Sequence record: LC768500.1
DNA length: 64,000 bases
Reading direction: 5' to 3' (one strand)
In this document: positions 1 to 64,000 of the stretch, piece after piece
Layout: each line of letters starts with the position of its first letter
How positions within the stretch are numbered: position 1 is the stretch's first letter
The notes under the pieces: generated by a model
The model's input: the letters and a program-made list of their open reading frames with translations, nothing else
The model's database searches: none
Told to the model about the DNA's origin: nothing
Position numbers and translations under genes: made by a program

Positions 1-7
1 TTCTTCT

Positions 8-853
8 ATGGTCAATCCGTTTGACCCTAACGAAGAATTGTTCTTCGTTACCCATCCTCGTGTAAATACTTACTTGGATCTCGACGTCTGGTTCTGTGAT
101 ATGGGTACCGGGGATATGAGAGTTGTCGAACCCTACGGCAAAGTGTCCGACGTTCGGTTATTTCCCCATATGGAAAAACACGTGTCCGACAATTCGGTTG
201 AGTTTCTTTACCCCACAGTGATCACCCCTCTTAGTCTCCGAGAAACAGTTCTAAAAGTAGAGGATATCCTCGCTGGTGATAAACTTAATCCATTTCCATT
301 ATCTGGAAGCGGGGCTGATCCGATGAGTGGATGGCGCTCAGACCCCCACGGAGTGAAAAGGAATATTCAAAAATTACCAGACGCTCTTGATTTATTAACC
401 GATGAACAGCAAGAAAATTCTTTCCCTCTCGAAAGTCTTAACACCAGTAAAGCTCTTCATCACCCTTCCCCAGAAGAAATATCTGATGGGGCTAATAAGG
501 AGTACGAGGCGAGGAAAGCAGCTTTGAAAGAACTGCTGGAAAGCGGAGGTGAGATTAAACCAATTCCGAAAACGGTTTACTACACTAAAGAGTTTTCTGA
601 TGCTTTAGAGGACGTCCGCGCTGAACAGAGAGAGGCGACCGACCAACAAAGTTCCAAAATCCCCACTGAGTCTAGCGTAACCGTGACTGACCTTGGTGAC
701 GGATTTTCAAGGATAGAAAAAACAATCGGGGGAAGAACCTTGGTAAGTTACGATGAAAAGGCTCACATTCCTTTTCCAAGAAAGCGCAAGCCCAAGAAAC
801 CCAACCATAATCTTAACGCGATCATGGGTTTGTTAGCGAGGGCCAAGAAGTGA
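8..853 (+). CDS. hypothetical phage protein
   Basis: 281 aa ORF whose stop overlaps the next start. Confidence 0.7.
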   Translation: MVNPFDPNEELFFVTHPRVNTYLDLDVWFCDMGTGDMRVVEPYGKVSDVRLFPHMEKHVSDNSVEFLYPTVITPLSLRETVLKVEDILAGDKLNPFPLSGSGADPMSGWRSDPHGVKRNIQKLPDALDLLTDEQQENSFPLESLNTSKALHHPSPEEISDGANKEYEARKAALKELLESGGEIKPIPKTVYYTKEFSDALEDVRAEQREATDQQSSKIPTESSVTVTDLGDGFSRIEKTIGGRTLVSYDEKAHIPFPRKRKPKKPNHNLNAIMGLLARAKK

Positions 854-1224
854 CAGAAATGTATCAGAGTTGGGTCACTGAGTTTAAAAAATCGGTCAGC
901 GAGCTCAAAGAAGTCGAATCGGCCGGCTACGGCAAATATCGTTTAGGCGTGCAGGATCCGCCAGGAAAGCCCTACGTCCTGGTAGAAGTAAAAACCTCCG
1001 ATTGTGCATACACGCCCAACTATTCGTTGGACCTTGTGAAAACGATTAAGATTCCAAAACCTAAAGGGTTGAGGTTATCGGTAGAACGTCGTATTCGGTT
1101 AGTGGGATATCTTTTAGAAATCGGCGTGTTTAATTTACTCACTCAGGCCGAATGGGGGATGATCTTTAATGTCTCTCGTGGATCCATTTGGCATTATAAG
1201 AAACAGAACGAGGAATTACTATGA
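850..1224 (+). CDS. hypothetical protein with C-terminal HTH-like segment; paralog of 1538..1903
   Basis: LTQAEWGMIFNVSRGSI resembles VSMTRWGNILGMSSATT. Confidence 0.65.
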   Translation: MTEMYQSWVTEFKKSVSELKEVESAGYGKYRLGVQDPPGKPYVLVEVKTSDCAYTPNYSLDLVKTIKIPKPKGLRLSVERRIRLVGYLLEIGVFNLLTQAEWGMIFNVSRGSIWHYKKQNEELL

Positions 1225-1535
1225 AGATTTATGCTGTAGTTAGTAAGGAAACTGATAATGTGATCGCTCAGTTTCTCGATCACGGGACGGAGAAAGTCAA
1301 GTTCAACGGGATCAAATTGGGGATCTTGGATCAACAGGTTCATCCAGATGAAAGAGAACTGCTGAAAGTCGTAGAGGTTTATCTTTCATCTTCAAAGGGA
1401 AAGATGGATCAGACGAAACAACTCGATTCCGACACGTTTATTGTTGAGAGCCTCAGTTATTATGAGGAGGTTGATTTTGTCTATCTATCTCGTAACCCTG
1501 AGCGTGACATCGCTCTGTGCACACCAAAGGAATAA
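1221..1535 (+). CDS. hypothetical protein
   Basis: 104 aa ORF coupled to its neighbours. Confidence 0.65.
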   Translation: MKIYAVVSKETDNVIAQFLDHGTEKVKFNGIKLGILDQQVHPDERELLKVVEVYLSSSKGKMDQTKQLDSDTFIVESLSYYEEVDFVYLSRNPERDIALCTPKE

Positions 1536-1537
1536 CG

Positions 1538-1903
1538 ATGCCCGAGATTGTAACCGCTTTTAGTGCTTGGGAATCGAAGTTCGTTTCCAGTTTAAATGAA
1601 ATGGAAAATTTTCTGAAGACTCCGCCCGAACACACCAAAATCGAATCGACGATCAAAGGGACCAAACACGGTGTTTGGATTACGTTACTTTATTTCAAAG
1701 ACCGGGACGTTGTTCTAGGTAGAAGTTTCTCTATCACCAAGTGTCCCATCTACGTTGCGAATAACGTTGTGAGAACCAAACTGATTCGTCATATCGCGGA
1801 CCGTGGATTAGAGTCAATTGTTTCGATGACTCGGTGGGGCAATATCTTAGGAATGAGTTCCGCTACCACCATCCGTTCTTTTAAAGAAGTTAAAACTCAA
1901 TAA
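1538..1903 (+). CDS. hypothetical protein, paralog of 850..1224
   Basis: ATG at 1538 after AAGGA; shared C-terminal motif. Confidence 0.65.
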   Translation: MPEIVTAFSAWESKFVSSLNEMENFLKTPPEHTKIESTIKGTKHGVWITLLYFKDRDVVLGRSFSITKCPIYVANNVVRTKLIRHIADRGLESIVSMTRWGNILGMSSATTIRSFKEVKTQ

Positions 1904-1934
1904 CCTTTCAATACCTTTATTTAGGAAAAATATC

Positions 1935-2462
1935 ATGGGCAAACATTTTGCAGAAGATTTTAAATTAATGCTAGATCTTCACCAGCGCGTACCAGTTGAA
2001 GTGCTCAGGACCTCAGACCAGGTTAAAGCCGCAGTTAAGGTTATCGTAGACACTGTGTCTAAAATCAACGAAGCTCACCCTAGCAAACTCTTACAATCAG
2101 GGTTTGTTATCACGGGATCTCATATTGCAAAAAATACTGATTTTGTTATTGAGCAAACCGAGCTTAAGTTAGTATTATCAGAAATAGTGAGTTCTTCTTG
2201 TTACCGTGTAAAGATTGATCTGGTGAACACGAAAAATGACCGTCCTTCCGCGGCGGACCACCACATCCTATCCGAAGCTATTTTACTAGCTTCAGATATT
2301 TATGCGGTCTCCCCCTCTGGGGTTAGAGTGAATGATAAACATACCCCCAACCTATGTTTAGCAAATCATTTACAAGAAAGTTTTAAAATGTATTCTTGCG
2401 AAGCTTTCGTTAATATCAACCCCTACGCGATAGACATCCTCTTCCCTATCGTTTCATTATAA
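1935..2462 (+). CDS. hypothetical protein
   Basis: TTTAGGAAAAATATCATG leader, 175 aa. Confidence 0.7.
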   Translation: MGKHFAEDFKLMLDLHQRVPVEVLRTSDQVKAAVKVIVDTVSKINEAHPSKLLQSGFVITGSHIAKNTDFVIEQTELKLVLSEIVSSSCYRVKIDLVNTKNDRPSAADHHILSEAILLASDIYAVSPSGVRVNDKHTPNLCLANHLQESFKMYSCEAFVNINPYAIDILFPIVSL

Positions 2463-2493
2463 TCAAAAATCTCCGTACCCTACCTAAATAAGG

Positions 2494-2847
2494 ATGAATA
2501 AAATGAGCACATTTCTGTTAGTTGTATCTGGCTGGTTCGCTCTGTCTGTTATCTGTGTCGCTGGCTACTCCTTCGTAAGAGAGGGGTGGAAAAAAGAAGA
2601 TCTCTCTTGGTCGGAGTTTATTAAACAAAGCACGATCTCCGCTAACGTCATTAAAGATAAAGCGGCTCATAAACCTCACGATGTGACGTTGGCTGATTTC
2701 TTAAGCTCCGAAGAAGTTAAACCTTGGTTAAAAGGTTTTGACTACGACGTTGAAGAGAAAACCGGTTCTTACGTTATTACGTTGAGAACCCCGTCTCACG
2801 CAAGAGATTTCCTGCTACCACGACAGCTCTTTCCTAATGCCGCATAA
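2494..2847 (+). CDS. membrane-anchored hypothetical protein
   Basis: N-terminal hydrophobic helix. Confidence 0.65.
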   Translation: MNKMSTFLLVVSGWFALSVICVAGYSFVREGWKKEDLSWSEFIKQSTISANVIKDKAAHKPHDVTLADFLSSEEVKPWLKGFDYDVEEKTGSYVITLRTPSHARDFLLPRQLFPNAA

Positions 2848-2850
2848 AAC

Positions 2851-2884
2851 AGTATAGTCCATCCCCTAGGGGATGGACTATACT
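2851..2884. terminator. perfect 34 bp palindrome, probable terminator
   Basis: AGTATAGTCCATCCCCT/AGGGGATGGACTATACT; T11 run at 2895-2905. Confidence 0.7.
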
Positions 2885-2914
2885 CAACATTTCATTTTTT
2901 TTTTTCACTAACGA

Positions 2915-2925
2915 ATTTTATGCTT
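2915..2925 (+). promoter_or_regulatory. putative phiKZ-type late promoter (TATG)
   Basis: TTTTATGCT recurs upstream of tailspikes 1, 2 and 5 (TATG at 2919, 5228, 12220). Confidence 0.5.
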
Positions 2926-2997
2926 TGAAGACCGAGTATGTGGGACGCCGCATAAACGTAATCATACATGTATGCTTATTGGTGAAAAGAGGACATT

Positions 2998-5136
2998 ATG
3001 ACCACACCTACCCAATTACCGATTCCCAGCAATAACTTGCTGGATTCGAGATTTAACTTTGAAAAGCTCGATCAGATTGTTAATAGCGACGCGAACTATT
3101 ACCTTGATCGATTTGGTAAACAACGACTCACCTCGGCCGGATTGGAAGATTTAGCCAGACGATTATCTGAAGATTATGAATCCACCCTATCTAATCAGGA
3201 TGGGTATAAGAAAATGGGGATGGTGTCTGATTTTACTACTCTCAGAACTATCGCCCCAACAATGGAAGGTCAGCGCATTCTACTCAGGTCGGTCGACGCT
3301 GGTTCGAATAATGGATCGGGAGAGTTTATAGGACATTTAGGGAACGGTGGGGTTGACGACGGGGTTAATGTCGCGGTGGGATCCAACTTCTATTGGGAGA
3401 GACTTTCGACTGATTTTGTTAAATCTTCTTCTATAGGTGATTACGCCCGGATTAACTCCTTTATTTCAGCCGGAAATAAGAAGATCACTGTCGATGCCGA
3501 TCTCAGCGGGTGGCTTAACGTCAAAAGTAACACCACGATAACTTTTAACCCATTGTGTCGGCTGATACCTGATACCGATGACAAAGTAGGTATAAGTATT
3601 AGAGGAGCCGCCCCAACCTCCTATGTTAATCTAGCTACTGATGCATTAGGGATAGATGGCTCAATTACCACCACTAATGACGTTTTTAACATTGGCGATT
3701 GGTTGGAAATTAGATCCAACAAAATTCTTCCCGGCGCGAATTTTTATCAGGTTAAGCAATCTGTTTTACGCAAAGTGCTTCGTAAAACACAAAATGGAAA
3801 TGGAACTTGGACATACCGTCTCCACAGTAGTTTAGGTTATAACTTTAACGTCAGCGACGGTGCTTCCGCTGGGGTTGCGACAGTATTGGAAAATATTGTT
3901 ATCGATGGGGCTAACTTAAATAAAGACAATTTCACCAATATCTTCACCATAGGGATAAACTGTTATTACGTTTATAACCTCACTATAAAAAATATCAACC
4001 TATTCGGAACAAAAGTAAAGGATTCTGCCTCAGACACTCCAGGAAGATCCGGAATAAAACTGTATAATTGCGTTAACGTTAGAATCGATAATGTGAACGC
4101 CTCTTATATAGGGTGGTATGGTGTAGAGGTTATGGGATGCAGTGAAAACGTAGATGTAAATCGTTTATACGGCGTGGATTGTCGACATACCGTTTCCATG
4201 AACTGGATCGAATCTGGTGACCTTTATGGCGGACCTATGTGGGTTTCGGTAAGGAACTCAGCAAGTCACGCTGCAAGATTAAGTGGGTTTGACACTCATG
4301 ATCTAGGAAAGGGGATCGCATTTATTAATTGTCAGAGCTTCGATTCCGGCGACGATGGATTCCAAGTAAGGGCGATGGACACCGTTCTAATCGATTGTCA
4401 TGCTGAAGGATCGACACTTGATGGGTTCGGCGGAGCTACTGGCGCAAAGAACAGCAAATTAGTAAACTGTTCTTTCAACTACAACGTCAGATACGGAATT
4501 AACTTAGGTTATGAAGGTGGTATTGTTATCGACTGTGACGTCGATAATAACGGTTACATGGGGATTTGTACCATCGGCGGACTTATCCAAGGAGGCTCGG
4601 TCACCAATAATTATCCGGCTGCTATCGATATAGGTGCCGGATTTAATGCCGCCCAAACCGATCTCAAAATCGATGGTGTTAGAATGCCCTCTTCGACCGC
4701 CCAGACAAAAATTTTGAGTTTTGCTGGTGACGCGGTAGCCGCTAACAACAAACCTGAGCTGGTCAGAATGGAAAATTGTTACGTTCCTGGTTACGGAAGA
4801 GATTGGGCCCGACTGGTATCGTTCACCGTCCAACCTTTACCTCCGGTGCTTAATAATAATCTACTTACTTCCAGCTTAACCTCCCCTGGAAAAATAAGCG
4901 GGCAAGTCCAATTATCTGCAGGGACGGCCACGGTAACAACCACAGAGGTTTTCTCACAACTTGGTAGCGGCGCAAATGTTTTAAAATACTCATCGCAGAT
5001 TAAGTTGAAACCTATCGCTCGTTCTGCCAATATAGGCGCTCATTATGTTTCAGCAATCAACAACGGGACGTCCTTTGTAATCAATTCAACCAATTCCTCG
5101 GATGGCTCGACCATTTATTGGGAAATAACACTTTAA
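2998..5136 (+). CDS. tailspike/depolymerase 1 (beta-helix)
   Basis: Anchor motif PTQxxIPS..FNxEKxD..VNSD..DRFG; parallel beta-helix-like repeats. Confidence 0.85.
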   Translation: MTTPTQLPIPSNNLLDSRFNFEKLDQIVNSDANYYLDRFGKQRLTSAGLEDLARRLSEDYESTLSNQDGYKKMGMVSDFTTLRTIAPTMEGQRILLRSVDAGSNNGSGEFIGHLGNGGVDDGVNVAVGSNFYWERLSTDFVKSSSIGDYARINSFISAGNKKITVDADLSGWLNVKSNTTITFNPLCRLIPDTDDKVGISIRGAAPTSYVNLATDALGIDGSITTTNDVFNIGDWLEIRSNKILPGANFYQVKQSVLRKVLRKTQNGNGTWTYRLHSSLGYNFNVSDGASAGVATVLENIVIDGANLNKDNFTNIFTIGINCYYVYNLTIKNINLFGTKVKDSASDTPGRSGIKLYNCVNVRIDNVNASYIGWYGVEVMGCSENVDVNRLYGVDCRHTVSMNWIESGDLYGGPMWVSVRNSASHAARLSGFDTHDLGKGIAFINCQSFDSGDDGFQVRAMDTVLIDCHAEGSTLDGFGGATGAKNSKLVNCSFNYNVRYGINLGYEGGIVIDCDVDNNGYMGICTIGGLIQGGSVTNNYPAAIDIGAGFNAAQTDLKIDGVRMPSSTAQTKILSFAGDAVAANNKPELVRMENCYVPGYGRDWARLVSFTVQPLPPVLNNNLLTSSLTSPGKISGQVQLSAGTATVTTTEVFSQLGSGANVLKYSSQIKLKPIARSANIGAHYVSAINNGTSFVINSTNSSDGSTIYWEITL

Positions 5137-5193
5137 CCTTTGCTGGATGGTGATTGGTCGACGCCGGTCTAAAACTAATTTGTTAGGATCATT

Positions 5194-5229
5194 TAAAATC
5201 CAACCGGTCTTAAGACCGGTTGGATTTTA
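5194..5229. repeat. perfect 36 bp loopless palindrome overlapping TATG
   Basis: TAAAATCCAACCGGTCTTAAGACCGGTTGGATTTTA equals its own reverse complement. Confidence 0.85.
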
Positions 5230-5270
5230 TGCTTACCGATATTTCAACCTTCCTGACCCGAGGAATAGCA

Positions 5271-7502
5271 ATGACTTTACCAACGCAAAAACCTATTCCG
5301 AGTTCATCCATAACTGATCAATTATTTAATGCCGAAAAGATAGATCAGGTTGTTAACTCGGATGAACTAGAATATTCCGATCGTTTCGGAAAGAAACGAT
5401 TCACCTTTTCAGGATTATACAACGTTGTGCAGAATTGGATCAGCAGTTTGGGTTCCAGTTCAGGGGCGTCAGCCGTAGGTCTTAGCCAGGGCGGGACGGT
5501 TCAGGCCGGCCTCTATAACGTTGTTAATGTCGAACAATTTGCTTATCTCAATATTTCAGATGATGATTGGGGTCCGGCTTTTAGAGGGGCCAGGGATAAA
5601 GCAATTGAGATATCGGCTCCGGCGGTTACTTTTAAAGGTCACTACAAAATAAAAGTAAGCTCCGGCCCGACCACTCACACCCTGCCTTTCGACGACGGAA
5701 CTTACGATACAAGAAGAACTGGCGAAGTTCTACTTTCTCCAGAAACCTTGAACACAATGCCTGTGGGATTGGAATGGCCTTCCGGACTCTCCCTGAAATC
5801 AGAAGGGATCGGAAACAACTCAATTACTTTTGATTGGGATAATACCACTGTTGGGTTGTCTCAGGGGATTGGGATCTGTATCAGGGTCAGAAACTGGGAC
5901 GGAACTTATCTTGCTAAGGCCGGCTCAGTTAATCGCATGAATAGCGATATAGCCAATGTGGAGTTTGATGGGTTTAGCGTAAATAACGCCTTTATCGGAA
6001 TACTGGCTGATGGTATCGTGGGATCGGTCAGTTGGGGCAGCCTCCAGTTTAAGAAATGTTTCTTACCTATGACTTGGCAGGGCGCCGACAGATGCACGAT
6101 TAAGAAACTGAGATTTACAGATTGTCCGACTGGATTCTCGGTAGGTGGATGGTGGTTGACCCGTAACGACATCTCAGGATCCAATACCGGGCTGGGGGTT
6201 CCGCCTTATGTTGCTGGAACCGACGTGTACTGCATCGGCTGGATGGACTTCGTTAAAATTGAATCTCTGGAGTATTCTAATAGTACTTCGTTTGACAATT
6301 CCCCGTTGTTTGCCGCGGTAGATACTTTCTTCGACACCTATTTCTACAAAAGCGCGAACAGCGCTAGAACTGCTAGTGGTGGTCGATGCACTAATACAGG
6401 TCCTAACCTAACTAGCGCGAGTACGTTAGCGGCAGATTCTCCGTTCTTAGGTATCGCCGGGCGTGCTCACTCACAAATGGGGCGTTACCACCGAAATCAC
6501 ATCTTGAATGAAATTATTTCTCTCAAGACCTGGGGATGTTTCAGGGCATCGGTCCTTACCACGGCTAATGGAAACTCGGAGCTCAATGTCCCGGGGTGCA
6601 TAGTGGGTACCGCGTACATCGAACAGGCCTGTAAGGTCACGGTTGGCGGTGACGCCACGGTGGGGGGAAGTAATGACTTCGTTACATCAGGTAAAGATGT
6701 TTGGAAAGGGACAAAAACTTATTCTAAGTATTATGCTGGTGAAGGATCCGTAATCGTTAAAGATGGATGGTCTGTTAATAGTTTGGGTTTGTTCCCGTCG
6801 GCGCGGACTGTTGCAAGAAACGATAACGGGTATAATAACAGACTAAGAAGGACAATTGTCGACGATGGTACAGGGAAACCGGTCATACTCGAACAGCTTT
6901 CTGAAACGGTCTATGCGACCCCTCCTCAGAAATTTATTCCCAACGCCGTCGGTTCAGTGGACGATAAGTATTACTGGGTTCAGTTTGAGAAGAACGTTTC
7001 TTCAAAGGCCGCTCTTTATTCTGGTGTTCCGACAACGGCTGCGCAAACACCTATAACAGCTCCGGCGATTAAAGTAATAATGGAACGCCTAGGTAACCGA
7101 GTTAAATTAAAAATTAATTTGGATGCGTCAAATTATGCAGCTGGCGGCAGTAATCCGGTGGTAATCGGATTTACTGGGATTTATAAGCCCATTATTGCTA
7201 CGAGTTCCGATTATGCCCTCGGCGCATACGGCCCGGTGAGACCCATAATGGTCAGCACCAAAACATTTACGGTTACTGATTCTACTTCAGTGAGCCGGAC
7301 GTTTAGGATCGAGCCGGTAGCGCATCAAGCTGGGGTGTTCACTGATGGCGCCGGGGTTAATAACTACTACTTTGTTTTGCTCACCCAGCATCATACTTCT
7401 GACACTAATAGACTGTTGTGGTCGGATTTCACCGGTTCGTTATGTCAGATAGAAATAGAATATGATACGAATGACACTATCACTTCATCCAGCGTATTTT
7501 AA
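5271..7502 (+). CDS. tailspike/depolymerase 2
   Basis: Start moved to ATG 5271 (GAGGA SD; MTLPTQKPIPSS anchor); 743 aa. Confidence 0.85.
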   Translation: MTLPTQKPIPSSSITDQLFNAEKIDQVVNSDELEYSDRFGKKRFTFSGLYNVVQNWISSLGSSSGASAVGLSQGGTVQAGLYNVVNVEQFAYLNISDDDWGPAFRGARDKAIEISAPAVTFKGHYKIKVSSGPTTHTLPFDDGTYDTRRTGEVLLSPETLNTMPVGLEWPSGLSLKSEGIGNNSITFDWDNTTVGLSQGIGICIRVRNWDGTYLAKAGSVNRMNSDIANVEFDGFSVNNAFIGILADGIVGSVSWGSLQFKKCFLPMTWQGADRCTIKKLRFTDCPTGFSVGGWWLTRNDISGSNTGLGVPPYVAGTDVYCIGWMDFVKIESLEYSNSTSFDNSPLFAAVDTFFDTYFYKSANSARTASGGRCTNTGPNLTSASTLAADSPFLGIAGRAHSQMGRYHRNHILNEIISLKTWGCFRASVLTTANGNSELNVPGCIVGTAYIEQACKVTVGGDATVGGSNDFVTSGKDVWKGTKTYSKYYAGEGSVIVKDGWSVNSLGLFPSARTVARNDNGYNNRLRRTIVDDGTGKPVILEQLSETVYATPPQKFIPNAVGSVDDKYYWVQFEKNVSSKAALYSGVPTTAAQTPITAPAIKVIMERLGNRVKLKINLDASNYAAGGSNPVVIGFTGIYKPIIATSSDYALGAYGPVRPIMVSTKTFTVTDSTSVSRTFRIEPVAHQAGVFTDGAGVNNYYFVLLTQHHTSDTNRLLWSDFTGSLCQIEIEYDTNDTITSSSVF

Positions 7503-7517
7503 CATTTAAGGTGTGAT

Positions 7518-9704
7518 ATGACACTCCCAACACAAAACGCCGTTCCTAGTTCAGCTAAGAACGACCAGCTCTTTAATGCTGAGAAGATAGACCAGGTCGT
7601 TAATAGCGACGACCTCCAATATACTGACCGTTTCGGTAAGAAGCGATTTACTTTTACCGGGCTTTACAATATCATCCAGAATTGGATGGGTGGCATTAGT
7701 GGGCTCACCGGAGCAAACAACGTAGGGACGTTATCTGGTCTGTCCGTTCAGTCCGAATTGATTGGAGTACAGTCGGTAGAAGCTTTGCGATCACTTGAAC
7801 CGACTTATACGGATCAGAGAGTAAAGGTTTTGAGATCATCCCCCACCGGGGTTATTTTGAATCACGACGTTTACTATGATTCATCCGATAAAACTTCATC
7901 GGATAACGGATACTCGGTCTTTGTTACTCCCAATGGGAATAGGTGGAAGACCGATATTACCAACGGGTATAACCCATTATTTTTAATAGGGCAGGAAGGG
8001 TACACTGACATATCGTCTGCGATTAACAAAATCGCCTATGATCTGGCGGTACGGTGGGGTAATAATAAAGGCGTAATAGACTTCTGCACCACTATAAGGA
8101 TTCCGGGTAAGTTATTTGGTCAAACACGATATAACGTGACCGGACCTATCCATATCCCGTCGTTCGTTTCCCTAAGCATGGACGTTGACACATACTTTGA
8201 TTACTATACCGTGACTAACACAGACGGGATTATTATCGATAATAGTTATTTCCCGATGCTGTTAGACTCGGCGTACGATCCGTCTACTGCAGCCAGACCA
8301 AGATCAGTCCTATTATGGGAAGCGTCCAGAGAAGTCTTTATTGGCGGGAGACTCATCTTAACCCACCCTATAGGGTCGTCAAGAACATCTAATACCGGAA
8401 TAACGATAGGGAATACCGCTAGCGGATTCATAGATGTCAGAGGGTGTAATTTAAACAATTTTGAATGTTTTGGATTTTATTTCGGGATAAAAATAAATCC
8501 AATTGATGTTTATATCAACTCATTCTCCCGATTCCATTTAGGCCGCAACTATAACGCTGTTGCGGTTTTAGGAGATACAAAGACTAACGCCGGGGAAAAA
8601 TTTAATTTCAGTAACGCCACGATCTCCGATTCAGATTCCGACTTAATTTACATTGAGAATAACGGATTTGAATTGTTCTTTTCTGACGTGTCCTTAGACT
8701 ATCCAACAGGTGATCTAGTAAAAATCACCAAACTCGGTAATGCTTACGTCTCTTTCAATCAGTGCCATATTGAAGGCGTCCAGGGCATGTTAGTGAATGT
8801 AACAGGTTCTACTCTTTTTCCAAAATACGGAAAGAGAATCGTATTTTCGAATTGCATGATTGATATTTCTTCAGGGCAAAGTACCTGGAACAGAACTTGG
8901 TTCTTCTCCTCAACCATCAATACTTTCGTAATGGTGGATAAAACAACCAGGTTCTGGCCATCGACCGCTACGCTCAATTCGAGTAAAACCGCGTATCATT
9001 CTCTTATTAATAACGGTTCTCCAGCAAATAACGCCATTACTTTAGATTACCAATTATCAGACGAAGACCTTATTGACGCATCTACCTTTGTCCTGGGTCA
9101 GTTTAAGCCGGTAGGTGTCAACAAGAGGGTTATAAGTACCAATTCTTATTCCGGTACCGTCGGGAACGCCTACACTGGAGGGAGTTCTTCCACTGATTCT
9201 TGGGGTTGGTATATAGTCAACGGATCGTGGACTTATGCTTCAGCCGATGCATCCGATGGCGATGGTTTGCAGGCGATTTCTTTAACCTCGGACGATGCGA
9301 CTAAAAGCTTTTTCGTAATGTGTTCGCTACCGTGGAACACATTACCTCAAGAGAAATTTAGAGCGCTGGGCGCCATTAAGGTGTATAGCGGGTATACCGG
9401 CTCGGTAAACGTTTCTTGTCTAGTCGAGGCTCATAGTTTGCTGACAATGAACAGTACAGCAGTGGCCGATAATGTGATAGCGACTACTTACAGTCCGGCG
9501 GTAGATGTAGCGGCATTGGCCGCTGCGAATTCCAGGGTCGGTATGTTCCAAGGTTTCTGCACGCAAGCGGCCCAGGTTAACTCATATAGTAATTCTACTC
9601 ACCCGTTACAATTTGTTAGAGTAGGGTTTAAAATAACTGGATTCACTGGAACGATTGAATTGAAGTTACCGACGGTAACCAGTCATAGACTGCTGACAGC
9701 TTAA
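7518..9704 (+). CDS. tailspike/depolymerase 3
   Basis: Same anchor; beta-helix-like core. Confidence 0.85.
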   Translation: MTLPTQNAVPSSAKNDQLFNAEKIDQVVNSDDLQYTDRFGKKRFTFTGLYNIIQNWMGGISGLTGANNVGTLSGLSVQSELIGVQSVEALRSLEPTYTDQRVKVLRSSPTGVILNHDVYYDSSDKTSSDNGYSVFVTPNGNRWKTDITNGYNPLFLIGQEGYTDISSAINKIAYDLAVRWGNNKGVIDFCTTIRIPGKLFGQTRYNVTGPIHIPSFVSLSMDVDTYFDYYTVTNTDGIIIDNSYFPMLLDSAYDPSTAARPRSVLLWEASREVFIGGRLILTHPIGSSRTSNTGITIGNTASGFIDVRGCNLNNFECFGFYFGIKINPIDVYINSFSRFHLGRNYNAVAVLGDTKTNAGEKFNFSNATISDSDSDLIYIENNGFELFFSDVSLDYPTGDLVKITKLGNAYVSFNQCHIEGVQGMLVNVTGSTLFPKYGKRIVFSNCMIDISSGQSTWNRTWFFSSTINTFVMVDKTTRFWPSTATLNSSKTAYHSLINNGSPANNAITLDYQLSDEDLIDASTFVLGQFKPVGVNKRVISTNSYSGTVGNAYTGGSSSTDSWGWYIVNGSWTYASADASDGDGLQAISLTSDDATKSFFVMCSLPWNTLPQEKFRALGAIKVYSGYTGSVNVSCLVEAHSLLTMNSTAVADNVIATTYSPAVDVAALAAANSRVGMFQGFCTQAAQVNSYSNSTHPLQFVRVGFKITGFTGTIELKLPTVTSHRLLTA

Positions 9705-9765
9705 TCGGCCGCTGGTAGATCGTTTCTTATTCTGGTTAGCCGGCGTCTTCTTCCGTTTACTAGGT

Positions 9766-9789
9766 TATCGGGCTTTTAAAGGCCCGATA
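9766..9789 (+). terminator. hairpin after tailspike 3
   Basis: TATCGGGC/GCCCGATA stem. Confidence 0.55.
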
Positions 9790-9855
9790 GTTATAATTGA
9801 TGGACGGGTGTAGCGACCGAATCTCTTTAGTCATTTTGGTATTTCAATCATTAAT

Positions 9856-9886
9856 CTAACACCCCGTGTTCAACACGGGGTGTTAG
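9856..9886. promoter_or_regulatory. 15 bp-arm palindrome overlapping the SD of tailspike 4
   Basis: CTAACACCCCGTGTT-C-AACACGGGGTGTTAG runs into AGGAG. Confidence 0.5.
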
Positions 9887-9896
9887 GAGTCTTTCA

Positions 9897-12169
9897 ATGA
9901 CACAGCCAACTAAGAATCCTATTCCCAGTGGGAATATATTAGATCAAATTTTTAACGGGGAAAAGATCGACGAGGTGGTGAACAGCGATAATGAGCAATA
10001 CTCAGACCGTTTCGGTATTAAACGTTTCACAGTAACGGGACTTGCGAAGTTAGTTAAAGATCTTATTGCATCTATCTCCGGTGTGGGTGGCGCGGCTAAC
10101 GTAGGATTGGCTCAGGGAGGAAATATCCAACAGGCGATATCTTATATCACGCCTGAAATGTCAGGAATCGTCACCGGTGTCGGAAATGCGGATGACGACA
10201 CGTCAGCAATACAATGGGCTTTTAATCAAAACCTCCCCATCGTCTTTAACCCTAAAAAGGTTTACCACATAAATCCTGGGGTTATCACTCACGTCGGTGC
10301 TGTAGATGTCAAGGCCTCCACCGCTACCTTTGTTTCTGACGGTCCTGCTTTTGAGATCATAGATTGCGACGGTAGTCAATGGGACGGGGGTATTTTTGTT
10401 TCGCAAACTATTCCGTGGACCGTTGTGTACGATGCCGGGTTCAATGTGATAGAGTCCGGAAGATTGGGGTATGGTAGGATGCCTTATCAGGACAGCGGGG
10501 TCGATCCGAATTTTCTATATCAAAAAATAGCCTGCTCTTTAATTTTTAGATCGTCTGATCAGTCTGTGAAAGACGGACTTCTGGTTAAAAATATTAAAGG
10601 GAGTTACGCTAATATAGTCTGCGCTGGCTTTAAAAATACGGTTTTTGACAATTTAGAGATTAGAGGGGGGCTTTAGGGGCAGCTCTTCTTATCCTTAATG
10701 ATTGCGAACAACCGGTTCTTTCTGGTTTTGGGTGGAATGCGGGGGCGGATACAAGTAAAGGTAATAGTTTTAAATGGGGTAGAGGAACTAATCACATTAT
10801 TAAGAATTCGAAGTTTTTCGAATCCAGACAAATGGGTCTGGCCATTATGGGGTCGGATAATATAATATTATCCGATATTTGGACTTATGACAACGCCGAA
10901 TCCGGAATACAGACCGGTCAATATTCGGCAGCCTACCCCCAAGAATCAATAATTTCCAAACACATAACCCAAAAAGGATGTCTGTCGTGGGGCAACTATT
11001 ACGACGGGTTTGACCACGCCACCGTCACGTCTGGTGCCAACGGTCCTTATTTTGAAAAACACCTGAACATGATTGGTAACCAGGCGTTCAATAATAGAGC
11101 TACTGGGATGGTGGTCCAAGGAAACTTTTTACAAATTAATAATAATGAGTTCTCTGTTAACGGAACACACGGGGTTTCTATAAGAGATTCATCGGTTATA
11201 GATGTTTCCGACAATATCATGTACAAGAACGGAGCGATTTCCGGTGGGTATGGGTTGGTAGTTGTCGGGACCGATAGTTTGATTAAAGACAATACCATTA
11301 TTAACGACGAAACACTTGCAAACTCACATATTGTTAATATTTCCGTGGGTAATCAAGCAAGAAAAATTTTCGATGTTAAATTTATTACCTCCCTAATTTC
11401 AGTTCGTTCTTCCCCTACAATGGTTATTGGAAATGGTGTCGATATATCGTACACCAAAACAACTTCTAATGGAGCGGTTACATCCAGCGGTACAAAATCA
11501 AGTTTGGTTAAAGGGGATTTTGTCGCAGGAAAAACTAACAGTGAGTTTTACGATGATGAGTTTGGCGCTGTTCAGGCTTGGAAGCACCCTTATACCGGGT
11601 CGTATTTAAGATTAGGTCCCCTGGATACAGGCAGAACGACTAACGGGCCTTTTACAATAAGTTACAATAGGGGTAAAAACACAACTGCTCCTACTGGATA
11701 TTCTGATAACACAGGGATAGGGTCCACCGAATTAATATTTAATCCCACGTCGTTTATGCTGAATATCTATGCAGCCAATAGCCCGATAACCCCAGTCGTG
11801 GGTTACTCATTTAATACGACTAGTGTAAGACCAACGATTACCAATTTTGCTACTTTAGGAGAAAACAATTACCGGTTCAAAACTCTATATTTAAACTCCT
11901 TCGTTATTTCAGACTCAGGAATAATCCCTGAACAAACAAATATCGTTGATTTGGGTTCGGGCACAAAACGGATAAGAACAGGTTATTTTAACGCCCTCGA
12001 TCTTAGCACTTCGCCTAAAATAGGGAGTGGTGAAGCGGCGGTTATTGTTCAGCCTCCCGCGACTTCAACTTCGAATGGGACGAAGGGGCAGATTGCTTAT
12101 GATACCTCCTATATTTATTTGTGTGTTTCGGCCAATACCTGGATGAGATCACCATTATCATCTTGGTAA
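9897..12169 (+). pseudogene. tailspike 4 split by a 1-nt frameshift in a G6 run (phase-variable, pseudogene or sequencing indel)
   Basis: ORF 9897..10676 ends ...IRGGL-TAG; the frame of 10832..12169 is open from 10664; one extra G at 10665-10670 gives a single 757 aa ORF. Confidence 0.85.
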
Positions 12170-12178
12170 TAACATAAT

Positions 12179-12213
12179 TCGATATCTCGACGGATAATCC
12201 GTCGAGATATCGA
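12179..12213. repeat. 16 bp-arm palindrome followed by TATG
   Basis: TCGATATCTCGACGGA-TAA-TCCGTCGAGATATCGA. Confidence 0.8.
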
Positions 12214-12287
12214 TAATTTTATGCTGATCTAAATTCAGTAGACTTGCGCAAGTCTTTTATACTACATTCTTTTAAAGGAGTAACCTC

Positions 12288-14846
12288 GTGGCTACAACTC
12301 CAACTACGGGTGACATCCCCAGCAATGCTGCGGTGGACCTCAAGTTTAACTCGGAACAATTCGACCGAGTAATGAATTCTGACGATCTGACTTATACGGA
12401 TCGTTTTGGTAAAAAACGCATTACAATGAAAGGGGTTCAGGAACTCGCTAATGGCTTCCAGGATACTTTCACCAATCTGTTGGGTTCTCCCGACGGGTTT
12501 AAACTGATCGGCGGAGTAAAGTCTTTTGACACCCTGAGATCAACCCCAGTGAAAACCGAAGGTCAGCGTATTTTCCTCAAGTCTTACTATCAAGATGGAG
12601 TCGACGGCGGTGGGCTCTTCATAGGACACATCGGAACCAAGTTAGATGACTCCGGAACCGTTGCCCAGGGAGTTAACTACTACTGGGAGCGAGTTCTAGG
12701 CGGAATTACACCCACGGTAGAGATGTTCGGTTGCCCTAACAGCACGACTGTTGACGCCGGCCCTTATATCACTTTAGCGCTAGGAGTTGTTGGCGAAGTA
12801 CGTTTACAGGATAGAACGTATTACGTGGACTCGGCGGATATTCCATCGGGCAGCAGGATTGTTTCTTTGGGTGGGGCTGTGATAAGGCCGTTAACCTCCA
12901 ATGCTTCTGCTAAATTTAACCTAGGTTCTGGAAGAGAAAAAATAAGATTTGAGAATATTAAATTCTCTGATCCGGCCGGCCTCGTTACCAGTGAAGACGC
13001 CCTTTTAATAAATGCCGAAAGCATCACCGGATTGACTATTACCAATTGCACCTTTGAAGGTTTAAAGCAGCGTTGTGTTAGAGTTAGAAATGGTTCCGGG
13101 ATAAAAATTACCGATAACAAATTCAGAGGAAGTCTCCCGCATTCTCAATTAAGCGATGAAAGATCCGCTGAGATTTATCTGGTTGACACCCTAGCACACG
13201 TGATCGTCTCTAATAATCAGTTCTATGGGACCGACAGTGGGTTATGGGGGTCTAGAGAAATTGGGGTGTTTGTTCACGCGGTTACGTCAGGGGCGTATTG
13301 GAATGACGTGCATATCGTGTCCAACTACTTCGAAAACTATCGTCGGTTTGGTATAGGCGTGGGAACTCAGGATATAGGAACCCTAGACCAGTTATCAAAA
13401 AATGTATGGATTACCGAAAATACAATTATTAACTCCGGCCAAGAAGGGATCAAAATGAAAGCCGGGTCGATAGTCCATGTTGATAACAACACTGTCGACG
13501 GATTTGAAGGAATAATGGCTGAGGTGCCGGATTCCTTGAACGGCGGAATTTTCATGCAAATTAACGCCGAGTCTACTTGTAACGGCAACCGTATTTATGG
13601 GAAAAATAAGAAGTTATGGTCCGGTGCCGTAACTTCGGCCACTGGTACAACAGTTTCTCTTCCCACAAGTAACTGGACGACATATACGATATCAGCAACC
13701 CAAGGTAGCGGAGTCAGTACCATTGCCGGCAAGTATGTTTATATAAGTTCAGGAACTGGAGTGGGTCAGTGGCGCCGGATTTCTAGCTGGAACAGCACGA
13801 CCAATATGGCTACCGTCAACACCGCATGGACGACCGTTCCGGATACGACCAGCGTGATAGAAGTTTATAGCAACCCCTCCATGGGCATAAAGTATCGCGG
13901 GAATAACACGGGTGGGTCCACCTGGGCCGATAGTAGAACCGCAAGATGCTTCCAAAGCATGAACAACTATGTGGAAGGCTGCGAGGTGGGATTTGGGTTA
14001 TCCGAACCCCTTTTCAATTGCCAATTCGGCTCACTTCATGCCCAGAACTGTAGAGCGATACTAAAAACTTATTCTGGAACGCTGAAAACAACCCGCGGGA
14101 TTCAGTTCTTTGGACTGACGGGCCAGTATCTTGACTACCCGTCCACTGACAACTCATCCGCCATAACCTTTACAGACTGTAGCCAAATCGAAATACATGG
14201 CTTAAAAATTTCTGGAAGTTATTACGATGGGTTGAGGTTATCAAATGTCGACAACTTTAAAATTTTCGGCGGTGTTGTGGAAGGATGCGGGATGGGGGTC
14301 AGCGGTCGTTACGGCCTGGCTATTGCTGGTGGTGTGACTAACTTCGAATCACACGGTGTGACCTACGGCGGGGCCAATGCGGGAGCTGGACAAAGCTACG
14401 CCGCATTTTTCCAGAATACTAATAGCGGAATATCCTTCTTCGGCGGCAGTATGCTGGGTAACGTTGCGGGAGTGTTTAACCCAGGGTCGTCTGGAGCTCT
14501 GTATCCTCCAAGAGATACTGTCTTTAGCGGGGTAGCTGGGGCGGGTCAGATTAAGGGCGTGACTCTCGTAGATAATGCGTCCAAAGTAATTGTCCCCGGT
14601 ACTGATAAAGACACTGTTTTATTTAATACCGCGCTGACCGCGATTAGAACAGTAACTTTCTCCACAGCCTTTGTTGAAGATGGTTGCGTGTACACCATCT
14701 GTAGATCGGCCGCCGCCACGGGGAGTTTTGCTCTCAACGTAGTGACCGCGGTAGGAACACAAGCCCTCGCAGCAGGCTCCTACCTAAGAGTTATTTACTC
14801 GAGTACGCTAGGTTGGATTCCTGTTTCCTACGGTTTATTGAGTTAA
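12288..14846 (+). CDS. tailspike/depolymerase 5
   Basis: GTG start after AAGGAG; anchor; second domain (EGQRI..FIGH..YWER) shared with tailspike 1. Confidence 0.85.
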   Translation: MATTPTTGDIPSNAAVDLKFNSEQFDRVMNSDDLTYTDRFGKKRITMKGVQELANGFQDTFTNLLGSPDGFKLIGGVKSFDTLRSTPVKTEGQRIFLKSYYQDGVDGGGLFIGHIGTKLDDSGTVAQGVNYYWERVLGGITPTVEMFGCPNSTTVDAGPYITLALGVVGEVRLQDRTYYVDSADIPSGSRIVSLGGAVIRPLTSNASAKFNLGSGREKIRFENIKFSDPAGLVTSEDALLINAESITGLTITNCTFEGLKQRCVRVRNGSGIKITDNKFRGSLPHSQLSDERSAEIYLVDTLAHVIVSNNQFYGTDSGLWGSREIGVFVHAVTSGAYWNDVHIVSNYFENYRRFGIGVGTQDIGTLDQLSKNVWITENTIINSGQEGIKMKAGSIVHVDNNTVDGFEGIMAEVPDSLNGGIFMQINAESTCNGNRIYGKNKKLWSGAVTSATGTTVSLPTSNWTTYTISATQGSGVSTIAGKYVYISSGTGVGQWRRISSWNSTTNMATVNTAWTTVPDTTSVIEVYSNPSMGIKYRGNNTGGSTWADSRTARCFQSMNNYVEGCEVGFGLSEPLFNCQFGSLHAQNCRAILKTYSGTLKTTRGIQFFGLTGQYLDYPSTDNSSAITFTDCSQIEIHGLKISGSYYDGLRLSNVDNFKIFGGVVEGCGMGVSGRYGLAIAGGVTNFESHGVTYGGANAGAGQSYAAFFQNTNSGISFFGGSMLGNVAGVFNPGSSGALYPPRDTVFSGVAGAGQIKGVTLVDNASKVIVPGTDKDTVLFNTALTAIRTVTFSTAFVEDGCVYTICRSAAATGSFALNVVTAVGTQALAAGSYLRVIYSSTLGWIPVSYGLLS

Positions 14847-14854
14847 TTAATCCA

Positions 14855-14878
14855 AGAGGGAGATTTAGATCTCCCTCT
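14855..14878. terminator. hairpin between tailspikes 5 and 6
   Basis: AGAGGGAGAT-TTAG-ATCTCCCTCT. Confidence 0.5.
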
Positions 14879-14894
14879 ACCTAAAAGGTGAGTT

Positions 14895-16412
14895 ATGACT
14901 ACCCCAACTAATAACAATATACCGAGTAACTCGGTTCAAGACCGATTATTCAACGCAGAAAAATTTGACGAGTTTATCAACTCTAACAACACGTCTTTTA
15001 CAGACCGTCTTGGGATCAGCAGAACGACGTTAAACGGGATTAGACAAAACGTTTCTAATTGGATGACGTCGTTTTCCACTGAAAACGGGGCGGAGAATGT
15101 CGGATATAGAACCTCTAATGTGGGAGATGTTCTTTCCCGTATGAGGACAATGAGTGACTCGGGTCTTCCGCGTCCTTATCTGGGGTATTCTTCGACTAAC
15201 GACCTTGCTATTTTTACAGAGCAGGGCGCTCTTCGCGATACCGATCTTCTTTTGAATGGTTCGATCACCATAGGTAGGAAATTCCGTAGTATTCGCAGGC
15301 ACGCGACCGCATTGAGTTTACGAGGTGGCCGAGCTTCATCAGGAGATACTGGAGTCTTCAATGCTCAGGTTACGGGTGCGCAGAACGCCAGGGGCGTAGC
15401 TGCATATGGGTTGAATGATGGCGTAACATTATTTGCCGACGCCTTAGCTCCAGCACTGGAAGACTGGGAAACAGTTGATACTGCGTCATATACCGCCACG
15501 ACTGTTACGGTCAGCCCATCGGTGTATTCTTCTTTCCTGACCAACGCCCTAGTTGGTGACGTCATTCAGACACTCCACCCCACTAAATGTTGGGGGTTGA
15601 TTACCAGTATAAACAAAACCACTGGTGTGGTGACAGTTGATGAATGGGCGACAGCTGATGGGGCCACTCTAACACCGACTTCGGGCGTGGGGTTCAACGT
15701 CAACCTGATTAATAAAGTTTGGGCTATCAACGCCAACACTATCATTAACAGCAACTCTGCCGCCGATAATGCCGTAATATGCGAATTTGGGGCGGTGATC
15801 AATAAGTCTGGAGCTTCGCTAAACGGTATCGATATTCCGCTGCTCCAACAAAGCCTCTATGATGGTGTGGCTGGCGTACTGGTTCGCCCTGCGAGCACTT
15901 CAGCTAAAACATGGTTGTACGGTGTCCGTTCAACTAATAACAGAATGAACTTCTATGCGTCCGGCGCCACGTATAATAACTACGTATCGACCGGGTCTGC
16001 GCCAGTCGGAATAAGATTTTCTGGAATGCCCACTTATTCGATGGTGTTCAGCAAATCTTCCGATATGACAGATATGTCGTATGTTAACTCGACGATGATT
16101 TACGATGGATACGGTAGACGTCTGCGCAATATGACTAAGTACAGTGTGCTTACGACGAATACAACGCTGAATGCGCTCATTCCTTGTTATCTGATAAATG
16201 CAGCCGGGATAACTCTGACAATGCCGGCTATAAGTAATATGTCTTCAGGTCATTTTTACGAATTGAAGATACTTAGGGCTGGAACATACTATATCACCGC
16301 CAACGCCCAGGAAGTCAACGTAAGTGGTTACGCTACGTACCCTTTAACTGTCACCACCCCAACTAAAGTAGAGGTTTGGTACGATGGATCGACCTGGATA
16401 ATTGTTCCTTAA
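14895..16412 (+). CDS. tail fibre/tailspike 6
   Basis: Same anchor; beta-rich C-terminal tip ending YDGSTWIIVP. Confidence 0.8.
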   Translation: MTTPTNNNIPSNSVQDRLFNAEKFDEFINSNNTSFTDRLGISRTTLNGIRQNVSNWMTSFSTENGAENVGYRTSNVGDVLSRMRTMSDSGLPRPYLGYSSTNDLAIFTEQGALRDTDLLLNGSITIGRKFRSIRRHATALSLRGGRASSGDTGVFNAQVTGAQNARGVAAYGLNDGVTLFADALAPALEDWETVDTASYTATTVTVSPSVYSSFLTNALVGDVIQTLHPTKCWGLITSINKTTGVVTVDEWATADGATLTPTSGVGFNVNLINKVWAINANTIINSNSAADNAVICEFGAVINKSGASLNGIDIPLLQQSLYDGVAGVLVRPASTSAKTWLYGVRSTNNRMNFYASGATYNNYVSTGSAPVGIRFSGMPTYSMVFSKSSDMTDMSYVNSTMIYDGYGRRLRNMTKYSVLTTNTTLNALIPCYLINAAGITLTMPAISNMSSGHFYELKILRAGTYYITANAQEVNVSGYATYPLTVTTPTKVEVWYDGSTWIIVP

Positions 16413-16457
16413 CGATTTAACCAATATATGGACCATAAACCCATCTAGGGAAATATC

Positions 16458-16739
16458 ATGTCAGCCGAAAAACAAATTCTTCAACTTCAAGCTCAAATTT
16501 GCCACCTGCGTTTAGAAGGCGCCGAAGCCAAACGATACATCGCCGAGCTCGAATCGATTATCGCTAATAACGAATTGCAGCGTGTATCTATCGAGTTGGG
16601 TCGTATCGAGAAAGCCGAAGGTATGGAGAAAGATACCGCTCGGCAAGAAGAAGACGAGGCGGTGAACAAAGACATCGAAGATATCAAACGCGCAGAACGG
16701 GCTTCAGAAGAAACTCAGGCAGAAGAAGAACAGCAGTAA
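16458..16739 (+). CDS. small coiled-coil protein, possible tail-fibre assembly chaperone
   Basis: Heptad- and acid-rich; directly follows the array. Confidence 0.55.
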   Translation: MSAEKQILQLQAQICHLRLEGAEAKRYIAELESIIANNELQRVSIELGRIEKAEGMEKDTARQEEDEAVNKDIEDIKRAERASEETQAEEEQQ

Positions 16740-17120
16740 ATCCTTATAGTCAGTAGAATTGGGGGTATTTTTTAACTAACGTACCGTAGAGTTTGCCTCC
16801 AGAGCGTACGCTAAATTGGTTAATGTGAAGGTCCGATCTTTTGATTACACTGCCGATATGGGGTTCATTACTCAAGGCTGTAATTTTACAACCGTTACTA
16901 AGTGGGGTTTCCCTCAATTCGGGTCATTTGGTTTGGGTGAGAGGACTCAGCGAATGGATGCGATGGGCGCCGGCGCGGTAGCGGAATACATCAACACAGT
17001 TAATCAGGGTGTGTCGTTCAAAGCTTTAACAACTTACTCCGGGACATAATTCTAGTTATTTTCTACCCAGCCCTAATGCTATGAAGGTAAGGAGTTAACC
17101 CACACACAGCAGGTACTTAT

Positions 17121-17894
17121 ATGCATAATCGTAGTGTTAAGCGTGCTAACCGCGACGCTCGTCGCGAAGCAAGACGTCAAGATAAGTCCCAAAGTAGCCA
17201 ACTGAAACTGGTGGACAACAATTTCAGTGAAATAAATCTACCTCTTGCAAAAGCTGATCGGAGTAAGATTGAGCCGAAAACCCCAATGCAACAAAAATAT
17301 TGGAATGGGTTACACGCCCACGATGTCGTCATCGGTATTGGTGAAGCGGGTAGCGGTAAAACGTTCCTCCCGACTTGTTACGCTGCAGAACGTCTGCTGG
17401 CTAAAGACGTGGAAAAGATTATCGTTACACGACCAGTCCTACAGGCCGATGAAGATCTGGGTTTTCTCCCCGGGGATGTTAATGAGAAATTCGCACCTTA
17501 CTTCCGACCGGTCTACGATATCTTACTGAAACGCCTGGGTGGTGGAATGCTCAACTATTGCATGAAGCCTGGCGTGGAGAAAGTTGAAGTCGCCCCCTTT
17601 GCTTTTATGAGAGGTCGTACTTTTTCTGACTCAGTGGTGATTCTTGACGAAGCGCAAAACGTTACAGTTATGCAGATGAAAATGTTCATCACTCGTATGG
17701 GTGAGAACACTACGGTAATCATCAACGGCGACCTTACCCAGTGCGATCTTCCTAAAGGAGTTAAATCCGGTCTGGAAGATCTACTGGAGCGCATTGAACG
17801 AGATCCTGAAAATGGATTCCCGATTTATCGTTTCAATGCGGCTGATAGTGTGCGGTCAGATATTTGCTCCAAAGCCCTGAAACTTTATAAGTAA
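17121..17894 (+). CDS. phoH: PhoH family ATPase
   Basis: GEAGSGKT Walker A, LGFLPGD..EK, APFAFMRGRTF, ILDEAQN. Confidence 0.95.
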   Translation: MHNRSVKRANRDARREARRQDKSQSSQLKLVDNNFSEINLPLAKADRSKIEPKTPMQQKYWNGLHAHDVVIGIGEAGSGKTFLPTCYAAERLLAKDVEKIIVTRPVLQADEDLGFLPGDVNEKFAPYFRPVYDILLKRLGGGMLNYCMKPGVEKVEVAPFAFMRGRTFSDSVVILDEAQNVTVMQMKMFITRMGENTTVIINGDLTQCDLPKGVKSGLEDLLERIERDPENGFPIYRFNAADSVRSDICSKALKLYK

Positions 17895-17899
17895 ATTCT

Positions 17900-17936
17900 A
17901 ATAACTCCTACTCCCTTATCGGGAGTAGGAGTTATT
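17900..17936. terminator. CTCCTACT-family palindrome, copy 1
   Basis: 16 bp arms; 35 nt identical to 41330-41364. Confidence 0.8.
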
Positions 17937-17984
17937 TTAAACGCACCACGGTTATTTATGAACTTTTCATAAGAGACCGTAATC

Positions 17985-18452
17985 ATGAACCTCATGTACG
18001 ATAATTACTACGGAAAAGAAATACTTGGATTGGGTTTAGAGGGTGAAGTCATCACAATGCTAAATTTGGCGATGGCTGATATTAATCACTTCGCTAAGAA
18101 AAGCATTTCTAAAGATATCAACCCCTATCCGTTCAATCTGGAAGATTTTAAGCACAACCGTTTAAACGAACACTACTTCCTCGTTTTTGATGGGAAGAAA
18201 ATAGTGTCGATTCTATCCGTCGTTTACGCTTTAGAGCATCATCTCAAAATAGCTAAAATCTTTAACGTTTATACGTTACCGGAGTATCGCCATAAAGGAC
18301 TTGCTAAACGCAACCTAATCGCCGCTATCGTGTCGGCAAGATCAAATGGGTACATTGTGCAGTTAAACGTTTACAGGTCTAATAAAGCCGCTCAGAAGCT
18401 TTACAAGAGTCTCAAATTTAAACCTGTAGAATACACCATGCAGCTCGGTTAA
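17985..18452 (+). CDS. GNAT family acetyltransferase
   Basis: VYTLPEYRHKGLA acetyl-CoA motif A; N..A..LY..L.F. Confidence 0.85.
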   Translation: MNLMYDNYYGKEILGLGLEGEVITMLNLAMADINHFAKKSISKDINPYPFNLEDFKHNRLNEHYFLVFDGKKIVSILSVVYALEHHLKIAKIFNVYTLPEYRHKGLAKRNLIAAIVSARSNGYIVQLNVYRSNKAAQKLYKSLKFKPVEYTMQLG

Positions 18453-18560
18453 TTTTAACTACGTTATCGCCTTATTAGTAATGAAGAGAGAATACATTGT
18501 TTTAAACATCGGTTTGAAATAATACGTTCTCATTTTTAACACTAAGCGAAGGTAAATAAA

Positions 18561-19349
18561 ATGAAAGTAACTAAAGAACAATTGATTGAAGCTTTTAACC
18601 AAACAGTGGAAAAAGAAGAAATTGGTTTCAGTGATGGCAAAGAGAGGCTTAAACTGGTCTTAGACGACCCTAAGATGACCCCTCAGGAATTCGAGAATGT
18701 CGTGGGTTGGCTAACCGAGATCTTTTTCTCAGGAACCAATCTGCTGCATATTAATAACCAAACCTCATTAACAGGTGTTCTTTTCTTAAATAACGTTACA
18801 AGTCATTCCAAAGAACTCATTCTAACTAACTCTAACTTGCATAATACTAGTATTTCGGATAAAGGTCGGTGTGAGATTATTCATTCTAAGTTACAAGAAA
18901 GCTCGATTGCCTCTTATGAGGGAATTGGATCAAAGGTGATTGTTAAGTATAGCGACGTTATTGCCTGCCATTTAAACGGTGTTTTTATCGATCACGCTAT
19001 TGTCGTTTGTAGGGAAATTCGCGAAAGTATCACCCTGGAGAATTGCCATATTGCGCACTCAAGACTCTACTTTGGTCCATGTGAGATAAAAAATAAAAAG
19101 TTCTCGTCAGTTATCATCGACGCGGTTAATTTTACCGGTGATTATTTCTGTATTGGGTTAAATGGAGAAAACGCAGTAGGATATGTCAATGGAACTGAAA
19201 AACTAATTGTGGTGGGCGAAAAGAGATACAATCCCGGCAGTTGGGAAGAACAATTCGTTAATAAAGAACAAAATTTATTCATTAAAATGATGAATCAAAA
19301 GAAATTAGAAATGATGAATATGTTCTTCGATAGTTTGGCGTTTAAATAA
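18561..19349 (+). CDS. hypothetical protein with solenoid-like repeats
   Basis: 262 aa, repeating I/L-x-x-S/C-x-I pattern. Confidence 0.6.
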   Translation: MKVTKEQLIEAFNQTVEKEEIGFSDGKERLKLVLDDPKMTPQEFENVVGWLTEIFFSGTNLLHINNQTSLTGVLFLNNVTSHSKELILTNSNLHNTSISDKGRCEIIHSKLQESSIASYEGIGSKVIVKYSDVIACHLNGVFIDHAIVVCREIRESITLENCHIAHSRLYFGPCEIKNKKFSSVIIDAVNFTGDYFCIGLNGENAVGYVNGTEKLIVVGEKRYNPGSWEEQFVNKEQNLFIKMMNQKKLEMMNMFFDSLAFK

Positions 19350-19355
19350 TAAAGT

Positions 19356-19389
19356 TTTACTCTACCTCGGTTTCCCGAGGTAGAGTAAA
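19356..19389. terminator. bidirectional terminator between convergent genes
   Basis: 15 bp arms TTTACTCTACCTCGG/CCGAGGTAGAGTAAA. Confidence 0.8.
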
Positions 19390-19486
19390 GAGAGCCATCT
19401 GGATTATTAATGTCTAAGGAATATAACCGAGGAACCCAGCAAAAGAAACACCCAAAAATCAGCTAGTGAGTGTTCTATCGTTCTTT

Positions 19487-21295
19487 TTACGCTAATACCC
19501 AGCAAGCTCTAGATGAGTTCCAAATGAATTCATAGGTTCCCGCAGAAGTTAAAGCGACGCTAGTTAACGACCCACCTCCAGGGCCGTAAATTGTATCGGT
19601 CCCGTTAGGGGTTACCGTGTACGTCCCACCTGATAGGATTTTCTTAAATCTTATCATAAACCCTGAACTCAACCCAGTCCCAGACGGAAGGTTGAAAGAT
19701 GAGGCGGCGGAACTCAAACAGTAATAAACGTTACTCAATCCGGTCGTAGGGAAAGTATAACCGGTATTAATTTCAGTATAAGTAACGGATACTTGAGATA
19801 ATCCAGCTAATGAGACTTTACCTGCCGCGAACGTGATTAACTGGGTAGGCGCCGCAGTTCCTGAACCACCCCAGATTCCAGAAGGAGAGAAACTCAATCT
19901 TGGGTAAGCCTCACCCGTCACTTTTAACGAATACATTGCTGTAGCCGTGGACGTAGCTCCCTGTTGAATAGGCTGAACGGCATCCATGACTTTTATGTTA
20001 GCGAATTCGTAGTTTCCTCTGTCAGGGGAATTGGTAATCGCCACCGCGGCGGCGTCAGATGGGGACCCGGTAGCGACGTTATTGGTGAAGTAATCATTAA
20101 CGCCATTCCACATTGTCGAAGAACCTGACGCGAAAGCCATGCAATAAGCTACTCGTGTGCTAGACGTGCCAGTGTTGTAATTGAAATGGGAGTTGGAGGT
20201 AATAATCTTTCTCACGTTACCTGTGAACTTCAGGTTGGCGTAACCATTAGTGGCGATCTCCGCAGCTGCAGACCCCCATCCGTTGGCAAAGAACGTGTTG
20301 GCGATTTGTTCGTGGATTTCAGTACCGCCAGGAGTGTTAAATAAAATCCCTGACTTAGCGTTAGAGTTAACGTGGTTCCTCACCATGCTCGTTACGGTAG
20401 CATTAGGTCCGAATACCACGCCGTTTCCGTTAGACTCGTAAGATTCACTGAGTACCATACGGAAACTTGCACAGTTAGCGTAAATATTATCCGATCCACT
20501 ACGCCCGATAGAAGAAGATAACAATTGCCAATCCGCGCCATTGGCGATATACAAGCAGGTGTTGTAACAGTATAGTATCGAAGAGTATTGCAGATACCCC
20601 ATGTTACGGTTTTTCCCAGCGTAAACGCCGTACCCAGAGAAATTACCAATACCTGAGTTTATCAACTGTACACCGATTGAATAAACACTGGCATCGGCTA
20701 GATATATCGCCGTGAGAGGTCCGCTCGTCGGCGCGTTTAGAGCATAAACCGACCCTGGGTTAGACCAATCCCCCTCAATCCTAATATTTTCAAAAGTAGG
20801 GGAAGCCGACCGGGAACAGTAGAACATGTTACCGGTCGTCCCTGGTTTGGCGGTAATACGAGCTGAACTACGTTTACCAACACCTTCAAAATAAACGTTA
20901 CTGGAAATATTTAAATTCCCAATTATGTAGTTCTTACCCGCGCTAAGTTTTATTCTAGCTGTAGAGGAAGCGTTAATAGCGGCCTGCATGGCTGCTGTAT
21001 CATCAGTTACACCATCGCCCTTTGCCCCATAAGCTTCTGGAACAACGTAGGTCAAGTAATCCTGAACGTGTCCCCCTTGGCTAACGCCGATGTTACCAGC
21101 GCCAGTATTCCCAGTTAGGTTAGAGAAGAAGGTTTGGATAGAGGTTACGATCCCCTTCATTGTGAAACGCTTGGCTCCAAAACGATCGTCGTATGTCTCG
21201 TTATCACTATTAACGATCTCGTCGAGTTTCTCGGTGTTAAACCTCACGTCTATTGCAGTACTACTGGGTATATTATTTTGTGTTGGAGTTGTCAT
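19487..21295 (-). CDS. tailspike/depolymerase 7 (pectate-lyase-like beta-helix), inverted
   Basis: Same anchor; YGAKGDGVTDDTAAMQAAIN motif. Confidence 0.88.
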   Translation of the reverse strand: MTTPTQNNIPSSTAIDVRFNTEKLDEIVNSDNETYDDRFGAKRFTMKGIVTSIQTFFSNLTGNTGAGNIGVSQGGHVQDYLTYVVPEAYGAKGDGVTDDTAAMQAAINASSTARIKLSAGKNYIIGNLNISSNVYFEGVGKRSSARITAKPGTTGNMFYCSRSASPTFENIRIEGDWSNPGSVYALNAPTSGPLTAIYLADASVYSIGVQLINSGIGNFSGYGVYAGKNRNMGYLQYSSILYCYNTCLYIANGADWQLLSSSIGRSGSDNIYANCASFRMVLSESYESNGNGVVFGPNATVTSMVRNHVNSNAKSGILFNTPGGTEIHEQIANTFFANGWGSAAAEIATNGYANLKFTGNVRKIITSNSHFNYNTGTSSTRVAYCMAFASGSSTMWNGVNDYFTNNVATGSPSDAAAVAITNSPDRGNYEFANIKVMDAVQPIQQGATSTATAMYSLKVTGEAYPRLSFSPSGIWGGSGTAAPTQLITFAAGKVSLAGLSQVSVTYTEINTGYTFPTTGLSNVYYCLSSAASSFNLPSGTGLSSGFMIRFKKILSGGTYTVTPNGTDTIYGPGGGSLTSVALTSAGTYEFIWNSSRACWVLA

Positions 21296-21328
21296 CTCTC
21301 CCTCCGACTATAAAAATTAACGGTCACG

Positions 21329-21336
21329 CATATTAC
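21329..21336 (+). promoter_or_regulatory. early-promoter-like CATATTAC overlapping a minus-strand TATG
   Basis: One mismatch to TATATTAC; CATA reads TATG on the minus strand upstream of tailspike 7. Confidence 0.4.
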
Positions 21337-21408
21337 TATGTATGACGCCTAATGAACCTGGGTCATAAAATTCAACATGATGTTAATCCACGCTATTGAG
21401 GTTTTATT

Positions 21409-21684
21409 ATGAAATTTACTTCTGCTGTTGCAAAACTCAAACCTGGTTTCGGTATTCAGTGCACCGATTGGAATGGCGCAAATCAGTTTGTTTTCGATGC
21501 CTCTTTGACCATGTCTCTCGTTGAAGCACGCAAGCAGGGCTTCCCCGGCCCGGTTAAACTGAAACCGGTTTACGTGTTGCATAACGCCAAGGGTGAGCTG
21601 CAACCTGGTTGGGTGCCGTCTCAGGGTGATCTGCGCAACGAGAACTGGGTCGTTGTCAAAATCAAAGACGCGCTGGCGAAATGA
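21409..21684 (+). CDS. DUF2829 / Tad2-like anti-defence sponge candidate
   Basis: MKF..A...LK..WNG..F...GWVPSQGDLRNENW matches the DUF2829 pattern. Confidence 0.75.
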   Translation: MKFTSAVAKLKPGFGIQCTDWNGANQFVFDASLTMSLVEARKQGFPGPVKLKPVYVLHNAKGELQPGWVPSQGDLRNENWVVVKIKDALAK

Positions 21685-22007
21685 ACTACCATCTCTTCTT
21701 CGTCGTAGGATTGACAGTTTGTTTGATCGTTTTTAGTGTCTTTGACGATTACTACACGAAAAGAGCGATTGGACTTAAAGGTTACGTTCCTTTCTGGGCT
21801 GTCGCAGTAATTCCAGGAAAATCCAAACTTAGTCTTAAACTGATTAAGTTTAAGATGGCGTGTTATGTTTTGGTTTGGATTTCGTGGCTGGTCATTCTAT
21901 CATCTCCGTTACCTTTTCTTGTTGCGTTGATGATGACGATCTTGGGATTGCTCAGTTGTATCATGTTAGGATCGTTGCTTCACAACATCGCTCAATCTAA
22001 AAAATAA
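21681..22007 (+). CDS. membrane protein
   Basis: Three hydrophobic segments. Confidence 0.65.
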   Translation: MNYHLFFVVGLTVCLIVFSVFDDYYTKRAIGLKGYVPFWAVAVIPGKSKLSLKLIKFKMACYVLVWISWLVILSSPLPFLVALMMTILGLLSCIMLGSLLHNIAQSKK

Positions 22008-22010
22008 ATC

Positions 22011-22041
22011 TAAGTAGGAGAGGTTTCCCCGCTCCTACTTA
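22011..22041 (+). terminator. CTCCTACT-family hairpin
   Basis: TAAGTAGGAG/CTCCTACTTA. Confidence 0.65.
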
Positions 22042-22058
22042 ATAAAGGATAATCTTTT

Positions 22059-22982
22059 ATGCCTATCATTATCGTTCCAGTTAGCGGTGGGGTAGAATCT
22101 ACCGCTTTACTCCACAAAGCCTTACAAGGTGACAACGAAGTTCATCCCGTATACGTTGCTGTCAACGGCGACCCTAGATCATCGGTATTTGATTTAACCG
22201 CAGCCGAACATATAGTGAATTGGTTTGAAGAACATAAAGGCGGTTACGTTGGGAGATTAAGACCCTTAACGTATATGATCAATCCGGTTTTCTTTCATCT
22301 CCATAACAATAACGAAATAGAAAACACCCCGGCCAATTATGGAGTGACCCAACAATTTCAATTGGTTTACAACATTAGTCTTCTTCGATCTAAATTTTGG
22401 GATTGTAATCCAGGTGTCTGGATTGGTTGGTTAAAGGAGGATGGCAATGAGTTTTCTTTTAACGAATACGATTTCTCGGCAGAGGAGTATAAGGAACTAT
22501 TAAAATTACCCGTGACACTAGGGGCGTTATCTAATATAGATAGAACGTGTAAGCCTTTTAGAACCCCCTTCTGGGAAATGACTAAATCCGATGTTTATCT
22601 AAGCCTGCCTGAAGAGCTTAAAACTTTAGTCGTTCCTAACGGTTCCGAGTATTATAACGGAGACGGTGACTTGGTCAGAACACCTTGGAAAGCTAAAAGG
22701 AAAGAATGGATCAATGCGAACATACCTATTAAAGACAGTTATGTATTTTCAGCAGCTCAGATTTCCCGCATAGGGCGATACGCCGGAAAGAAACTCTTGG
22801 GGAAAGATTTCAATCTCTCTCCTAATTACGACGCTTTAATCGAATTAGTTTATCGAGACTCTCGATGGCACCCTCTCCCCTTTACCAATAAAGACTTCTA
22901 CACCATTTGTAGTGCGAATAACTTAAAAGCCATCGTCAGGGAAGCCCAACACAACATCCCTGCTATCAAACCAATCGGTTAG
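22059..22982 (+). CDS. QueC-like PP-loop ATPase
   Basis: IVPVSGGVESTALL PP-loop; TPFWEMTKSDV; no CxxCxxC zinc motif. Confidence 0.7.
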   Translation: MPIIIVPVSGGVESTALLHKALQGDNEVHPVYVAVNGDPRSSVFDLTAAEHIVNWFEEHKGGYVGRLRPLTYMINPVFFHLHNNNEIENTPANYGVTQQFQLVYNISLLRSKFWDCNPGVWIGWLKEDGNEFSFNEYDFSAEEYKELLKLPVTLGALSNIDRTCKPFRTPFWEMTKSDVYLSLPEELKTLVVPNGSEYYNGDGDLVRTPWKAKRKEWINANIPIKDSYVFSAAQISRIGRYAGKKLLGKDFNLSPNYDALIELVYRDSRWHPLPFTNKDFYTICSANNLKAIVREAQHNIPAIKPIG

Positions 22983-23035
22983 TTGGATAGTTCATCTATT
23001 TTTAGTTCTACATTATCTGGTCGGAGGAACTAAAA

Positions 23036-24172
23036 ATGTTTATTAGTAAACGGGGTAAACTCCGGCCACATAAATCCAATATTGAAATTATCGAACGGAC
23101 TTTCGGTTGTCGGAGATTTGTCTGGAATCAGTTATTAGGATTACATAAAGAGCAATATGAAAAATGGAAGGGGGATAATACTTTAGAAAAACCCAAATTA
23201 AGTTTAACACTGCTTAATAAAGAGCTCAATGAGCTCAAAATAACTCATTCTTGGTTAAATGAAGTAAGTGCCGTAGTTTTACAACAAAGCGTCAATGATC
23301 TTTATAGTGCTTTTCAAGGTTTCTTTAAGAGAGGCAAAGGTTACCCTAAATTTAAATCCAAAAGAGGAATTCAATCTTTTCGGTTTTCAGGTAGTCGGGA
23401 TATTCATGTCGACCACTCTAAAATCAGATTACCCAAATGCAATCATAAATCGGTAATTTCTAAAAACGTTATACTCAACGATCCTTCTTCCTATACCGTT
23501 ATTCGTGATCGGGTTGGCGATTATTTTATTTCCTTTGTTGACCAAATCGAAGAGATTGAACAAGAACCTGAAAGTAAGGGTAAGTTCGTCGGGGTTGATT
23601 TAGGGATCAAATCCTTGGCGGTTATTAAACACGTAAACGGTAAAGTAGAGGAAATAGAAAATCCTCAATTTTATCGTAAAGCTGAAAAACGTTTAAAGAC
23701 GTTATCCCGTCGTTTAAGTAAGAAACAGAAAGGGAGTAAGAATCGGAACAAAGCCAGAATTAAATTAGCTAAACACTGTCGAAAGATTGCTAATCAACGC
23801 AATGACTTTTTACATAAATTATCCACTCGATTAATTACCGAAAACCAAGGGATTAATATCGAAGATTTAAATGTAAAGGGGATGGTTAAGAATCATAACT
23901 TAGCGAAGTCGATTCAAGATGCGTCTTTCAGTATCTTAAAACAACAATTGATTTACAAAGCTAGCCGGTATATTAAACCTAAAGTGATTTGTCTTGTCGA
24001 TCGTTTTTATCCCAGTACTCAAATCTGCTCTCATTGTGGCGTTAAAAGTGAAGTGAAAATCAAACTTCACGTAAGAGAATGGACCTGTGGTCACTGCGGA
24101 ACGCATCACGATCGTGACATTAATGCGGCTACGAATATCCTTAACGAAGGATGTCGTTTAACTACTTCCTAG
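23036..24172 (+). CDS. tnpB: IS200/IS605-type TnpB RNA-guided endonuclease (solo, no tnpA)
   Basis: HTH FGCRRFVWN; RuvC GVDLGIK, IEDLNV, DRDINAA; zinc finger CSHCG..CGHCG. Confidence 0.95.
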   Translation: MFISKRGKLRPHKSNIEIIERTFGCRRFVWNQLLGLHKEQYEKWKGDNTLEKPKLSLTLLNKELNELKITHSWLNEVSAVVLQQSVNDLYSAFQGFFKRGKGYPKFKSKRGIQSFRFSGSRDIHVDHSKIRLPKCNHKSVISKNVILNDPSSYTVIRDRVGDYFISFVDQIEEIEQEPESKGKFVGVDLGIKSLAVIKHVNGKVEEIENPQFYRKAEKRLKTLSRRLSKKQKGSKNRNKARIKLAKHCRKIANQRNDFLHKLSTRLITENQGINIEDLNVKGMVKNHNLAKSIQDASFSILKQQLIYKASRYIKPKVICLVDRFYPSTQICSHCGVKSEVKIKLHVREWTCGHCGTHHDRDINAATNILNEGCRLTTS

Positions 24173-24292
24173 GTTAAGGGTATTTAGTTACCCCTACCCT
24201 TGGTCTGAGGGGACGTTAAGCCTGCGGAGTGCTGCAGTTGGTACGAGGAAGCAGGAAGTTGATTTATCAGCAAGACACATTATCTTTTCGGA
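24150..24292 (+). ncRNA. putative TnpB omegaRNA scaffold plus guide (boundaries approximate)
   Basis: CTACC..GG..GG..TTAAGCCTGCGGAG..GAAGCAGGAA pattern; CCTGC 24221-25 pairs with GCAGG 24251-55. Confidence 0.7.
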
Positions 24293-24299
24293 GTAATCA

Positions 24300-24488
24300 A
24301 TGAAATGCAATCACGATTTTGAAAAACCCACCTATGAATTCTTAAAGAAGGAGTCGGGCTTCTTTCATTGTTTTAAACGAACGTGTAAACAATGCGGGCA
24401 TGTTCACCAACAAGAAGTGAAACGTAAATCAGATGTGCCTCTCTGGGCTAAAGAAGCAGAAGAGGTATTTCACTATCACAAATTTTAG
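24300..24488 (+). CDS. small Cys/His-rich protein
   Basis: CNH..CKQCGH; GGAG SD. Confidence 0.6.
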   Translation: MKCNHDFEKPTYEFLKKESGFFHCFKRTCKQCGHVHQQEVKRKSDVPLWAKEAEEVFHYHKF

Positions 24489-24500
24489 GAGTCAATATCA

Positions 24501-24896
24501 ATGGGTATGATCGATTATGTTTACGTTGAGGGAGATAATAAGGTCGGAATCCCTAAACTAATCGGCGGTGAGCACTATCAAACCACGGAAATGGATTGTC
24601 TTTCGGTTAAATACAAAATTAATGAAAATGGTGTATTTTCTGTCGTGGGAAAGGGTAATTGGGAAGGGGATTACGAACAAGATGTTTTGGGTGGGTGTTT
24701 AACCGAAACAATTGCGCTCGTAGGAGAAACGGAAGAAGGTAATAAAGAGCTTTTTCTTTATATCGAGAATAACGTTGTTAAATTCGTTTTCGAATACGGT
24801 AACATTCGGTATAGAGCCGAAGATATTAACCTTGACAGCATGTATCGAAAATTCACCGATGAATTCTTGGGCGAATTCGAATTCTTATTAGAGTGA
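24501..24896 (+). CDS. conserved-type phage hypothetical protein
   Basis: MGMIDY...YQT..MDC pattern common in phage proteins. Confidence 0.65.
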   Translation: MGMIDYVYVEGDNKVGIPKLIGGEHYQTTEMDCLSVKYKINENGVFSVVGKGNWEGDYEQDVLGGCLTETIALVGETEEGNKELFLYIENNVVKFVFEYGNIRYRAEDINLDSMYRKFTDEFLGEFEFLLE

Positions 24897-24903
24897 GGAT
24901 AAA

Positions 24904-25071
24904 ATGGCTTTCTCTATTTCTGGAAATGGTCTAAAGACAAAGGGTTTAAGGACACCTAATTGCTCTTGGGTTAAAAATGCAAATGATCGATTCTATTCAA
25001 TCGATAATGGTTGGGAGCGGTATATGAAAGCCTCTACAGAAGAGATCATTAGTGGGGGTAAAACGCATTAA
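24904..25071 (+). CDS. 55 aa small ORF (not in track)
   Basis: GAGGA SD; fills the intergenic gap. Confidence 0.45.
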   Translation: MAFSISGNGLKTKGLRTPNCSWVKNANDRFYSIDNGWERYMKASTEEIISGGKTH

Positions 25072-25471
25072 CCTCAGTTCACCTGATTTTGGCATTAACG
25101 ATATTTTGATTAGTTTAATCGTTAGATTCAATACCGATATTCGTTTGAGCAAAATCTTCAGGAAGGTTAACAATAATGATGTTCCTTCTTTGTTTAACAA
25201 CAGCGACTTCGTAAAGCATTACACTCAGCGACCTCATATAGAAAACGGGTTATTGAAATATAACGGTTGGACAGTGGGGGTGGGTCGTCCGCTAAAAATC
25301 CAGTCTTTTGATTGGAGAGTGTATGGGTCTGAGGGATTTAACGTCATAACCATTCCCAACCCAAAACCTAAACTAAAGATCCGGTTTACAAGAAGCGATA
25401 AACCAGGCTACGTTAATTTTGTTGTTAAAGAACAACCAGGGCTTAACGAATGGGAGAAAGTTTATGAGTAA
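25052..25471 (+). CDS. hypothetical protein
   Basis: 139 aa ORF in operon. Confidence 0.55.
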   Translation: MGVKRINLSSPDFGINDILISLIVRFNTDIRLSKIFRKVNNNDVPSLFNNSDFVKHYTQRPHIENGLLKYNGWTVGVGRPLKIQSFDWRVYGSEGFNVITIPNPKPKLKIRFTRSDKPGYVNFVVKEQPGLNEWEKVYE

Positions 25472-25967
25472 TCGGGGATTATCATCGAGTCCTTATAAGA
25501 GCAGACTCGAGAAGAAAAAGAAAGATAAAAAGAGAGCACGTATTCTTGGAGGCCCTAAACTGAGAGGACGTAAAAGCGCTCAACAGAGAGTACAAATAGA
25601 TTCATTCCTGGAAAGAGTTACTGCCGATGCCGAATCATGGGCGGAGCGACAAAAGACAGAAGAGTGGTTAAAGAATCCGCTTTATCCCTATTGGCGTAAG
25701 GATCCCTTCGAGATAAGACTCTCCGGGGTTATTTCTCCTCCTGCGTTTTCCGGTAAAGACTATCGAATGCTTTCTGAAGCGCTTAAAAATGTTGTGTTGA
25801 CTAAAACTATCCCCAGTGCCTCTGTGGAAGCACTGAATGGTTCCGCTAACCGACAAGAGAGCATTTACAAATCATTCTCTTTTTATAACCATAAAGAGAT
25901 CGATCTCCGGGACTATGTTAAAGTCCACGGTCGCCCACTAACTACTAACGGATTCCACCATGGCTAA
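25464..25967 (+). CDS. basic hypothetical protein
   Basis: ATG at 25464 overlapping the upstream stop. Confidence 0.6.
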   Translation: MSNRGLSSSPYKSRLEKKKKDKKRARILGGPKLRGRKSAQQRVQIDSFLERVTADAESWAERQKTEEWLKNPLYPYWRKDPFEIRLSGVISPPAFSGKDYRMLSEALKNVVLTKTIPSASVEALNGSANRQESIYKSFSFYNHKEIDLRDYVKVHGRPLTTNGFHHG

Positions 25968-26424
25968 ATCTATTTGGAAACCGGGTGTTAAAATCACTCG
26001 TAAAGAAAAGAAAGCACTTCGTCGTTTAATGCCTCATCCTAATAAGGGTCGGAGACACTACCAGTGGCGGGTAGAGAATACCCGTATTAGTCGTATTATG
26101 AAAGACGTAATAAACGACGACGGAACTCTGAATATCGTCAACGTCGCTAAACGTACCACGCGGGTTTCGGATAAACTCACGATGAAGCGGGAATTTATTT
26201 ATACCCTACCGAACTCTTCGGACGAGAGAAATATTCAGGCTTTTCGTCCTCGTCTCATGGAAGGATTTTCCGAGTCAGATAAAGAACGATTCAATGAAAT
26301 CTGCCGTGAGGTACTCGAACAACAACTTATCGATGGGTTAAAGAACAGATTAACTGCTCGAGAGATAGAAGGAGAACATCTTCGTGGTCAAGCCAGTGAC
26401 GTATCGTCAGTTCCTAAAGAATAA
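25960..26424 (+). CDS. hypothetical protein
   Basis: 154 aa, coupled to upstream gene. Confidence 0.6.
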   Translation: MAKSIWKPGVKITRKEKKALRRLMPHPNKGRRHYQWRVENTRISRIMKDVINDDGTLNIVNVAKRTTRVSDKLTMKREFIYTLPNSSDERNIQAFRPRLMEGFSESDKERFNEICREVLEQQLIDGLKNRLTAREIEGEHLRGQASDVSSVPKE

Positions 26425-26638
26425 CGACATCCCCAAGGATAAGAAAGAACCTCTTATTCCTACCACAGCGGTATTACTACCGAAACCCGAGGTTCCTAAA
26501 GGGCTTAATTCTAGCCTGCGCAGTACCGACGGAACGGGGATAGATACCTTCGGTAATTTAGATGGGCGGTCTGGAAAGATCGAAATACTCAACGCTAAGT
26601 ATGCTCATGGAGAATGGTTTACTTGGCCCAACAAATAG
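26384..26638 (+). CDS. hypothetical protein, start uncertain
   Basis: Fills gap; overlaps the previous gene. Confidence 0.35.
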   Translation: MVKPVTYRQFLKNNDIPKDKKEPLIPTTAVLLPKPEVPKGLNSSLRSTDGTGIDTFGNLDGRSGKIEILNAKYAHGEWFTWPNK

Positions 26639-26793
26639 GTAATGGTCATGGAAAAGTTAACGGTAATGAAAAATGTTTTTGAGTTAGCAACGGACATTAC
26701 TCCTAAGAGAAAAATACCCGATACTAAAAAGATACTAGAAGCGGGTAAAGATTCTGTCGTTGAATTCATTAACGAATATTTGGAGATGAAGAA

Positions 26794-27315
26794 ATGATCA
26801 TATCACTCATTATTGCTTTAGATGAAAATAACGTTATCGGGCAGGACGATCGTATTCCCTGGAATGAACCAGAAGACATGATGTGGTTTGTTACTAAGAC
26901 TCGTCATAAGGCCATCGTAATGGGTCGTAAGACGTTCGACGGTCTTCATAACCCGTTACCTAACCGGTTGAATATCGTCCTTACCAAAGACGGTAAGGAG
27001 CGCCCTGGAGCTATTACTGCTAAGACCCCGTGGGATGTTCAGAAAGCGGCTATCGACGCGGGTTATAACGAATTGGTTATTTGTGGCGGTCCTGGTTTAT
27101 ACGACTACGCGTTAAATAACAACATCGTGGATAAGATCTACCTGACTCGTGTTTTGAAAGAACACGAAGGTAACGTTAAATACGTACACCCTCTTTTGGA
27201 AGAACTCCTAGGTAGCGATAAAGTCGGTAATTTGTATGCGGGCAAATGGGTTCTGGACCAGTTCGTCTCAGTGCCGGGTTTAGTATTTCGGACCTTAACC
27301 AAAGTAAGAAAATAA
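26794..27315 (+). CDS. folA: dihydrofolate reductase
   Basis: IIALDENNVIG..IPW, VMGRKTF..PLPNRLNIVLT, ICGG, IYLTRV. Confidence 0.95.
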   Translation: MIISLIIALDENNVIGQDDRIPWNEPEDMMWFVTKTRHKAIVMGRKTFDGLHNPLPNRLNIVLTKDGKERPGAITAKTPWDVQKAAIDAGYNELVICGGPGLYDYALNNNIVDKIYLTRVLKEHEGNVKYVHPLLEELLGSDKVGNLYAGKWVLDQFVSVPGLVFRTLTKVRK

Positions 27316-27338
27316 ACACAGACCAATAGGAAATAAAA

Positions 27339-27902
27339 ATGAAACAGAAATTTCATCAAGGTGATTTGGTTTTTATAAAAGAAGACCTCGGTCCTTTTAT
27401 GGGTCATTTCCAAAGTGGATGCAGGGCCATTGTTGAGTACAGTTACAATGATCGTTACGGGGATCGAGATAAATCAAAAGAGTTTAAAAATGAGTCCGAT
27501 ATCAGTTACTCTCTTTGGTTAGAAGGGAGAGGAAGTGTAGCCTGGTATCATCAGGACCAACTCATTCTCATTGAAGAGGGGAGAAGGGATCTCTTAGAAC
27601 AGTGGGAGAAAGAGGAGGAAGAGAAAAAGATTAGGGAATCTGATCTGGATTATATCTTTTCCATCAAAGATCCTAATAAACTAGGTTATTACAGTCTGCA
27701 AGCCTTGGCTGACGTAATGGAACTGGGGTCGCTTTGGGGCCCAAGAGGAGAGGGCATTGATTTGGTTCGAAATCAGCACATCATGTGTCTTATCGCTGGC
27801 CGTTTCATGGCGTGTGAAAACCCCAAGGAAGAATTCCTAAAATCCGCGAGTGAGTTTAAAGAGAAAGTTTCCTCTGGTGAAATCAACACGCAGATAAAAT
27901 AA
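27339..27902 (+). CDS. conserved-type phage hypothetical protein
   Basis: QKFHQGDLV..DLGP..HF pattern. Confidence 0.7.
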   Translation: MKQKFHQGDLVFIKEDLGPFMGHFQSGCRAIVEYSYNDRYGDRDKSKEFKNESDISYSLWLEGRGSVAWYHQDQLILIEEGRRDLLEQWEKEEEEKKIRESDLDYIFSIKDPNKLGYYSLQALADVMELGSLWGPRGEGIDLVRNQHIMCLIAGRFMACENPKEEFLKSASEFKEKVSSGEINTQIK

Positions 27903-27953
27903 AACCTTTAGTATCCCTTTGTAAATCCAACGGTTATTTTTAGGGAAAACATC

Positions 27954-28043
27954 ATGTTAAAGAAAACACTTATTTTTATTGTCGCTGTTATTGTTCTTCT
28001 CGGTGCCGCGGCGGAACGTCAACAAAAGAAGAACGCGATCTAA
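27954..28043 (+). CDS. 29 aa membrane micropeptide (not in track)
   Basis: TTTAGGGAAAACATCATG leader; MLKKTLIFIVAVIVLLGAAAERQQKKNAI. Confidence 0.55.
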   Translation: MLKKTLIFIVAVIVLLGAAAERQQKKNAI

Positions 28044-28085
28044 TCGCTAATACTTTAGAACTAGCTTTAAATATTTGATCTATCG

Positions 28086-28118
28086 TAACTCCTACTCCCT
28101 TATGGGAAGTAGGAGTTA
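28086..28118. terminator. CTCCTACT-family palindrome, near-identical copy
   Basis: TAACTCCTACTCCCTTATGGGAAGTAGGAGTTA. Confidence 0.75.
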
Positions 28119-28223
28119 TACCATGACTTATTTTTTTTTACTTGTATTTCATCATAAACCTATATAACTTAAGTACATAAACATAAAACTTTATTAATTA
28201 AACCGTCTACGAGGATTTTTAAC

Positions 28224-28625
28224 ATGACCACTAAAGATAATAATCTGCTGGATAAACTGACCCAAGCGCTCAAAATCGACGTCTGTTCGCCAGAATATCA
28301 GCATGCGATCGGATTGCTTGATACACCACGGTATCGTGACAATGAACCCGATTACCTGATGTGTGCGCTGTGCGCTGCGTTCTCTAAAGATAATGGATTT
28401 AACCCTGTTGAGATTCCTGAAATTCTAGCGGTCTCTACAGCCATTATGTTACGTGAGTTCGTAGAGACCCGTAAGGAACCCACTAAATCGCAAATGACGA
28501 ATATTGCTAACGACCTCAATATTCGTTTTAATCGCGATGATTGTTTTACCATTCTTTTCGAAAACAAACAAAAGGTAGAAGATATTATCGTCGGTATTGA
28601 TTGGATCTCGTTGCTCAAGAAATAG
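28224..28625 (+). CDS. hypothetical protein in a monocistronic unit
   Basis: GAGGA SD; has its own AT-rich promoter region and terminator. Confidence 0.75.
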   Translation: MTTKDNNLLDKLTQALKIDVCSPEYQHAIGLLDTPRYRDNEPDYLMCALCAAFSKDNGFNPVEIPEILAVSTAIMLREFVETRKEPTKSQMTNIANDLNIRFNRDDCFTILFENKQKVEDIIVGIDWISLLKK

Positions 28626-28658
28626 TTTATACCCGCTCCTATCTGGAGCGGGTATAAA
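28626..28658. terminator. palindromic terminator
   Basis: TTTATACCCGCTCC/GGAGCGGGTATAAA. Confidence 0.75.
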
Positions 28659-28816
28659 TGGAATATTTATTTTTTACTTGTATATTTTTATGAATCTTTA
28701 ATATCTAAGTGTAAAATGAAACAGTCATTAGTCTTATATGGTTGTTTTTTCCTAACCGAGAAAATGGATGTTCTCGGTCTTTTTTAATATGGAATATAAT
28801 TTTAGGAAATCTGATC

Positions 28817-29233
28817 ATGAAAAATATTTTTATCGCTCTCTCTCTGTTCGTTTTCTCTTTCTCTGTACTGGCTGAAGATTTTGTCTGTAAGACAGAAGCC
28901 TATGTCGCTGATCCGAAAGGAACTGATCCGGCCGTAATAACCCATGGCGTTTACAGCTTTGATTATAATCGCGCTACCGACGTTTTAACCAAAATCGATG
29001 GTAAGAAAGATGACTTCGCAGTCCCTACCTTTGCGGTAGGTAAAGACGACAAAGGCATCACCGTCCGAGTGGGGTATAAAGGCAAAATGGTATATTGGTT
29101 TGGGTTTAACGGCCGGGCTATCGATTCCGTCATTCTGGCGGAACATAAAACCATGATAACCCGAGATTCTTTTAAAGGGGACGCTATGGCGAAAACAGTT
29201 TATTTGAAAATGTACAGCGACTGTTCTTATTAA
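28817..29233 (+). CDS. secreted/periplasmic protein
   Basis: ATG at 28817; signal peptide MKNIFIALSLFVFSFSVLA. Confidence 0.7.
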   Translation: MKNIFIALSLFVFSFSVLAEDFVCKTEAYVADPKGTDPAVITHGVYSFDYNRATDVLTKIDGKKDDFAVPTFAVGKDDKGITVRVGYKGKMVYWFGFNGRAIDSVILAEHKTMITRDSFKGDAMAKTVYLKMYSDCSY

Positions 29234-29242
29234 GGGACGACG

Positions 29243-29938
29243 ATGAAAAGAAATGTGTTTGTCGAAATGCTCGACAACGGAGTGAGGATAAGAGCGCTTT
29301 CAGAAGATGCTAAAACCACACTGATCGACCACACGTTCACCACTCAATCGTTGTTGACTTCCGAACAGTTTCGACGCCTAGTGGACATCGCAGAAGAGAA
29401 TTGGGAGATCGAAAGTCAGTTTAGAAGATCTGTCCAGCTGTGTGTCCACTGGGGTGTGGTTACCAAGGAAATCGTCGACGGGTTAACTGAATACATCGGC
29501 GATCGTAAAGTTGCTGAACTGGGTTGCGGGCACGGTTATCTTCTTTCTTGTTTAAAAGAAAAAGGAGTCGATATCCGAGGATACGACCTGGGGATCGAAT
29601 CAGGAGAGGCCGAAGAATGGTTGGGTTCCAAAATCGTAACCGATAAGAAACATCATTTGTTTGCTTCTTATACTTCGGGTAATTATAACGAACTCTCGTT
29701 CGATTATTACGATATCATTCTCATGGTCTGGCCTCGTAATGCCGATCAAGCATTACTCAAAATGAAGCCTGGGCAGACGCTCATTCTTATCGGGGAATTG
29801 GACGGCTGCACCGGAGGTCCTCTTCAAGAGAGGATTTTGAATGAGCGTTTTGAAGTCATAGAAGAAAATTTCTTAGGGAAGCATTATATCCGCTGGGATG
29901 GACTGCACGACAAGATTAACATTTATCGTAAAAACTGA
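29243..29938 (+). CDS. class I SAM-dependent methyltransferase-like protein
   Basis: VAELGCGHGYL motif I; IRGYD. Confidence 0.65.
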   Translation: MKRNVFVEMLDNGVRIRALSEDAKTTLIDHTFTTQSLLTSEQFRRLVDIAEENWEIESQFRRSVQLCVHWGVVTKEIVDGLTEYIGDRKVAELGCGHGYLLSCLKEKGVDIRGYDLGIESGEAEEWLGSKIVTDKKHHLFASYTSGNYNELSFDYYDIILMVWPRNADQALLKMKPGQTLILIGELDGCTGGPLQERILNERFEVIEENFLGKHYIRWDGLHDKINIYRKN

Positions 29939-29965
29939 CATCAACTTTATTTAGGGAAACGTATC

Positions 29966-30421
29966 ATGTCATTACTGAAAAACATCGTTATTAAATCTTC
30001 TTCTATTTCCGCCATCTGTGGGATTCCGACTTATAAGGATAAACCTTGCGCTTACACCAACGTGGGGTTCAATCGCAAACTTTACGGTACTGGTGTGGAC
30101 TACGTCCTCGATAATTCGGATGGGATCCTCAAACAAACTAATCTGGATGAAGCCAGTTCTGATCAGCCGACTAAACTTAACGGTGTTTTCGTTATTAAAC
30201 ACATGACTGGGTTGGTTGACGGCAATTCCTGCGTAATCGGGGTTAAGGACGACGTCATCCTTTGCGTGGCGGACAACAAAGGACTTATCTGGACCCACCC
30301 CACTCACTCCACGATGACCATTCAGGATGAGTGCCTCAAAGAGGTGATGACCCCCGACGGATTCGAGCAGTATAAGTTGGGTCGTAAACGTCGCTTCTCT
30401 GACGATCTGGCTTTCTTTTAA
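29966..30421 (+). CDS. hypothetical protein
   Basis: TTTAGGG..ATCATG leader. Confidence 0.7.
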   Translation: MSLLKNIVIKSSSISAICGIPTYKDKPCAYTNVGFNRKLYGTGVDYVLDNSDGILKQTNLDEASSDQPTKLNGVFVIKHMTGLVDGNSCVIGVKDDVILCVADNKGLIWTHPTHSTMTIQDECLKEVMTPDGFEQYKLGRKRRFSDDLAFF

Positions 30422-30493
30422 AGGGAGTCGTTCCAGAAACGAAATAACTTGATCGGGAGGAAACTCCCGATTGATAAATTAGGAAACCGCGCC

Positions 30494-30958
30494 ATGTCCA
30501 ATATTTTTGAAGCTAAGACTTATATCGAAATCGTTTCTTGTTCTGATGACGAGGTGATTCTTAAAGATACTCGCCATGACGGGATCTTGAAAATTAAATG
30601 TCTCGGTGATTTAAAAGGAACGACTATCCGTTCTGAAATTCAGAACGCCTTTATTTACGGTAATCTGTTGCTGAGAATCAAAGGAGAAAATACTTTCTTC
30701 TGCAAAGAAGGGTTTGACCTATCAGGTAACGTTCAAATCCATAACGTTGTTCTTCTCGACCCTATTTTAGAAGACACTTCTCTGATCGACGTTGAACTCC
30801 CTAATACAGAGTTAAGCGTCCGTTTTGCTTCTCTTGAAAATGTCCCTCCTTATAAAGGACCCAAGAAAATTACCTTGGCGTACGGACTGTATGCAGGAAG
30901 CGATCTTTGTGGCTCTTTAGACATTAACCGTATTAACGGATCGAATGTAAGAGCCTAA
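30494..30958 (+). CDS. hypothetical protein
   Basis: ATG at 30494 after AGGA. Confidence 0.65.
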   Translation: MSNIFEAKTYIEIVSCSDDEVILKDTRHDGILKIKCLGDLKGTTIRSEIQNAFIYGNLLLRIKGENTFFCKEGFDLSGNVQIHNVVLLDPILEDTSLIDVELPNTELSVRFASLENVPPYKGPKKITLAYGLYAGSDLCGSLDINRINGSNVRA

Positions 30959-30986
30959 AAAAATATTTGTATTACAGGAGATCGAA

Positions 30987-31379
30987 ATGATCACAGTTGA
31001 TTTAACAATGGGTCGTGTGACTCGTCTGGGTCTAATCATCAACAGGATTCAAAATTATCCTCGTCGTAAGGACCTCAAAGATTTAGCCCCGCTATTTATC
31101 TTTGATGAAACCAATTGGTTTTACCCGCGTTGCGAAATAAAGTGGAATAACCCGGAAACCTTAATCACCTGGCTGGGGTTGGTGGCTGACGAATTTCCCG
31201 AAGTCGGTGAAGAAGTCGAATTGATCGTTCGTGCGATCGAGGGTAAAACGTCCGGTCGGGTCAGTGCTTTTGATTTACTCAATACCCCCACTCACCAACA
31301 CCTTCTCCTGGTTTGGGATATCCATGAGAAAAAGACAACGGTTAAACATCCCGGCGGAGACCACCCCTTCTTTAAATAA
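30987..31379 (+). CDS. hypothetical protein
   Basis: AGGAG SD. Confidence 0.65.
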   Translation: MITVDLTMGRVTRLGLIINRIQNYPRRKDLKDLAPLFIFDETNWFYPRCEIKWNNPETLITWLGLVADEFPEVGEEVELIVRAIEGKTSGRVSAFDLLNTPTHQHLLLVWDIHEKKTTVKHPGGDHPFFK

Positions 31380-31405
31380 TCCGTTTTTCTTTAGGAATAA
31401 ACATC

Positions 31406-32050
31406 ATGGCAACTCCACGTAAAAAGAAACCCGCAACAAAAAACCGCATGACTTTCGAACAAAAACGTCTGTCTGAAATCATTAAGAAAGTCTATCACGA
31501 GCTCTATTTTGTCGGTGCATCTTTCTATAAACCTACGGCGGTTAACGCCAATAAACTCTTCTTGGGGGCGCAGGGCAAGGAAGTGCATACCGCCAGGAGA
31601 ATTCTATTAGATCATTTGATCAGCCTTAAGACGAACTGGCCTTTATGGGTTGGGTGTTTCTTCAATACCCCTAATGGAATCTCTGTAGCTACCGCAGACT
31701 CTTTATGGGAAAATGAGACGATGTTATCCTTCGGGGGTCAGTTTCATAAAAGGATCGATAGTATCGTGGATGGAATTATCGAAGCAGAGGCTGATGCTGA
31801 TTGCACTCGGGAAACGTTGATAGGATACGGGTACTTCTTTAGTCACTGCGATGTCTACAACATGTCCGGGACGGACGAACGTTTAGTAAAACTGATGCTC
31901 CCCTATATGGATGGGTATTTGGCTAAAGAAGTTAAACCAGAAGACGTCGTCGTTAGCACAGACCTTTTGATCGAATCAATAGTCAAACGCGGTGGGGTGG
32001 CTAAAGATGGCAAAATCGAAGAATACATCGAGGTGTCGGAGGAGTGGTGA
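31406..32050 (+). CDS. hypothetical protein
   Basis: TTTAGGAATAAACATCATG leader, 214 aa. Confidence 0.75.
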   Translation: MATPRKKKPATKNRMTFEQKRLSEIIKKVYHELYFVGASFYKPTAVNANKLFLGAQGKEVHTARRILLDHLISLKTNWPLWVGCFFNTPNGISVATADSLWENETMLSFGGQFHKRIDSIVDGIIEAEADADCTRETLIGYGYFFSHCDVYNMSGTDERLVKLMLPYMDGYLAKEVKPEDVVVSTDLLIESIVKRGGVAKDGKIEEYIEVSEEW

Positions 32051-32598
32051 AACGATTATACCTGTTACTCATTTTGCTCGGATTAAGTTTTAGTAGTTTG
32101 GCCAGAGTCGACATCGTCCTGGTCTGTAACAAAGTTGGAGAGACCAAAGGAACTGGGGTTGTTAAACCGACTCTTTACAACACCGATATTAATTATTTTA
32201 TAATTTCCAAAAATAAAATCTCGTTACTCAATGGGCGTTATGGCGGTGTTCTTATGGGACTCCCTTTTTTCCTTTTTCGTGATAAAGGAAAAATAGAGGG
32301 CGGTGGTTCTGCCGGGTACGATAAGATCGATCTCGGTTTTACTAATGGTGACCTCGTCATAAACCTCACTAGGTTCACGAAATTCATAGCGACCCCGGAT
32401 AACAAAGAGAACAAAGTAGATAAAACGATTGAGTTCTCAGAATGTTATATTTTGGATCGGATTATCACGCCTGATGTAAAAGAAGCCGTACCTTTCTCTG
32501 AAACCGATAATAGTGATGTTAAAGGCAGAAGAGGCCCTAGACCAGGTCCGGCTAATCCAGGCGGTCACCCCAACGGTCCTCCAGGACCACCCCGTTAA
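32044..32598 (+). CDS. secreted protein with Pro/Gly tail
   Basis: Signal peptide; PRPGPANPGGHPNGPPGPPR. Confidence 0.65.
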   Translation: MVKRLYLLLILLGLSFSSLARVDIVLVCNKVGETKGTGVVKPTLYNTDINYFIISKNKISLLNGRYGGVLMGLPFFLFRDKGKIEGGGSAGYDKIDLGFTNGDLVINLTRFTKFIATPDNKENKVDKTIEFSECYILDRIITPDVKEAVPFSETDNSDVKGRRGPRPGPANPGGHPNGPPGPPR

Positions 32599-32616
32599 TT
32601 ACTCAAAGGAAATATC

Positions 32617-33234
32617 GTGGAAAAAACTATTTTTGACAAGATCGTCGACTGGTCTACTGAACGTAATATCATCACCGCGGGCAAGCCTTCCGGCCAAGTC
32701 CTTAAAGTCATGGAAGAAATGGGGGAAATCGCGGGCGGCGTTGCTCGCAATAAACTCGATTTGATCAAAGATGCCGTAGGTGATGTTTTGGTCATCATGA
32801 CCAACGTCGCTAAGATGTACGGGGTTGAACCGTCTTCTGTTATTACCTTTGACGAAGATGAACGAGGAGGGCATTTTGTATGGGCGGCGGGCACGATTAG
32901 CTTGATCGCGGATATGTACGCCTTTTGGGGAGAAGCCTTTAGCCTCGTAGAAGAGTACGACGTCGAGCGCAATTTTACCGACCTAGACGCCGTCTATTAT
33001 CCGGTGCTCAACATCCTTTATGAAATCTCCCGCCGTTATAACTTTACGTTGCAGGAAGCCATCGAAGCGTCTTACGACGAGATTAAAGATCGTAAGGGAG
33101 TTTTCTATAACGACGTCTTTGTTAAAGAAGCTGACTTCACTCCAGCTTGGGCGGTTGAGACGTTAGCGGATAAAGGTCTGTCGATGTCGGCTCGCGGATA
33201 TCTCTCCCATTGGTTGGCGAGACAAGCCGGTTAG
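32617..33234 (+). CDS. MazG-like nucleotide pyrophosphohydrolase
   Basis: KVMEEMGEIA..IKDAVGDVLV EExxE..ExxD-type motif; YDEIKDRKG. Confidence 0.8.
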   Translation: MEKTIFDKIVDWSTERNIITAGKPSGQVLKVMEEMGEIAGGVARNKLDLIKDAVGDVLVIMTNVAKMYGVEPSSVITFDEDERGGHFVWAAGTISLIADMYAFWGEAFSLVEEYDVERNFTDLDAVYYPVLNILYEISRRYNFTLQEAIEASYDEIKDRKGVFYNDVFVKEADFTPAWAVETLADKGLSMSARGYLSHWLARQAG

Positions 33235-33280
33235 TAATCTTTGTGGGTGGGGCTTCCCACCCCCTATTTAGGAGAAAATT

Positions 33281-33556
33281 ATGGCTCAGGCGCCATCCAT
33301 AGTTTATTATGCTGCACGCACCACACCGACGGGAATTCTTTTGGTTGGTCAGGATCCTGACACCAAAGAGGTTCGTAAGTTCGATGTACCTAAAGATAAG
33401 CTGAACGCCAAATTAGGCGAGAAGTTTCGTTTGAGTTTCGGGGAGTTTCTCAGGGAAGATGAGCCTGACCCGATTATCTTCAGGGTTCATGATCTGAGTA
33501 AACCCAAAAAGAAACTCAATCCAAATAAGAAACATGCTAAAAGGAAAAGAAAATGA
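33281..33556 (+). CDS. hypothetical protein
   Basis: AGGAG SD after hairpin 33245-33262. Confidence 0.65.
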   Translation: MAQAPSIVYYAARTTPTGILLVGQDPDTKEVRKFDVPKDKLNAKLGEKFRLSFGEFLREDEPDPIIFRVHDLSKPKKKLNPNKKHAKRKRK

Positions 33557-33693
33557 TCACGGAGATAGTAACTATCGTACTATGTTACTTCGCCGGAGGG
33601 TGGTTTTTACATTTACTCTGGTGGCGTAATCAGAGAGCCCCAAAAGAAGGCTACGTCAAAACGTTATTCAAAGCCTGGCTTAGTCCTATATGA
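33553..33693 (+). CDS. 46 aa membrane peptide (not in track)
   Basis: ATGA overlap with upstream stop; hydrophobic N-terminus. Confidence 0.45.
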   Translation: MITEIVTIVLCYFAGGWFLHLLWWRNQRAPKEGYVKTLFKAWLSPI

Positions 33694-33764
33694 CATCTGT
33701 TTATTCTTATCGGCCATGCGTTTAAACGGGTAACTGAATTCTTTTTGGAAATCTTTAAGTAGTC

Positions 33765-33989
33765 ATGTTAGAGTTTAAAATTAAATGTGTCAGAGGAAGA
33801 CGGATGTATAAACTGTTTTCCTTTTTAAGGGAAGTTCTTTACGGGAGAGGGGTGATTTCTTCTACAGCGATTGACTGGGAGTTGGGAGAAATCACTTTGA
33901 GTATCTTTGCGCCGGGAGAAGAAGAAACACTGACAGAAGAAATAAAACAGTATTGCGAACAACACAGCTCATTGACTTTTCTATCCTAG
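33765..33989 (+). CDS. hypothetical protein
   Basis: 74 aa ORF. Confidence 0.5.
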   Translation: MLEFKIKCVRGRRMYKLFSFLREVLYGRGVISSTAIDWELGEITLSIFAPGEEETLTEEIKQYCEQHSSLTFLS

Positions 33990-34013
33990 TCTATCTTTTT
34001 AGGAATTAACATC

Positions 34014-34262
34014 ATGATGAATAGGTTGAAGTTAAGACTAAAGAAAAACCTTTCTAAGACCTATCGACAATCCATTAGGTTTGAATCAGATTACCGTTAT
34101 AGGGTTATCGACCTCGGCAATCATTTTCGTATTGAGAAAAGGATCTCTGGATATTGGATATTTGCGCACTGGATGCGTTTACCGGTTATTTTTAATACCT
34201 ACGACAGGGCTAAGAATAAGATCATTATTCTCGGCATTCATCACACGTTTAAACTCAACTAA
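34014..34262 (+). CDS. hypothetical protein
   Basis: 23 nt leader identical to 47848-47870. Confidence 0.65.
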   Translation: MMNRLKLRLKKNLSKTYRQSIRFESDYRYRVIDLGNHFRIEKRISGYWIFAHWMRLPVIFNTYDRAKNKIIILGIHHTFKLN

Positions 34263-34292
34263 TCGATTCACTACTAATTAAGGAAACAAAAA

Positions 34293-34715
34293 ATGTACTT
34301 ATGGTTATTTCGTATTTTAATGGTGATTGCTGTCGCGCTCAATCTTTATGGGACGTCTATTGGTAGCGAACAAATCGTTTCGTTCGCCGACTGGTTATTT
34401 TTACTCTTCACATCATTCACGATAGGTTGTGTTATCGCTTTGTGTTTAGTTTACGCCACCCTATTCGCAGCGGGCCAAAAGGTCAAAGATATGGCTAAGA
34501 ATATCTTAGCTAAAAATGAAGAACGCAAGAAAAAATCATGGTACGGTCTCAGGGTATGTGTCGGTCGTATCTGGGTATTTGGTTTCATGGCGTTTATGGC
34601 TTACTCAGGTTCACCTATTTTGGCTACGCTCAGCATCGTCTTCGTATTGATGTCATATGGGCTGAGTTCTTTGATCATGACAAAGGTAAAAGACGTTGTC
34701 GCTAAGGAGATTTAA
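34293..34715 (+). CDS. membrane protein
   Basis: Four hydrophobic segments. Confidence 0.7.
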   Translation: MYLWLFRILMVIAVALNLYGTSIGSEQIVSFADWLFLLFTSFTIGCVIALCLVYATLFAAGQKVKDMAKNILAKNEERKKKSWYGLRVCVGRIWVFGFMAFMAYSGSPILATLSIVFVLMSYGLSSLIMTKVKDVVAKEI

Positions 34716-34963
34716 TGGAGAATATCTCTTTCGGTGATTACCGAAGATCATTGGGGCTAACCAGGACCAATCCTAAGACCGATAAAGAATTCTCCGTTCC
34801 TGATCACGCAGAACGCGTTTACGAGATTCCCACGGAGATTGATGTTATCGAGGGCGGCGTAAAGCTTGAGTACATCAATGGAAAGGGCCACGTGTATGCG
34901 ACATATCGCTGGATCGGCGACATGGGTTGGTGGCGCTGGGAAAGCAGAAATAAACCAAATTAA
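34715..34963 (+). CDS. hypothetical protein
   Basis: Coupled start. Confidence 0.6.
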   Translation: MENISFGDYRRSLGLTRTNPKTDKEFSVPDHAERVYEIPTEIDVIEGGVKLEYINGKGHVYATYRWIGDMGWWRWESRNKPN

Positions 34964-34977
34964 CTTTAGGGAATATC

Positions 34978-35430
34978 ATGGCTAACGAATTCAACATTAA
35001 CGGTAAAAGTATCAATGTGCCTTCAGGCGCGTCCATCAGTTTCTCCAATGGCGAACTGTTAATTAACGGCAAACCTCCTTCAGAGATTGAGCCTGGTCAG
35101 AACATCACAGTTAATATCATTGTGCAGGGCTCTGCTACGAAAATCGATATCGGATCAGGGACTGTCACTGTCAATGGATCGGCCGGGGAAATAAAAACAG
35201 CATCCGGCAACGTCAATGTCCAAGGTAATTGCGAGGGTCAGATAACCACCGCATCGGGTGATGTGGATGTTGGCCAGGAAGCAAGAAACGGAATAAAAAC
35301 TGCTTCTGGTAACGTGACCGCAAAGACTATAAAGGGAAACGTTGAAACTTCTTCCGGAGATATTCAAGCTGATCAGATCGCCGGTAATGTTAAAACGACT
35401 TTCGGTACGATAAAACCCCCTCATGGATAA
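34978..35430 (+). CDS. DUF4097-like beta-strand repeat protein
   Basis: Repeated I-x-T-A-S-G-x-V units. Confidence 0.8.
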   Translation: MANEFNINGKSINVPSGASISFSNGELLINGKPPSEIEPGQNITVNIIVQGSATKIDIGSGTVTVNGSAGEIKTASGNVNVQGNCEGQITTASGDVDVGQEARNGIKTASGNVTAKTIKGNVETSSGDIQADQIAGNVKTTFGTIKPPHG

Positions 35431-35436
35431 ACCATT

Positions 35437-35470
35437 TATACTCCTACGGCTTAATCGCCGTAGGAGTATA
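35437..35470. terminator. CTCCTAC-family palindrome
   Basis: TATACTCCTACGGC/GCCGTAGGAGTATA. Confidence 0.75.
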
Positions 35471-35523
35471 TTTAAACGGTTATTTTTAGTTATTGAACTT
35501 CTCTTCCCTTTTAAGGATTATCT

Positions 35524-36387
35524 ATGAATTTTCAATCTTTGAAGAAACTCGTCGGCCCGATTGAGTTATCTTGCATATCCTTCTGTTTGCTATTTATGAT
35601 ATTTAATCTACCGGCGGCTCAGGAGTCGTGGTTAATCTCCGCGGTATGTTATTTGGCTTTATTGTTCTCTGCCAGTTGGTTATTCGAAGCGACAGGCTGT
35701 GTTCTGTGTTATAAAACGGAAGGCGGGTATGATGACAAACACGATCTAGAACATGTAGAGAACGTATTGCGCGCCGACCTTAGTTCTAAAGAGTGGTCTG
35801 CATTAACAGCGTGGCGAGTTCTAGTCGGGGTGGTTGTTCTGTTAGGGCTGGGAATATGGTACGGGGTGGGTTATTTCACCATGTTCTTTGCATCGCAGGG
35901 ATTAGGTTTGCTTGTCAAAACCTATTACGATGATTGGAAGAAAAACAACCAACCGTTATTAGAGAACGCCCGTAAAGAATTCCTTTTAGCTATTCAAGAT
36001 GAAGGTGCTATTCTCAGCGGGGCTGTTTTTATTAAAGGTCGGGGATCCTTCATTCTTAAGAAAGGATATAACGCGGCCGAATTTGACGCCATGCTAGATT
36101 GGTTAGATTTCGATTATGACCAAGAAGCATTAGAAGACGGATTCATGATGATCCAGGGCTTCTTCGAACTTCAAGACAACTATCAAATCCAGCGTTATTG
36201 GGATGGGGAAGTTGGAGAATGTTGGGTGGTATTTAAGTACCATGATTTAAGTACCATAACCGATCCGTTAACCTTATCGGCTGCGTTATTAACCGATAAT
36301 GAATTCGTAGAAGAATTCGAAGAATATCTTAAACAGCATCCAGAAGAAATAGGATTAGAAAATGAAACCGATCGAACCGGGCTGTAA
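35524..36387 (+). CDS. membrane protein with acidic C-terminal domain
   Basis: TM helices followed by LDFDYD..RYWDGE..W. Confidence 0.7.
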   Translation: MNFQSLKKLVGPIELSCISFCLLFMIFNLPAAQESWLISAVCYLALLFSASWLFEATGCVLCYKTEGGYDDKHDLEHVENVLRADLSSKEWSALTAWRVLVGVVVLLGLGIWYGVGYFTMFFASQGLGLLVKTYYDDWKKNNQPLLENARKEFLLAIQDEGAILSGAVFIKGRGSFILKKGYNAAEFDAMLDWLDFDYDQEALEDGFMMIQGFFELQDNYQIQRYWDGEVGECWVVFKYHDLSTITDPLTLSAALLTDNEFVEEFEEYLKQHPEEIGLENETDRTGL

Positions 36388-36787
36388 ATGTGTTATTGTA
36401 GCTGACAAATATACTCCTGAGAATGTCGGTAAGGTCGTTACGGTTATAAATCGTTACGGTCAGGGAAGTTTCTTCATATTTAAATACCCCGACGGAATTA
36501 CCGCGGGCGGATCGATCGACTCTCCCGCTTGGAGTGTTGTCGAGCAAATTGCTATGAGACTCATACCGCACGGGTCCTCACCTCTGGTGGTTCGTCGCAT
36601 CGTCGATCTTTGCGGATCCAATGGGAAAATAAATGGGTTGGTGGGGGAACACAGACTTATGCGTATCGATGGGGAAGACTTCGACGATAATCCTTATCAG
36701 GAGAAGAAACCCGTCTCCGACACACTAACTGAATTACAAACAAAATGGTTGGAGTCCCCTCAGGTCTGGGACCAATTCTCTTCTTAA
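36362..36787 (+). CDS. hypothetical protein
   Basis: 141 aa ORF. Confidence 0.65.
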   Translation: MKPIEPGCKCVIVADKYTPENVGKVVTVINRYGQGSFFIFKYPDGITAGGSIDSPAWSVVEQIAMRLIPHGSSPLVVRRIVDLCGSNGKINGLVGEHRLMRIDGEDFDDNPYQEKKPVSDTLTELQTKWLESPQVWDQFSS

Positions 36788-36809
36788 TCACTTATTCTTT
36801 GGAGTCGCT

Positions 36810-37067
36810 ATGAATTTCTTATGGGCCTTTCTTGGGTTTTTACTTATTTCCATTGTTGTTACAGTGGTTCTGGAAGTTAAGCGAGCGGGCGGTAAACCTA
36901 TTCCTAAGTTATCGTGGAAGAAGGGATCCTTCCCAGCAATGCCTTTCATCTCCTTTATCTTTGGGTGTTTGTTGGGTCAATACCAGAATATCTGGGTCTG
37001 TTTAATTGGACTCGCTCTAGTCGTGGTGTTACTAAAAACTGACTTCTTCTTCGAAGAAAAAGACTGA
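36810..37067 (+). CDS. membrane protein
   Basis: Three hydrophobic segments; GGAG SD. Confidence 0.65.
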   Translation: MNFLWAFLGFLLISIVVTVVLEVKRAGGKPIPKLSWKKGSFPAMPFISFIFGCLLGQYQNIWVCLIGLALVVVLLKTDFFFEEKD

Positions 37068-37070
37068 CTC

Positions 37071-37102
37071 TATAGGGCTAGCAAAAGCTAGCCCTATATT
37101 AC
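37071..37102 (+). promoter_or_regulatory. hairpin fused to an exact TATATTAC early promoter motif
   Basis: 12 bp stem at 37071-37098; TATATTAC at 37095-37102 (phiKZ vRNAP consensus). Confidence 0.6.
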
Positions 37103-37135
37103 TTTTATGAATACCCAACTTTAGGAATCAAAATC

Positions 37136-37717
37136 ATGATGAATCAATTAAAGGATTGGATCGATTACTCTTCTTACTGGAATACGTATAACCGTGTCCT
37201 TCTTCGTAAGGGAGGGATGTACACCGAACAGATCGAACTGGAGCTCACCCCAATTAACGACGAGTGGGACGAAGTTAAACTCTGTAAAATCCGTAAGCAT
37301 CGTACGAGCATGGGACCGGGGGATAAAATTAGTCATCATCTCCATCCTGACATCTTTGCATTGATGGAAGAGAAGCTAGGGTATTATTTAGCCCATTTCA
37401 TCTTTCACTACGATATCTACACTAAGCTAACCAATTACGATGCGAGAAGATACTGGTACTTGCTCGATCGCTATGTCTTTAATGGTGGAGGTGGGATACC
37501 TCTGGTGCTGATAGACCCAAACTTTGATTTGCTGAGAGAGGATTGGGCTAAAGGCACTTCCTCGGCGTACACTGATGCAAAACAACGCATTATGGATAAA
37601 TTGAACATAGGTTTAGATCAGGTCAACGATCTGAAATTTCACGACATTTTAAGGCGTTTAGACGCCAACGATCATACGCCGTTTAGAACGGGTGTCATGA
37701 GTTGGGCGGGGGTTTAA
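37136..37717 (+). CDS. hypothetical protein
   Basis: TTTAGGA..ATCATG leader. Confidence 0.7.
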   Translation: MMNQLKDWIDYSSYWNTYNRVLLRKGGMYTEQIELELTPINDEWDEVKLCKIRKHRTSMGPGDKISHHLHPDIFALMEEKLGYYLAHFIFHYDIYTKLTNYDARRYWYLLDRYVFNGGGGIPLVLIDPNFDLLREDWAKGTSSAYTDAKQRIMDKLNIGLDQVNDLKFHDILRRLDANDHTPFRTGVMSWAGV

Positions 37718-37720
37718 TAA

Positions 37721-37963
37721 ATGAATCTTTATTTAGTAGAAGATCGAGCTATAGATTATAACGATTACGACGCCTATGTCAGTGCGGTGGTCGCGGCAAG
37801 CTCCGAAGAAGAAGCGAGAGAAACCCGTCACGGCCATCCGGTTTTTAACCCAAATGTAAAAATCCACTGGGTGAGTGATAAAGAACAATTAGCCGTTCGT
37901 TTAATCGGAACCTGTATAGATGAACAGACCGGCGTTATCGACGCTGATTTTAATGCAGGTTGA
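37721..37963 (+). CDS. small acidic phage protein, related to 41438..41740
   Basis: MNLYLV..VVAA.SEEEA vs MNVYLV..VVVAENS. Confidence 0.65.
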   Translation: MNLYLVEDRAIDYNDYDAYVSAVVAASSEEEARETRHGHPVFNPNVKIHWVSDKEQLAVRLIGTCIDEQTGVIDADFNAG

Positions 37964-37996
37964 TGTATTCACAGAAAATAAAATGTCGAATAGGAG

Positions 37997-38272
37997 TTGG
38001 TTATGTCTAAAGTATCAGCCAGCCCAACAAAGAGTTTGGGGTTATTGGTTGAAATCAAATCATTAATCAATGATGAACCATGTGCATCCGCCGAAGTCAT
38101 TGAGACTGACCTGGGGTGGATTGTTGAGTTTAAAACCAAAGCCGGTGTGAAGGTACTTGCTTCTACAAGAAATCCGTATCACCCCAAACTTTACAATTCC
38201 CCCAATGCAGCTTTGAATACGATCAAGTCTCTGGGCCTAGCCGAGACTAAAGTATTTTTTCTTAAGTCTTAG
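37997..38272 (+). CDS. small protein, tandem paralog A1
   Basis: GW.VEFKT..G...S.+N.Y.PK shared with the next gene. Confidence 0.7.
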   Translation: MVMSKVSASPTKSLGLLVEIKSLINDEPCASAEVIETDLGWIVEFKTKAGVKVLASTRNPYHPKLYNSPNAALNTIKSLGLAETKVFFLKS

Positions 38273-38302
38273 GATCCAGGCTAGGTTTATTAAGGAAAGC
38301 AA

Positions 38303-38578
38303 ATGGCAGATACGTCAGAAATCATTATCACCAGAACGTTCGCTCAGTTAAAAGAACTTCGGATAATGATCAGCCGTAAATTGGTTAAGTCGGCTTCTTT
38401 GGTTGAAACTACAGAGGGATGGTCAGTAGAGTTCAAAACTGAATACGGAGATAGGATATTCTCTTCGTCAAAGAATGCGTACTATCCAAAGACCTTTAAA
38501 GGATTTACAGCGCCCATCAAAATGCTGAGAAAGATGGGATTTGACGAAGTAAAGCTGGTATTTCTAAAAGCCAAATGA
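38303..38578 (+). CDS. small protein, tandem paralog A2
   Basis: As for A1; same length (91 aa). Confidence 0.7.
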   Translation: MADTSEIIITRTFAQLKELRIMISRKLVKSASLVETTEGWSVEFKTEYGDRIFSSSKNAYYPKTFKGFTAPIKMLRKMGFDEVKLVFLKAK

Positions 38579-38599
38579 TATTAATTTAGGAGAAATGAA

Positions 38600-38926
38600 A
38601 TGAAAGTAACAATCCAAGTGCTGGAAGACAGAGAAGTCGATATTATCGAGGCCTTAGAAAAAAGTTTGTTCGTCCCCCATTTCTATTTCGTGCATCGGGG
38701 GCGGGATAAAGGAGAATTCTTAGGGGAGGATGACGATTCTATTTTGATCATCTCACAGGAGTTGGTTGATTGTTGTCCTGAACTGGTCGTATTGGAATGC
38801 GGGGATTTGGAAAAACTATGTTTCTCCCAACGACGCACCAAAACCGAAAAAGAGGTTATTATCGAATACCTCAAAGCCAATCGAGAAAAGATTATCAAAG
38901 TCACTGACTTGCCGGGGTACTATTAA
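38600..38926 (+). CDS. hypothetical protein, tandem paralog B1
   Basis: LGEDDDSILIISQ and Y.K...KII shared with B2. Confidence 0.65.
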   Translation: MKVTIQVLEDREVDIIEALEKSLFVPHFYFVHRGRDKGEFLGEDDDSILIISQELVDCCPELVVLECGDLEKLCFSQRRTKTEKEVIIEYLKANREKIIKVTDLPGYY

Positions 38927-39300
38927 TGTTAAAAAATCGTCCTGGGGTAATCGTTACTCATACCGACGCATCTTCTGCTCACGGTTGGATCGATCTGCTG
39001 ATTCGTGATCTCGACGATAAGAACGTTGAGACGCGATTCTGTATCTGCACCCCAACAAACCACAAGTTGGTTCATTTACTGGGCGAACCAGATGACTGCG
39101 TGCTGGAAATCTCCCAATGGAAACGAGACTCCCCGTATAACGTGGGTTATTTAGGAGCGCCGGAAATAAAGGGGTGTGAGCTTTCCGACGAAGAACTTCG
39201 TTCGTATGTGAAAGAGCACTCGGATAAAATTATTGATATCAATCTCGCGCTGGTTTTAACAAATGGGGGTGATTATGACGGCTCGTTATTTTGCCGGTGA
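38926..39300 (+). CDS. hypothetical protein, tandem paralog B2
   Basis: LGEPDDCVLEISQ. Confidence 0.65.
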   Translation: MLKNRPGVIVTHTDASSAHGWIDLLIRDLDDKNVETRFCICTPTNHKLVHLLGEPDDCVLEISQWKRDSPYNVGYLGAPEIKGCELSDEELRSYVKEHSDKIIDINLALVLTNGGDYDGSLFCR

Positions 39301-39808
39301 TCTGCACTTAGGTGATCCTTCGATCATCAAATACCGTAAGCAGTTTAAAACGGTAAAGGAGCACGATGAATTTATCGCCGATACGATTTTGGTTAAACCT
39401 CGTGATCACGACGTGCTAACCATCGTGGGTGACGGATTCATTAAACCCGAATCGCTGTTCATCCTGAAGAAATTCCCGTATAAGAAACATCTTATCCCAG
39501 GGAATCACTGTATGGAGAAAGGCGTTAAAGTTACTGATCTCGCTGCTTTCTTCGACGTTGTTACCGGATCGTTTAAATGGAAGAGTGGGTTCTTCGTATC
39601 CCATGAACCTCAGCATCCTAATCATCTCCGAGGCCGCATCAATATTCACGCTCATTTGCATGATAAAGTAATCGAAGACGAACGTTATATCGGAGTGTCA
39701 TTAGAACAAACCGGTTATCGTTTAATCCATCACGATGAGATCTTATCTGGTTCTTATCGTACTTATCGCAAACCAACTCTTGAAGACCATTTACATTTAG
39801 GAGAATAG
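39275..39808 (+). CDS. calcineurin-like metallophosphoesterase
   Basis: GDLH, VGD, PGNH, SHEP, HAHLH. Confidence 0.88.
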   Translation: MTARYFAGDLHLGDPSIIKYRKQFKTVKEHDEFIADTILVKPRDHDVLTIVGDGFIKPESLFILKKFPYKKHLIPGNHCMEKGVKVTDLAAFFDVVTGSFKWKSGFFVSHEPQHPNHLRGRINIHAHLHDKVIEDERYIGVSLEQTGYRLIHHDEILSGSYRTYRKPTLEDHLHLGE

Positions 39809-39810
39809 CC

Positions 39811-40101
39811 ATGGCTCGTAAACCTTCTACCGTAGGCGAGATTATTAAGAAAGAGTATCTCGAACCGATGAACATGAGTATGATGGAACTCTGCCGTCGG
39901 ACTCATTCAAGTAAGGGCGCTATTTTCCATCTGCTTAGCGGGAGCAATCGTCTGAGTATTGAGATGGCGTTTAAACTCGCTAAACTCTTCAACACAACTG
40001 AAGAGTTTTGGCTGAACCTTCAGCGGCAAGTAGATCTTTACGAAGCCAAACGGAATAAAGAACTTAAAGCGACCTTAAAGAAAATTACCCCCGTTGAGTA
40101 G
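39811..40101 (+). CDS. higA: orphan HigA-family (XRE) antitoxin
   Basis: GEIIKKEYLEP..MAFKLAKLFNTTEEFWLNLQ..DLYEA. Confidence 0.85.
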   Translation: MARKPSTVGEIIKKEYLEPMNMSMMELCRRTHSSKGAIFHLLSGSNRLSIEMAFKLAKLFNTTEEFWLNLQRQVDLYEAKRNKELKATLKKITPVE

Positions 40102-40128
40102 ACCGGGTAATAATTTATTTTTAGGAGA

Positions 40129-40671
40129 ATGATGATGATCAATTGTTTAGAACCCAACGAGTTCGCTCAGTTTAAAGCACAGTGGGATAAATATTTCGAG
40201 GAGGGTCTTCCCGGACTCGATGAAAGAATGAAGGGTCCGATGCTGATCCTGAACGCAATACCCGGGGTAGCGACCCGCTTTTGTTGTTCCGGTCATACCT
40301 TTGAAGAAAGGTTATCGTCCCACCCGACCAAAGCGTATTCTCGCGTACAGAAAAGGAACTTCATTTTTGTCGTTGAAGAAGGTCATGCTGATATTTTCTT
40401 TGCGTTTGAGATACTCTTCAAATTATTGAACAAAGACGAGTTTAGTTTTTGCCGGCCTTCTTTAGAAACCACTCTGCTCAAGAAAAACTTCGGTGAGTCG
40501 GAAACCTATCCGGTTTGGGTATTCGAAATGAATTGGGTTTACGAACTCACCGAGGAAGAAAAAATAAAGGGAAGGGATAAGACCCAGAACGAACTCTGGG
40601 AGAAACTCCTCAGAGGACTGTTCCTGATCACCGATCCTGAGACCCGTCATAAGCATCAGGAGTTACTCTAG
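40129..40671 (+). CDS. hypothetical protein with weak TYW3-like motif
   Basis: LNAIPGVATRFCCSGH resembles the TYW3 TTSSCSG motif (tentative). Confidence 0.55.
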   Translation: MMMINCLEPNEFAQFKAQWDKYFEEGLPGLDERMKGPMLILNAIPGVATRFCCSGHTFEERLSSHPTKAYSRVQKRNFIFVVEEGHADIFFAFEILFKLLNKDEFSFCRPSLETTLLKKNFGESETYPVWVFEMNWVYELTEEEKIKGRDKTQNELWEKLLRGLFLITDPETRHKHQELL

Positions 40672-40806
40672 TCTCTTCGATATTTAGCAAAGCAACAGTT
40701 CTCTTGTTAAGATAAATAAATGATGTAATGGTATGGCCTGTCGGCCTAGGTGGGGGTAGCCTTGTGGATTACTCTCATTCCTCTCGTAAATGTTGGAGAA
40801 ATAAAA

Positions 40807-41322
40807 ATGGCTAAAGAAAACGTTGTTCGTATTCCACTGTATAATTTAGGTAATCTTTCCTGCGTAGGGTATCGAGAAGGGTGTGGGTATAACGTTAAGG
40901 TTTATTGGGGTGATTATCTGCTGGCCTCTAAACCTAATCTCACTCAAGCGCTCGACTTCGCTTATATCGGAGTTCGACTCTTCTCCCCGACCCACAGTGA
41001 ATGGTTAACCAACGATCTGCGCTTAACTATTTGTGAATCGTTGATAAAAGCCCGTTTATTAATTGACGGTAATCATAGCGTAGAGCGTTCTTCTGTTCTT
41101 TCGGAGGGTTTCCTTAAGCATTGGAAAACAGACGAATCCGGAGTAGACTATTATCTGGAAGTACGTCTTGCTAGAGATCCAGGTAAAATAGAAGACGACA
41201 TCGTTCAAGTCACCTTAAAGTACGACAACGACGGGTGTAGTCTCACTCATAGCTTCAAGAAATACGCTTCCGTTTTCAACTATAAAAAGCATTTAGGTCT
41301 TTTCAAACAAGTTACCTATTGA
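40807..41322 (+). CDS. hypothetical protein
   Basis: ATG at 40807 after GGAG. Confidence 0.65.
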   Translation: MAKENVVRIPLYNLGNLSCVGYREGCGYNVKVYWGDYLLASKPNLTQALDFAYIGVRLFSPTHSEWLTNDLRLTICESLIKARLLIDGNHSVERSSVLSEGFLKHWKTDESGVDYYLEVRLARDPGKIEDDIVQVTLKYDNDGCSLTHSFKKYASVFNYKKHLGLFKQVTY

Positions 41323-41329
41323 GCCAATC

Positions 41330-41364
41330 TAACTCCTACTCCCTTATCGGGAGTAGGAGTTATT
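41330..41364. terminator. CTCCTACT-family palindrome, identical to 17902-17936
   Basis: 35 nt exact repeat. Confidence 0.8.
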
Positions 41365-41437
41365 GCACATGTAAATAAAAACAGACCTGTATTATCTTTA
41401 TGTAGAACAATCCATAACCTTTTTAGGAGCAAATAAC

Positions 41438-41740
41438 ATGAACGTCTATTTAGTTAAACCGATGGAATTTACTGGCGATGAAGATATCAACGGCATGGTG
41501 GTAGTGGCAGAAAACAGTGTTGCCGCGCTCCTCACCCATCCTCATGTGGACGAGGACGGGAATTCATTTGAATGGGTACGGGATACGGATTCAGAAAACG
41601 GGGCGTGGGTTGATGAAGAAGGTCGAACAGATATCTTCCATGGTTGTGGGTGGCCAGCACCACATCGGTTACACTGTGTTCTGTTGGGCGTAGCCGCTGA
41701 CGGGATGGAAGAAGGCATCGTGTTGGTCGATCGCGATTAA
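41438..41740 (+). CDS. small acidic phage protein
   Basis: Related to 37721..37963. Confidence 0.7.
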   Translation: MNVYLVKPMEFTGDEDINGMVVVAENSVAALLTHPHVDEDGNSFEWVRDTDSENGAWVDEEGRTDIFHGCGWPAPHRLHCVLLGVAADGMEEGIVLVDRD

Positions 41741-41750
41741 GGGGTAGAAT

Positions 41751-42272
41751 ATGAAAGTTGTTAGATTTGGTAATGTAACCGTCAATAAAGATAATAAACT
41801 GGAGATCGCCCGATTTAATTTCTCCAGTGCGTATGACGGCGAACCAGTCACCCCGGCAGGGATGATTAAAGCTATCGTAAACTGTCTTAATGATTACGTT
41901 GGTAAGACGGATGGGATGTTCAGCCCCGTTAAGGATCTAAGTGGCTCGCCACTTCTAATGGGGTCAAACATTCCAAAAGATCAGTCGGTGTTAATGATTC
42001 CCGACGGCACCCTGGCTTTAGCCGAACTGGATCCTCCTGTCTTTAGCACCAACGAATACACGTTCTTAGAAGTAGAAGAACGCGTTTATCAGCTCATAGC
42101 GATGCAAATAGGTATAACACTCACTACCGAAATGGGCGTCATTCCTGGGTCGGTTGAACTGATTGATGTGGATGACTCTCGTCCACATCCCGACAATGTC
42201 GTAGGTTACTGCCTGACATTAGAAAATCCACCGCGGTATTTCTTGAAAGTTAAGAATAAAGGAGTTCGGTAA
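41751..42272 (+). CDS. hypothetical protein
   Basis: 173 aa ORF. Confidence 0.65.
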   Translation: MKVVRFGNVTVNKDNKLEIARFNFSSAYDGEPVTPAGMIKAIVNCLNDYVGKTDGMFSPVKDLSGSPLLMGSNIPKDQSVLMIPDGTLALAELDPPVFSTNEYTFLEVEERVYQLIAMQIGITLTTEMGVIPGSVELIDVDDSRPHPDNVVGYCLTLENPPRYFLKVKNKGVR

Positions 42273-43057
42273 TGTTAGAGACCCAGCTTAAAGATCGCCT
42301 GACCATCCTGAACACTTTCGAATGGTTTACCTACTTCTGGAATAAATTCCAGGAAGGCATGTATGATGTAAGGCGAACCATGCATAGCGCGTCGGTTGCG
42401 ATTAATAACGGCGATTGTGCGGTAGCCGCTTTAGCGGTAAGTTCCGTTTTGAATCGTCGACTGGATGTTAACGTTGGAATGGCTCGCAATACTCTTCACG
42501 CCTGGGTCACTATCGGCAACGATATCTTTGATACCGAATTTCCAACGGGACACGATATAGCGAGTTTTAAATCTCGTTGGGGCGATCGTATCAGTGAGGT
42601 GGTTTTAACGCCTGAGACTCTCGTAGAAGAGTTTATGCCGTGCGATTTGGTAGGCGCCTATCTTGTAAAAGAATTTTGCGGGACAATGGGCGAGGTGCAT
42701 CCTAAAGAAATCGATTTTCTTCTGACCAACCCTACCGAATATGAATCTCAGGAAGGGATTAGTAAAATCGGAAAGGCTCTCGCATTTGCAGTAGAAGAAA
42801 CCCTGAAAGCCCGCAGGACAGTAACGACTATCAAACACGAGTCTTACTTCACTGCCAAAGAAGCCACGATGGATCATGAGCTCAAAGATCATGTCAGGGA
42901 TATCTATTCCGGTATTCTGATCTGCGTACTGGTGGATAAGAACGATCACAAAGTGATCGGAGAGTCTTATCACAAAGGACCAGAAACAGAACGCACGCTA
43001 CTGGCGAGATCCAGAGCTAAGTTTATTGCTCTGGATAAACTTAGAGACGTGGTGTGA
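42272..43057 (+). CDS. papain/transglutaminase-like domain fused to an N4 gp49/Sf6 gp66-like domain
   Basis: GDCAVAA..HAWV..FDT triad; IKHESYFT..LICVLVDKNDHKVIGES..A..K.. Confidence 0.55.
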   Translation: MLETQLKDRLTILNTFEWFTYFWNKFQEGMYDVRRTMHSASVAINNGDCAVAALAVSSVLNRRLDVNVGMARNTLHAWVTIGNDIFDTEFPTGHDIASFKSRWGDRISEVVLTPETLVEEFMPCDLVGAYLVKEFCGTMGEVHPKEIDFLLTNPTEYESQEGISKIGKALAFAVEETLKARRTVTTIKHESYFTAKEATMDHELKDHVRDIYSGILICVLVDKNDHKVIGESYHKGPETERTLLARSRAKFIALDKLRDVV

Positions 43058-43082
43058 TCATTCAATTTTAGGAAACAAAATC

Positions 43083-44783
43083 ATGAACGAAGAAAGTAAA
43101 ATCGCGATCGTTTCTCATGGGGAGGTTGTTGAGTTTGATCCTAACAGTGCTGACCATCGAAAGATTCTTGAGTCGGCAAATAGGAAACTTATAACGAACG
43201 AACTCTACCAGCGAGATTTAAAACGCTTTAAAGAGCTGGTTTTGTTTTATCAAAGTGCGGTTAGCAAAGAAACCGTCGATGATAAAATTGAGGAGTTCTT
43301 AAGGGCTACCGGGATAAGGTTGGACTATTCTGATCTGGCCATTTTTAACTACGGGTACCCGGACATAGATGGATACTTCGAAGCCCTCTATAACCGCGCA
43401 ATGGGTATTGAGTCAGCTGATGAGAATCCGATTGTTGGACTGAAGGAGAAGAGCTTGGACCCTCAACATTCATCAACCAACGCTGGCGGTGGGTTATTAT
43501 ACGACATTCTGCTCCGTAAATTTAACCGTTTTATGCAGAACGTAACAGCTGACCTTTTATTATTAGTGGACGTAAAATCGTTAACAAGGCAATGCCGGAT
43601 TGAGACAAACATCCTCAGAAAAATAGAGGGGTTTAATAAAGAAACAAATCTGGAACTGGATCGCGTCGGCATAGGTCGCTCAATCGATGAAAATTCTCAA
43701 ACCGAGTATTTTAATGTTCTTTTCGTAGACCTAATTAAACGATCAGAAGAATTCAGAATACAGACGATCCCTCTTTCGGAGAAAATTCGGTTTTATCAAT
43801 CAGACTGTGGTGAAATCAGGATTGGTGGAAGTGATAAACCTTCAACCATAATCTTATCGTTACTGGTTACCGATAAGGAAGGACGAGTGTGTTCGCGGAA
43901 TACCGGGGAGTTATTGCCTGGTGACAAACCACTGTCATGTTTTATCTGTAACGACTCGGCGGATAAAAAGGAATCAAGAAATGAGCAACCTACTGGAAGA
44001 TTAAGAACGCCCTCGCGTTATTGGTACGATCGTTTCGGCCACCCTCATCTTTTAGAGTCTGGTAAGCCAATGCACGTAAACTTTATTAAATGCGAACCGG
44101 GGTACGGTAAATATTTGGATCTGTCAGTCAATAAGGGTCCGATACCCTCCCCCGATCCTCGCGATGAAAGCGTAAGGGGTAAAGATACCGTTATTCAAAA
44201 CGGCATTTCAATTACCACTGGGAAAGTCAACATGCATGCGCTTGAGGCGGCATGTCGGACAATGGCTGAAAATATGAAAGCCATGCACCGCAAGCCCGTC
44301 TCTGATGAATTTCGCGATAAACTTTACGAGGCGCTGGCCGCCTTTTATCATCGACATCACTCTCTAGGAAATGCTTCAAGAGAGTTCCTGTACGGGGATG
44401 TTATTTGCATCGAACGGTTTAAGCGCGAGTTTGGAATTGTTTTCTCCGATAAGGACGTGGACGCGTTTCTTAACGGAGTTATGCCTATTCCTGAGTTACT
44501 CAGCAAATACGTTAGAGAACTCCGTCCCGGTGAAAAGAAAATCACAACTTACTCACAATACGCTTTAGCTCTAAACACAATAACCTCGTTATTGTGTTTG
44601 TTTCCTTCAAACGTAAGGACGAGAGAAGATATTGAACGTGCTAAAGCATTACACGTTCAATTCAATATTCGTTTTGACATTGATATGTCCGAAGAGGATT
44701 TCTTAGCGATTATCTATCGTCATGGCGCCCCCCGCCATTTTCTCAAAAAACACGCTACCACTGAAGCCACTAAAGGTGAATAA
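43083..44783 (+). CDS. large hypothetical protein
   Basis: ATG at 43083 with TTTAGGA..ATCATG leader. Confidence 0.7.
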   Translation: MNEESKIAIVSHGEVVEFDPNSADHRKILESANRKLITNELYQRDLKRFKELVLFYQSAVSKETVDDKIEEFLRATGIRLDYSDLAIFNYGYPDIDGYFEALYNRAMGIESADENPIVGLKEKSLDPQHSSTNAGGGLLYDILLRKFNRFMQNVTADLLLLVDVKSLTRQCRIETNILRKIEGFNKETNLELDRVGIGRSIDENSQTEYFNVLFVDLIKRSEEFRIQTIPLSEKIRFYQSDCGEIRIGGSDKPSTIILSLLVTDKEGRVCSRNTGELLPGDKPLSCFICNDSADKKESRNEQPTGRLRTPSRYWYDRFGHPHLLESGKPMHVNFIKCEPGYGKYLDLSVNKGPIPSPDPRDESVRGKDTVIQNGISITTGKVNMHALEAACRTMAENMKAMHRKPVSDEFRDKLYEALAAFYHRHHSLGNASREFLYGDVICIERFKREFGIVFSDKDVDAFLNGVMPIPELLSKYVRELRPGEKKITTYSQYALALNTITSLLCLFPSNVRTREDIERAKALHVQFNIRFDIDMSEEDFLAIIYRHGAPRHFLKKHATTEATKGE

Positions 44784-44960
44784 ATGCAACCACTGATCAG
44801 TCTTAAAGAGTTAGCCAAACTTCTGGGTATTTCCGTTAAAACCCTGAAAATTCGTATTAGCAAAGGTACTGTTCCCCAGCCTTTCGTTAGCGAGGGGAAA
44901 AATATGCGTTGGATGCGTTCTGACGTTGAACATCTCTTCTCTAAAGAAGAAGTCGTTTAA
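44784..44960 (+). CDS. AlpA/excisionase-like HTH protein, 58 aa (not in track)
   Basis: LISLKELAKLLGISVKTL..G..PQP..RW..SDVE. Confidence 0.8.
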   Translation: MQPLISLKELAKLLGISVKTLKIRISKGTVPQPFVSEGKNMRWMRSDVEHLFSKEEVV

Positions 44961-45033
44961 GTTGTAAATATTTACAGCCCTGTACTATTGTAATGGTCAA
45001 CCGACCGTAAACTTTAATTAAAGGAAAGAAATT

Positions 45034-45315
45034 ATGTCTAAAATCAAACTGACCGAAGAACAACTGGCCGCCCTGAATGGTTCGAAATCCTTCGTCGTTT
45101 CCGGCCTGGCTGCCGGCAAAGTCTCCCTCGCAACCGACGTGTCGGTCATCACCCTCGATCTCGATCCGGGTCAGCTGACCATCGGCCAAACCCTGAAGAT
45201 CAAATACGGCGCCCTCGTCACGGACAAAGCCCAGGAACAAAAGGCCGAAAAAGCCAAAGGTAAAAACAACCCGTCTCCGGAAATGGCGGCCAAACTTGCC
45301 GGCAGCGCCTGCTAA
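45034..45315 (+). CDS. small, codon-biased (probably highly expressed) protein
   Basis: AAGGA SD; C/G-ending codons; own terminator at 45326-45352. Confidence 0.75.
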   Translation: MSKIKLTEEQLAALNGSKSFVVSGLAAGKVSLATDVSVITLDLDPGQLTIGQTLKIKYGALVTDKAQEQKAEKAKGKNNPSPEMAAKLAGSAC

Positions 45316-45383
45316 GTTAAGGTAAAGTAGGAGGGGGTTTCCTCCTCCTACTCCCTCGTGTTTATTTTTTGGGAATTTAGTCG

Positions 45384-45947
45384 ATGACCATAAAGACTCT
45401 TTCCGGGAGATTATTTCTTAACCGAGACACATCTAATCTCAACAGTGTAAGCTGGTCGGTCAAGACCACCATAATTGACTACGAAACTAAAAAGAAAGAA
45501 AAGATTCACAACGAAATCTTTGATGCCAATATCAACATACGAAAGGGGAATACGTTATTAGTCATTCATACTAATAACGAGGGGATAGATAAAAATTTCG
45601 AATCCTTTTTAGCCAAACTCAGGCTGATGGATACCCACATCAGAGATTTCATTGAGAAGTGCGCGGTTAAACGCAGTAAAAAAGATACTGTAAAAACAGA
45701 GCGTTATTGGTTAAACGACATCGAAGGAATCGATAAAGTGTTTACAGGGTCGCTGGTAAAAACCTATGACCATTATAGTAATACGTTAGAGATCAGTTCG
45801 TGTGAACGCTCAGCGCGATGGTACGTTAATCGTTTTGGTAGTCAAGGCAAAGGTGAGATAGGCGAGCTCGTTATCTTACAGCGCGCTATAGACCGCCTAA
45901 TTAGAGATATCGGTATTGTTTTAAAAGAGGTTAAAAATGGGGCGTAA
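45384..45947 (+). CDS. hypothetical protein
   Basis: 187 aa ORF. Confidence 0.65.
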   Translation: MTIKTLSGRLFLNRDTSNLNSVSWSVKTTIIDYETKKKEKIHNEIFDANINIRKGNTLLVIHTNNEGIDKNFESFLAKLRLMDTHIRDFIEKCAVKRSKKDTVKTERYWLNDIEGIDKVFTGSLVKTYDHYSNTLEISSCERSARWYVNRFGSQGKGEIGELVILQRAIDRLIRDIGIVLKEVKNGA

Positions 45948-46356
45948 GAGTCACGGGGAAGATTATACCGACGCAGAGCTTGATTTTATCGCAAGCGTAG
46001 CACACAGCGTGCAGTGCGGGATAGACTATGCCTTCGGTCTGCCGGAATTACATCAATGGGGGTTGATGGGGGATGGTTATAAAACCCAAATGAAAGCATC
46101 CGTCAGAGCCGTTCTGGTTCATGACAAATCACCAAAATCTCTCCATGGTAGTTGGCTTAGTCGGCTAACCCAAGAAGGTTGGGTTCATGGAGAAGTAAAG
46201 GATGCGGAAAAGAAAACCCATCCGTTATTAGTTCCATTCGACGAACTTCCTATCGAATGGAAACTTCGTCTTCGTCAATTCAGAGCCGCAGTCATTCCTT
46301 TTAGAAAAACCAAAAATACAGTGAGATCTAATCTCATTACCTTTTCAACAAAATAA
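45937..46356 (+). CDS. RyR-domain protein
   Basis: H.SW......EGWVHGEVKDAEKKTHPLLVPFDELP. Confidence 0.85.
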   Translation: MGRKSHGEDYTDAELDFIASVAHSVQCGIDYAFGLPELHQWGLMGDGYKTQMKASVRAVLVHDKSPKSLHGSWLSRLTQEGWVHGEVKDAEKKTHPLLVPFDELPIEWKLRLRQFRAAVIPFRKTKNTVRSNLITFSTK

Positions 46357-46380
46357 CCTCACTAATTTAGGGCTACGATT

Positions 46381-47124
46381 ATGAGCGAGAACATTCCTTA
46401 CGTTTACCTTCCTTCCGACATCAAACACGATTCCGGCGTTGTTTTGAATCGCGATAAGATCAACCGTTCGAAAACGATCATTAAAACGTTGGGGGTCAAA
46501 ATAAAAGACCACAACAACACCGTAAAGATGTTTGACAAAGCGATGTCCGGCGAGCTTTATCAAACCAAGGAGGGGAGAAAATACCGTTCGGTAACCTTCA
46601 AGTTACACGCCAAGCGAAAGAAGGAACTTCTGGAAGCGCTTAAAGCGGAAGAAAAGGTATTGCGTGCGATGAAAGAATTCGGCGTGATTCTTCAACAGAA
46701 TATTTACGATGCTCAGTCGATGAGTTTCTCTCCTTTCTCTTTAAAAGATTTTCTCGACTCTAAAGCACTCGGCAGTATTCCGGGTAAATCTGAATTACGG
46801 GATCTTCGTCAGTCGTTAACCAAATTAATTGAAGCGGATCCTGATGCGGTTATCTGGATTGCAAAAAGAAATCTGGACGGGGTTCCGGTCGCTTTTATCG
46901 CCGGCCGAGATCAAGGCGATAATGTGTTCGACATGCTTGTTTTCTATTCGCACACTGAGGATAAAGACCGGCATAATGAGGTAATGAAATACCTCATTAA
47001 ACGTCTAAAATCGATAGGCGTCGCTCCTATCAGTCTGATCTCTATTTCTCCTGAATTTAGTGCGGTGGGTCACGCAATGGAGAAAATGGGTGGGCGCATG
47101 GCTTCGGCACAATTTGACTTTTAA
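46381..47124 (+). CDS. hypothetical protein, possible C-terminal GNAT-like fold
   Basis: Beta-alpha pattern only; weak. Confidence 0.6.
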   Translation: MSENIPYVYLPSDIKHDSGVVLNRDKINRSKTIIKTLGVKIKDHNNTVKMFDKAMSGELYQTKEGRKYRSVTFKLHAKRKKELLEALKAEEKVLRAMKEFGVILQQNIYDAQSMSFSPFSLKDFLDSKALGSIPGKSELRDLRQSLTKLIEADPDAVIWIAKRNLDGVPVAFIAGRDQGDNVFDMLVFYSHTEDKDRHNEVMKYLIKRLKSIGVAPISLISISPEFSAVGHAMEKMGGRMASAQFDF

Positions 47125-47136
47125 GGGTGATTAAAC

Positions 47137-47811
47137 ATGGGTGTAAATTCTAGAACGATGTCGCTTTCTTACTACAAGACCAAAACGACAGATGAAAAAG
47201 ACGAGTTTCCTATTGACTCCGATATCAATACTGTCATCTTTGATTTCGAAACCGCTTCGCTTGGCATTAATCCAGCGATCCTCAGTATGGGCGCGTTTGC
47301 TTTCGATCGGTTTAGTTTAGAAACCACACAACGTCGAATGAAGAATCCTCAGGATAAGGATACGTTTTATCGTAATCTTAATCTAAAGGAATCGTTCTTC
47401 TTGGGTTTCGACATCTCCAAAGAAACCGGAGAATGGCATTACAAAAAGAACGGAACTAACCTCGGTAAGATGTTAGAAAATGAGGTTTCTCCCTACGCGG
47501 CCTTACGGGAATTCAAACGCTTCATCATGTCTTATCGCCGTAAGACCGAGGACATGGTTATTCTGATTCGTCGCACTCACGCAGATTACATTTGGTTAGA
47601 GAATCTGTGTAAGCGATTGGATACAGAGATGTTCCTCAGGCACAACGACGTGATTGACATCCCAAGCATCGTGTTTGCTAAAACAGGTGACGTCAAAGGG
47701 CATTACACCCTAGAGGAAAGTTTGTTTGAGGACCTTGTAAGTCATCATGCGCTGACCGATTGTTATTTAGACGCGCTTCGCATTTGTTCGCTGTACCAAG
47801 AAACGAAGTAA
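47137..47811 (+). CDS. DEDDh 3'-5' exonuclease
   Basis: IFDFETAS..ILSMGAF; HHALTDC..DA. Confidence 0.85.
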   Translation: MGVNSRTMSLSYYKTKTTDEKDEFPIDSDINTVIFDFETASLGINPAILSMGAFAFDRFSLETTQRRMKNPQDKDTFYRNLNLKESFFLGFDISKETGEWHYKKNGTNLGKMLENEVSPYAALREFKRFIMSYRRKTEDMVILIRRTHADYIWLENLCKRLDTEMFLRHNDVIDIPSIVFAKTGDVKGHYTLEESLFEDLVSHHALTDCYLDALRICSLYQETK

Positions 47812-47866
47812 AAACGTAGAGGGGTTAACGCCCCTCTCTTATTTTGTCTTTTTAGGAATTAACATC

Positions 47867-47929
47867 ATGAGCGATAGGTACGAATGGAGTGACGTCTATA
47901 ACAAACTTCAGAAACTGGGGAAAGTATAA
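47867..47929 (+). CDS. 20 aa leader micro-ORF coupled to 47929
   Basis: Strong repeated leader; TAATG overlap. Confidence 0.45.
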   Translation: MSDRYEWSDVYNKLQKLGKV

Positions 47930-48366
47930 TGAGCTTACGCGCTTTGTATTGTGGTGGTGTTATTAAAAACGGGATAGTTGCTTGGGGTAATCACATTCCG
48001 GTTACGCATCGAGAAACTTTCCTTAAATTCAAATTTCAACTGAAAGGATGTAAATCGGCTGGGTTCTTAGGGGACGAAGAAGGGTATTTGAAGATCTACG
48101 GTAAGAGCATCAGTCTCAACATAGAGGCTAACGATTTTACCAATAAGCGGATCAGAGCCGGACAAGATAATTACCGGTTCTTCCGTTGCATGGTAACCGT
48201 TGGCAACTACGAGTTCCCGTTATTATTTTGCGGGACTTACGAACCTGAGTTCTTTGAGTTGCGTAAGGAGATCACCAGAGACGAGCTTGGTTACGCGTTA
48301 AGTCAGCTCGAACAATTGGGCTGCAATTATGTCAGCAACGGGCGTCGTACCGTTGACTGGCTCTAA
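47929..48366 (+). CDS. hypothetical protein
   Basis: 145 aa ORF. Confidence 0.6.
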   Translation: MSLRALYCGGVIKNGIVAWGNHIPVTHRETFLKFKFQLKGCKSAGFLGDEEGYLKIYGKSISLNIEANDFTNKRIRAGQDNYRFFRCMVTVGNYEFPLLFCGTYEPEFFELRKEITRDELGYALSQLEQLGCNYVSNGRRTVDWL

Positions 48367-48390
48367 TAACCATTTGTTTTAGGATATTCC

Positions 48391-49458
48391 ATGAATAATA
48401 AAAATCAGTTAGATCAAGCCATTGAGTACGTCGCCAATCATACTGCCGGAAGTGCGAACGGATTTCCGGAAAATTATTTTTGTGCTTTGTTAAATAAATC
48501 GGTGTCGGATATCAACCGCAGTACTCTCACCGTTAAAACAAAGACCGAATACGGGTATAAGGAGAATTATTTCGAAATCGTTTCTGTTATCGCCCACCAT
48601 CTTCCGTCAGAAATTTGTCTGCATCCTTTAGGGTTCGATTATGGTGTATTAGCATGTAAAGACTCTTTGGCGGTGGGGTACTTTAATTTTGATTACGGCA
48701 CCGGGTCATCTAAAATTTATTTGTTAGGTGATTCTAATTTTATCTCAAGTATTTCGGAAGTCATCAATCGTGTTTGTGATACCACTAAAGCTAGTGTGGT
48801 GACTGTGTTTGAAAACAGTTATAATGATGATATTATTCCGGCTATTAAACCTCTTTACTTGTCGGAAGGTCCGGACTACGATATTTTCTATCCCTACTTC
48901 GCTAAGACTATAAAAGAAACCTATGACGAGTTCATGGGCTCCAGTGCTAACGTTATGTTACTAATAGGACCTCCTGGTACCGGGAAATCGAATTACCTGG
49001 AGAAAACTATCAGACATACTAATTTTGAAAATAGAGTAGTCAAAATTGATGAGGCGGGAATTCTCCAGAACAAAAATCTGATTAAACGATTGCGCGATCT
49101 TCCAAGGGGATCTAAGGTTTTTGTCGAGGACGCCGATCTCTTTATTTCTAAACGTACCGACGGTAATCAGCAAATGTCAGGACTACTTAATGCGGTGAAC
49201 GGGATAGGTCGGTCAGATCTAAAAATATGGATCAGCACCAATCTGCCTGATGTTCGCAGTGTGGACAGAGCGCTCATTAGACCAGGACGACTGTTTGATA
49301 TCAGGGAGTTCAGATTGCTTACCATACCAGAAATCACAGAAATCAGAAAAAGTATGGGTCTTCCAGAGATTGACTTCGGATCAGAGGAGGCATTAACCTT
49401 AGCAGAAGCTATTAACGGAAAGATTCAATCTAGAGTTAACGACTCTTGGCTCAATTAA
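48391..49458 (+). CDS. AAA family ATPase
   Basis: GPPGTGKS, FVEDAD, STN, DRALIRPGRLFD. Confidence 0.9.
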   Translation: MNNKNQLDQAIEYVANHTAGSANGFPENYFCALLNKSVSDINRSTLTVKTKTEYGYKENYFEIVSVIAHHLPSEICLHPLGFDYGVLACKDSLAVGYFNFDYGTGSSKIYLLGDSNFISSISEVINRVCDTTKASVVTVFENSYNDDIIPAIKPLYLSEGPDYDIFYPYFAKTIKETYDEFMGSSANVMLLIGPPGTGKSNYLEKTIRHTNFENRVVKIDEAGILQNKNLIKRLRDLPRGSKVFVEDADLFISKRTDGNQQMSGLLNAVNGIGRSDLKIWISTNLPDVRSVDRALIRPGRLFDIREFRLLTIPEITEIRKSMGLPEIDFGSEEALTLAEAINGKIQSRVNDSWLN

Positions 49459-49485
49459 CCCCAATTGATTTTAGGAACAGCATCC

Positions 49486-50040
49486 ATGATTTTACAATCA
49501 GTCACCGTCGGTGGGAAGAGAACCTCGATAGAAATAGAAGAAGGTCTAGTCAACGTTTGGTTATTAGCTAAACACGACGTCTTCTTACAAAACCTGGAGC
49601 CTAAGGTTTGCCATGCGTTGATTAAAGAACATATCGAACGCAATATTACCCGTCGACCCGACATTCCTTTAACAGCCCAAGTACGCGAGCTGATGTACCG
49701 TGATATTACCATTAAGCTCAACGGTAAACCAAACTCGGTCATTCCCGTAATTAAAGTAAGACCGAGTAAAACCAGAAACCAGCTGAACCGAATCGTCAAA
49801 GAGTACTTCACGGTAAACAGCATGGAGTTCGATAAGAAACTCACTGTTGGGGAAATGCGTAAATTGGAGAAATACCTCCTTTCATTTTACAAAGAACCCG
49901 TGCAGATTCACAAGAAAGAATTCCCTAATGGGGTTTATAAACTCATCGGCGTGGAATACGAAAATGAGCGGTTTGAAATAACCTTCTCTGACGATTTCTT
50001 CTTCGCTTTATATAAGGGTCCAGAATACCATGTTCAATAA
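49486..50040 (+). CDS. protein with an N-terminal ribbon-helix-helix-like segment
   Basis: QSVTVGGKRTSIEIE. Confidence 0.55.
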   Translation: MILQSVTVGGKRTSIEIEEGLVNVWLLAKHDVFLQNLEPKVCHALIKEHIERNITRRPDIPLTAQVRELMYRDITIKLNGKPNSVIPVIKVRPSKTRNQLNRIVKEYFTVNSMEFDKKLTVGEMRKLEKYLLSFYKEPVQIHKKEFPNGVYKLIGVEYENERFEITFSDDFFFALYKGPEYHVQ

Positions 50041-50449
50041 TGTCATTTTATTTGTCTATGACGACAGTGAGCTCGCTACCCAGTACACCGTGGCTAATAA
50101 AGCTGGAACAAGAAGATTAACAACCCCGGGTCACAGTGTTCTCTTATCTGACGTCAAAGACAGGGTGGGGAAAAGCAGTTTCCATAACAGCATTGTGGTA
50201 TTTGTACGAGGAGGGGCTTTCTTTGTTTTCATGTGCGGGTCCGTTCTATACGGATTGGTGGGTGATCTCGATCACCTTCTGGATCACTTGTTGAAGATCA
50301 GGGACGAACTCAATACTCGGGCAGACATACGCAATCGGACAATACTGCATATCTCCGAGGCAGGATTCGGGCGGTACGACATCATTCCGACCATCGATCC
50401 CGTCGCGCACAAGGCATTGGCTGATTACCAAAATAATAAATTATTCTAA
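50030..50449 (+). CDS. hypothetical protein
   Basis: Coupled ORF. Confidence 0.6.
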   Translation: MFNNVILFVYDDSELATQYTVANKAGTRRLTTPGHSVLLSDVKDRVGKSSFHNSIVVFVRGGAFFVFMCGSVLYGLVGDLDHLLDHLLKIRDELNTRADIRNRTILHISEAGFGRYDIIPTIDPVAHKALADYQNNKLF

Positions 50450-50452
50450 CCG

Positions 50453-50484
50453 TTACTGGAGTGGGGGATCCCCCACTCCAGTAA
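50453..50484. terminator. perfect 32 bp palindrome followed by a T-tract
   Basis: TTACTGGAGTGGGGGA/TCCCCCACTCCAGTAA. Confidence 0.8.
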
Positions 50485-50508
50485 GTTTTTTTTATATTAT
50501 TTTAAAAC

Positions 50509-50516
50509 TATATTAC
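50509..50516 (+). promoter_or_regulatory. TATATTAC early promoter motif
   Basis: Exact match, intergenic, directly after a terminator. Confidence 0.65.
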
Positions 50517-50559
50517 CTAAACGTATAGACAACTTCTTTTATTTAACTGGAGTAGTAAA

Positions 50560-50808
50560 ATGATTTATTTCGATTTAGATTTTTTACTCGGGTCAAAAAT
50601 CACGAAAGAAGAATTTAAGGAGCTATTTCCGGATGCAGATCCGGACCATCTATCCTGTTCCTCTACCGAGGAGGAAATTGATTTCGAAAATGCTTTTTGT
50701 GCGGAAGATCCTTATGATTCGGAAATCCTTCACCGATCCGTACCCATAATCGAAGGATCAAAATCAGATTTAATTTCGTCATACAAATTAGCGGAGGATG
50801 AGATATGA
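50560..50808 (+). CDS. small acidic protein
   Basis: GGAG SD. Confidence 0.6.
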   Translation: MIYFDLDFLLGSKITKEEFKELFPDADPDHLSCSSTEEEIDFENAFCAEDPYDSEILHRSVPIIEGSKSDLISSYKLAEDEI

Positions 50809-51797
50809 TTATTGCTTTAAAAACGTTTGTTGGCAGTAAACTGTTTGGATTAGAAACAGAGAATTCGGATACGGATATAAAGGGAATTTATATTCCTTCT
50901 GCTAAGGATATTCTTCTGCATCGTTATTACCCTGTGATCGATAAATCTTCTAATAAGGGGACTTATCGAGCCAACAAGCCGGAAGATACAGATGAAGTCT
51001 ATTTCTCTTTGGACAAATTTATCGATCTTCTCATAAAAGCCGATACAACGGCTTTCGATATGCTGCACGCACCAGAAAGCAAAATCCTCATCTCCACTGA
51101 CATTCATCACGAGCTTTGGAGAAACCGGTCCAAATTTTACACCAGCCGATTGGATGGTCTGTTCGGCCAGGTTATTACCGAAGCGAATACTTACGGTGTT
51201 CGGAGTATGCGAGCTGCCGTTTTAAAAGAGGTCGTTGAAATCGTTTCTTCGTGGGATGATTTTAAATTGTCGGGCTGCAGATTGGGTGGACTAATTTCTC
51301 AGCTCCCAGTAGATAACGTGTACACGCGTATAACGCGGGATGAGACACAGAGGGCCGGCTGTCAGGATTTCTATGAAATTCTAGATCGTAAATTTCAGTA
51401 CACCATCTCGGCTTTGAAATTCAAAACCGCTATTCTGGAATTATGGTCTTCCTACGGAGAAAGGGTTAAGAAGGTGGAGTTATCTGGGGGTAATGATTGG
51501 AAGGCGTTAAGCCATGCTTTCAGAATCGGATATCAGCTGTTAGATATCTATCGAGAGGGCGATTACACCTTCCCTTTAAAGCAAAGCTCTACGATTATGA
51601 AAATTAAACTCGGGGAGGTTTCAGAAGAAGAATCAAGAGAAATGCTGAATCAACTCATTTCCGATGTTAAAACTGCAGCAGGTAAATCCGGACTTCCTAC
51701 TGAAATCGATCCAGAGCCATGGTACGATTGGGTTGCGGACGTTTACGCCGGAGTGGTAAAGAAAGCTTATTTACCTAAAGGATTCAGACTATCCTGA
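50805..51797 (+). CDS. Pol-beta superfamily nucleotidyltransferase (T4 NrdC.11-like)
   Basis: GSKLFGLETENSDTDIKGIY; WKALSHAFR. Confidence 0.85.
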   Translation: MIIALKTFVGSKLFGLETENSDTDIKGIYIPSAKDILLHRYYPVIDKSSNKGTYRANKPEDTDEVYFSLDKFIDLLIKADTTAFDMLHAPESKILISTDIHHELWRNRSKFYTSRLDGLFGQVITEANTYGVRSMRAAVLKEVVEIVSSWDDFKLSGCRLGGLISQLPVDNVYTRITRDETQRAGCQDFYEILDRKFQYTISALKFKTAILELWSSYGERVKKVELSGGNDWKALSHAFRIGYQLLDIYREGDYTFPLKQSSTIMKIKLGEVSEEESREMLNQLISDVKTAAGKSGLPTEIDPEPWYDWVADVYAGVVKKAYLPKGFRLS

Positions 51798-51872
51798 CAT
51801 CAGCGATGTTTTTAGGAAACTGTTTTTCTGTAGGTGATTTATTCCCTCTTCCTCTTAATCAGGATCTTTAAA

Positions 51873-52139
51873 ATGAAATATTTCTTAGGGTTGTTAGTTT
51901 TGTGTTGCGGTTTGTCTTATGCAAAAAACACTACGGTAAACGGGAGTTGTGTTGCGATGGATCATTACGAAAAGACGGTCTATCAGTGCAGCGATGGAAC
52001 GGTAACCGTCATGGACCACGACAACGCGACCATTTGTCGTCCCAATGATTCTGCTGTAACTGGTGGCGCACAACGCTGCTACCGGGTGGATTTAAAAACT
52101 GGGGAAGCGCATGAAATAGAAAAAGGGGTTAAGAAATGA
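51873..52139 (+). CDS. small secreted Cys-containing protein
   Basis: Signal peptide MKYFLGLLVLCCGLSYA. Confidence 0.65.
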   Translation: MKYFLGLLVLCCGLSYAKNTTVNGSCVAMDHYEKTVYQCSDGTVTVMDHDNATICRPNDSAVTGGAQRCYRVDLKTGEAHEIEKGVKK

Positions 52140-52348
52140 CCGATTTCTTTTTCGCTCCGGTTTCTAAGGGATGGTTTATCGTTCAGGTCATGTGCACGGT
52201 TTACGTTTTGCTAAAATGCGTAACGTCCTATATCGAATACTGCAAGAACCCGAATAAAACTGATCTGATCATTTATTGGATTCAGGCGGGACTCGGGATA
52301 ATTGTGACAACAAAAACGATTTGTTTCTTGGCGGCTGGGAGTTTCTAA
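52136..52348 (+). CDS. membrane protein
   Basis: Two TM segments. Confidence 0.6.
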   Translation: MTDFFFAPVSKGWFIVQVMCTVYVLLKCVTSYIEYCKNPNKTDLIIYWIQAGLGIIVTTKTICFLAAGSF

Positions 52349-52424
52349 ATGAAAAGCGTTCCCAATCGACCAGGGATAAACTCAGACGCTTGAAAATCCA
52401 CAGTGCCCTGGAGGTTCCTTTGGT

Positions 52425-52763
52425 ATGGAACATGAATTAAAAATAGCTTTAGCAAGTTACGGAAGATTAACTATATTAAACCCACTCAGGGGGATCATAG
52501 GCCATTTTGTCCCAAGATTAATAGTAGAGTGGTCAGTAGAAGAAAGAACGCTCAGATTCCGTCCTAGCGGCACTGAGGGGAATAAGTATTATAAAGGGTT
52601 TATTAAGTTAAGTCCTACCGCATGTGTCCATTTAATAGCGCCTATTCTTAGAAAAGCAGAATACGGTAAAAAGATGGATAATCCAGATATCGTTGAAGTT
52701 CTTGGACATACTGTTACCATCAAAGTCAAAGAACAAGACGGCTGGTATTGCGCACAATTTTAA
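52425..52763 (+). CDS. hypothetical protein
   Basis: 112 aa ORF. Confidence 0.5.
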   Translation: MEHELKIALASYGRLTILNPLRGIIGHFVPRLIVEWSVEERTLRFRPSGTEGNKYYKGFIKLSPTACVHLIAPILRKAEYGKKMDNPDIVEVLGHTVTIKVKEQDGWYCAQF

Positions 52764-52791
52764 CTCGAGTATCAATTTAGGAAAAAATATC

Positions 52792-53241
52792 ATGCAATTA
52801 GATAACATTTGGTTTTTCGGTATAGACGCAGAAGATCTAGAAAATTTTAAAGCGATCTTTACCGTAGAAGGGTTAAAGGAACCCTTTGATTTTAATTTCA
52901 TTCCCTTCACCATTTCGCCTCAGTCGATGGTCGCTCACACTAAAGAACTGACGATCACGCTTTACCCCGTTAAAGAGAAAATTTTATTAAACGGTAAAGT
53001 AGAACAAACGATCTTTAAAGGTTCCGACGGAAGGTTGTATTTTAACCTGGGTTCGATTATCCAGGTGATGAATAGCCAAATAGCCGCCTTTGTAGCCAAA
53101 TCCTTTTCTGGGTTTAATAAACTAGGCTGGTTTATTAAAGAGATCGACGGAAGTTTTATCCTATTCAACGTCCAGAGCTTCAGTGACGAGGGGTTGATTA
53201 AACTGTATCGATCCTCTAGCGTAACCGATAGCTCTAATTAA
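52792..53241 (+). CDS. hypothetical protein
   Basis: ATG at 52792 with repeated leader. Confidence 0.7.
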   Translation: MQLDNIWFFGIDAEDLENFKAIFTVEGLKEPFDFNFIPFTISPQSMVAHTKELTITLYPVKEKILLNGKVEQTIFKGSDGRLYFNLGSIIQVMNSQIAAFVAKSFSGFNKLGWFIKEIDGSFILFNVQSFSDEGLIKLYRSSSVTDSSN

Positions 53242-53250
53242 GGAAACCCT

Positions 53251-53442
53251 ATGGTAATCTCAAACGCTGTTATCGTGTTGGTGGTTTGGCTCACCGTTAT
53301 CCCTCTCCTAATCTGGGAGACGCGTAACGACGGTTACAAGCCGTTGAAGCGCTATATCTTCATCGTCATATGGCCTATCTCTGCGGTAGGGATATTTTTA
53401 CATATCGTCTGGCAACTCCTGAAATATAAAGGATGGAAATAA
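53251..53442 (+). CDS. membrane protein
   Basis: Two TM segments; AAGGA SD. Confidence 0.6.
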   Translation: MVISNAVIVLVVWLTVIPLLIWETRNDGYKPLKRYIFIVIWPISAVGIFLHIVWQLLKYKGWK

Positions 53443-53789
53443 TGGGAATATTCTACACCGGATTAATCCTTATTGCCGGCCTTTTATTCGGGGTGGGATA
53501 CTTGCTCTTTAAAAAGAGAAAAGACCCGCAGCTGGTATACTGGGACGACTGGATAAAACTTCATTGGAAGAAGTTTTTAATTGTCTTAATGATCTCGCTG
53601 GGTGCTTATACTCTAATTTGTATCAAGCCCCTTTACCACACAACCAAATGTTATTTCTACGGTAAAACGTATAAGACATACACCGAATACAGTTGGATTA
53701 TTGGTGAGTGTTTGTATAAAGGTAAGACTGGGGCAATGTTGCCTTTGCAGATCACTCGGGATAATCCAGACGGAGACGTCGAGGAGTAG
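53433..53789 (+). CDS. membrane protein
   Basis: Two TM segments plus a Cys pair. Confidence 0.65.
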   Translation: MEIMGIFYTGLILIAGLLFGVGYLLFKKRKDPQLVYWDDWIKLHWKKFLIVLMISLGAYTLICIKPLYHTTKCYFYGKTYKTYTEYSWIIGECLYKGKTGAMLPLQITRDNPDGDVEE

Positions 53790-53792
53790 AAC

Positions 53793-54230
53793 ATGATTTG
53801 GGTAAAACAAGCCTGTTCGTTATGGTACGAAAAAAGAACATTGAAAGACTGGGGTGAGATCCTCACTTTTATTAGTATGTTCTGTCTGATTGTAACACTA
53901 TGTGCAAGTTTTGCAACTAGTTCTGTTCTTTGGCTAACATTGTGCGCGATCAATATAGTGCTGATGATTTCTTTAGGGCCTTTGTTCGACTGGTTACACA
54001 AAAACAAATCCACGATCGTAATGAGGGTAGAGCGCGAAAGGATGTTAAAAGATCCTTTCGATAGCATGATCCACGCTTATCTGGAAACAGACGGCTCTGA
54101 TATTGAAGAACTGTTGGACGTACTGCGAATGGACTCGTTTACGTTACACAATCAAATTAAAAACACGGAGCTTAAAAGTAGGGTGTCTGACGCTATCGCC
54201 AAGATGCAGCGAAAACAAAGCTCAAATTAA
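53793..54230 (+). CDS. membrane protein
   Basis: Two TM segments. Confidence 0.65.
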   Translation: MIWVKQACSLWYEKRTLKDWGEILTFISMFCLIVTLCASFATSSVLWLTLCAINIVLMISLGPLFDWLHKNKSTIVMRVERERMLKDPFDSMIHAYLETDGSDIEELLDVLRMDSFTLHNQIKNTELKSRVSDAIAKMQRKQSSN

Positions 54231-54242
54231 TTAGGAAAACAA

Positions 54243-55106
54243 ATGAAAACAGCAGAACAACAGTATTTGGATTTAGGGTCTCGCATTGTCGAAGAAGGTG
54301 TGTGGGTAGAAAACAAACGAACCGGCGTTCGTTGCCTAACTGTGGCCAATGAAACTCTTCATTACGACGTGGAAAATGGTTCAACTCCTGTTCTCTCCAC
54401 TCGCCCCGTCCCTTATAAAGGAGGGTTAGGGGAATTCATCGCTTACCTGCAAGGGAAAGGGAACGCTGCTGAATTCCGCGAACTGGGCTCCAACACCTGG
54501 AACTCCAATGCCAACGAGAACGAAACCTGGTTGAAAAATCCTAACCGTAAAGGCGAGGATGACATGGGTCGAGTCTATGGCGTTCAAGGTCGAGATTGGA
54601 CTAACCAATTCGGTGCTAAGTTAGACCAGCTGAAGAAAATCATCGACAATCTTAATCGAGGTATTGATGATCGCGGAGAGATTCTGACTTTCTGGAATCC
54701 CGGGGAATTTGAATATGGGTGTTTGCGTCCTTGTATGCACACGCACCAGTTTACCTTACTCGGTAATAAACTCCACCTCACCTCGGTGCAAAGAAGCTTC
54801 GATTGGGCGTTAGGCGGACCGGCAAATATGCTTCAATGTTATTTCTTCTTACAGCTGATGGCTCAGGTCACGGGACATATCGCCGGTCAGGTCACTCATC
54901 ACGTGGTCAACGCGCATATCTACGAGAACCAGCTGGAGTTGGCTAAAGAGCAACTCAAAAGAACTCCTCACCGAACAGATACTCAGTTCTGGGTTAATCC
55001 AAATATCCGCACCCTGGAAGATATCGATAAGATGACTAAGCACGACGTCAAACTTATCGGTTACTTCAGCGACTACGACCCGATCAAATATCCGTTTACG
55101 GTGTAA
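54243..55106 (+). CDS. thyA: thymidylate synthase
   Basis: MGRVYGVQGR, LRPCMH catalytic Cys, QRS.D, HIYENQ; no intron. Confidence 0.95.
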   Translation: MKTAEQQYLDLGSRIVEEGVWVENKRTGVRCLTVANETLHYDVENGSTPVLSTRPVPYKGGLGEFIAYLQGKGNAAEFRELGSNTWNSNANENETWLKNPNRKGEDDMGRVYGVQGRDWTNQFGAKLDQLKKIIDNLNRGIDDRGEILTFWNPGEFEYGCLRPCMHTHQFTLLGNKLHLTSVQRSFDWALGGPANMLQCYFFLQLMAQVTGHIAGQVTHHVVNAHIYENQLELAKEQLKRTPHRTDTQFWVNPNIRTLEDIDKMTKHDVKLIGYFSDYDPIKYPFTV

Positions 55107-55125
55107 CTCGCAATAAAACAAAAAC

Positions 55126-55158
55126 TTTATCCTACCTGGGAATCCCAGGTAGGATAAA
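55126..55158. terminator. 16 bp-arm palindrome
   Basis: TTTATCCTACCTGGGA-A-TCCCAGGTAGGATAAA. Confidence 0.75.
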
Positions 55159-55247
55159 TAAAGTTTATCTTTTTTGGATGACGTTGCCCTCGGCTTTACG
55201 TTTGGTAAAATGAGAGGATCCGCAGAGTCGGACGAAAGGAAATCACT

Positions 55248-56243
55248 ATGAATAGTGTGGAAACGATTTTTAACCATTTAGAATTAAAAACATACCGATC
55301 GTTGTCTTATAACGATAGTGTTAAAATGCTTTACGAAAGATTAAAAGAAAAGGTAAAGGAAGACCCTACATTTGAACTATGGGTTCCCCTTAAATTAAGA
55401 AGTCACAGGTGGTCCCAACAAGAATACGCCAAGTCCGAGTTCATCCAAACCGATTTTGTTCTAGTGAGCAACTTAGGTGGGATCTATCGAAAAGAAGGCC
55501 CCCATAAAGGAATTCGACCCCTTAATCATCAGTTACGGGGGTATAGTTCAAGATCTTTTAAAATTGAAAATATAGTGGTCCATAGTGTCTTACACAGGAT
55601 AGTCGCATCGTGCTTCGTCCCGGTTCCGGATGAATTGTTACATGTGGACTCTGACGATCTACAAGTTAATCATAAAAATGGAATTAAATCACAGAGTGAT
55701 TTTTTAAATTTGGAATGGTGTACGCATTCACAAAACATCAAACACGCCGCCGATACCGGACTTAGACATTATAGGCGAGGTTTTGAAAATAAAAACTGCA
55801 AACCTGTTCTGGGAACTGTGGTCATAGAAGGAAAATATAAAGGCTTTAAATTTATAGTCGCCGGATCTTCTGAAATGAAAGAGATGTTGGGTTCTCAAGA
55901 TTCAACAACTCACATTTATGCGGTGCTTAAAGGCACCAGGAAAGAATGTAAAGGGTGTAGTTGGAGATATGCGACATTAGAAGATATCCAAGAATTATCC
56001 GGAGTCGTCCCCCCAAGTGAACTAATCGAATTAATAAAGGAGTACAATCCGATTAAAAAGGGGATCTTTATAGGTTCAAAGGAGGGACACCCCGACTTAA
56101 TATTTAAAACTTATAAAGAAGCGGAAGAACAGGGGTTTTCACCAAAGACTATAAATAAGTGTATCGGCGGTAAACTTAAAACCTATCGTGGGTACGCCTT
56201 CCGCATTAGATCTCTCGACGATTCAAAAACACTCACTTCATGA
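55248..56243 (+). CDS. free-standing HNH homing endonuclease
   Basis: VSNLGGI, LHRIVASCF, QVNHKNGIK..FLNLEWCTHSQNIKHA; NUMOD-like C-terminus. Confidence 0.9.
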   Translation: MNSVETIFNHLELKTYRSLSYNDSVKMLYERLKEKVKEDPTFELWVPLKLRSHRWSQQEYAKSEFIQTDFVLVSNLGGIYRKEGPHKGIRPLNHQLRGYSSRSFKIENIVVHSVLHRIVASCFVPVPDELLHVDSDDLQVNHKNGIKSQSDFLNLEWCTHSQNIKHAADTGLRHYRRGFENKNCKPVLGTVVIEGKYKGFKFIVAGSSEMKEMLGSQDSTTHIYAVLKGTRKECKGCSWRYATLEDIQELSGVVPPSELIELIKEYNPIKKGIFIGSKEGHPDLIFKTYKEAEEQGFSPKTINKCIGGKLKTYRGYAFRIRSLDDSKTLTS

Positions 56244-56610
56244 TCACATTCCCGACCGCTCTTTTTCTTGTAAAATGAGGTTCGCCAAATAGGCGAACCG
56301 CCCAATAAATTACAAGCCAGTAGCGCCAGCTGAGTTTTAAACGATAACGCATATTGTCTCGGAAGAGATTGTCACACTCTTTCCTTTCGTATAACCCCGA
56401 ACCATACATGTAATCGTGCACAGCTGCAGCCGGGAAATATTTATAGTAAGCTGGGTATAAACCCTGTAGCCAACGAGGAACACTCGCCCCGTCCGTTACC
56501 AAGCCTTTAGGGACAGTGACTTCTGGGGTCGGGTAATCTTCTCTGAACCGAAATTTATCTTCAGCTATAACGTAGTCAAGCGGGATGTCGGTAAAACTAA
56601 ATTCTTCCAT
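56233..56610 (-). CDS. DUF1353 family protein
   Basis: VPKGLVTDGASVP, AAAVHDYMY, CDNLF, VRLFG. Confidence 0.85.
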   Translation of the reverse strand: MEEFSFTDIPLDYVIAEDKFRFREDYPTPEVTVPKGLVTDGASVPRWLQGLYPAYYKYFPAAAVHDYMYGSGLYERKECDNLFRDNMRYRLKLSWRYWLVIYWAVRLFGEPHFTRKRAVGNVIMK

Positions 56611-56686
56611 TTCGCTATTCTCTGAATTAGTTAGTAATAAACGATCATAGCATTTTAGACTTTCGACACATAGAAGTTTTCAGTTC

Positions 56687-56694
56687 TATATTAC
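56687..56694 (+). promoter_or_regulatory. TATATTAC early promoter motif
   Basis: Exact match upstream of the LysM gene. Confidence 0.65.
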
Positions 56695-56732
56695 CTTTAT
56701 GTAAACACAACCTATCATTAAGGAAAGGCATC

Positions 56733-57278
56733 GTGAAACTCGTTAATCAAAAAGTTTATATTGTTAAGCCAGGCGATACGCTGTCAGAGATAGCAAACCA
56801 TTTTTGCGGAACTCCTGCTATCGGATACGACATAGCCGAGGACAACGGCATTATCAACGCTGGACTTATCTACTCCGGACAAAGGATTTGGATAAGAGAG
56901 GAATTCCTAAAGGAGGAATTTCGTCATGGGGTTAAAGATGAAATTTCCATAACGCCCATTCGCAGCGGTGGATTAATAAAAATAACCGAAGACCTCGTTG
57001 TTAAAAGTTTTGCTGGGATTAACATCACAGAAGCTGATTTCTGCGGTCCAAAAACTCGCGAGCTTGGGATCTTCGAGGGTTTCTTTTACGTGGTGTCCTC
57101 AAAAGAGGAGCTGAACCGCGTCCCGGGAATCATTGCGGTTAACAACAAAGGATCTTATTTCTTTCTGGCATTGGATGACGCCGGCCGCGTAGCGTCGTTT
57201 TATCCAGCTGAACGATTTGACATGGGGTTTATGGTTAGTGTAAAGGGCGCTTTACAATTATTGAAGACATTACCCTAA
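56733..57278 (+). CDS. LysM-domain protein
   Basis: YIVKPGDTLSEIA..IAEDNGI..LIYSGQRIWI. Confidence 0.85.
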   Translation: MKLVNQKVYIVKPGDTLSEIANHFCGTPAIGYDIAEDNGIINAGLIYSGQRIWIREEFLKEEFRHGVKDEISITPIRSGGLIKITEDLVVKSFAGINITEADFCGPKTRELGIFEGFFYVVSSKEELNRVPGIIAVNNKGSYFFLALDDAGRVASFYPAERFDMGFMVSVKGALQLLKTLP

Positions 57279-57324
57279 TTAACCATAAGAAATAACATCA
57301 AGATAAAATCCAACTGAGGACTGC

Positions 57325-57735
57325 ATGAAAAAGATTGTTTTATATTTATTCCCTCGATCTTCGCTCATCCCACCCATGAGCGTTCCGCATGTTCGTAAGG
57401 CCGACCTCCTAAAAGAGTTGGAAGATGTTGACGGATGGATCTCGGATATACAAGAGATCGCGGAGCTCGGTATCGAGGTTCGACAGCACGAATTCCTGAT
57501 TACCGATGACGGATTTAACGTTATCGCCAAAGAGTGGGAAGTTCACTTTAACGATCCCGACATTTATAGCATGCTCGAAGTATACGGGCTTCCAAAGAAT
57601 GTACGGGATAAAATTATCATCGGACTGAAAGAAATTAAGGAATTATTTACGTCGAGGGTTTGTTCGTTCCTCTCGGTGATTCCTGAAGAAACGATGGTTT
57701 TAATCGAAGCTCAACCCGTCGAAGAAGACGAATAA
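57325..57735 (+). CDS. acidic protein, tandem paralog C1
   Basis: GWISDIQEI..EW..F..IPEETMVLIE. Confidence 0.7.
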   Translation: MKKIVLYLFPRSSLIPPMSVPHVRKADLLKELEDVDGWISDIQEIAELGIEVRQHEFLITDDGFNVIAKEWEVHFNDPDIYSMLEVYGLPKNVRDKIIIGLKEIKELFTSRVCSFLSVIPEETMVLIEAQPVEEDE

Positions 57736-57752
57736 CTTTAGGATTTAACATC

Positions 57753-58130
57753 ATGTATGAGGTTACTGTTTACCATTGCTCCAGACAAGAACTGGAAAAG
57801 AAAGATCAGGATTTCTTCGAAGACCTGACCAAGAACGAAGGTTGGGTAGAAGACATTGAAGATATTGAAATGGCGCTGGGTTCCAGGGAGGATTGCATTG
57901 AAGGTCAAGAATTCAGATTACCCGTCTCTGCTTTAGATATCCTGGAAATGAAATGGGAGGGGCGTTTTGACTCTGGCATTTGCATGTGTTCCGCCATTTA
58001 CTATTTCTCGCCTGAATGCATTGAATCCGTATGTCGCGATCTTTCCGATCATGGTACTCGGGAGGCCGCTCTCTTAGCAGAGTACCTGCAGGGCATCCCC
58101 GATACCGAAATTGTCGTTATCGAAATCTAA
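57753..58130 (+). CDS. acidic protein, tandem paralog C2
   Basis: GWVEDIEDI..KW..F..IPDTEIVVIE. Confidence 0.7.
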   Translation: MYEVTVYHCSRQELEKKDQDFFEDLTKNEGWVEDIEDIEMALGSREDCIEGQEFRLPVSALDILEMKWEGRFDSGICMCSAIYYFSPECIESVCRDLSDHGTREAALLAEYLQGIPDTEIVVIEI

Positions 58131-58194
58131 TTGCTGTGTAGTTGTGGTAGTTCTTTTGGGGGCCTTCGGGCCCTCCTTTTTTAAGGAAAGTGAA

Positions 58195-58635
58195 ATGCGG
58201 GAAGACAGAAATATTTATCGTAACACAGCTTATATCAACGATCGATATGAGAGGATAGACGACGCAATAGAAGTAACACTATTTTCTTTTTCGACGTTTG
58301 AAATAGAGCAGGAAATCGTGTTTGAGTGGGTCAAGAAGAATCCTGCTATCAAGCTCGAACTTTATCGAGGTCTGAGTGATAAAGATTCACCAGTAAATAT
58401 CTGCGGGTCCGTTACTAATATAAGGATCAACCCCCTAGATTTCAAAGTCACCGGTACGCTTCGACCCGAAGGAAGAATGCGCAAAATACTGGCGGATACC
58501 ATCGATCGGTATCAGCCCGTTACCATTAACATGCGAGGGATATTTGATTTTAGACATTCCGTTTATCGTTGTACTGAAATCAAAGGCCTGGTGTTAATGT
58601 CTGACTTTAGCGCCTATCGTAAAAGGAGTATTTAA
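58195..58635 (+). CDS. hypothetical protein
   Basis: ATG at 58195 after AAGGA. Confidence 0.65.
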   Translation: MREDRNIYRNTAYINDRYERIDDAIEVTLFSFSTFEIEQEIVFEWVKKNPAIKLELYRGLSDKDSPVNICGSVTNIRINPLDFKVTGTLRPEGRMRKILADTIDRYQPVTINMRGIFDFRHSVYRCTEIKGLVLMSDFSAYRKRSI

Positions 58636-58723
58636 CTTCCATAATTTTTTAAATCGATATTATTTAAGTGTCTCAAACAAAAACTTTTTAGGTTGTTTTA
58701 ACATCACTTAGGAGTACGCCCGT

Positions 58724-59098
58724 ATGCGTTATCAACATTTTTCTATCGCCTCTTCCAAAGAAGCATTTTCCATTCGTCTTTCTTACATCCTGCAACATCT
58801 GAACAAAACAGAAACTCAGCGCTCCATCGCGGAGTATTGTGGGGTGAGTACGAGCACCATCTCCGCCATCTGCAACGAGCACGTCCAGTACGTATCCCTC
58901 AATACGCTGATGAAAATCGCGGATAAACTGAAACTTAACTACGAGGTTGTCTTTAAAGGCAATCGCGGTAAAGTGAGTAACTTTGTTACCGTTGAATCCG
59001 CCGTGGATTACATGAAGCTCGGCAAGTTGAACCCCGTTCGTAAAAATGTGATGAAGGGTAACTCCCCCGCATTTAAAGGACGGGTGGCGACGCATTAA
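58724..59098 (+). CDS. XRE-family HTH regulator
   Basis: TQRSIAEYCGVSTSTISAI..VSLNTLMKIADKL. Confidence 0.85.
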   Translation: MRYQHFSIASSKEAFSIRLSYILQHLNKTETQRSIAEYCGVSTSTISAICNEHVQYVSLNTLMKIADKLKLNYEVVFKGNRGKVSNFVTVESAVDYMKLGKLNPVRKNVMKGNSPAFKGRVATH

Positions 59099-59103
59099 TC
59101 ATG

Positions 59104-59127
59104 GTGGGAGTCCGCAAGGGCTCCCAC
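59104..59127 (+). terminator. intrinsic terminator
   Basis: GTGGGAG/CTCCCAC stem. Confidence 0.6.
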
Positions 59128-59159
59128 GCTATTTATTAATTTATTTTTTAGGATAAAAC

Positions 59160-59717
59160 ATGACCATTATCGTAGGGGTTGTAAAAGAAAAATCGTTAAG
59201 TGCGGACCGTTATATACTGGATTACAAGCAGATCAACAAAACAGTATCTTCGGTTTCACGCTACACCGAGAGTAAACTAAAAATATCTCCGGACAATCAT
59301 TTTTGTTATGTCTTCTGTGGCGAACAAAAAGAAGAGATTGTTCCATTGGTTCTTAACTATTTACTCAGATTCGAAAAAGGTCTGGTAAAGGAAGACGAAT
59401 TTATTCATTGCGGACTTAAATCCTGCGACTCCCTCATTGTGATGTCCGCGAGACATTTTTACTCAATTCAGTTAAATGAAAAACAGGGTGTTTTAGAAGT
59501 TCAAATTCGTTTAGATGGCGCAGTCACCTATCCTTTTTTAAACAACCATATGGTCGCCGGTCTCGATCTCCCAGGGGAAGTAATTCGTCAAGCACTGATG
59601 GAAGCCAATTTCATTCTCCACACCGATGAAAATGAAGTTGACGTGGTCCATCAAAAAGACCTCACTCTTATTAAGAAAGCCACCAAAAAGGAAATTAAAA
59701 ATGCTCTTTTATCTTAA
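59160..59717 (+). CDS. hypothetical protein (weak Ntn-hydrolase-like N-terminus)
   Basis: MTIIVGVV..ADR. Confidence 0.65.
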   Translation: MTIIVGVVKEKSLSADRYILDYKQINKTVSSVSRYTESKLKISPDNHFCYVFCGEQKEEIVPLVLNYLLRFEKGLVKEDEFIHCGLKSCDSLIVMSARHFYSIQLNEKQGVLEVQIRLDGAVTYPFLNNHMVAGLDLPGEVIRQALMEANFILHTDENEVDVVHQKDLTLIKKATKKEIKNALLS

Positions 59718-60159
59718 CAAGCGGGTTATCGTTGACAGCGTAGCAAACGTCTTTATGTTAGCGGACGATACTCCTCACGTCGAGTTCTTATTGGATGGTG
59801 ACAAACGATGGGCTTTCATTCCCTATCATGAAAATAACGACAATACGTTATCCGCAGCCATCTCGGTGAATGAACACGGTGTTTGTTATAATGCGTATTT
59901 CAACTATAAAACGTTAAGTCTCGATCGTCGTATTCCGTTACCCTCTAATTTGTTAAAAGCCTTTCAAACAGGGGGAGACTCCGACTACTGTAACAACATG
60001 CACGTCGCTAAGGCCGCTTTCTATTACCATAACTGCACCTTTGACGAATTCCAAGCGCTGCTAAACAAATCAGGTCGGGGGTACAAAATGTTTGATTTAT
60101 TAACAGTCTCTAAAAGACTTAAGGCGATGCAACCGGAACAATTTAACTGGGTTATTTAA
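59701..60159 (+). CDS. hypothetical protein
   Basis: ATG at 59701 overlapping the previous gene. Confidence 0.6.
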   Translation: MLFYLNKRVIVDSVANVFMLADDTPHVEFLLDGDKRWAFIPYHENNDNTLSAAISVNEHGVCYNAYFNYKTLSLDRRIPLPSNLLKAFQTGGDSDYCNNMHVAKAAFYYHNCTFDEFQALLNKSGRGYKMFDLLTVSKRLKAMQPEQFNWVI

Positions 60160-60249
60160 AACCAAGATTCCTATTATACGTTAAAGAATTTTGGATCTAT
60201 ATCACCGTCTTGATGCACTAACCATAATCTTTTTAGGAGTATTAACATC

Positions 60250-61827
60250 GTGAACGTTCGTGGCGTAAAAGTAAAAGCAGAAACCCGTCAAATTATTGAT
60301 AACACCGTAGAGCTCGTTGCAACCGCGGTAACCTCGACCATGGGCCCTAACGGCAAGCTGGTTGTTATTGACGAAACGGGTAATCCTAAAATGACCAAGG
60401 ATGGGGTGACGGTAGCGCGCTCTATCCGTTTGGATGATCGCGCAATGGACATCATCGCCAAGATGATCACCGAAGCCTCAATCAAAACGGATGCCGAATG
60501 TGGCGATGGGACCACCACCACCGTATTCTTAACAAGAGCGTTTTATAACGCCTTTAAAGATAAACTGGATTTCATGACCAAACGCCGGGTGGAAGAGTTA
60601 ACGAAAGAAACGATCGAAATGCTCAAAGGAATGACGAAGGTTATTTCTCTTGATAGCCCAGTCCTTCACAATCTGGCGTTAACAACCAGTAATAACGATC
60701 TGGATATCGTGAATAAGCTCTACGATATCTTTAAGACCATACCCGATCCCATGATTGATTATCGTCGGGGCGTAACAGGTATTGACGAGATCGAATACAG
60801 TAAGGGCAAGGAATTCACAGGCGGGTACGCGCACCCTACTTTCACTAAAGATGGAAGTGGAAGCCCGATTACGATCGAATCGGGTTATGCGTGCATCTTT
60901 GAAGGGAAGTTCAGTATTCCAGATGACGAGTCGGAATTCCTGAGGCTCTTCGATGAGATCACTAAAAGGGGATATCGTCAGACTATCGTTATCGCACGTG
61001 AATTCGACGAACACACCCTGATGGTGATGAACAAAATGAATCACGTTATGCTGAAGCAGAAACTGGTGGAGGAACCCGTTTTCATTCCTGTGCGGGTTCA
61101 GGCTATCGGAACAGCGGGAGTGGGGATCATTGGAGATATTGCAACCGTACTGGGGTTAAGTCCTGATGTGGACTATTTAGGTTGGAAGTCTCGTGACTAT
61201 GAGGTACACTGTATTGAAAACATTACGGTAAAGGGCGCGGCATTCTTCGTGGGTAGTGTATCTGATGAAGTCTCGGAACGCACAGTAAAGCGCATCGGGC
61301 AAATTAAAGATCAAATCGATAACTTGCCAGCTGCTCAGAAACACACGCCTTTGGCGAAGATCCTGAGACACCGTATCTCTACTCTGATGGGTAACCGAGT
61401 GACTGTAACCGTTGGAGGAGAAACCGCTTCCGACATCAAAGAACGACTGGATCGATTTGAAGACGTCGGTCGGGCTATCGCATCAGCGTTAACTAACGGC
61501 GTCCTTCCGGGCATTGGTTATTCATTGGCTTATGTTGGTAGTGAGCTGGTGAAGAAATATCCTGACGATTCTATAGTGAAACTGTACGCCGATGTATTGG
61601 GCGAGCAGCTTCACATGTTGATGGGTCGGGAATTCAATGATCCTGAATTAGTCTATGTCAATCTGGCTACTGGGGAAACCGGTAAGCATCCTCAAGACAT
61701 CAACGTCTGGGATGCGCAGTTAGCCACAGTCACTGCGTTAAGGGCCGGTGTCAGCACTGCTATCTCTTTGGCGAGCACCGATACGTTAATTATCGGTAGT
61801 CGTGCGGGTGGTGCAGATATTCCCTGA
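60250..61827 (+). CDS. groEL: phage GroEL-like chaperonin
   Basis: TMGPNG, TKDGVTVARSI, GDGTTT, GVLPG.G; no GGM tail; no adjacent groES. Confidence 0.93.
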   Translation: MNVRGVKVKAETRQIIDNTVELVATAVTSTMGPNGKLVVIDETGNPKMTKDGVTVARSIRLDDRAMDIIAKMITEASIKTDAECGDGTTTTVFLTRAFYNAFKDKLDFMTKRRVEELTKETIEMLKGMTKVISLDSPVLHNLALTTSNNDLDIVNKLYDIFKTIPDPMIDYRRGVTGIDEIEYSKGKEFTGGYAHPTFTKDGSGSPITIESGYACIFEGKFSIPDDESEFLRLFDEITKRGYRQTIVIAREFDEHTLMVMNKMNHVMLKQKLVEEPVFIPVRVQAIGTAGVGIIGDIATVLGLSPDVDYLGWKSRDYEVHCIENITVKGAAFFVGSVSDEVSERTVKRIGQIKDQIDNLPAAQKHTPLAKILRHRISTLMGNRVTVTVGGETASDIKERLDRFEDVGRAIASALTNGVLPGIGYSLAYVGSELVKKYPDDSIVKLYADVLGEQLHMLMGREFNDPELVYVNLATGETGKHPQDINVWDAQLATVTALRAGVSTAISLASTDTLIIGSRAGGADIP

Positions 61828-61869
61828 TACATTTTAGGGGAAGGAAACTTCCCCATTGGGAGAATTTTT

Positions 61870-62127
61870 ATGGACGTTAGCACTTCGTCAATTAAAAATT
61901 CTAATAATAGACAACATAATAATTACAGCGATTCATCCTCCGCTCCGATTCAATTGGATCGTTCGGGGGAAATTATCGACACCAGAACTAAGCTAACGGT
62001 TACTGGTGAAATTCCTCTTCGAAAGTTACCTACTTTCTCAAACCCACCGCAAAGAACAATAAGAGACGATAAAAAACCTTCATCACTCTGGGGGATGGTT
62101 AGAGCTCTGTTCTTTGTATTCATGTGA
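61870..62127 (+). CDS. small protein with hydrophobic C-terminus
   Basis: GGGAG SD. Confidence 0.5.
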   Translation: MDVSTSSIKNSNNRQHNNYSDSSSAPIQLDRSGEIIDTRTKLTVTGEIPLRKLPTFSNPPQRTIRDDKKPSSLWGMVRALFFVFM

Positions 62128-62130
62128 TAC

Positions 62131-62160
62131 TATTCCTCTACCCACGTGGGTAGAGGAATA
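62131..62160. terminator. perfect 30 bp palindrome
   Basis: TATTCCTCTACCCACGTGGGTAGAGGAATA. Confidence 0.75.
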
Positions 62161-62259
62161 ATAACGCTTTTTTATTTTTTAAGGTTATCTCACTCATGGC
62201 TAAAATTTATTTCACTTACTCTTCTATTGTATAGTAGAAACGCTTATGGGGAAATAGAA

Positions 62260-63228
62260 ATGCCGAAAATTAGTGGCTACAAAGAACATCCGGTAATAAA
62301 AAACCTTTTCATCCATCCTACGGAAGATAATCACGTCCTGTATGTTAGGAAGAAAAAAGTATCTCGGATAAAGACCCATGTCGGTAAACGCGGATATGTG
62401 ATTTTTACTATGTGGTTAAATGGGAAATCCAAGGGTTTTCGCTTCCACAAATTGAAAGCTGAAACGTATCTCAAGAAACCCAGTTCAGACCACACCCTAG
62501 TTGTCAATCATAAGGACCATGTTAAGATCAATAACGATCTCGATAACCTAGAATGGGGGACTCAGAAAGAGGATGTCGATCATTCATTAAATATCCGTCA
62601 AAAACTTTTTCCCCTCTATCGGATAATGGATTTGACTACGGGGAGATGGTGTACGGCCGGCAGTCGTAAAGGGGTGATAGAAATGCTAGCTTGCACCCAC
62701 CGACAACTCTCTAACCATATTAAAGACCCTCGCTATCCATTGCTCTTCAAGTGGGAGGTAACAAGGAGTTCCACTTGGAATCTTTCAAAAGATGACGTGG
62801 GTAGATATAACCCACGAGAGCTTCTTCCTTATGTGGTAGAAAAGAATGGTGTCGTTTTTTACCTGGCGACATTAGCTGAAGTTGGTGAATTGACAAAGAT
62901 TACTAAATACACGATTACAGTTGGTTTAAAAAATCAGCCGGTTCTGCATGCCAAGGGATTCAGTGTTCGGTTCATTAATTCCTATGAAGAATGGATGAAA
63001 ACTGTTATTGAGAAATCTTATATTGATACCATGTTGAATAGAAGTAAAGGAAATAAAAAACAGATTGAGGTAATAAACACTCTTACGAAGGAAAAAACCA
63101 TGCTGAACGGAATTATAGAGTTAATGGAGTTGACTAATTATTCACGATCTACCATCGACCGGGCAATGAAAAGTATGCGTGAAGACGGATGGGTGACTTT
63201 CAAAAATCTAAAGATAAGGTTTATATAA
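62260..63228 (+). CDS. free-standing HNH homing endonuclease
   Basis: FHKLKAETYL..VVNHKDHVKINNDLDNLEWGTQKED; ATG at 62260. Confidence 0.85.
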   Translation: MPKISGYKEHPVIKNLFIHPTEDNHVLYVRKKKVSRIKTHVGKRGYVIFTMWLNGKSKGFRFHKLKAETYLKKPSSDHTLVVNHKDHVKINNDLDNLEWGTQKEDVDHSLNIRQKLFPLYRIMDLTTGRWCTAGSRKGVIEMLACTHRQLSNHIKDPRYPLLFKWEVTRSSTWNLSKDDVGRYNPRELLPYVVEKNGVVFYLATLAEVGELTKITKYTITVGLKNQPVLHAKGFSVRFINSYEEWMKTVIEKSYIDTMLNRSKGNKKQIEVINTLTKEKTMLNGIIELMELTNYSRSTIDRAMKSMREDGWVTFKNLKIRFI

Positions 63229-63815
63229 TGGCTAAGGTATTTTTCACTTTCTCTTCGATGAATTCTGGGAAGACCACTGGATTGTTGCAATCGGCTTACA
63301 ATTACGTTGAAAGAGGAATGTCCGTCTTACTTCTTAAACCGAAACTCGATAATAGAGAAGGGGACGATCCGATAATTAAATCAAGAATAGGATTAGAAAG
63401 CGAGTGTGTTTTTATTCCTGATGACGGGGATGAATTAGTCGACCTCATTCATAATAATAAAGGTGTTTCGGCGATATTCATCGACGAGGTTCAGTTCGTT
63501 CCAGTGCGAGTGCTTAGCGCGATCATGGTAATGTGTGACACCATGGATATTCCTCTTCTCTGCTACGGTCTCCGTAACGCTTATGATGGTAAGGGATTCC
63601 CGGGATCTGATTTCTTATTACGTCACGCTGATAAACTGGTTGAATGCAAATCGATTTGTTGGTGTGGTAAAAAGGCGACCCACAACATGATGGTTGTCGA
63701 TGGGAAAGTGGTAAGGGAAACCACGTCAGGGGGAAATATGGTTGTCGGCGGTAATGAACTGTATCACGCCGTTTGCAGGTATCATTTCTTCGAAGGCAAA
63801 TACAAAGAAGATTAA
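63228..63815 (+). CDS. tdk: thymidine kinase
   Basis: SSMNSGKTT, FIDEVQF, YGLR..F.GS, C.CG..A, VCRYHF. Confidence 0.95.
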   Translation: MAKVFFTFSSMNSGKTTGLLQSAYNYVERGMSVLLLKPKLDNREGDDPIIKSRIGLESECVFIPDDGDELVDLIHNNKGVSAIFIDEVQFVPVRVLSAIMVMCDTMDIPLLCYGLRNAYDGKGFPGSDFLLRHADKLVECKSICWCGKKATHNMMVVDGKVVRETTSGGNMVVGGNELYHAVCRYHFFEGKYKED

Positions 63816-63893
63816 CTTATATTTATTTTGAGATCTACATTATCATGGTGTAAGCATAGTACGTTTTTATTTTCCTTTTTAGGAGTTAACATC

Positions 63894-64000
63894 ATGATGA
63901 GCCAACTTGTAAATATTCTGAGTGAACACAGATCGGCGTTTATTTGGCCTTCCAACATCCTTCAGTTAGAAGATGAATACTTCTATCTCTCGGTCAAGAT
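63894..64000 (+). CDS. 5' part of a gene running off the window
   Basis: Repeated leader; frame open to the window end. Confidence 0.55.
   Translation, partial: MMSQLVNILSEHRSAFIWPSNILQLEDEYFYLSVK

Follow-up and report, generated by a model that had tools for sequence, protein, structure and literature searches.

Multi-depolymerase jumbo phages are known, and to our knowledge T4gp10-type branching systems are the only ones in which the mounting of so many tailspikes on one virion has been solved. The Klebsiella jumbo phages phiK64-1 and RaK2 (Latka et al. 2019, PMC6872550) and phiKp24 (Ouyang et al. 2022, cited in PMC13385381) carry many capsule depolymerases per virion, with conserved N-terminal structural modules and exchangeable enzymatic parts; in the models of these systems a single anchor domain is combined with several T4gp10-like branching domains and with short conserved peptides specific to each group (PMC6872550; PMC13385381). 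In PMC6872550, G7C gp63.1/gp66 and CBA120 TSP1-4 are described as several tailspikes joined through N-terminal modules into one receptor-binding organelle, in which T4gp10-like beta-rich domains of one tailspike carry the others. Latka et al. found the anchors of different Klebsiella phage groups to be without similarity (PMC6872550). In the Shigella siphophage Sf11, residues 4-59 of the three gp13 tailspike chains pack into a helical bundle around a single helix of the distal tail protein (DTP) gp17, the closest salt bridges lying at gp17 E147 and E152 (PMC12724387; PDB 9OCC).

The locus analysed here is probably the receptor-binding arsenal of phiKp_32, a Miami-like Klebsiella jumbo myophage. 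Seven ORFs with one common N-terminal anchor lie at 2998-21295 of the 64,000-nt stretch of LC768500.1 that was analysed (the window; Table 1), the last being separated from the other six by phoH, a GNAT gene and one further gene. An earlier note, made from the letters of this DNA, had described seven such tailspikes, and a search of the whole 251-kb genome with the anchor profile agrees, returning exactly seven matches, TS1-TS7 (E 5e-34 to 4e-30). The N-terminal motif given in that note is present as well, with 18-20 invariant columns in the first 48 residues; the anchor starts at residue 1-2 in 7/7 tailspikes, and in TS2, whose ORF is open from a TTG at 5220, it begins at the ATG at 5271. The promoter-like motif listed in Table 1 has exact copies within the 64 kb at those three places only, and it also precedes the class A and class D genes (anchor classes are described below) in five relatives.

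Table 1. Features of the tailspike locus of phiKp_32, in positions of the window
Feature	Position	Strand	Description
TS1	2998-5136	+	712 aa; class A anchor, second domain ~aa 58-140, K1-capsule-lyase-like body
TS2	5271-7502	+	743 aa; class B1 anchor, GAxxVG neck, body partly like KN1-specific depolymerase
TS3	7518-9704	+	728 aa; class B2 anchor, GAxxVG neck, body without named relative
TS4	9897-12169	+	class C anchor; split: 9897-10676 (259 aa) / 10832-12169 (445 aa)
TS5	12288-14846	+	852 aa, GTG start; class D anchor and second domain, beta-helix body
TS6	14895-16412	+	505 aa; class E anchor, body family without match
TS7	19487-21295	-	602 aa; class F anchor, phi92 gp150-like neck, pectate-lyase-like body
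TS1 anchor	2998-3147	+	first 50 codons
TS2 anchor	5271-5420	+	first 50 codons
TS3 anchor	7518-7667	+	first 50 codons
TS4 anchor	9897-10046	+	first 50 codons
TS5 anchor	12288-12440	+	first 50 codons
TS6 anchor	14895-15044	+	first 50 codons
TS7 anchor	21146-21295	-	equivalent first 50 codons
Second domain common to TS1/TS5	TS1 3169-3417; TS5 12453-12755	+	45% identity over aa 2-136
G6 run, TS4 frame loss	10665-10670	+	one base short vs three related assemblies
Promoter-like motif ATTTTATGCT	2915-2924; 5224-5233; 12216-12225	+	before TS1; before TS2; before TS5

Against the PDB the anchor profile matches residues 2-62 of the Sf11 tailspike gp13 (9occ_G, E 9e-23), and in single-sequence searches, which covered the six tailspikes other than TS4, gp13 is matched by TS1, TS2, TS3, TS5 and TS7 (E 1e-8 to 1e-11), with no such match for TS6 searched singly. 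By sequence comparison the seven anchors are homologous to the solved anchor of Sf11 gp13, at ~50-60% identity over 50 residues. An AF2 monomer of TS1 residues 1-150, built on a shallow alignment, predicts a helical N-terminal fold as in residues 4-59 of 9OCC, with an extended stretch at 1-13, a helix at 14-29, a hairpin at 34-44 and a further helix at 46-65 (pLDDT 64-87 over residues 11-60). The anchor type had been called typical of enterobacterial tailspikes; a search that matched 236 records places it instead as the single-copy anchor of Sf11-like siphophages of ~45-50 kb, with multi-copy arrays in Miami-like jumbo phages only. The 41 anchors of six related phages fall into about six position-conserved classes (A-F), with 86% identity within a class vs 57% between classes, a count of six that is soft because class B consists of two subgroups and classes C and F do not resolve as clades. 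These classes are old, since third codon positions are saturated; as had been noted for TS2 and TS3, whose anchors both belong to class B, the anchor DNA differs mostly at third positions (11, 3 and 32 differences at positions 1, 2 and 3 over 52 codons).

Beyond about residue 136, BLASTP detects no similarity between any pair of bodies, in line with the earlier view that the catalytic cores are mutually unrelated. The EGQRI..FIGH..YWER domain reported for TS1 and TS5 was recovered in an alignment of aa 2-136 (45% identity), and this second-domain module is also found at aa 130-300 of other depolymerases (phrog_4250, PDB 6tgf, 7vyv). The GAxxVG neck ascribed to TS2, TS3, TS4 and TS7 is present in these four, in TS7 as GAGNIG, and it is present too in TS6, from which it had been omitted. 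Database matches support the identification of the genes as tailspikes or depolymerases. TS1 has the sequence features of a K1 capsule-specific polysaccharide lyase: it contains K1-lyase_Rider (PF24149, 7e-35, 119.7 bits) and K1-lyase_C (PF24146, 1e-21, 77.7 bits; cut-offs 27 bits) and matches the solved K1-specific depolymerase 9k4a (9e-113 over aa 119-712) and the K1 lyase 7w1c (3e-91). Its residues 108-712 are homologous to these lyases full-length, Rider and C-terminal domains included, whereas the Sf11-type anchor and second domain replace their N-terminus; its activity and K-type are putative, and it is the same gene as KPN8 L004:3963. TS2 matches a KN1-specific depolymerase over aa 232-428 (PDB 9m4d/9m4c, E 1e-21) and the tail protein phrog_22560 (2e-61). 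A beta-helix or pectate-lyase-like central domain is found above the Pfam cut-off in TS1, TS5 (Beta_helix, 1.5e-10) and TS7 (Pect-lyase_RHGA_epim, 1.7e-7; also phrog_17312, 4e-31), and in TS2 through the KN1 depolymerase, while the second part of TS4 scores 24.3 bits against Beta_helix, slightly below the cut-off of 25.9 bits. In TS5 aa 45-154 match the depolymerases 7vyv/7lzj, and its anchor and second domain are near-identical to ~aa 133 in 6/6 phages (first 64-75 aa identical); in TS7 aa 46-133 match phi92 gp150 (PDB 6e0v). TS3 gave PDB matches limited to the anchor and an empty Pfam search, and matches phrog_9823, a tail fiber (5e-16); TS6, whose gene is also in YC1, had no Pfam or PDB match beyond the anchor, and the Atlas structural neighbours of its low-confidence model are tailspike-like (TM 0.53-0.57).

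The earlier note missed that TS4 is broken by a one-base frameshift. The second frame is open from 10664, and an alignment with the intact homologue of phage BaqKoxi spans the junction (IRGG followed by ALG). Three related assemblies have an unbroken TS4: at the G6 run the contigs of three other runs, which are 95-99% alike, contain an additional base (G in X2 and X3, A in X6), and the probable source run, X1, has G6. With TS4 frameshifted in this isolate, at most six full tailspikes would be made.

The array content of relatives, whose comparison had also been suggested, ranges from 4 to 9 tailspikes per phage, with the classes position-conserved and the bodies differing. The 39 full-length anchored genes of the six related phages carry 34 different bodies, and body similarity breaks at residue 45-66, or at ~133 in class D, a pattern that supports the proposal of the anchor as a recombination handle, bodies being swapped directly behind it. 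These six phages share ~90-94% DNA identity and are too close for conservation among them to prove selection.

A probable partner for the anchors is suggested by the Sf11 complex, in which gp17 residues 146-154 read D-E-V-V-N-R-E-L-P and the adaptor-helix end motif D-x-x-[IVM]-N-x-x-x-P sits on the tightest contact. The 156-aa DTPs of the Sf11-like siphophages KpV2811 and pYD38-A end in the same motif, its sole copy in ~22 kb, and differ in the helix part upstream of it; the three siphophage DTPs are mutually homologous and count as one observation. In phiKp_32 six copies of the motif, at aa 964, 984, 1003, 1022, 1041 and 1060 with a spacing of 19-20 residues, lie in the C-terminal tail of phiKp32_0940, whose gene is found 19 kb upstream of the window at LC768500.1 102005-105220; the rest of the protein has none. 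A motif profile run against the six-frame 251-kb genome found no sites besides these six, and at the level of sequence the genome holds a candidate partner gene with the adaptor-helix motif. This gene has the baseplate assembly gene as its neighbour, and in YC1 and BUCTxx100 its product bears the annotation minor tail protein. An HMM built solely on the jumbo-phage repeats places the three DTP helix ends at ranks 1, 2 and 5 of 663 ORFs; their E-values (0.1-4.9) are no better than noise matches in phage T1 (0.5), so that only their position is telling. A PDB search with phiKp32_0940 found no relative, and its AF2 model is useless (pLDDT 31).

The repeat tail is 97-100% identical in 6/6 Miami-like phages, and it is appended, since PHROG 14667 and EL gp116 end precisely at its beginning. 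Anchors are absent from EL and, except for one weak partial profile match in a 111-aa ORF, from Joad, the tail being restricted to the lineage that has anchors. Five repeats retain D, N and P in a homologue with 58% identity in the tail and 46% across the protein as a whole; the repeat DNA is only 50% alike, so that the repeats are old and kept at the protein level. The Aeromonas jumbo phage CF8 has four anchors vs two motif copies in total, one at the C-terminal tip of a 0940-like paralogue and one near the N-terminus of the next paralogue.

We propose, with a probability of roughly 0.6 for the whole reading, socket strip included, that the tailspike anchors plug into the six-socket tail of phiKp32_0940 and that the bodies are exchanged behind the anchor. 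Each tailspike would be a trimer with a ~50-residue plug of the Sf11-gp13 type and a distinct polysaccharide-cleaving body, and the six repeats, judged by motif identity, would be adaptor helices for anchor trimers, so that a single scaffold chain could, in the manner of a power strip, hold a row of as many as six tailspike trimers. Scaffold and anchors would stay fixed, and recombination of the bodies just behind the anchor would retarget the phage to new capsule types. This departs from the equivalent, independent docking without a branched adapter that had first been suggested, since the anchors form about six old, position-conserved classes and their likeliest partner is a comb-like adapter with six non-identical sockets. 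The same six sockets are kept in relatives whose tailspikes number 4 to 9, and for this reason we are inclined to see the sockets as shared, or as selective only in part.

Several observations count against sockets of this kind: the acidic residues E147 and E152 are not conserved in the six repeats, which permit helices of ~13-18 residues vs ~30 in Sf11; tailspike numbers vary from 4 to 9 over a constant six sockets, phiKp_32 itself having seven anchors; and the co-occurrence of tail and anchor in jumbo phages amounts to a single evolutionary event. The missing salt-bridge residues and the mismatched counts would also fit anchors that dock on a different protein of the baseplate or fibres, in which case the acidic tail of phiKp32_0940 might serve, for example, as a handle for assembly or a chaperone, as a spacer or in contacts between paralogues. 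The shortness of the motif, the noise-level HMM scores and the second CF8 motif, which could mark a paralogue-to-paralogue joint, point the same way, but we regard such a partner as rather doubtful, given that the motif matches nowhere else in the genome, falls exactly on the tightest contact of the solved complex and belongs to a tail found only in the anchor-bearing lineage.

Docking on the proposed strip could also be addressed, each of classes A-F recognising its own socket among R1-R6 to form an ordered six-position enzyme comb. Six position-conserved classes face six non-identical sockets, the classes are old, each socket keeps its own identity in the 58% homologue, the K19-equivalent of the anchor (Sf11 numbering) holds a basic residue in classes A, D and F and a hydrophobic one in B, C and E, and at the E147-equivalent socket position R2 and R4 have an acidic residue, the remaining sockets a hydrophobic one. 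The basic-acidic tally, however, is 3 vs 2, the number of classes is soft and the phages are too closely related to prove selection; moreover, classes A, B and E are each represented by two genes in KPN8, and Miami, without classes B and C, retains the full set of six sockets at 99% identity. We therefore consider this arrangement unlikely, and equally so that addressed sockets with a short helix-helix code, for instance the residue before the invariant anchor FN against the residue after the invariant socket D, set the tailspike order. That some of the seven are soluble depolymerases released at lysis, or dead remnants, rather than virion parts would accord with the TS4 frameshift, a 118-aa anchor-only stub in VB_ZK_P1 and the lack of a recognisable enzymatic family in TS3 and TS6, but is highly improbable in view of the intact anchor under purifying selection in 7/7, the intact TS4 of related assemblies and tail attachment as the only known role of the anchor (PMC12724387).

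If the plug-and-strip reading is correct, it would explain how the baseplate of Miami-like phages can stay unchanged while carrying 4 to 9 capsule specificities, why the exchange of bodies takes place precisely behind residue 45-66, and how an attachment pair moved between siphophages and jumbo myophages, and it would offer a minimal pair of a ~50-residue plug and a ~19-residue socket for studying modular host recognition. The anchor of phiKp_32, unlike those of the groups compared by Latka et al., is common to siphophages and jumbo myophages, which runs against the earlier finding that the anchors of Klebsiella phage groups are unrelated. With Sf11 the locus shares the homologous anchor and the adaptor-helix end motif D-x-x-V-N-x-x-x-P, and the contact of a tailspike trimer plugged on one tail-protein helix, solved in Sf11, would be its counterpart here. 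The siphophage Sf11, however, has a single tailspike gene, and each of its DTP chains offers one socket, giving six trimers per tail, whereas phiKp_32 is a jumbo myophage with seven anchored genes and six tandem candidate sockets on a large, DTP-unrelated neighbour of the baseplate genes. The locus differs from phiK64-1, RaK2 and phiKp24 in having the full anchor on all seven tailspikes and no T4gp10-like branching domain in the eight ORFs (Pfam, E<=0.01), and from G7C and CBA120, where one tailspike carries the others, in that helical plugs would sit on the repeat strip of a non-enzymatic scaffold. It presents a concrete alternative to T4gp10 branching, a helical plug multiplied sevenfold together with a candidate scaffold of six tandem sockets.

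The window matches Klebsiella phage phiKp_32 (LC768500.1) at 100% identity, with window position 1 corresponding to record position 124,001 of a 251,460 bp genome that originated from sewage in Japan. Its jumbo-phage relatives are Miami, KPN8, YC1, Raoultella phage VB_ZK_P1 and 'Stenotrophomonas' phage BUCTxx100, with DNA identities to phiKp_32 of ~84-94% over the aligned parts. The region's fourteen genes are all annotated as 'hypothetical protein' except for phoH. The tailspike array is real and was correctly described in the earlier note: seven ORFs (TS1 to TS7) begin with one common anchor (invariant columns: 18-20 within residues 1-48), and a search of the whole phiKp_32 genome with a profile of residues 1-56 returns these seven genes and no other place.

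Features of the tailspike region and the candidate socket gene (window positions unless marked as record positions)
Feature	Position	Strand	Remark
ATTTTATGCT copy	2915-2924		upstream of TS1
TS1	2998-5136	+	ORF with anchor, class A
ATTTTATGCT copy	5224-5233		upstream of TS2
TS2	5271-7502	+	ORF with anchor, class B1
TS3	7518-9704	+	ORF with anchor, class B2
TS4	9897-12169	+	ORF with anchor, class C
ATTTTATGCT copy	12216-12225		upstream of TS5
TS5	12288-14846	+	ORF with anchor, class D
TS6	14895-16412	+	ORF with anchor, class E
Acidic ORF	16458-16739		93 aa, directly behind TS6
PhoH	17121-17894		between TS6 and inverted TS7
GNAT acetyltransferase-like gene	17985-18452		between TS6 and inverted TS7
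Repeat-rich gene	18561-19349		262 aa, between TS6 and inverted TS7
TS7	19487-21295	-	ORF with anchor, class F
DUF2829-like gene	21409-21684		small, array flank
TnpB gene	23036-24172		array flank
phiKp32_0940	record 102005-105220		1071 aa, third of three paralogues, adjoins baseplate assembly gene

The second domain that had been noticed in TS1 and TS5 is indeed common to both, reaching ~residue 136, and past that point BLASTP finds no similar pair among the seven, in agreement with the claim that the bodies are unrelated. The GAxxVG neck, which matches the start of phi92 gp150, had been assigned to TS2, TS3, TS4 and TS7; it is found in all four, and the list was incomplete in that TS6 also carries the motif. 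The reported excess of third-position differences between the anchors of TS2 and TS3 holds (11, 3 and 32 differences at first, second and third codon positions), and since paralogue anchors are only 46-71% identical in DNA as well, the duplications are old and the anchor protein is under purifying selection. An AF2 monomer model of the TS1 anchor consists of an extended stretch (1-13), a helix (14-29), a hairpin and a second helix (46-65).

The body of TS1 is a homologue of a K1 lyase (Pfam Rider and C-terminal domains; PDB 9k4a, 9e-113), the centre of TS2 is similar to a KN1-specific depolymerase, TS4 and TS5 have beta-helix matches and TS7 a pectate-lyase-like match. No named relatives were found for the bodies of TS3 and TS6, the Atlas structural neighbours of TS6 being tailspike-like on the basis of a weak model. 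The idea that the K1 siphophage KpV2811 supplied the complete TS1 gene was rejected, as the two have the anchor alone in common.

The 10-mer ATTTTATGCT has only three exact copies in the 64 kb, each 45-85 nt upstream of the start of TS1, TS2 or TS5. In all five relatives it also lies ahead of the class A and class D genes, and it resembles a promoter element specific to tailspikes. TS7 has ATTTTATGAC. The arrangement of PhoH, GNAT-like and repeat-rich genes between TS6 and the inverted TS7 is found in 6/6 phages. Directly behind TS6, and in the same place in YC1, lies a highly acidic, coiled-coil-like ORF that could be an assembly factor, and the array is flanked by genes for TnpB and a small DUF2829-like protein.

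Comparison among the phages shows how such an array changes. Seven anchors are present in each of phiKp_32, YC1, BUCTxx100 and VB_ZK_P1, nine in KPN8 and four in Miami, and these 41 form six groups whose gene order is conserved, A-B-C-D-E followed by phoH and its neighbours and then by F. Anchors are 86% identical to others of their group and 57% to those of other groups; A, B, D and E form clades, and 'six' is a soft number because C and F are not resolved as clades and B is split into two subgroups. Similarity between same-group proteins of two phages ends at residue 45-66 (~133 in class D), beyond which they are unrelated, and the 39 full-length genes yield 34 body clusters. Three genes in the relatives deserve mention (coordinates by genome handle: L002, Miami; L004, KPN8; L006, VB_ZK_P1). 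A 118-aa ORF counted among the seven of VB_ZK_P1 (L006:14017-14373) holds little beyond a class E anchor and is a leftover plug without a body; KPN8_74 (L004) has its deposited start at 6413, 177 nt downstream of the anchor ATG at 6236, so that the annotated protein lacks the anchor; and Miami gp093 (L002:5139-6818), an anchorless tail protein within the array, follows gp092 after a 3-nt gap and may ride on this neighbour rather than on a socket.

TS4 is broken in the phiKp_32 isolate. Its first ORF (259 aa) ends at 10676, and the next frame, open from 10664, leads into an annotated 445-aa ORF. In phage BaqKoxi an intact homologue of 984 aa matches the first part as far as IRGG and continues in the second frame from ALG, which places the break in the G6 run at 10665-10670. 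Exactly at this run, contigs of 95-99% similarity from three further public runs (two of metagenomes, one of another isolate) have one extra base, and the probable source run of phiKp_32 has G6. Because this evidence consists of contigs, the G6 may be a homopolymer error, or minority variants may be masked. In one of the three contigs the TS4 body stands behind a class-B-like anchor (loose end before 9999), and bodies therefore also move between anchor classes.

Against the PDB, the anchor profile has a single strong match, chain G of 9occ (E 9e-23), which is residues 2-62 of gp13, the tailspike of Shigella siphophage Sf11. In Sf11, a helical bundle is made up of residues 4-59 from each of the three gp13 chains and one adaptor helix of the distal tail protein (DTP) gp17, and the closest gp13-gp17 salt bridges are at gp17 E147 and E152 (PMC12724387). 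A tblastn search with the TS1 anchor matched 236 phage records, nearly all of them single-copy records from siphophages (36-50 kb) of Salmonella, Klebsiella, Escherichia and Shigella; among these records, anchor arrays occur only in Miami-like jumbo phages.

A candidate partner in phiKp_32 is phiKp32_0940, encoded 19 kb upstream of the window. Its last 108 residues contain six copies of an acidic 19-residue repeat with D-x-x-[IVM]-N-x-x-x-P at 964, 984, 1003, 1022, 1041 and 1060; no further copy occurs elsewhere in the protein, and a motif profile run against the six-frame genome found nothing beyond these six sites. Sf11 gp17 has one copy, at 146-154, where the adaptor helix ends, and this copy covers both E147 and E152. 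The DTPs of KpV2811 and pYD38-A are only 156 aa long and terminate directly behind the motif, and since the upstream half of the helix differs in both (with two prolines there in KpV2811), the motif is the conserved core. With an HMM trained solely on the jumbo repeats, the three DTP helix ends come 1st, 2nd and 5th of 663 ORFs. Their E-values of 0.1-4.9 are not significant alone and resemble the noise in phage T1 (a weak negative control only, because its tail tip is lambda-like), and the weight of the result should be placed on the position of the matches rather than on these values. The same HMM picks up the anchor helices (L-D-x-x-V-N), and thus socket and plug resemble each other. In the AF2 model of phiKp32_0940 (pLDDT 31, unusable), short helices fall on 5/6 motif cores, and the fifth repeat has a helical turn of three residues; no relative of the protein was found in the PDB. 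Small ORFs at 8-2847, upstream of the array, were considered as possible adapters and rejected, as they have no socket motif.

The phiKp32_0940 tail is 97-100% identical across the 6/6 Miami-like phages, and the PHROG family of the protein stops before the tail. Among themselves the repeats are only 50% alike in DNA. Pseudomonas phage EL, which is without the anchor, has a gp116 that terminates exactly at the tail start, and in Erwinia phage Joad the C-terminal domain is a different one, and the anchor profile gives a single weak, partial match in a 111-aa ORF and no real anchor. A word search among 5.8 billion proteins found the tail in only three clusters. The one divergent cluster, P0005, shares 58% identity in the tail region and 46% overall. 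Five of its repeats retain D, N and P, and the sixth is truncated; its contig breaks off at this gene and so gives no count of tailspikes, and an IMG/VR scan with it found no match. In Aeromonas jumbo phage CF8, whose four anchors are divergent, the socket profile gave no match, and two copies of the motif were then located with a regular expression, one at the C-terminal tip of a 0940-like paralogue and the other close to the N-terminus of the paralogue that follows. At both sites lies a duplicated 25-residue segment with the socket-like motif (L021, our handle for CF8, record 135409-143318).

We infer that the repeats are sockets and that phiKp32_0940 lies in the virion periphery. The N-terminal helices of tailspike trimers would then fit around the short helices of its tail, up to six trimers per chain, with socket occupancy and selectivity as further predictions, and scaffold and plugs would be retained while bodies are exchanged behind the plug. 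Four steps in this scheme are observations: homology of the anchor, the solved Sf11 binding mode, a motif both identical and unique, and the exchange of modules. A literature search found no description of Miami-like tailspike arrays, of this anchor in myophages or of the repeat. A modular scheme of anchor, conserved peptide and T4gp10-like domains is established for Klebsiella phages (PMC6872550), as are branched systems in jumbo phages (PMC13385381); as a multi-depolymerase jumbo phage phiKp_32 is of an ordinary kind, and it is the variant of attachment that is new and testable.

What the first reader, a model, noticed from the sequence alone, without database searches (positions are those of the whole stretch)
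9897..12169. Tailspike 4 switched off by a 1-nt slip in a poly-G tract: possible phase-variable receptor-binding protein
Seen: the upstream frame stops at TAG 10674. The downstream frame has a stop at 10661 but is open from 10664 to 12169, so the shift must lie in 10664-10673, which contains G6 (10665-10670). G7 restores IRGGALGAALLILNDCEQ.. and a 757 aa protein, in the size range of its siblings (505-852 aa). Both halves remain free of other stops. The OFF product (259 aa) keeps the virion anchor and could still occupy a baseplate site. Known: poly-G phase variation of RBPs occurs in Campylobacter phages. Inference: a reversible host-range switch, a -1 ribosomal frameshift, or recent inactivation after passage on a single host.
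Basis: partly seen in the sequence, partly recalled or inferred. Interest (0 to 1): 0.75.

Follow-up and report, generated by a model that had tools for sequence, protein, structure and literature searches.

The report
Recently broken tailspike gene in Klebsiella phage
One of seven capsule-degrading tailspike genes of the Klebsiella jumbo phage phiKp_32 carries a single, very recent frameshift in a short run of G's; this looks like an ordinary replication-slippage knockout, not an evolved on/off switch.

Summary
The window is Klebsiella phage phiKp_32 (LC768500.1). Gene 9897-12169 is one tailspike-depolymerase gene cut by one frameshift in a G run, and the record annotates it as two hypothetical proteins. 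Four natural intact 757-aa alleles exist on six metagenome contigs, 95-97.5% identical in DNA. Each differs in length from the window gene by exactly one alignment column. An independent Logan assembly of DDBJ run DRR406566 reproduces the broken version at 100% identity over 12.7 kb, and the genome is not riddled with homopolymer errors, so an assembler error is unlikely. The part after the shift shows no decay (one synonymous private change in 495 codons), so the break is very recent.

The evolved phase-variation reading is not supported. In three of the four intact alleles the run is interrupted by the same synonymous base. Five distant homologues have runs of only 2-4 bases there. G/C runs are not enriched in the spike genes. 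A programmed frameshift is not supported either: there is no canonical slippery heptamer, no downstream structure and no Rfam match, and every relative reads the gene in one frame.

Best reading: a slipped-strand loss of a dispensable spike. It may revert at the ordinary repeat-slippage rate, as described for short repeats in other phages.

The parts
9897..12169 (+). Tailspike (capsule depolymerase type) gene, broken by one frameshift. The public record annotates it as two hypothetical CDSs. Natural intact orthologues are 757 aa.
   Evidence: ORFs and annotation; one CDS in distant homologues; intact 757-aa orthologues, one gap column each; Pfam Beta_helix, 34.5 bits against a cut-off of 25.9; fold matches to 9NA, P22, Det7 and CBA120 tailspikes, E about 1e-8
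9897..10076 (+). Codes the N-terminal virion-anchor module (about 60 residues), shared by all seven spike genes of the window.
   Evidence: 7-way alignment, 20 invariant columns in the first ~70 residues; PDB 9occ_G 'putative tail protein gp13', residues 3-61, E 2.8e-12; 7 places in the record match the N-terminus
10134..11335 (+). Codes the right-handed beta-helix core (orthologue residues ~80-480). The frameshift lies inside this domain.
   Evidence: AlphaFold model of orthologue P0001: strand-rich, with most 10-residue blocks between residues ~80 and ~470 above pLDDT 75; Foldseek tailspike and beta-helix glycanase matches
11336..12166 (+). Codes the C-terminal region (orthologue residues ~481-757). 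It is poorly modelled. The last ~85 residues resemble the C-termini of other Klebsiella phage spikes.
   Evidence: pLDDT mostly below 50; residues 413-497 of the C piece match the tailspike of phage 0507-KN2-1 and others at 43% identity; phrog_21017, phrog_17312
9860..9882 (+). 9-bp inverted repeat (hairpin) between the previous spike gene and this one. An AGGAG ribosome-binding site follows at 9885-9889.
   Evidence: read directly
12179..12213 (+). 16-bp perfect hairpin with a terminator-like tail, directly after the stop of the C-terminal piece. It marks the end of a single transcription unit.
2998..5136 (+). Sibling spike 1 (712 aa), with K1-lyase Rider and C-terminal domains.
5220..7502 (+). 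Sibling spike 2 (the record annotates it from 5271, 743 aa).
7518..9704 (+). Sibling spike 3 (728 aa).
12288..14846 (+). Sibling spike 5 (852 aa, beta-helix).
14895..16412 (+). Sibling spike 6 (505 aa).
19487..21295 (-). Seventh spike gene on the opposite strand (602 aa) with the same N-terminal anchor.
   Evidence: (Pect-lyase_RHGA_epim)

Best explanation
Gene 9897-12169 is one of seven tailspike or capsule-depolymerase genes of the Miamivirus-like jumbo phage phiKp_32. In this isolate it carries one genuine, evolutionarily very recent frameshift, produced by replication slippage in a short G run. That run encodes invariant residues of the beta-helix. It became uninterrupted only in one allele lineage, most parsimoniously through a synonymous substitution, which created a slippage hot spot. 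phiKp_32 then slipped. The result is a null allele. Translation ends inside the beta-helix core, so no complete spike of this specificity can be made. The phage presumably infects through its other six spikes. The loss was most likely neutral on the host used for isolation and propagation, and was fixed by drift or plaque-purification bottlenecks (inference). It may revert at the ordinary repeat-slippage rate, but the tract is not a maintained switch.
For: Shown. (1) There is a single length difference against six intact orthologous contigs, and it lies in the run. (2) The Logan assembly of DRR406566 is 100% identical over 12,729 bp and carries the same split. (3) Both pieces evolved under purifying selection (19-29 synonymous against 4-9 non-synonymous codon differences in the N piece; 18-22 against 3-6 in the C piece for three of the four alleles). 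On the window lineage after the shift there is only 1 synonymous and 0 non-synonymous private change in 495 codons, and no stops. (4) Three of four intact alleles share the same synonymous third-position base that interrupts the run. Distant homologues have runs of 2-4 at the site. The residues the run encodes are invariant in all 11 aligned homologues. (5) The assembly is otherwise clean. In about 199 kb aligned to BUCTxx100 there are only 12 isolated 1-2-base length differences. One cuts a long ORF in phiKp_32, and two cut ORFs in BUCTxx100. Among 137 Miami ORF segments with a match in the window, one genuine frame switch was found. (6) The model and fold search place the shift inside a P22/9NA-type beta-helix. 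Literature: repeats of 6 or more bases in phages mutate at about 3e-4 and revert 1,000-10,000 times faster than point mutations (10.1101/2025.10.21.683753).
Against: The re-assembly uses what are presumably the same reads, so a systematic platform error at G runs is not excluded. The platform of DRR406566 is unknown to me. No read-level tract-length distribution could be examined, so a mixed population is not excluded. Zero decay after the shift is also what a switching or still-selected gene would show. The only other ORF-breaking difference found in phiKp_32 also lies in a G/C run, although A/T runs are about five times as common in the genome. This fits the known higher slippage of G:C runs (my own knowledge), but it would also fit a G/C-specific artefact or a G/C-tract-based variation system. 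Neutral fixation during laboratory propagation is an inference; no propagation history was found.
Confidence: 0.65

Rival explanations
1. Contingency locus: the G run is a hypermutable tract that reversibly turns this spike off and on in a subpopulation. This would be bet-hedging over host capsule types, as in Campylobacter Fletchervirus RBPs.
For: The frameshift is in a homopolymer inside an RBP gene, and the downstream part is undecayed. G/C-run length differences recur in this phage group. Examples are a second gene broken in a G/C run, an intergenic one-base G/C-run difference, and an in-frame 3-base difference in a G run of 9 against 6 in phiKp32_2720. Phage repeats of 6 or more bases behave as contingency loci in T2 and T4. 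Fletchervirus RBPs carry polyG tracts.
Against: The uninterrupted run is absent from three of four intact natural alleles and from all five distant homologues, so it is not maintained by selection. All four natural alleles are in frame with the same gene length. Only 2 of the window's 4 G/C runs of 6 or more lie in the spike block, and the other six spike genes have at most one. Three other runs of 7 sit in intact genes. The run is at or below the lower end of the 7-11 G range reported for Fletchervirus. In coliphages, repeats are under-represented in tail-fibre genes.
Confidence: 0.15
2. Sequencing or consensus artefact: the phage carries the intact gene, and the deposited sequence miscounts the homopolymer.
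For: The break is a single base in a homopolymer, the classic error site. The only other ORF-breaking difference found in this genome is also in a G/C run. The downstream part is perfectly intact.
Against: An independent k-mer assembly (Logan) of run DRR406566 gives the identical sequence, with 0 mismatches and 0 gaps over 12,729 bp. That result is hard to obtain from error-prone long reads (inference). A second assembly also carries the other split gene. None of the roughly 850 A/T runs of 5 or more breaks a gene relative to BUCTxx100. The total of isolated 1-2-base differences is only 12 in about 199 kb, and they are balanced between the two genomes.
Confidence: 0.12
3. Recoding: a programmed -1 ribosomal frameshift, or transcriptional slippage, on the G run makes the full-length spike from the broken gene.
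For: The required shift is -1 and the run allows partial re-pairing of glycine tRNAs. Some low-level spontaneous slippage on such a run is plausible (my own knowledge).
Against: There is no canonical X XXY YYZ heptamer in the upstream frame. The 100 nt downstream are less structured than shuffles (z = +2.08). A wider 161-nt fold is not significant (z = -1.40). There is no Rfam recoding element. No relative uses two frames: five distant and four close alleles are single ORFs. The run is too short for efficient transcriptional slippage (my own knowledge).
Confidence: 0.04
4. A split gene with two working products: an anchor-bearing N-terminal protein and a separately translated C-terminal enzyme.
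For: Both ORFs are annotated. The downstream ORF has an internal ATG, and a promoter-like match lies just downstream of that start.
Against: The split falls inside the beta-helix core, not at a domain boundary. The annotated downstream CDS starts well after the break, so a stretch of the conserved core would be lost. No relative is split. Promoter-like matches are no more frequent than in shuffles (8 against 6.1 +/- 2.4).
Confidence: 0.02

Closest known systems
PolyG-tract phase variation of receptor-binding proteins in Campylobacter Fletchervirus phages (Sorensen et al., Cell Rep 2021, 35:109214; as cited)
   Same: A G homopolymer inside an RBP gene whose length change shifts the reading frame.
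   Different: Those tracts are 7-11 G, are a shared feature of the phage group, and give mixed populations. Here the run is at or below that range. It is missing from three of four close alleles and from all distant homologues. Only one out-of-frame state has been seen.
Phage contingency loci: simple repeats of 6 or more bases in T2, T4 and other phages (Gomez, Barrick and Waters, bioRxiv 10.1101/2025.10.21.683753)
   Same: A slippage-prone homopolymer of 6 or more bases in a phage ORF gives +/-1 frameshifts in non-essential genes. By that paper's broad definition this run qualifies as a 'putative CL'.
   Different: That work measured elevated and reversible mutation in reads and by plating. 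Here only a fixed consensus state is known. The paper also finds such repeats under-represented in tail-fibre genes.
Multi-depolymerase receptor-binding sets of Klebsiella jumbo phages (K64-1, RaK2, FBKp24; PMC6872550, PMC13385381)
   Same: Several beta-helix spikes with a shared N-terminal anchor are encoded side by side. Each is presumably specific for one capsule type. Jumbo phages carry many narrow-specificity RBPs.
   Different: phiKp_32 belongs to the Miami-like group, not to Alcyoneusvirus. One of its seven spikes is broken. The capsule type this spike targets is unknown.
P22 / 9NA / Det7 / CBA120-type tailspikes (PDB 3riq, 8u1o, 2v5i, 5w6f)
   Same: A right-handed parallel beta-helix fold with an N-terminal particle-binding module (E 1e-8 to 1e-6, probability 1.00).
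   Different: Sequence identity is only 10-13% and TM-scores are 0.35-0.48 on a model of mean pLDDT 58. The likeness is at fold level only.
Programmed -1 frameshifting in phage tail genes (lambda G/GT type; from my own knowledge)
   Same: Two overlapping frames in a tail-related gene, with the downstream frame at -1.
   Different: There is no slippery heptamer, no stimulatory structure and no conservation of the two-frame layout.

Membership tests
Phage tailspike / capsule depolymerase (beta-helix RBP) | Right-handed parallel beta-helix domain | tested here: met
   Pfam PF13229 at 34.5 bits against a cut-off of 25.9 on the C piece. The model of the intact orthologue matches tailspike structures at E about 1e-8.
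Phage tailspike / capsule depolymerase (beta-helix RBP) | N-terminal particle-binding (anchor) module shared with other spikes of the same virion | tested here: met
   20 invariant columns across the seven spike N-termini. PDB 9occ_G gp13 residues 3-61 match at E 2.8e-12.
Phage tailspike / capsule depolymerase (beta-helix RBP) | Homologues annotated or used as tail spikes in other phages, located in the RBP gene cluster | tested here: met
   Annotated as tail spike or tail fiber in Indie, BaqKoxi and phi1_066012. The gene lies fourth in a row of six spike genes. It occupies the same slot in contig L010.
Phage tailspike / capsule depolymerase (beta-helix RBP) | Trimeric assembly and polysaccharide-degrading activity on a defined capsule type | not testable with these tools
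   No characterised close homologue was found. There was no PDB sequence hit for the enzymatic part.
Phase-variable / contingency locus | Simple repeat inside the ORF whose length change shifts the frame | tested here: met
Phase-variable / contingency locus | Repeat maintained among relatives (conserved as a tract despite free synonymous sites) | tested here: not met
   The run is interrupted by the same synonymous base in three of four intact alleles. Five distant homologues have runs of 2-4.
Phase-variable / contingency locus | Several tract lengths (ON and OFF) seen among natural isolates or within one population | tested here: inconclusive
   One out-of-frame state (phiKp_32) against four in-frame alleles on six contigs. 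No read-level data were available.
Phase-variable / contingency locus | Measured elevated, reversible switching rate | not testable with these tools
   This needs read-level or population data.
Programmed -1 ribosomal frameshift | Slippery heptamer X XXY YYZ in the upstream frame | tested here: not met
   Read: the first position of the only candidate heptamer does not match.
Programmed -1 ribosomal frameshift | Stimulatory RNA structure a few bases downstream | tested here: not met
   z = +2.08 for the 100 nt downstream. z = -1.40 for 161 nt around the site. No Rfam element.
Programmed -1 ribosomal frameshift | Two-frame layout conserved in relatives | tested here: not met
   All nine related genes are single ORFs.
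Assembly / homopolymer sequencing artefact | Not reproduced by an independent assembly | tested here: not met
   The Logan contig of DRR406566 is identical over 12,729 bp, split included. The reads are presumably the same, so platform error is not excluded.
Assembly / homopolymer sequencing artefact | Many other homopolymer-associated frame breaks across the genome | tested here: not met
   Only one other ORF-breaking difference was found in about 199 kb aligned to BUCTxx100, and among 137 Miami ORF segments with a match in the window. None lies in an A/T run.

The most novel reading that the evidence does not exclude
Miami-like Klebsiella jumbo phages may use slippage at short G/C runs as a general, low-level diversity generator for accessory genes, including individual tailspikes. 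Under this reading a stock is a mixture of virions with different spike repertoires, and phiKp_32 was simply sampled in one state. The recurrent G/C-run length differences in this group are compatible with this reading but do not demonstrate it. They comprise two broken genes, one intergenic site, and one in-frame 9-versus-6 G tract.
Probability: 0.1. Interest if true: 0.55.

Novelty: new member of a known kind. Interest (0 to 1): 0.25.

Why it matters
For annotation, BEH89753.1 and BEH89754.1 in LC768500.1 are two pieces of one tailspike gene and should be flagged as one disrupted gene. For host-range prediction, phiKp_32 should be credited with six complete spikes, not seven. For phage biology, this is a clean natural example of a synonymous change creating a longer homopolymer in an RBP gene, followed by its loss through slippage. 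That fits the recent view that short repeats make phage accessory genes easy to lose and, in principle, to regain. It is not evidence for a dedicated phase-variation system in Klebsiella phages.

Tried and rejected
- Literature searches for phiKp_32 and LC768500 found nothing, so the sequencing platform and passage history are unknown.
- Scans of IMG/VR and JGI metagenome contigs with the intact orthologue found no further loci. The sample of natural alleles therefore stays at four.
- The PDB sequence search with the enzymatic part found nothing. Only the N-terminal anchor hits a solved structure.
The model is only moderately confident (mean pLDDT 58), so I use it for fold class and rough domain bounds only.
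- My first genome-wide indel screen was too noisy: 251 events with a length not divisible by three, mostly in divergent stretches. I replaced it with a strict filter for isolated differences in well-aligned sequence.
- One event that the strict filter flagged as ORF-cutting turned out to be intergenic, with the ORF a spurious antisense one.
- Several antisense-ORF flags in the Miami screen were likewise discarded.
- I considered a G/C-run enrichment in spike genes as a sign of a switch system and rejected it.
- I considered conserved recoding and rejected it.
- The capsule type targeted by this spike could not be assigned; DepoCatalog text was searched without a relevant hit.

Full report
**Identity of the window.**
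The region 9700-12300 matches Klebsiella phage phiKp_32 (LC768500.1, 251,460 bp, sewage, Kurashiki, Japan) at 100% identity. Window base 1 is record base 124001. The phage belongs to the Miami-like jumbo phages. It is 87-95% identical over about two thirds of the next 24 kb to Miami, BUCTxx100, KPN8, YC1 and VB_ZK_P1. The record annotates the two pieces of the finding as separate hypothetical proteins, BEH89753.1 and BEH89754.1. No paper mentions the phage or the accession.

**The observation.**
Two same-strand ORFs in different frames cover 9897-12169, with no further stops in either piece.

**What the gene is.**
- The C piece contains a right-handed beta-helix (Pfam PF13229, 34.5 bits against a cut-off of 25.9).
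- The first ~60 residues are shared with six other genes of the window: 2998-5136, 5220-7502, 7518-9704, 12288-14846, 14895-16412, and 19487-21295 on the minus strand. The alignment has 20 invariant columns. These residues match residues 3-61 of PDB 9occ chain G, 'putative tail protein gp13' (E 2.8e-12).
- A model of the natural intact orthologue P0001 has mean pLDDT 58, but most of residues ~80-470 are confident and strand-rich. It matches the tailspikes of 9NA, P22, Det7, CBA120 and Dettilon at E 1e-8 to 1e-6.
- The gene has its own ribosome-binding site after a 9-bp hairpin. A 16-bp perfect terminator-like hairpin at 12179-12213 follows directly after the C piece. This is the layout of a single gene.
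- The gene is therefore the fourth of six consecutive tailspike or depolymerase genes, with a seventh on the other strand. This is typical of Klebsiella jumbo phages with many narrow-specificity spikes (PMC13385381).

**It is one gene broken once.**
- Five distant homologues carry both halves in one annotated CDS and in the same frame. They share 50-60% aa identity and come from phages Indie, BaqKoxi, Iguana_ER37, phi1_066012 and KP13-16.
- The large protein collection holds a 757-aa protein that is 99% identical to the C piece (P0001).
- Its 90% cluster contains four distinct intact 757-aa alleles (P0001, P0011, P0012, P0013). The only other members are the two phiKp_32 pieces.
- The intact alleles lie on six contigs from JGI and Logan assemblies, L007, L008 and L010-L013. 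On L010 the gene sits in the same slot of a spike cluster that ends at phoH.
- At the DNA level, the window gene is 95.1-97.5% identical to each. It differs by 55-110 substitutions and exactly one gap column. That column falls in the homopolymer run.

**Is it an assembly error?**
- A Logan assembly of DDBJ run DRR406566 (contig L015) equals window 5200-17928, with 0 mismatches and 0 gaps over 12,729 bp. It carries the same split. That this run is the phage's own is an inference from the identity and the DDBJ prefix.
- I screened for other homopolymer damage.
  - Among 137 Miami ORF segments with a match of 70% or better in the window, only one genuine frame switch appeared.
  - Across about 199 kb of phiKp_32 aligned to BUCTxx100, only 12 isolated 1-2-base length differences lie in well-aligned sequence.
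  - One of the 12 cuts a long ORF in phiKp_32, and it is the same gene as in the Miami screen. Two cut ORFs in BUCTxx100. None of the ~850 A/T runs of 5 or more breaks a phiKp_32 gene.
- This is not the profile of an error-prone long-read assembly. A systematic platform error specific to G runs cannot be excluded without the reads.

**Age of the break.**
Differences from the orthologues are mostly synonymous in both pieces, apart from the divergent C-terminal part of one allele. After the shift, the window lineage has 1 synonymous and 0 non-synonymous private changes in 495 codons, and no stops. The break is therefore very recent, or the downstream part is still under selection.

**Is the run a maintained switch?**
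- No. All four intact alleles have the same gene length. In three of them (L010/L011, L012, L013) the run is interrupted by the same synonymous third-codon-position base, which leaves a run three bases shorter. Only the L007/L008 allele has the uninterrupted run.
- The five distant homologues have G/C runs of only 2-4 in the 30 nt around the equivalent site.
- The residues encoded there are invariant in all 11 aligned homologues. The protein motif is constrained and the homopolymer is an accident of codon choice.
- The most parsimonious history is that a synonymous change lengthened the run in one lineage, and phiKp_32 then slipped.
- G/C runs are not enriched in spike genes. The window has four runs of 6 or more (about 10 expected from base composition), and two of them lie in the spike block. 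The other six spike genes have at most one.
- The genome tolerates three runs of 7 in intact genes.

**Recoding.**
The upstream frame has no canonical X XXY YYZ heptamer. The 100 nt downstream of the site fold less well than shuffles (z = +2.08). A 161-nt window is not significant (z = -1.40). Rfam gives only a chance hit at the terminator hairpin. No relative uses two frames.

**Context from the literature.**
- Fletchervirus phages of Campylobacter carry 7-11 G tracts in RBP genes that create phenotypic diversity (Sorensen et al. 2021, cited).
- A 2025 preprint (10.1101/2025.10.21.683753) reports four relevant points.
  - Repeats of 6 or more bases in T2, T4 and other phages mutate at about 3e-4.
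  - They revert 1,000-10,000 times faster than point mutations.
  - They occur in all gene classes.
  - They are under-represented in tail-fibre genes.
- By that broad definition this run is a 'putative contingency locus'. By the stricter criterion of a maintained tract it is not.

**Mechanism.**
Shown:
- The gene carries one frameshift inside the beta-helix core of a tailspike gene.
- Intact orthologues exist.
- The downstream part shows no decay.
- The tract is not conserved.

Inferred:
- The frameshift arose by slipped-strand mispairing.
- No complete spike of this type can be made.
- The truncated product keeps the anchor and roughly the first third of the protein. It ends within the beta-helix, so stable trimer formation is doubtful.
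- The loss was tolerated because the propagation host is recognised by another spike.
- Fixation happened by drift or plaque-purification bottleneck.
- Reversion at the ordinary repeat-slippage rate is possible.

**Verdict.**
The 'phase-variable RBP' headline and the ribosomal-frameshift branch are not. The finding is a useful annotation correction and a tidy example of a known process. It is not a new mechanism.

**Rule compliance.**
No sequence joined across the frameshift was built. The two pieces were always queried apart, and natural intact orthologues were used for alignment and folding. The direct functional test of reversibility is not proposed.

Noticed in passing
window 24904-25471 (+): A second broken gene. 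The homologue of Miami gp105 (YP_010667284.1, 188 aa), which is also intact in YC1 and BUCTxx100, is split into two annotated CDSs (phiKp32_1440/1450) by one frameshift, again inside a G/C homopolymer run. There is one gap column against Miami over 1,035 bp at 97.4% identity. A second assembly (a 20-50 kb contig) carries the same split.
   Followed up: yes
window 44961-45033 (intergenic, between the homologues of Miami gp167 and gp168): A one-base length difference in a G/C run relative to Miami and BUCTxx100. No gene is affected.
   Followed up: yes
L024:10591-10599 (LC768500.1 248090-248098, CDS phiKp32_2720): A run of 9 G inside an intact 164-aa gene. The BUCTxx100 homologue has a run of 6 and is 3 bases shorter, so this is an in-frame tract-length polymorphism. 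It is the most tract-like G run of the genome and lies outside the window.
   Followed up: partly
L022:22702-22711 (LC768500.1 122702-122711): A run of 10 C in an intergenic spacer, also 10 long in BUCTxx100.
   Followed up: partly
window 23036-24172 (+); second copy at L022:19897-21033: Two IS200/IS605-type TnpB genes in the phage genome (annotated tnpB_2 and tnpB_1; Pfam OrfB_IS605 and Cas12f1-like_TNB). BUCTxx100 has a 'mobile element protein' at a different place.
   Followed up: no
window 2998-5136 (+): The first spike carries the K1-lyase Rider and K1-lyase C-terminal domains (PF24149 at 119.7 bits, PF24146 at 77.7 bits). This suggests a K1-capsule lyase-type spike.
   Followed up: no
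window 21409-21684 (+): A small gene with a Tad2-like hit (PF11195), next to the minus-strand spike gene. It could be an anti-defence gene.
   Followed up: no
window about 52638-53240 (+) against Miami gp191/gp192: The reverse case. A 200-aa window ORF matches Miami in two frames, so Miami appears frame-shifted or differently arranged there relative to phiKp_32.
   Followed up: no
window 12215-12300: The junction after the broken gene (spacer plus the start of the next spike) is 98.8% identical in BUCTxx100, KPN8 and VB_ZK_P1, although those phages lack this spike gene. Together with the shared N-termini this looks like a recombination boundary for spike cassette exchange.
   Followed up: partly
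L002 (PQ049254.1) and L025-L029 (OR529409.1): The host labels look odd. 'Acinetobacter phage Indie' is classified as a Drulisvirus with a Klebsiella-type spike. 'Stenotrophomonas phage BUCTxx100' is about 94% identical to Klebsiella phages Miami and phiKp_32.
   Followed up: no

Follow-up and report, generated by a model that had tools for sequence, protein, structure and literature searches.

How a tnpB gene with neither a transposase nor transposon ends comes to lie between two genes of a virulent phage, and what keeps it there, is the question raised by this locus. It lies in a window of 64,000 nt (the whole stretch of DNA that was analysed) from LC768500.1, the 251-kb genome of the Klebsiella jumbo phage phiKp_32, where it is annotated as tnpB_2. 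A second tnpB, tnpB_1, is also present, and the phage has two occupied sites of its own.

The cassette, its guide RNA and its empty sites

The features on which the argument turns are the following:

22985-23011, + strand: resident promoter-like motif (a T-run, then CTAC), part of the phage backbone and identical in the empty KPN8, Miami, YC1 and BUCT sites
22998-23007 and 23027-23036, + strand: arms (TTTTTAGTTC and GAACTAAAAA) of a perfect 10-bp inverted repeat, enclosing the junction, the ribosome-binding site and the A of the ATG
23008-23011, + strand: putative TAM, CTAC, part of the resident motif
23012-23018, + strand: left ATTATCT copy (9 nt, ACATTATCT, from 23010 at maximal extension), the recombination junction between resident motif and leader
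23019-23035, + strand: element-borne leader GGTCGGAGGAACTAAAA with a GGAGG ribosome-binding site, homologous to the leaders of sister cassettes
23036-24172, + strand: tnpB, encoding an intact RuvC-type RNA-guided nuclease of 378 aa
24100-24278, + strand: omegaRNA scaffold, predicted from conservation and folding, with an approximate 5' end and overlapping the 3' end of tnpB
24221-24257, + strand: conserved core of the predicted omegaRNA, CCUGCGGAG...GCAGGAA
24258-24271, + strand: small terminal stem of the predicted omegaRNA
24271-24278, + strand: right end of the scaffold, CAAGACAC
24279-24298, + strand: guide-encoding flank, i.e. the right repeat copy ATTATCTTTTCGGAGTAATC, which is also the native upstream region and ribosome-binding site of the next gene
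24300-24488, + strand: downstream phage gene (62 aa), conserved in all relatives, the upstream region of which is the predicted target

The product of tnpB matches the Pfam families OrfB_IS605 (1.8e-29), Cas12f1-like_TNB (7.5e-19) and HTH_OrfB_IS605 (3e-8), all above the curated cut-offs, and its residues 8-372 align end to end with the ISDra2 TnpB structures 8exa and 8h1j (E 1.8e-60). The catalytic D-E-D is retained (GVD at 186-188, IED at 275-277 and HDRD at 358-361, aligned with the ISDra2 motifs), as is the zinc ribbon (CSHCG/CGHCG at 331 and 351), which bears out the three RuvC acidic residues and the zinc finger described in a first-pass annotation of this DNA; its 53-nt spacer upstream of tnpB was also correct, the preceding ORF having its stop at 22982. 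Judging by substitution ratios, TnpB is under purifying selection, with a dN/dS of 0.09-0.22 across ten pairs at a dS of 0.5-1.3 (0.13-0.18 against the closest relatives of 23036-24172).

The non-coding stretch behind the gene (24173-24278) is conserved as DNA even with phage EL, despite the EL TnpB being only 51% identical. At gathering thresholds, Rfam gave no match anywhere in the 64,000-nt window. With relaxed settings RAGATH-18 (RF03064) matched 24221-24257 at 29.8 bits (E 0.0016), which is below its gathering score of 44.9 bits; the outer stem and the conserved loop letters agree with this model, and the inner stem is much shorter than the model's. RNAalifold on MAFFT alignments recovered two invariant stems only, since the inner stem varies and is not aligned correctly across scaffold types. 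The seven sequence types were therefore folded one by one in place of an alignment fold, and they share a nested-stem architecture in which the inner stems differ in sequence yet are complementary. Conservation and folding thus agree with the earlier proposal of an omegaRNA scaffold at the 3' end of tnpB; the GTTGAT/ATCAGC stem put forward with it is present at 24258-24271, but is not kept by sister cassettes.

Positions 23012-24278 constitute a 1.27-kb insertion, which is missing at the same site in four or five close relatives. The empty sites of Miami, KPN8, YC1 and BUCTxx100 read ...TTCTAC, then ATTATCTTTTCGGAGTAATCA, then ATG, and the 20 nt past the scaffold are identical (20/20) to the empty alleles of four relatives, directly 3' of CTAC. 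The first-pass annotation had expected relatives with an empty site and had placed the downstream repeat copy in the guide position, and both were found. Up to the very junction, the flanks of the cassette share 96-100% identity with KPN8 and Miami, and no co-conversion tract around it was seen in 100-nt windows against five relatives; the flanks in L066 are 87% (left) and 96% (right) identical to those of phiKp_32. The exact insertion with the 24278 junction was found in one genome only. Beyond the empty alleles, searches with the guide in the genomes of 185,579 bacterial and archaeal species and in IMG/VR gave no match. A single match in a JGI metagenome, inside an unrelated GC-rich gene, was rejected as chance.

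Left junction and the thirteen insertion sites

ATTATCT occurs twice in the occupied site and once in the empty site, and the bracketing of the cassette by 17/20 identical repeats, claimed previously, stands (ACATTATCTGGTCGGAGGAA at 23010-23029 versus ACATTATCTTTTCGGAGTAA at 24277-24296). In fact, a 16-mer search allowing up to three mismatches on both strands of the 251-kb genome returns only three places (the guide, the left junction and one other), and the pairing of the repeats is therefore far beyond chance. In phiKp_32 the promoter-like motif has 11 copies, each of them intergenic and on the + strand. Strict copies of CTAYATTAT number five, and four of these are insertion sites. A sigma-70 scan gave no promoter match at the motif, which is therefore not called a host-type promoter. 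The upstream repeat arose when the resident motif recombined with the leader of the element. The leader and the ribosome-binding site are conserved between copies (the consensus of the sister-cassette leaders is AGTCGGAGGAACTTAAT) and hence belong to the element, so that only the T-run and CTAC are resident. The promoter is therefore a hybrid: the captured phage promoter of the first reading holds for the T-run and CTAC, but not for the leader. Similarly, the reported lack of a left-end hairpin holds for hairpins of the IS605 type, but the perfect 10-bp inverted repeat does span the left junction (22998-23036; z = -3.6 for the DNA fold, with none of 200 shuffles folding as well). It is not a transposon end, because its left arm belongs to the phage backbone and is found in empty sites too; possibly, it occludes tnpB translation on read-through transcripts.

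The phage-only TnpB clade to which the cassette belongs occupies at least 13 independent insertion sites, all in Miami-like backbones, and phiKp_32 is empty at 11 of them (all besides its own two). Four sites are each occupied in two different samples, and the presence of cassettes varies between otherwise collinear, near-identical phage genomes. Right junctions are precise at every site, the right end being joined to whatever lies immediately 3' of a recurrent motif. Left junctions vary, with duplications of 0-9 nt, two deletions (22 and 43 nt) and a single duplication of 111 bp; the short duplications (eight sites) are CT, TT, ATTAT, ATTATCT, CAATATT, GAGGAAAT, GTTAAAGAA and TAAGTAGTT. Leaders are between 4 and about 155 nt long, and a source for the long leaders (tnpB_1, BUCT, ZKP1-2) was not found in phiKp_32 or the fetched loci. 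The leader of L058 consists of the first 15 nt of the phiKp_32 flank at 24279 fused to an element leader, as would be expected if the flanking repeats had recombined with each other; its right junction is predicted to be the right end followed by ATTATAGAAGTAGTGG. Several of the Logan contigs used are fragments, and phage VB_ZK_P1 has a third TnpB copy, the position of which was not found.

The cassettes are mosaic, and with a dS of 0.5-1.3, versus a backbone nucleotide divergence of 3-5%, they are far more diverged than the phages that carry them, which means that their donors are unsampled. Relatives of at least 61% identity with examined context all lie in jumbo-phage backbones, and none in bacterial genomes. 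The relatives in IMG/VR (at most 44% identity, plus one fragment of 60%) are too distant to be of use for junctions.

With the guide starting right after CAAGAC, the sites showed no flank consensus (TTCT, GACT, TCGAT, AAAT), and this register was rejected. The register adopted with more sites is CAAGAC[A/G] plus 1 nt, and only then did a pattern appear; L060 and L065, the one in a distant backbone and the other at a complex locus, offer no clean empty-site comparison and were left out of the TAM table. The 5' flanks of the targets then fall into two classes, C(T/G)AY at 5/5 sites and RYG at 8/8 sites, against post hoc background frequencies of 1.6% and 5.4%, the classes having been read off the same 13 sites on which they are tested. 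Flank class tracks how TnpB clusters over residues 1-175, and not how it clusters over residues 176-378. As the WED and REC domains read the TAM in ISDra2 TnpB structures, this is what would be expected if the flank is a real TAM. From the flank comparison we infer that CTAC is the TAM of the phiKp_32 cassette; the promoter-like motif CTAYATTAT contains the putative TAM of the first class.

A proposed mode of spread and its alternatives

The best explanation, with a probability of roughly 60%, is that 23012-24278 is a transposase-free TnpB-omegaRNA cassette, acting in a virulent jumbo phage in the manner of a free-standing homing endonuclease gene. When a cassette-free relative infects the same cell, TnpB-omegaRNA would cut the empty allele (CTAC followed by ATTATCTTTTCGGAGT...), and the same cut could also follow the loss of the cassette via recombination between the 17/20 flanking repeats. 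Repair of the break from the occupied genome would copy the cassette in (i.e. homing), or the competitor would simply be disabled. The occupied allele would escape cutting, because its left junction past CTAC pairs with the guide over 7 nt, after which two mismatches follow (13/16 overall).

New sites would be reached rarely, and by recombination rather than transposition. The left junction would arise by homeologous recombination between the element's promoter-like leader and a resident CTAYATTAT motif, or by microhomology, and only those insertions of which the right end adjoins sequence preceded by the right TAM would persist. TnpB cuts 15-21 nt from the TAM, so that cleavage alone cannot place the right end exactly at the TAM, and this placement is attributed to selection. 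Insertion into a staggered TnpB cut was considered as the source of the duplications, but it would likewise not place the right end beside the TAM. If circles or tandems are formed, a junction of right end and leader would be expected, CAAGACAC-ATTATCT(TT/GG)TCGGAGGAAC. Miami was handled as a relative of RAY in a chimallin-phage study, and Miami-like phages likely form a phage nucleus, in which case import of TnpB would be needed for it to reach the phage DNA. More tentatively, and with the odds leaning against it, the cassettes may form a class of mobile elements that is self-sufficient without a transposase and confined to Miami-like and EL-like jumbo phages (probably nucleus-forming), with the promoter-like motif as a landing pad that carries the TAM, flanking repeats that allow excision and circles, and an omegaRNA that is re-aimed at each new empty site, being both an RNA-guided gene drive and an inter-phage weapon.

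Alternatively, a TnpA acting in trans from the host or another element could have inserted a non-autonomous IS200/IS605 element (IS1341-type), with the phage as a mere carrier. Insertion 3' of a short motif equal to the TAM would directly explain right ends that abut a motif, and the distant IMG/VR relatives L014 and L015 still have a strong right-end hairpin. However, no tnpA is present among the 274 annotated features of LC768500.1 (which name tnpB_1, tnpB_2, ligA, rnhA, hslU and folA), nor does an HUH...YxxQ pattern occur in any stop-to-stop frame of at least 90 aa in the 251-kb genome, in agreement with the first-pass annotation. The fetched stretches of the relatives contain no annotated transposase besides TnpB and no IS605 ends, so that the complete IS605/IS607 with tnpA, which that annotation had named as counter-evidence, was not encountered there. 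IS605-type hairpins are lacking at both ends of the phiKp_32 cassette, where the 17-24 nt of element sequence between junction and ATG leave no room for a left end. Across the clade, conserved subterminal hairpins are absent, the outer left ends of the 13 copies being mutually unrelated and the terminal right-end stem varying between sister cassettes. Moreover, Y1 transposition leaves no target duplication, whereas duplications (2-9 nt and 111 bp) and deletions of 22-43 nt are found here; the variable left junctions were therefore not made by TnpA. Since the examined relatives (at least 61% identity) are also found in jumbo-phage backbones and not in bacteria, an insertion by TnpA in trans is improbable, and the transposase-free spread suggested earlier is strengthened by 13 sites with TnpA-incompatible junctions and by a TAM-like flank, the class of which goes with the N-terminal half of TnpB.

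TnpB-omegaRNA could also be a domesticated weapon, kept for cutting the empty allele of co-infecting relatives, with the copying of the cassette being incidental. The match of the guide to the alleles of relatives, the purifying selection and the TAM compatibility fit this as they fit homing (the two readings are compatible), and PMC11620839 reports that the intron-encoded HNH nuclease of PhiPA3 acts in this way between nucleus-forming phages. A fixed phage function would nevertheless not be expected to be so patchy (KPN8 and YC1 have no copy at 60% identity or more), and occupation of 13 different sites, decay (a split tnpB gene in L064) and the overwriting of cassettes by one another are the behaviour of a selfish element, which leaves this reading a modest chance. 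Least probable, and only slightly worth entertaining, is a passive cassette that is shuffled by recombination between promoter-like motifs alone, its nuclease and guide being irrelevant relics. It would account for left junctions in a repeated promoter-like motif, all but one of whose five strict copies have an occupant somewhere, and for the mosaic structure. A relic, however, would maintain neither a dN/dS of 0.09-0.22 over a dS of up to 1.3, nor intact catalytic motifs, nor omegaRNA stems that are complementary despite their sequence differences, nor a 5' flank class that tracks the N-terminal half of TnpB.

Significance and known systems

TnpB is regarded as a helper that prevents the loss of IS200/IS605 elements after excision by TnpA. 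Here the helper has apparently outlived the transposon, as a clade without transposase or ends at 13 or more polymorphic sites in near-identical virulent phages. If cleavage is confirmed, this would be natural RNA-guided homing as the sole means of persistence, and it would link homing endonucleases to OMEGA systems, which a 2026 review proposed only in theory. It would also provide a tractable set of lytic phages, distinguished by single cassettes, for measuring RNA-guided gene drive and interference between phages and, if the phages are nucleus-forming, for testing the access of an RNA-guided nuclease to DNA in the phage nucleus. The two putative TAM classes on recombinant TnpBs form a natural domain-swap series for TAM engineering.

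With ISDra2 TnpB (IS200/IS605 OMEGA; 8exa, 8h1j) the cassette shares the protein family, the RuvC motifs and the zinc ribbon, as well as a predicted guide supplied by the DNA that borders the right end and a short, TAM-like motif 5' of the predicted target. Unlike the TnpBs of IS200/IS605, it has no TnpA or subterminal hairpins and shows variable duplications and deletions, and its clade, equipped with a promoter-like leader of phage type, resides in virulent jumbo phages and has diversified there. In PeSL-flanked T4-type cassettes, phage promoter copies bracket genes and recombine, possibly via circles, reshuffling them between intergenic sites. The bracketing by copies of a phage promoter-type motif is similar here, but PeSL cassettes have no nuclease or guide, and the motif in phiKp_32 also holds the putative first-class TAM.

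Like the free-standing homing genes of phages (T4 seg/mob; the intron HNH of PhiPA3), the cassette places a nuclease gene and the signals for its expression between two phage genes, is patchy among near-identical phages, and has its predicted target at the insertion point in alleles that lack the nuclease; such nucleases are expected either to home or to exclude the competitor (reviewed in PMC13565253). In contrast to seg/mob and the PhiPA3 HNH, the target would be read by an RNA guide that is rewritten automatically by the landing flank, and self would be told from non-self by interruption of the TAM-target unit, so that no protein-DNA specificity has to evolve. TldR, a nuclease-dead, TnpB-derived RNA-guided repressor with a fixed guide against a promoter (PMC10705468), is likewise a TnpB relative kept with its guide RNA in the absence of a transposase, but the phiKp_32 TnpB keeps all three catalytic motifs and its guide is the flank. 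A further point of comparison is the 'non-restorative transposon homing' proposed for IS605, in which TnpB, without depending on TnpA, helps an IS605 insertion to spread through a population of plasmids, co-infecting phages being listed as theoretical targets (PMC13565253). That case concerns a complete IS605 on experimental plasmids, whereas the cassettes described here are natural, lack TnpA and both ends, and occupy many sites in phages.

The cassette and its phage

The window matches LC768500.1, the 251,460-bp genome of Klebsiella phage phiKp_32, at 100% identity; subtracting 124,000 from a record position gives the position in the window. phiKp_32 is a lytic jumbo myovirus with 95.9% identity to phage Miami (PMC10581060), which the study defining the nucleus-forming (chimallin) phage family places as a distant relative of RAY. 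The record already calls the ORF 'tnpB_2: IS200/IS605 family element RNA-guided endonuclease TnpB', and the TnpB gene at this locus is therefore not new.

Features in and near the window
23036-24172, + strand: TnpB ORF (378 aa)
23008, 50508, 58655 and 63835, + strand: promoter-like repeat (seven more copies elsewhere in the genome)
31905-32028: empty site of the cassette in contig L066
39435-39650: site where contig L070 has TnpB cassette P0012 in place of ~215 nt
60174-60188: empty site of another TnpB cassette, TTATAC/GTTAAAGAA, upstream of a Cpn60-like gene
Record 22075, 73789, 147008 (tnpB_2 site) and 204687: strict-motif insertion sites
Record 121422-121889, just outside the window (also L059 2029-2496; L065 1927-2394): gene matching Pfam Acb1

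The first-pass annotation of a TnpB with intact catalytic residues and an omegaRNA scaffold at its 3' end was borne out. The ORF matches OrfB_IS605 (1.8e-29), Cas12f1-like_TNB (7.5e-19) and HTH_OrfB_IS605 (3e-8) in Pfam, and aligns over residues 8-372 with ISDra2 TnpB (8exa, 8h1j; E 1.8e-60), retaining the RuvC acidic residues (GVD, IED, HDRD) and both CxxC pairs of the zinc finger. The 106 nt past the stop codon are conserved at the DNA level with the sister copies, and even with phage EL, where protein identity is only 51%; the conserved 3' end of the scaffold is CAAGACAC (24271-24278). A RAGATH-18 match (Rfam) at 24221-24257 lies below threshold. Seven core sequence types share one fold, i.e. 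a CCUGY/RCAGG outer stem enclosing an inner hairpin that varies in sequence and retains its complementarity.

A perfect 10-bp inverted repeat (22998-23007 and 23027-23036) spans the left junction, with the tnpB RBS and start codon inside. Its left arm is phage backbone and its right arm a CTAAAA variant of the usual CTTAAT leader, as if adapted for pairing; the repeat could silence tnpB on read-through transcripts. The neighbourhood (24900-26000 and 22059-22982) is a hot spot for gene gain and loss among relatives: a 307-aa 'Rossmann-fold' gene is missing in BUCTxx100 and VB_ZK_P1, and a 131-aa gene occurs only in phiKp_32, Miami and YC1. The earlier 'queC-like' label for the 307-aa gene found no support, its product having no Pfam match. 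The gene adjoining the site of tnpB_1, the second phiKp_32 copy, matches Acb1 (anti-CBASS nuclease family) and is called 'RNA ligase' in KPN8. BUCTxx100 (OR529409.1; loci L005, L008, L022) is labelled a Stenotrophomonas phage, with ~94-96% identity to Klebsiella phages in every compared region, and this host label deserves a check.

Empty alleles, junctions and the cassette family

The cassette is absent at this locus in five relatives (Miami, KPN8, YC1, BUCTxx100 and VB_ZK_P1), whose flanks are ~88-96% identical to the window where alignable. In four of them the empty allele reads ...AGTTCTAC/ATTATCTTTTCGGAGTAATCA/ATG and is identical at 20/20 nt to the guide, the sequence past the phiKp_32 right end, as the homing proposal expected; the VB_ZK_P1 allele has diverged (ATTATTTGAATGGAGTAGTCA). 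From this comparison the insertion is 1.27 kb. Empty sites have a single ATTATCT where phiKp_32 has two; at maximal extension the duplicated stretch is 9 nt. The bracketing 20-mers are indeed 17/20 identical, and the 16-mer within 3 mismatches occurs at only three places genome-wide. The left 20-mer is a chimera of phage-derived CTAC-ATTATCT and the element leader GGTCGGAGGAACTAAAAATG, which is homologous to leaders of other copies.

The right junction is precise in every case (...CAAGAC[A/G] plus 1 nt, then phage sequence), and the left junction varies between copies.

Left junctions of the cassette copies
tnpB_2 (this copy): duplication, ATTATCT
ZKP1-1 (VB_ZK_P1): duplication, ATTAT
BUCTxx100: duplication, TAAGTAGTT
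tnpB_1: duplication, CT
ZKP1-2 (VB_ZK_P1): duplication, TT
L059: duplication, CAATATT
L061/L074: duplication, GAGGAAAT
L062: duplication, GTTAAAGAA
L066: long duplication, 111 bp, on both sides of the cassette
Miami/L073: target deletion, 22 nt
L071/L072: target deletion, 43 nt

Between junction and ATG, element sequence ranges from 4 nt (L061, which borrows the RBS of the target gene) to ~155 nt (tnpB_1), and the outer left ends bear no relation to one another. A Y1 transposase makes no duplication and requires conserved hairpins at both ends, and the junctions do not have the anatomy that such an enzyme leaves. Their pattern is instead characteristic of break repair and of recombination that is illegitimate or homeologous. 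Such an origin fits the lack of tnpA, none having been found in the phage (as had been claimed), the lack of space for a left end in the tnpB_2 copy and the lack of conservation of the terminal right-end stem.

Right ends ...AAATATGGGACAG and ...ATATGAGACAG contain an ATG (L071 4225-4260; L009 3735-3760). In L071 the insertion removed the GTG start and the RBS of the downstream gene. The right-end ATG shares that gene's reading frame, and the cassette may therefore supply a new start codon.

The second phiKp_32 copy, tnpB_1 (record 119897), has 63.5% identity; VB_ZK_P1 carries three copies, BUCTxx100 and Miami one each, and KPN8 and YC1 none at at least 60% identity. In a large protein collection these TnpBs form a tight clade (P0002-P0016, 61-85% identity), its contigs being Miami-like backbones wherever flanks permitted comparison, followed by relatives at ~50% (EL-like phages) and then 45%. 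Mapping all loci onto phiKp_32 gave 13 independent sites of insertion, which lie either between genes or at the start of a gene; 11 of them (i.e. all except its own) are empty in phiKp_32. At four sites, two different samples each carry a cassette (Miami/L073, L061/L074, L062/L064 and L071/L072).

The cassette belonging to 60174-60188 is intact in Logan contigs L062/L063 and decayed in L064. In L066 identity to phiKp_32 is only 87% across the left 111-bp copy and the adjoining upstream gene, versus 96% on the right, and this diverged left flank may be a co-converted donor flank. The L070 cassette begins directly at a native-looking RBS (TTTAGGAAAACAACATCATG), and its right end adjoins GCTCATTTGC, which TCACG precedes in phiKp_32. 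In the L065 cassette (1700-1770; about 330-420) the left flank, TTCGTCGGCTAAAGAC, recurs as its reverse complement in the guide region, AGTCTTTAGCCGACGAA. The L065 TnpB has an N-terminal half with only 41-46% identity to every other copy and a C-terminal half with 88% identity to tnpB_2.

Ten TnpB pairs gave dN/dS values of 0.09-0.22, i.e. purifying selection, at a dS of 0.5-1.3, against a divergence of only 3-5% between backbones. The cassettes are thus an old, diverse, functionally constrained pool moving among backbones that are young. Decay and mutual overwriting occur as well: L064 (GCA_008916925.1) has a split gene (124 + 254 aa) in which a different omegaRNA type has taken the place of the 3' part. 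Two right-end remnants lie in tandem there, the new right end adjoining CTAT/GAAACAGG within the remnant of the older scaffold.

Target flanks and the promoter-like motif

The nucleotides 5' of the target in empty alleles fall into two classes, namely C(T/G)AY (class 1: TCTAC for tnpB_2, ACTAT, TCGAT, CCTAC, CCTAT) and RYG (class 2: TTATG three times, AAATG, CTACG, ATACG, ACGTG, TCACG), with background frequencies of 1.6% and 5.4% that are indicative only, the patterns having been found post hoc. The TnpB proteins are mosaics, and the flank class tracks how residues 1-175 cluster and does not track the clustering of residues 176-378; L059, L061 and L074, which join a tnpB_1-like N-terminal half to a tnpB_2-like C-terminal half, have class 2 flanks. 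TnpB structures show the N-terminal WED/REC part reading the TAM, so this co-variation is an argument for a functional TAM in the flank. It also argues that insertions have been filtered, persisting where the empty allele can be cleaved.

The motif ATTTTTTA-N3-4-C(T/G)A(Y)ATTA(Y) has 11 copies in phiKp_32, all intergenic and on the + strand, often followed by GTGTAAAC...TTTTTAGGAG...ATG. It is called promoter-like because early promoters of jumbo phages with their own RNA polymerases are conserved AT-rich motifs of ~10 nt (PMC7598289), and the repeat is probably a phage promoter plus 5'UTR cassette. The same motif lies within the cassettes' own leaders (L059, L066, tnpB_1, Miami, EL), and of the five copies of the strict form CTAYATTAT that phiKp_32 contains, four are used for insertion in some relative. 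In class 1 elements the TAM (CTAY) is inside the motif, which the cassette divides as CTAY/ATTAT, with ATTAT(CT) flanking both sides. In class 2 elements at the motif (Miami, L071) the left crossover lies within it and the right end at the next downstream RYG, the intervening 22-43 nt being lost.

The closest relative of tnpB_2 (L058, 85%) has a leader, ATTATCTTTTCGGAG/GAATTAAATATG (L058 2982-3003), in which the first 15 nt of the right flank of the tnpB_2 site are joined to an element leader. This is exactly what would result if the 17/20 repeats recombined to give an excised circle or a tandem junction, and the shared 15 nt suggest that L058 descends from an element formerly at the tnpB_2 site.

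A candidate homing mechanism and known systems

With its anatomy, empty sites, guide match, missing transposase and ends, purifying selection and flank classes, the element is almost certainly a 'mobile, TnpA-less TnpB-omegaRNA cassette'. The first-pass annotation proposed RNA-guided homing or phage competition without a transposase. In the mechanism favoured here, TnpB-omegaRNA would cleave CTAC+ATTATCTTTTCGGAGT... either in a co-infecting relative that has no cassette or in a copy of its own genome that has lost it by deletion. Repair by recombination from the occupied genome would then copy the cassette in, or the competitor would be lost. The occupied allele would be spared, since past CTAC it matches the guide for only 7 nt, followed by mismatches at positions 8, 9 and 16, and TnpB requires a TAM-proximal seed of ~12 nt. 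New sites would arise rarely, by recombination at the promoter-like motif or at microhomology, with only TAM-compatible outcomes kept. To this mechanism as a whole we assign a probability of roughly 0.6; the specific route to new sites is more tentative, and somewhat doubtful.

The literature search found no account of a TnpB clade that has neither transposase nor transposon ends and is polymorphic among virulent phages. Searches on TnpB and jumbo phages gave passing mentions only, and none of the matches listed for Chimalliviridae, phiKZ or nucleus-forming phages mentioned TnpB. A cyanophage preprint notes one phage with a tnpB identical to that of its host, and speculates upon its role. The proposed mechanism compares with 'non-restorative transposon homing', a theoretical category in a 2026 review (PMC13565253) with co-infecting phages or plasmids as recipients; the review also cites TnpB-facilitated, TnpA-independent spread of IS605 among plasmids.
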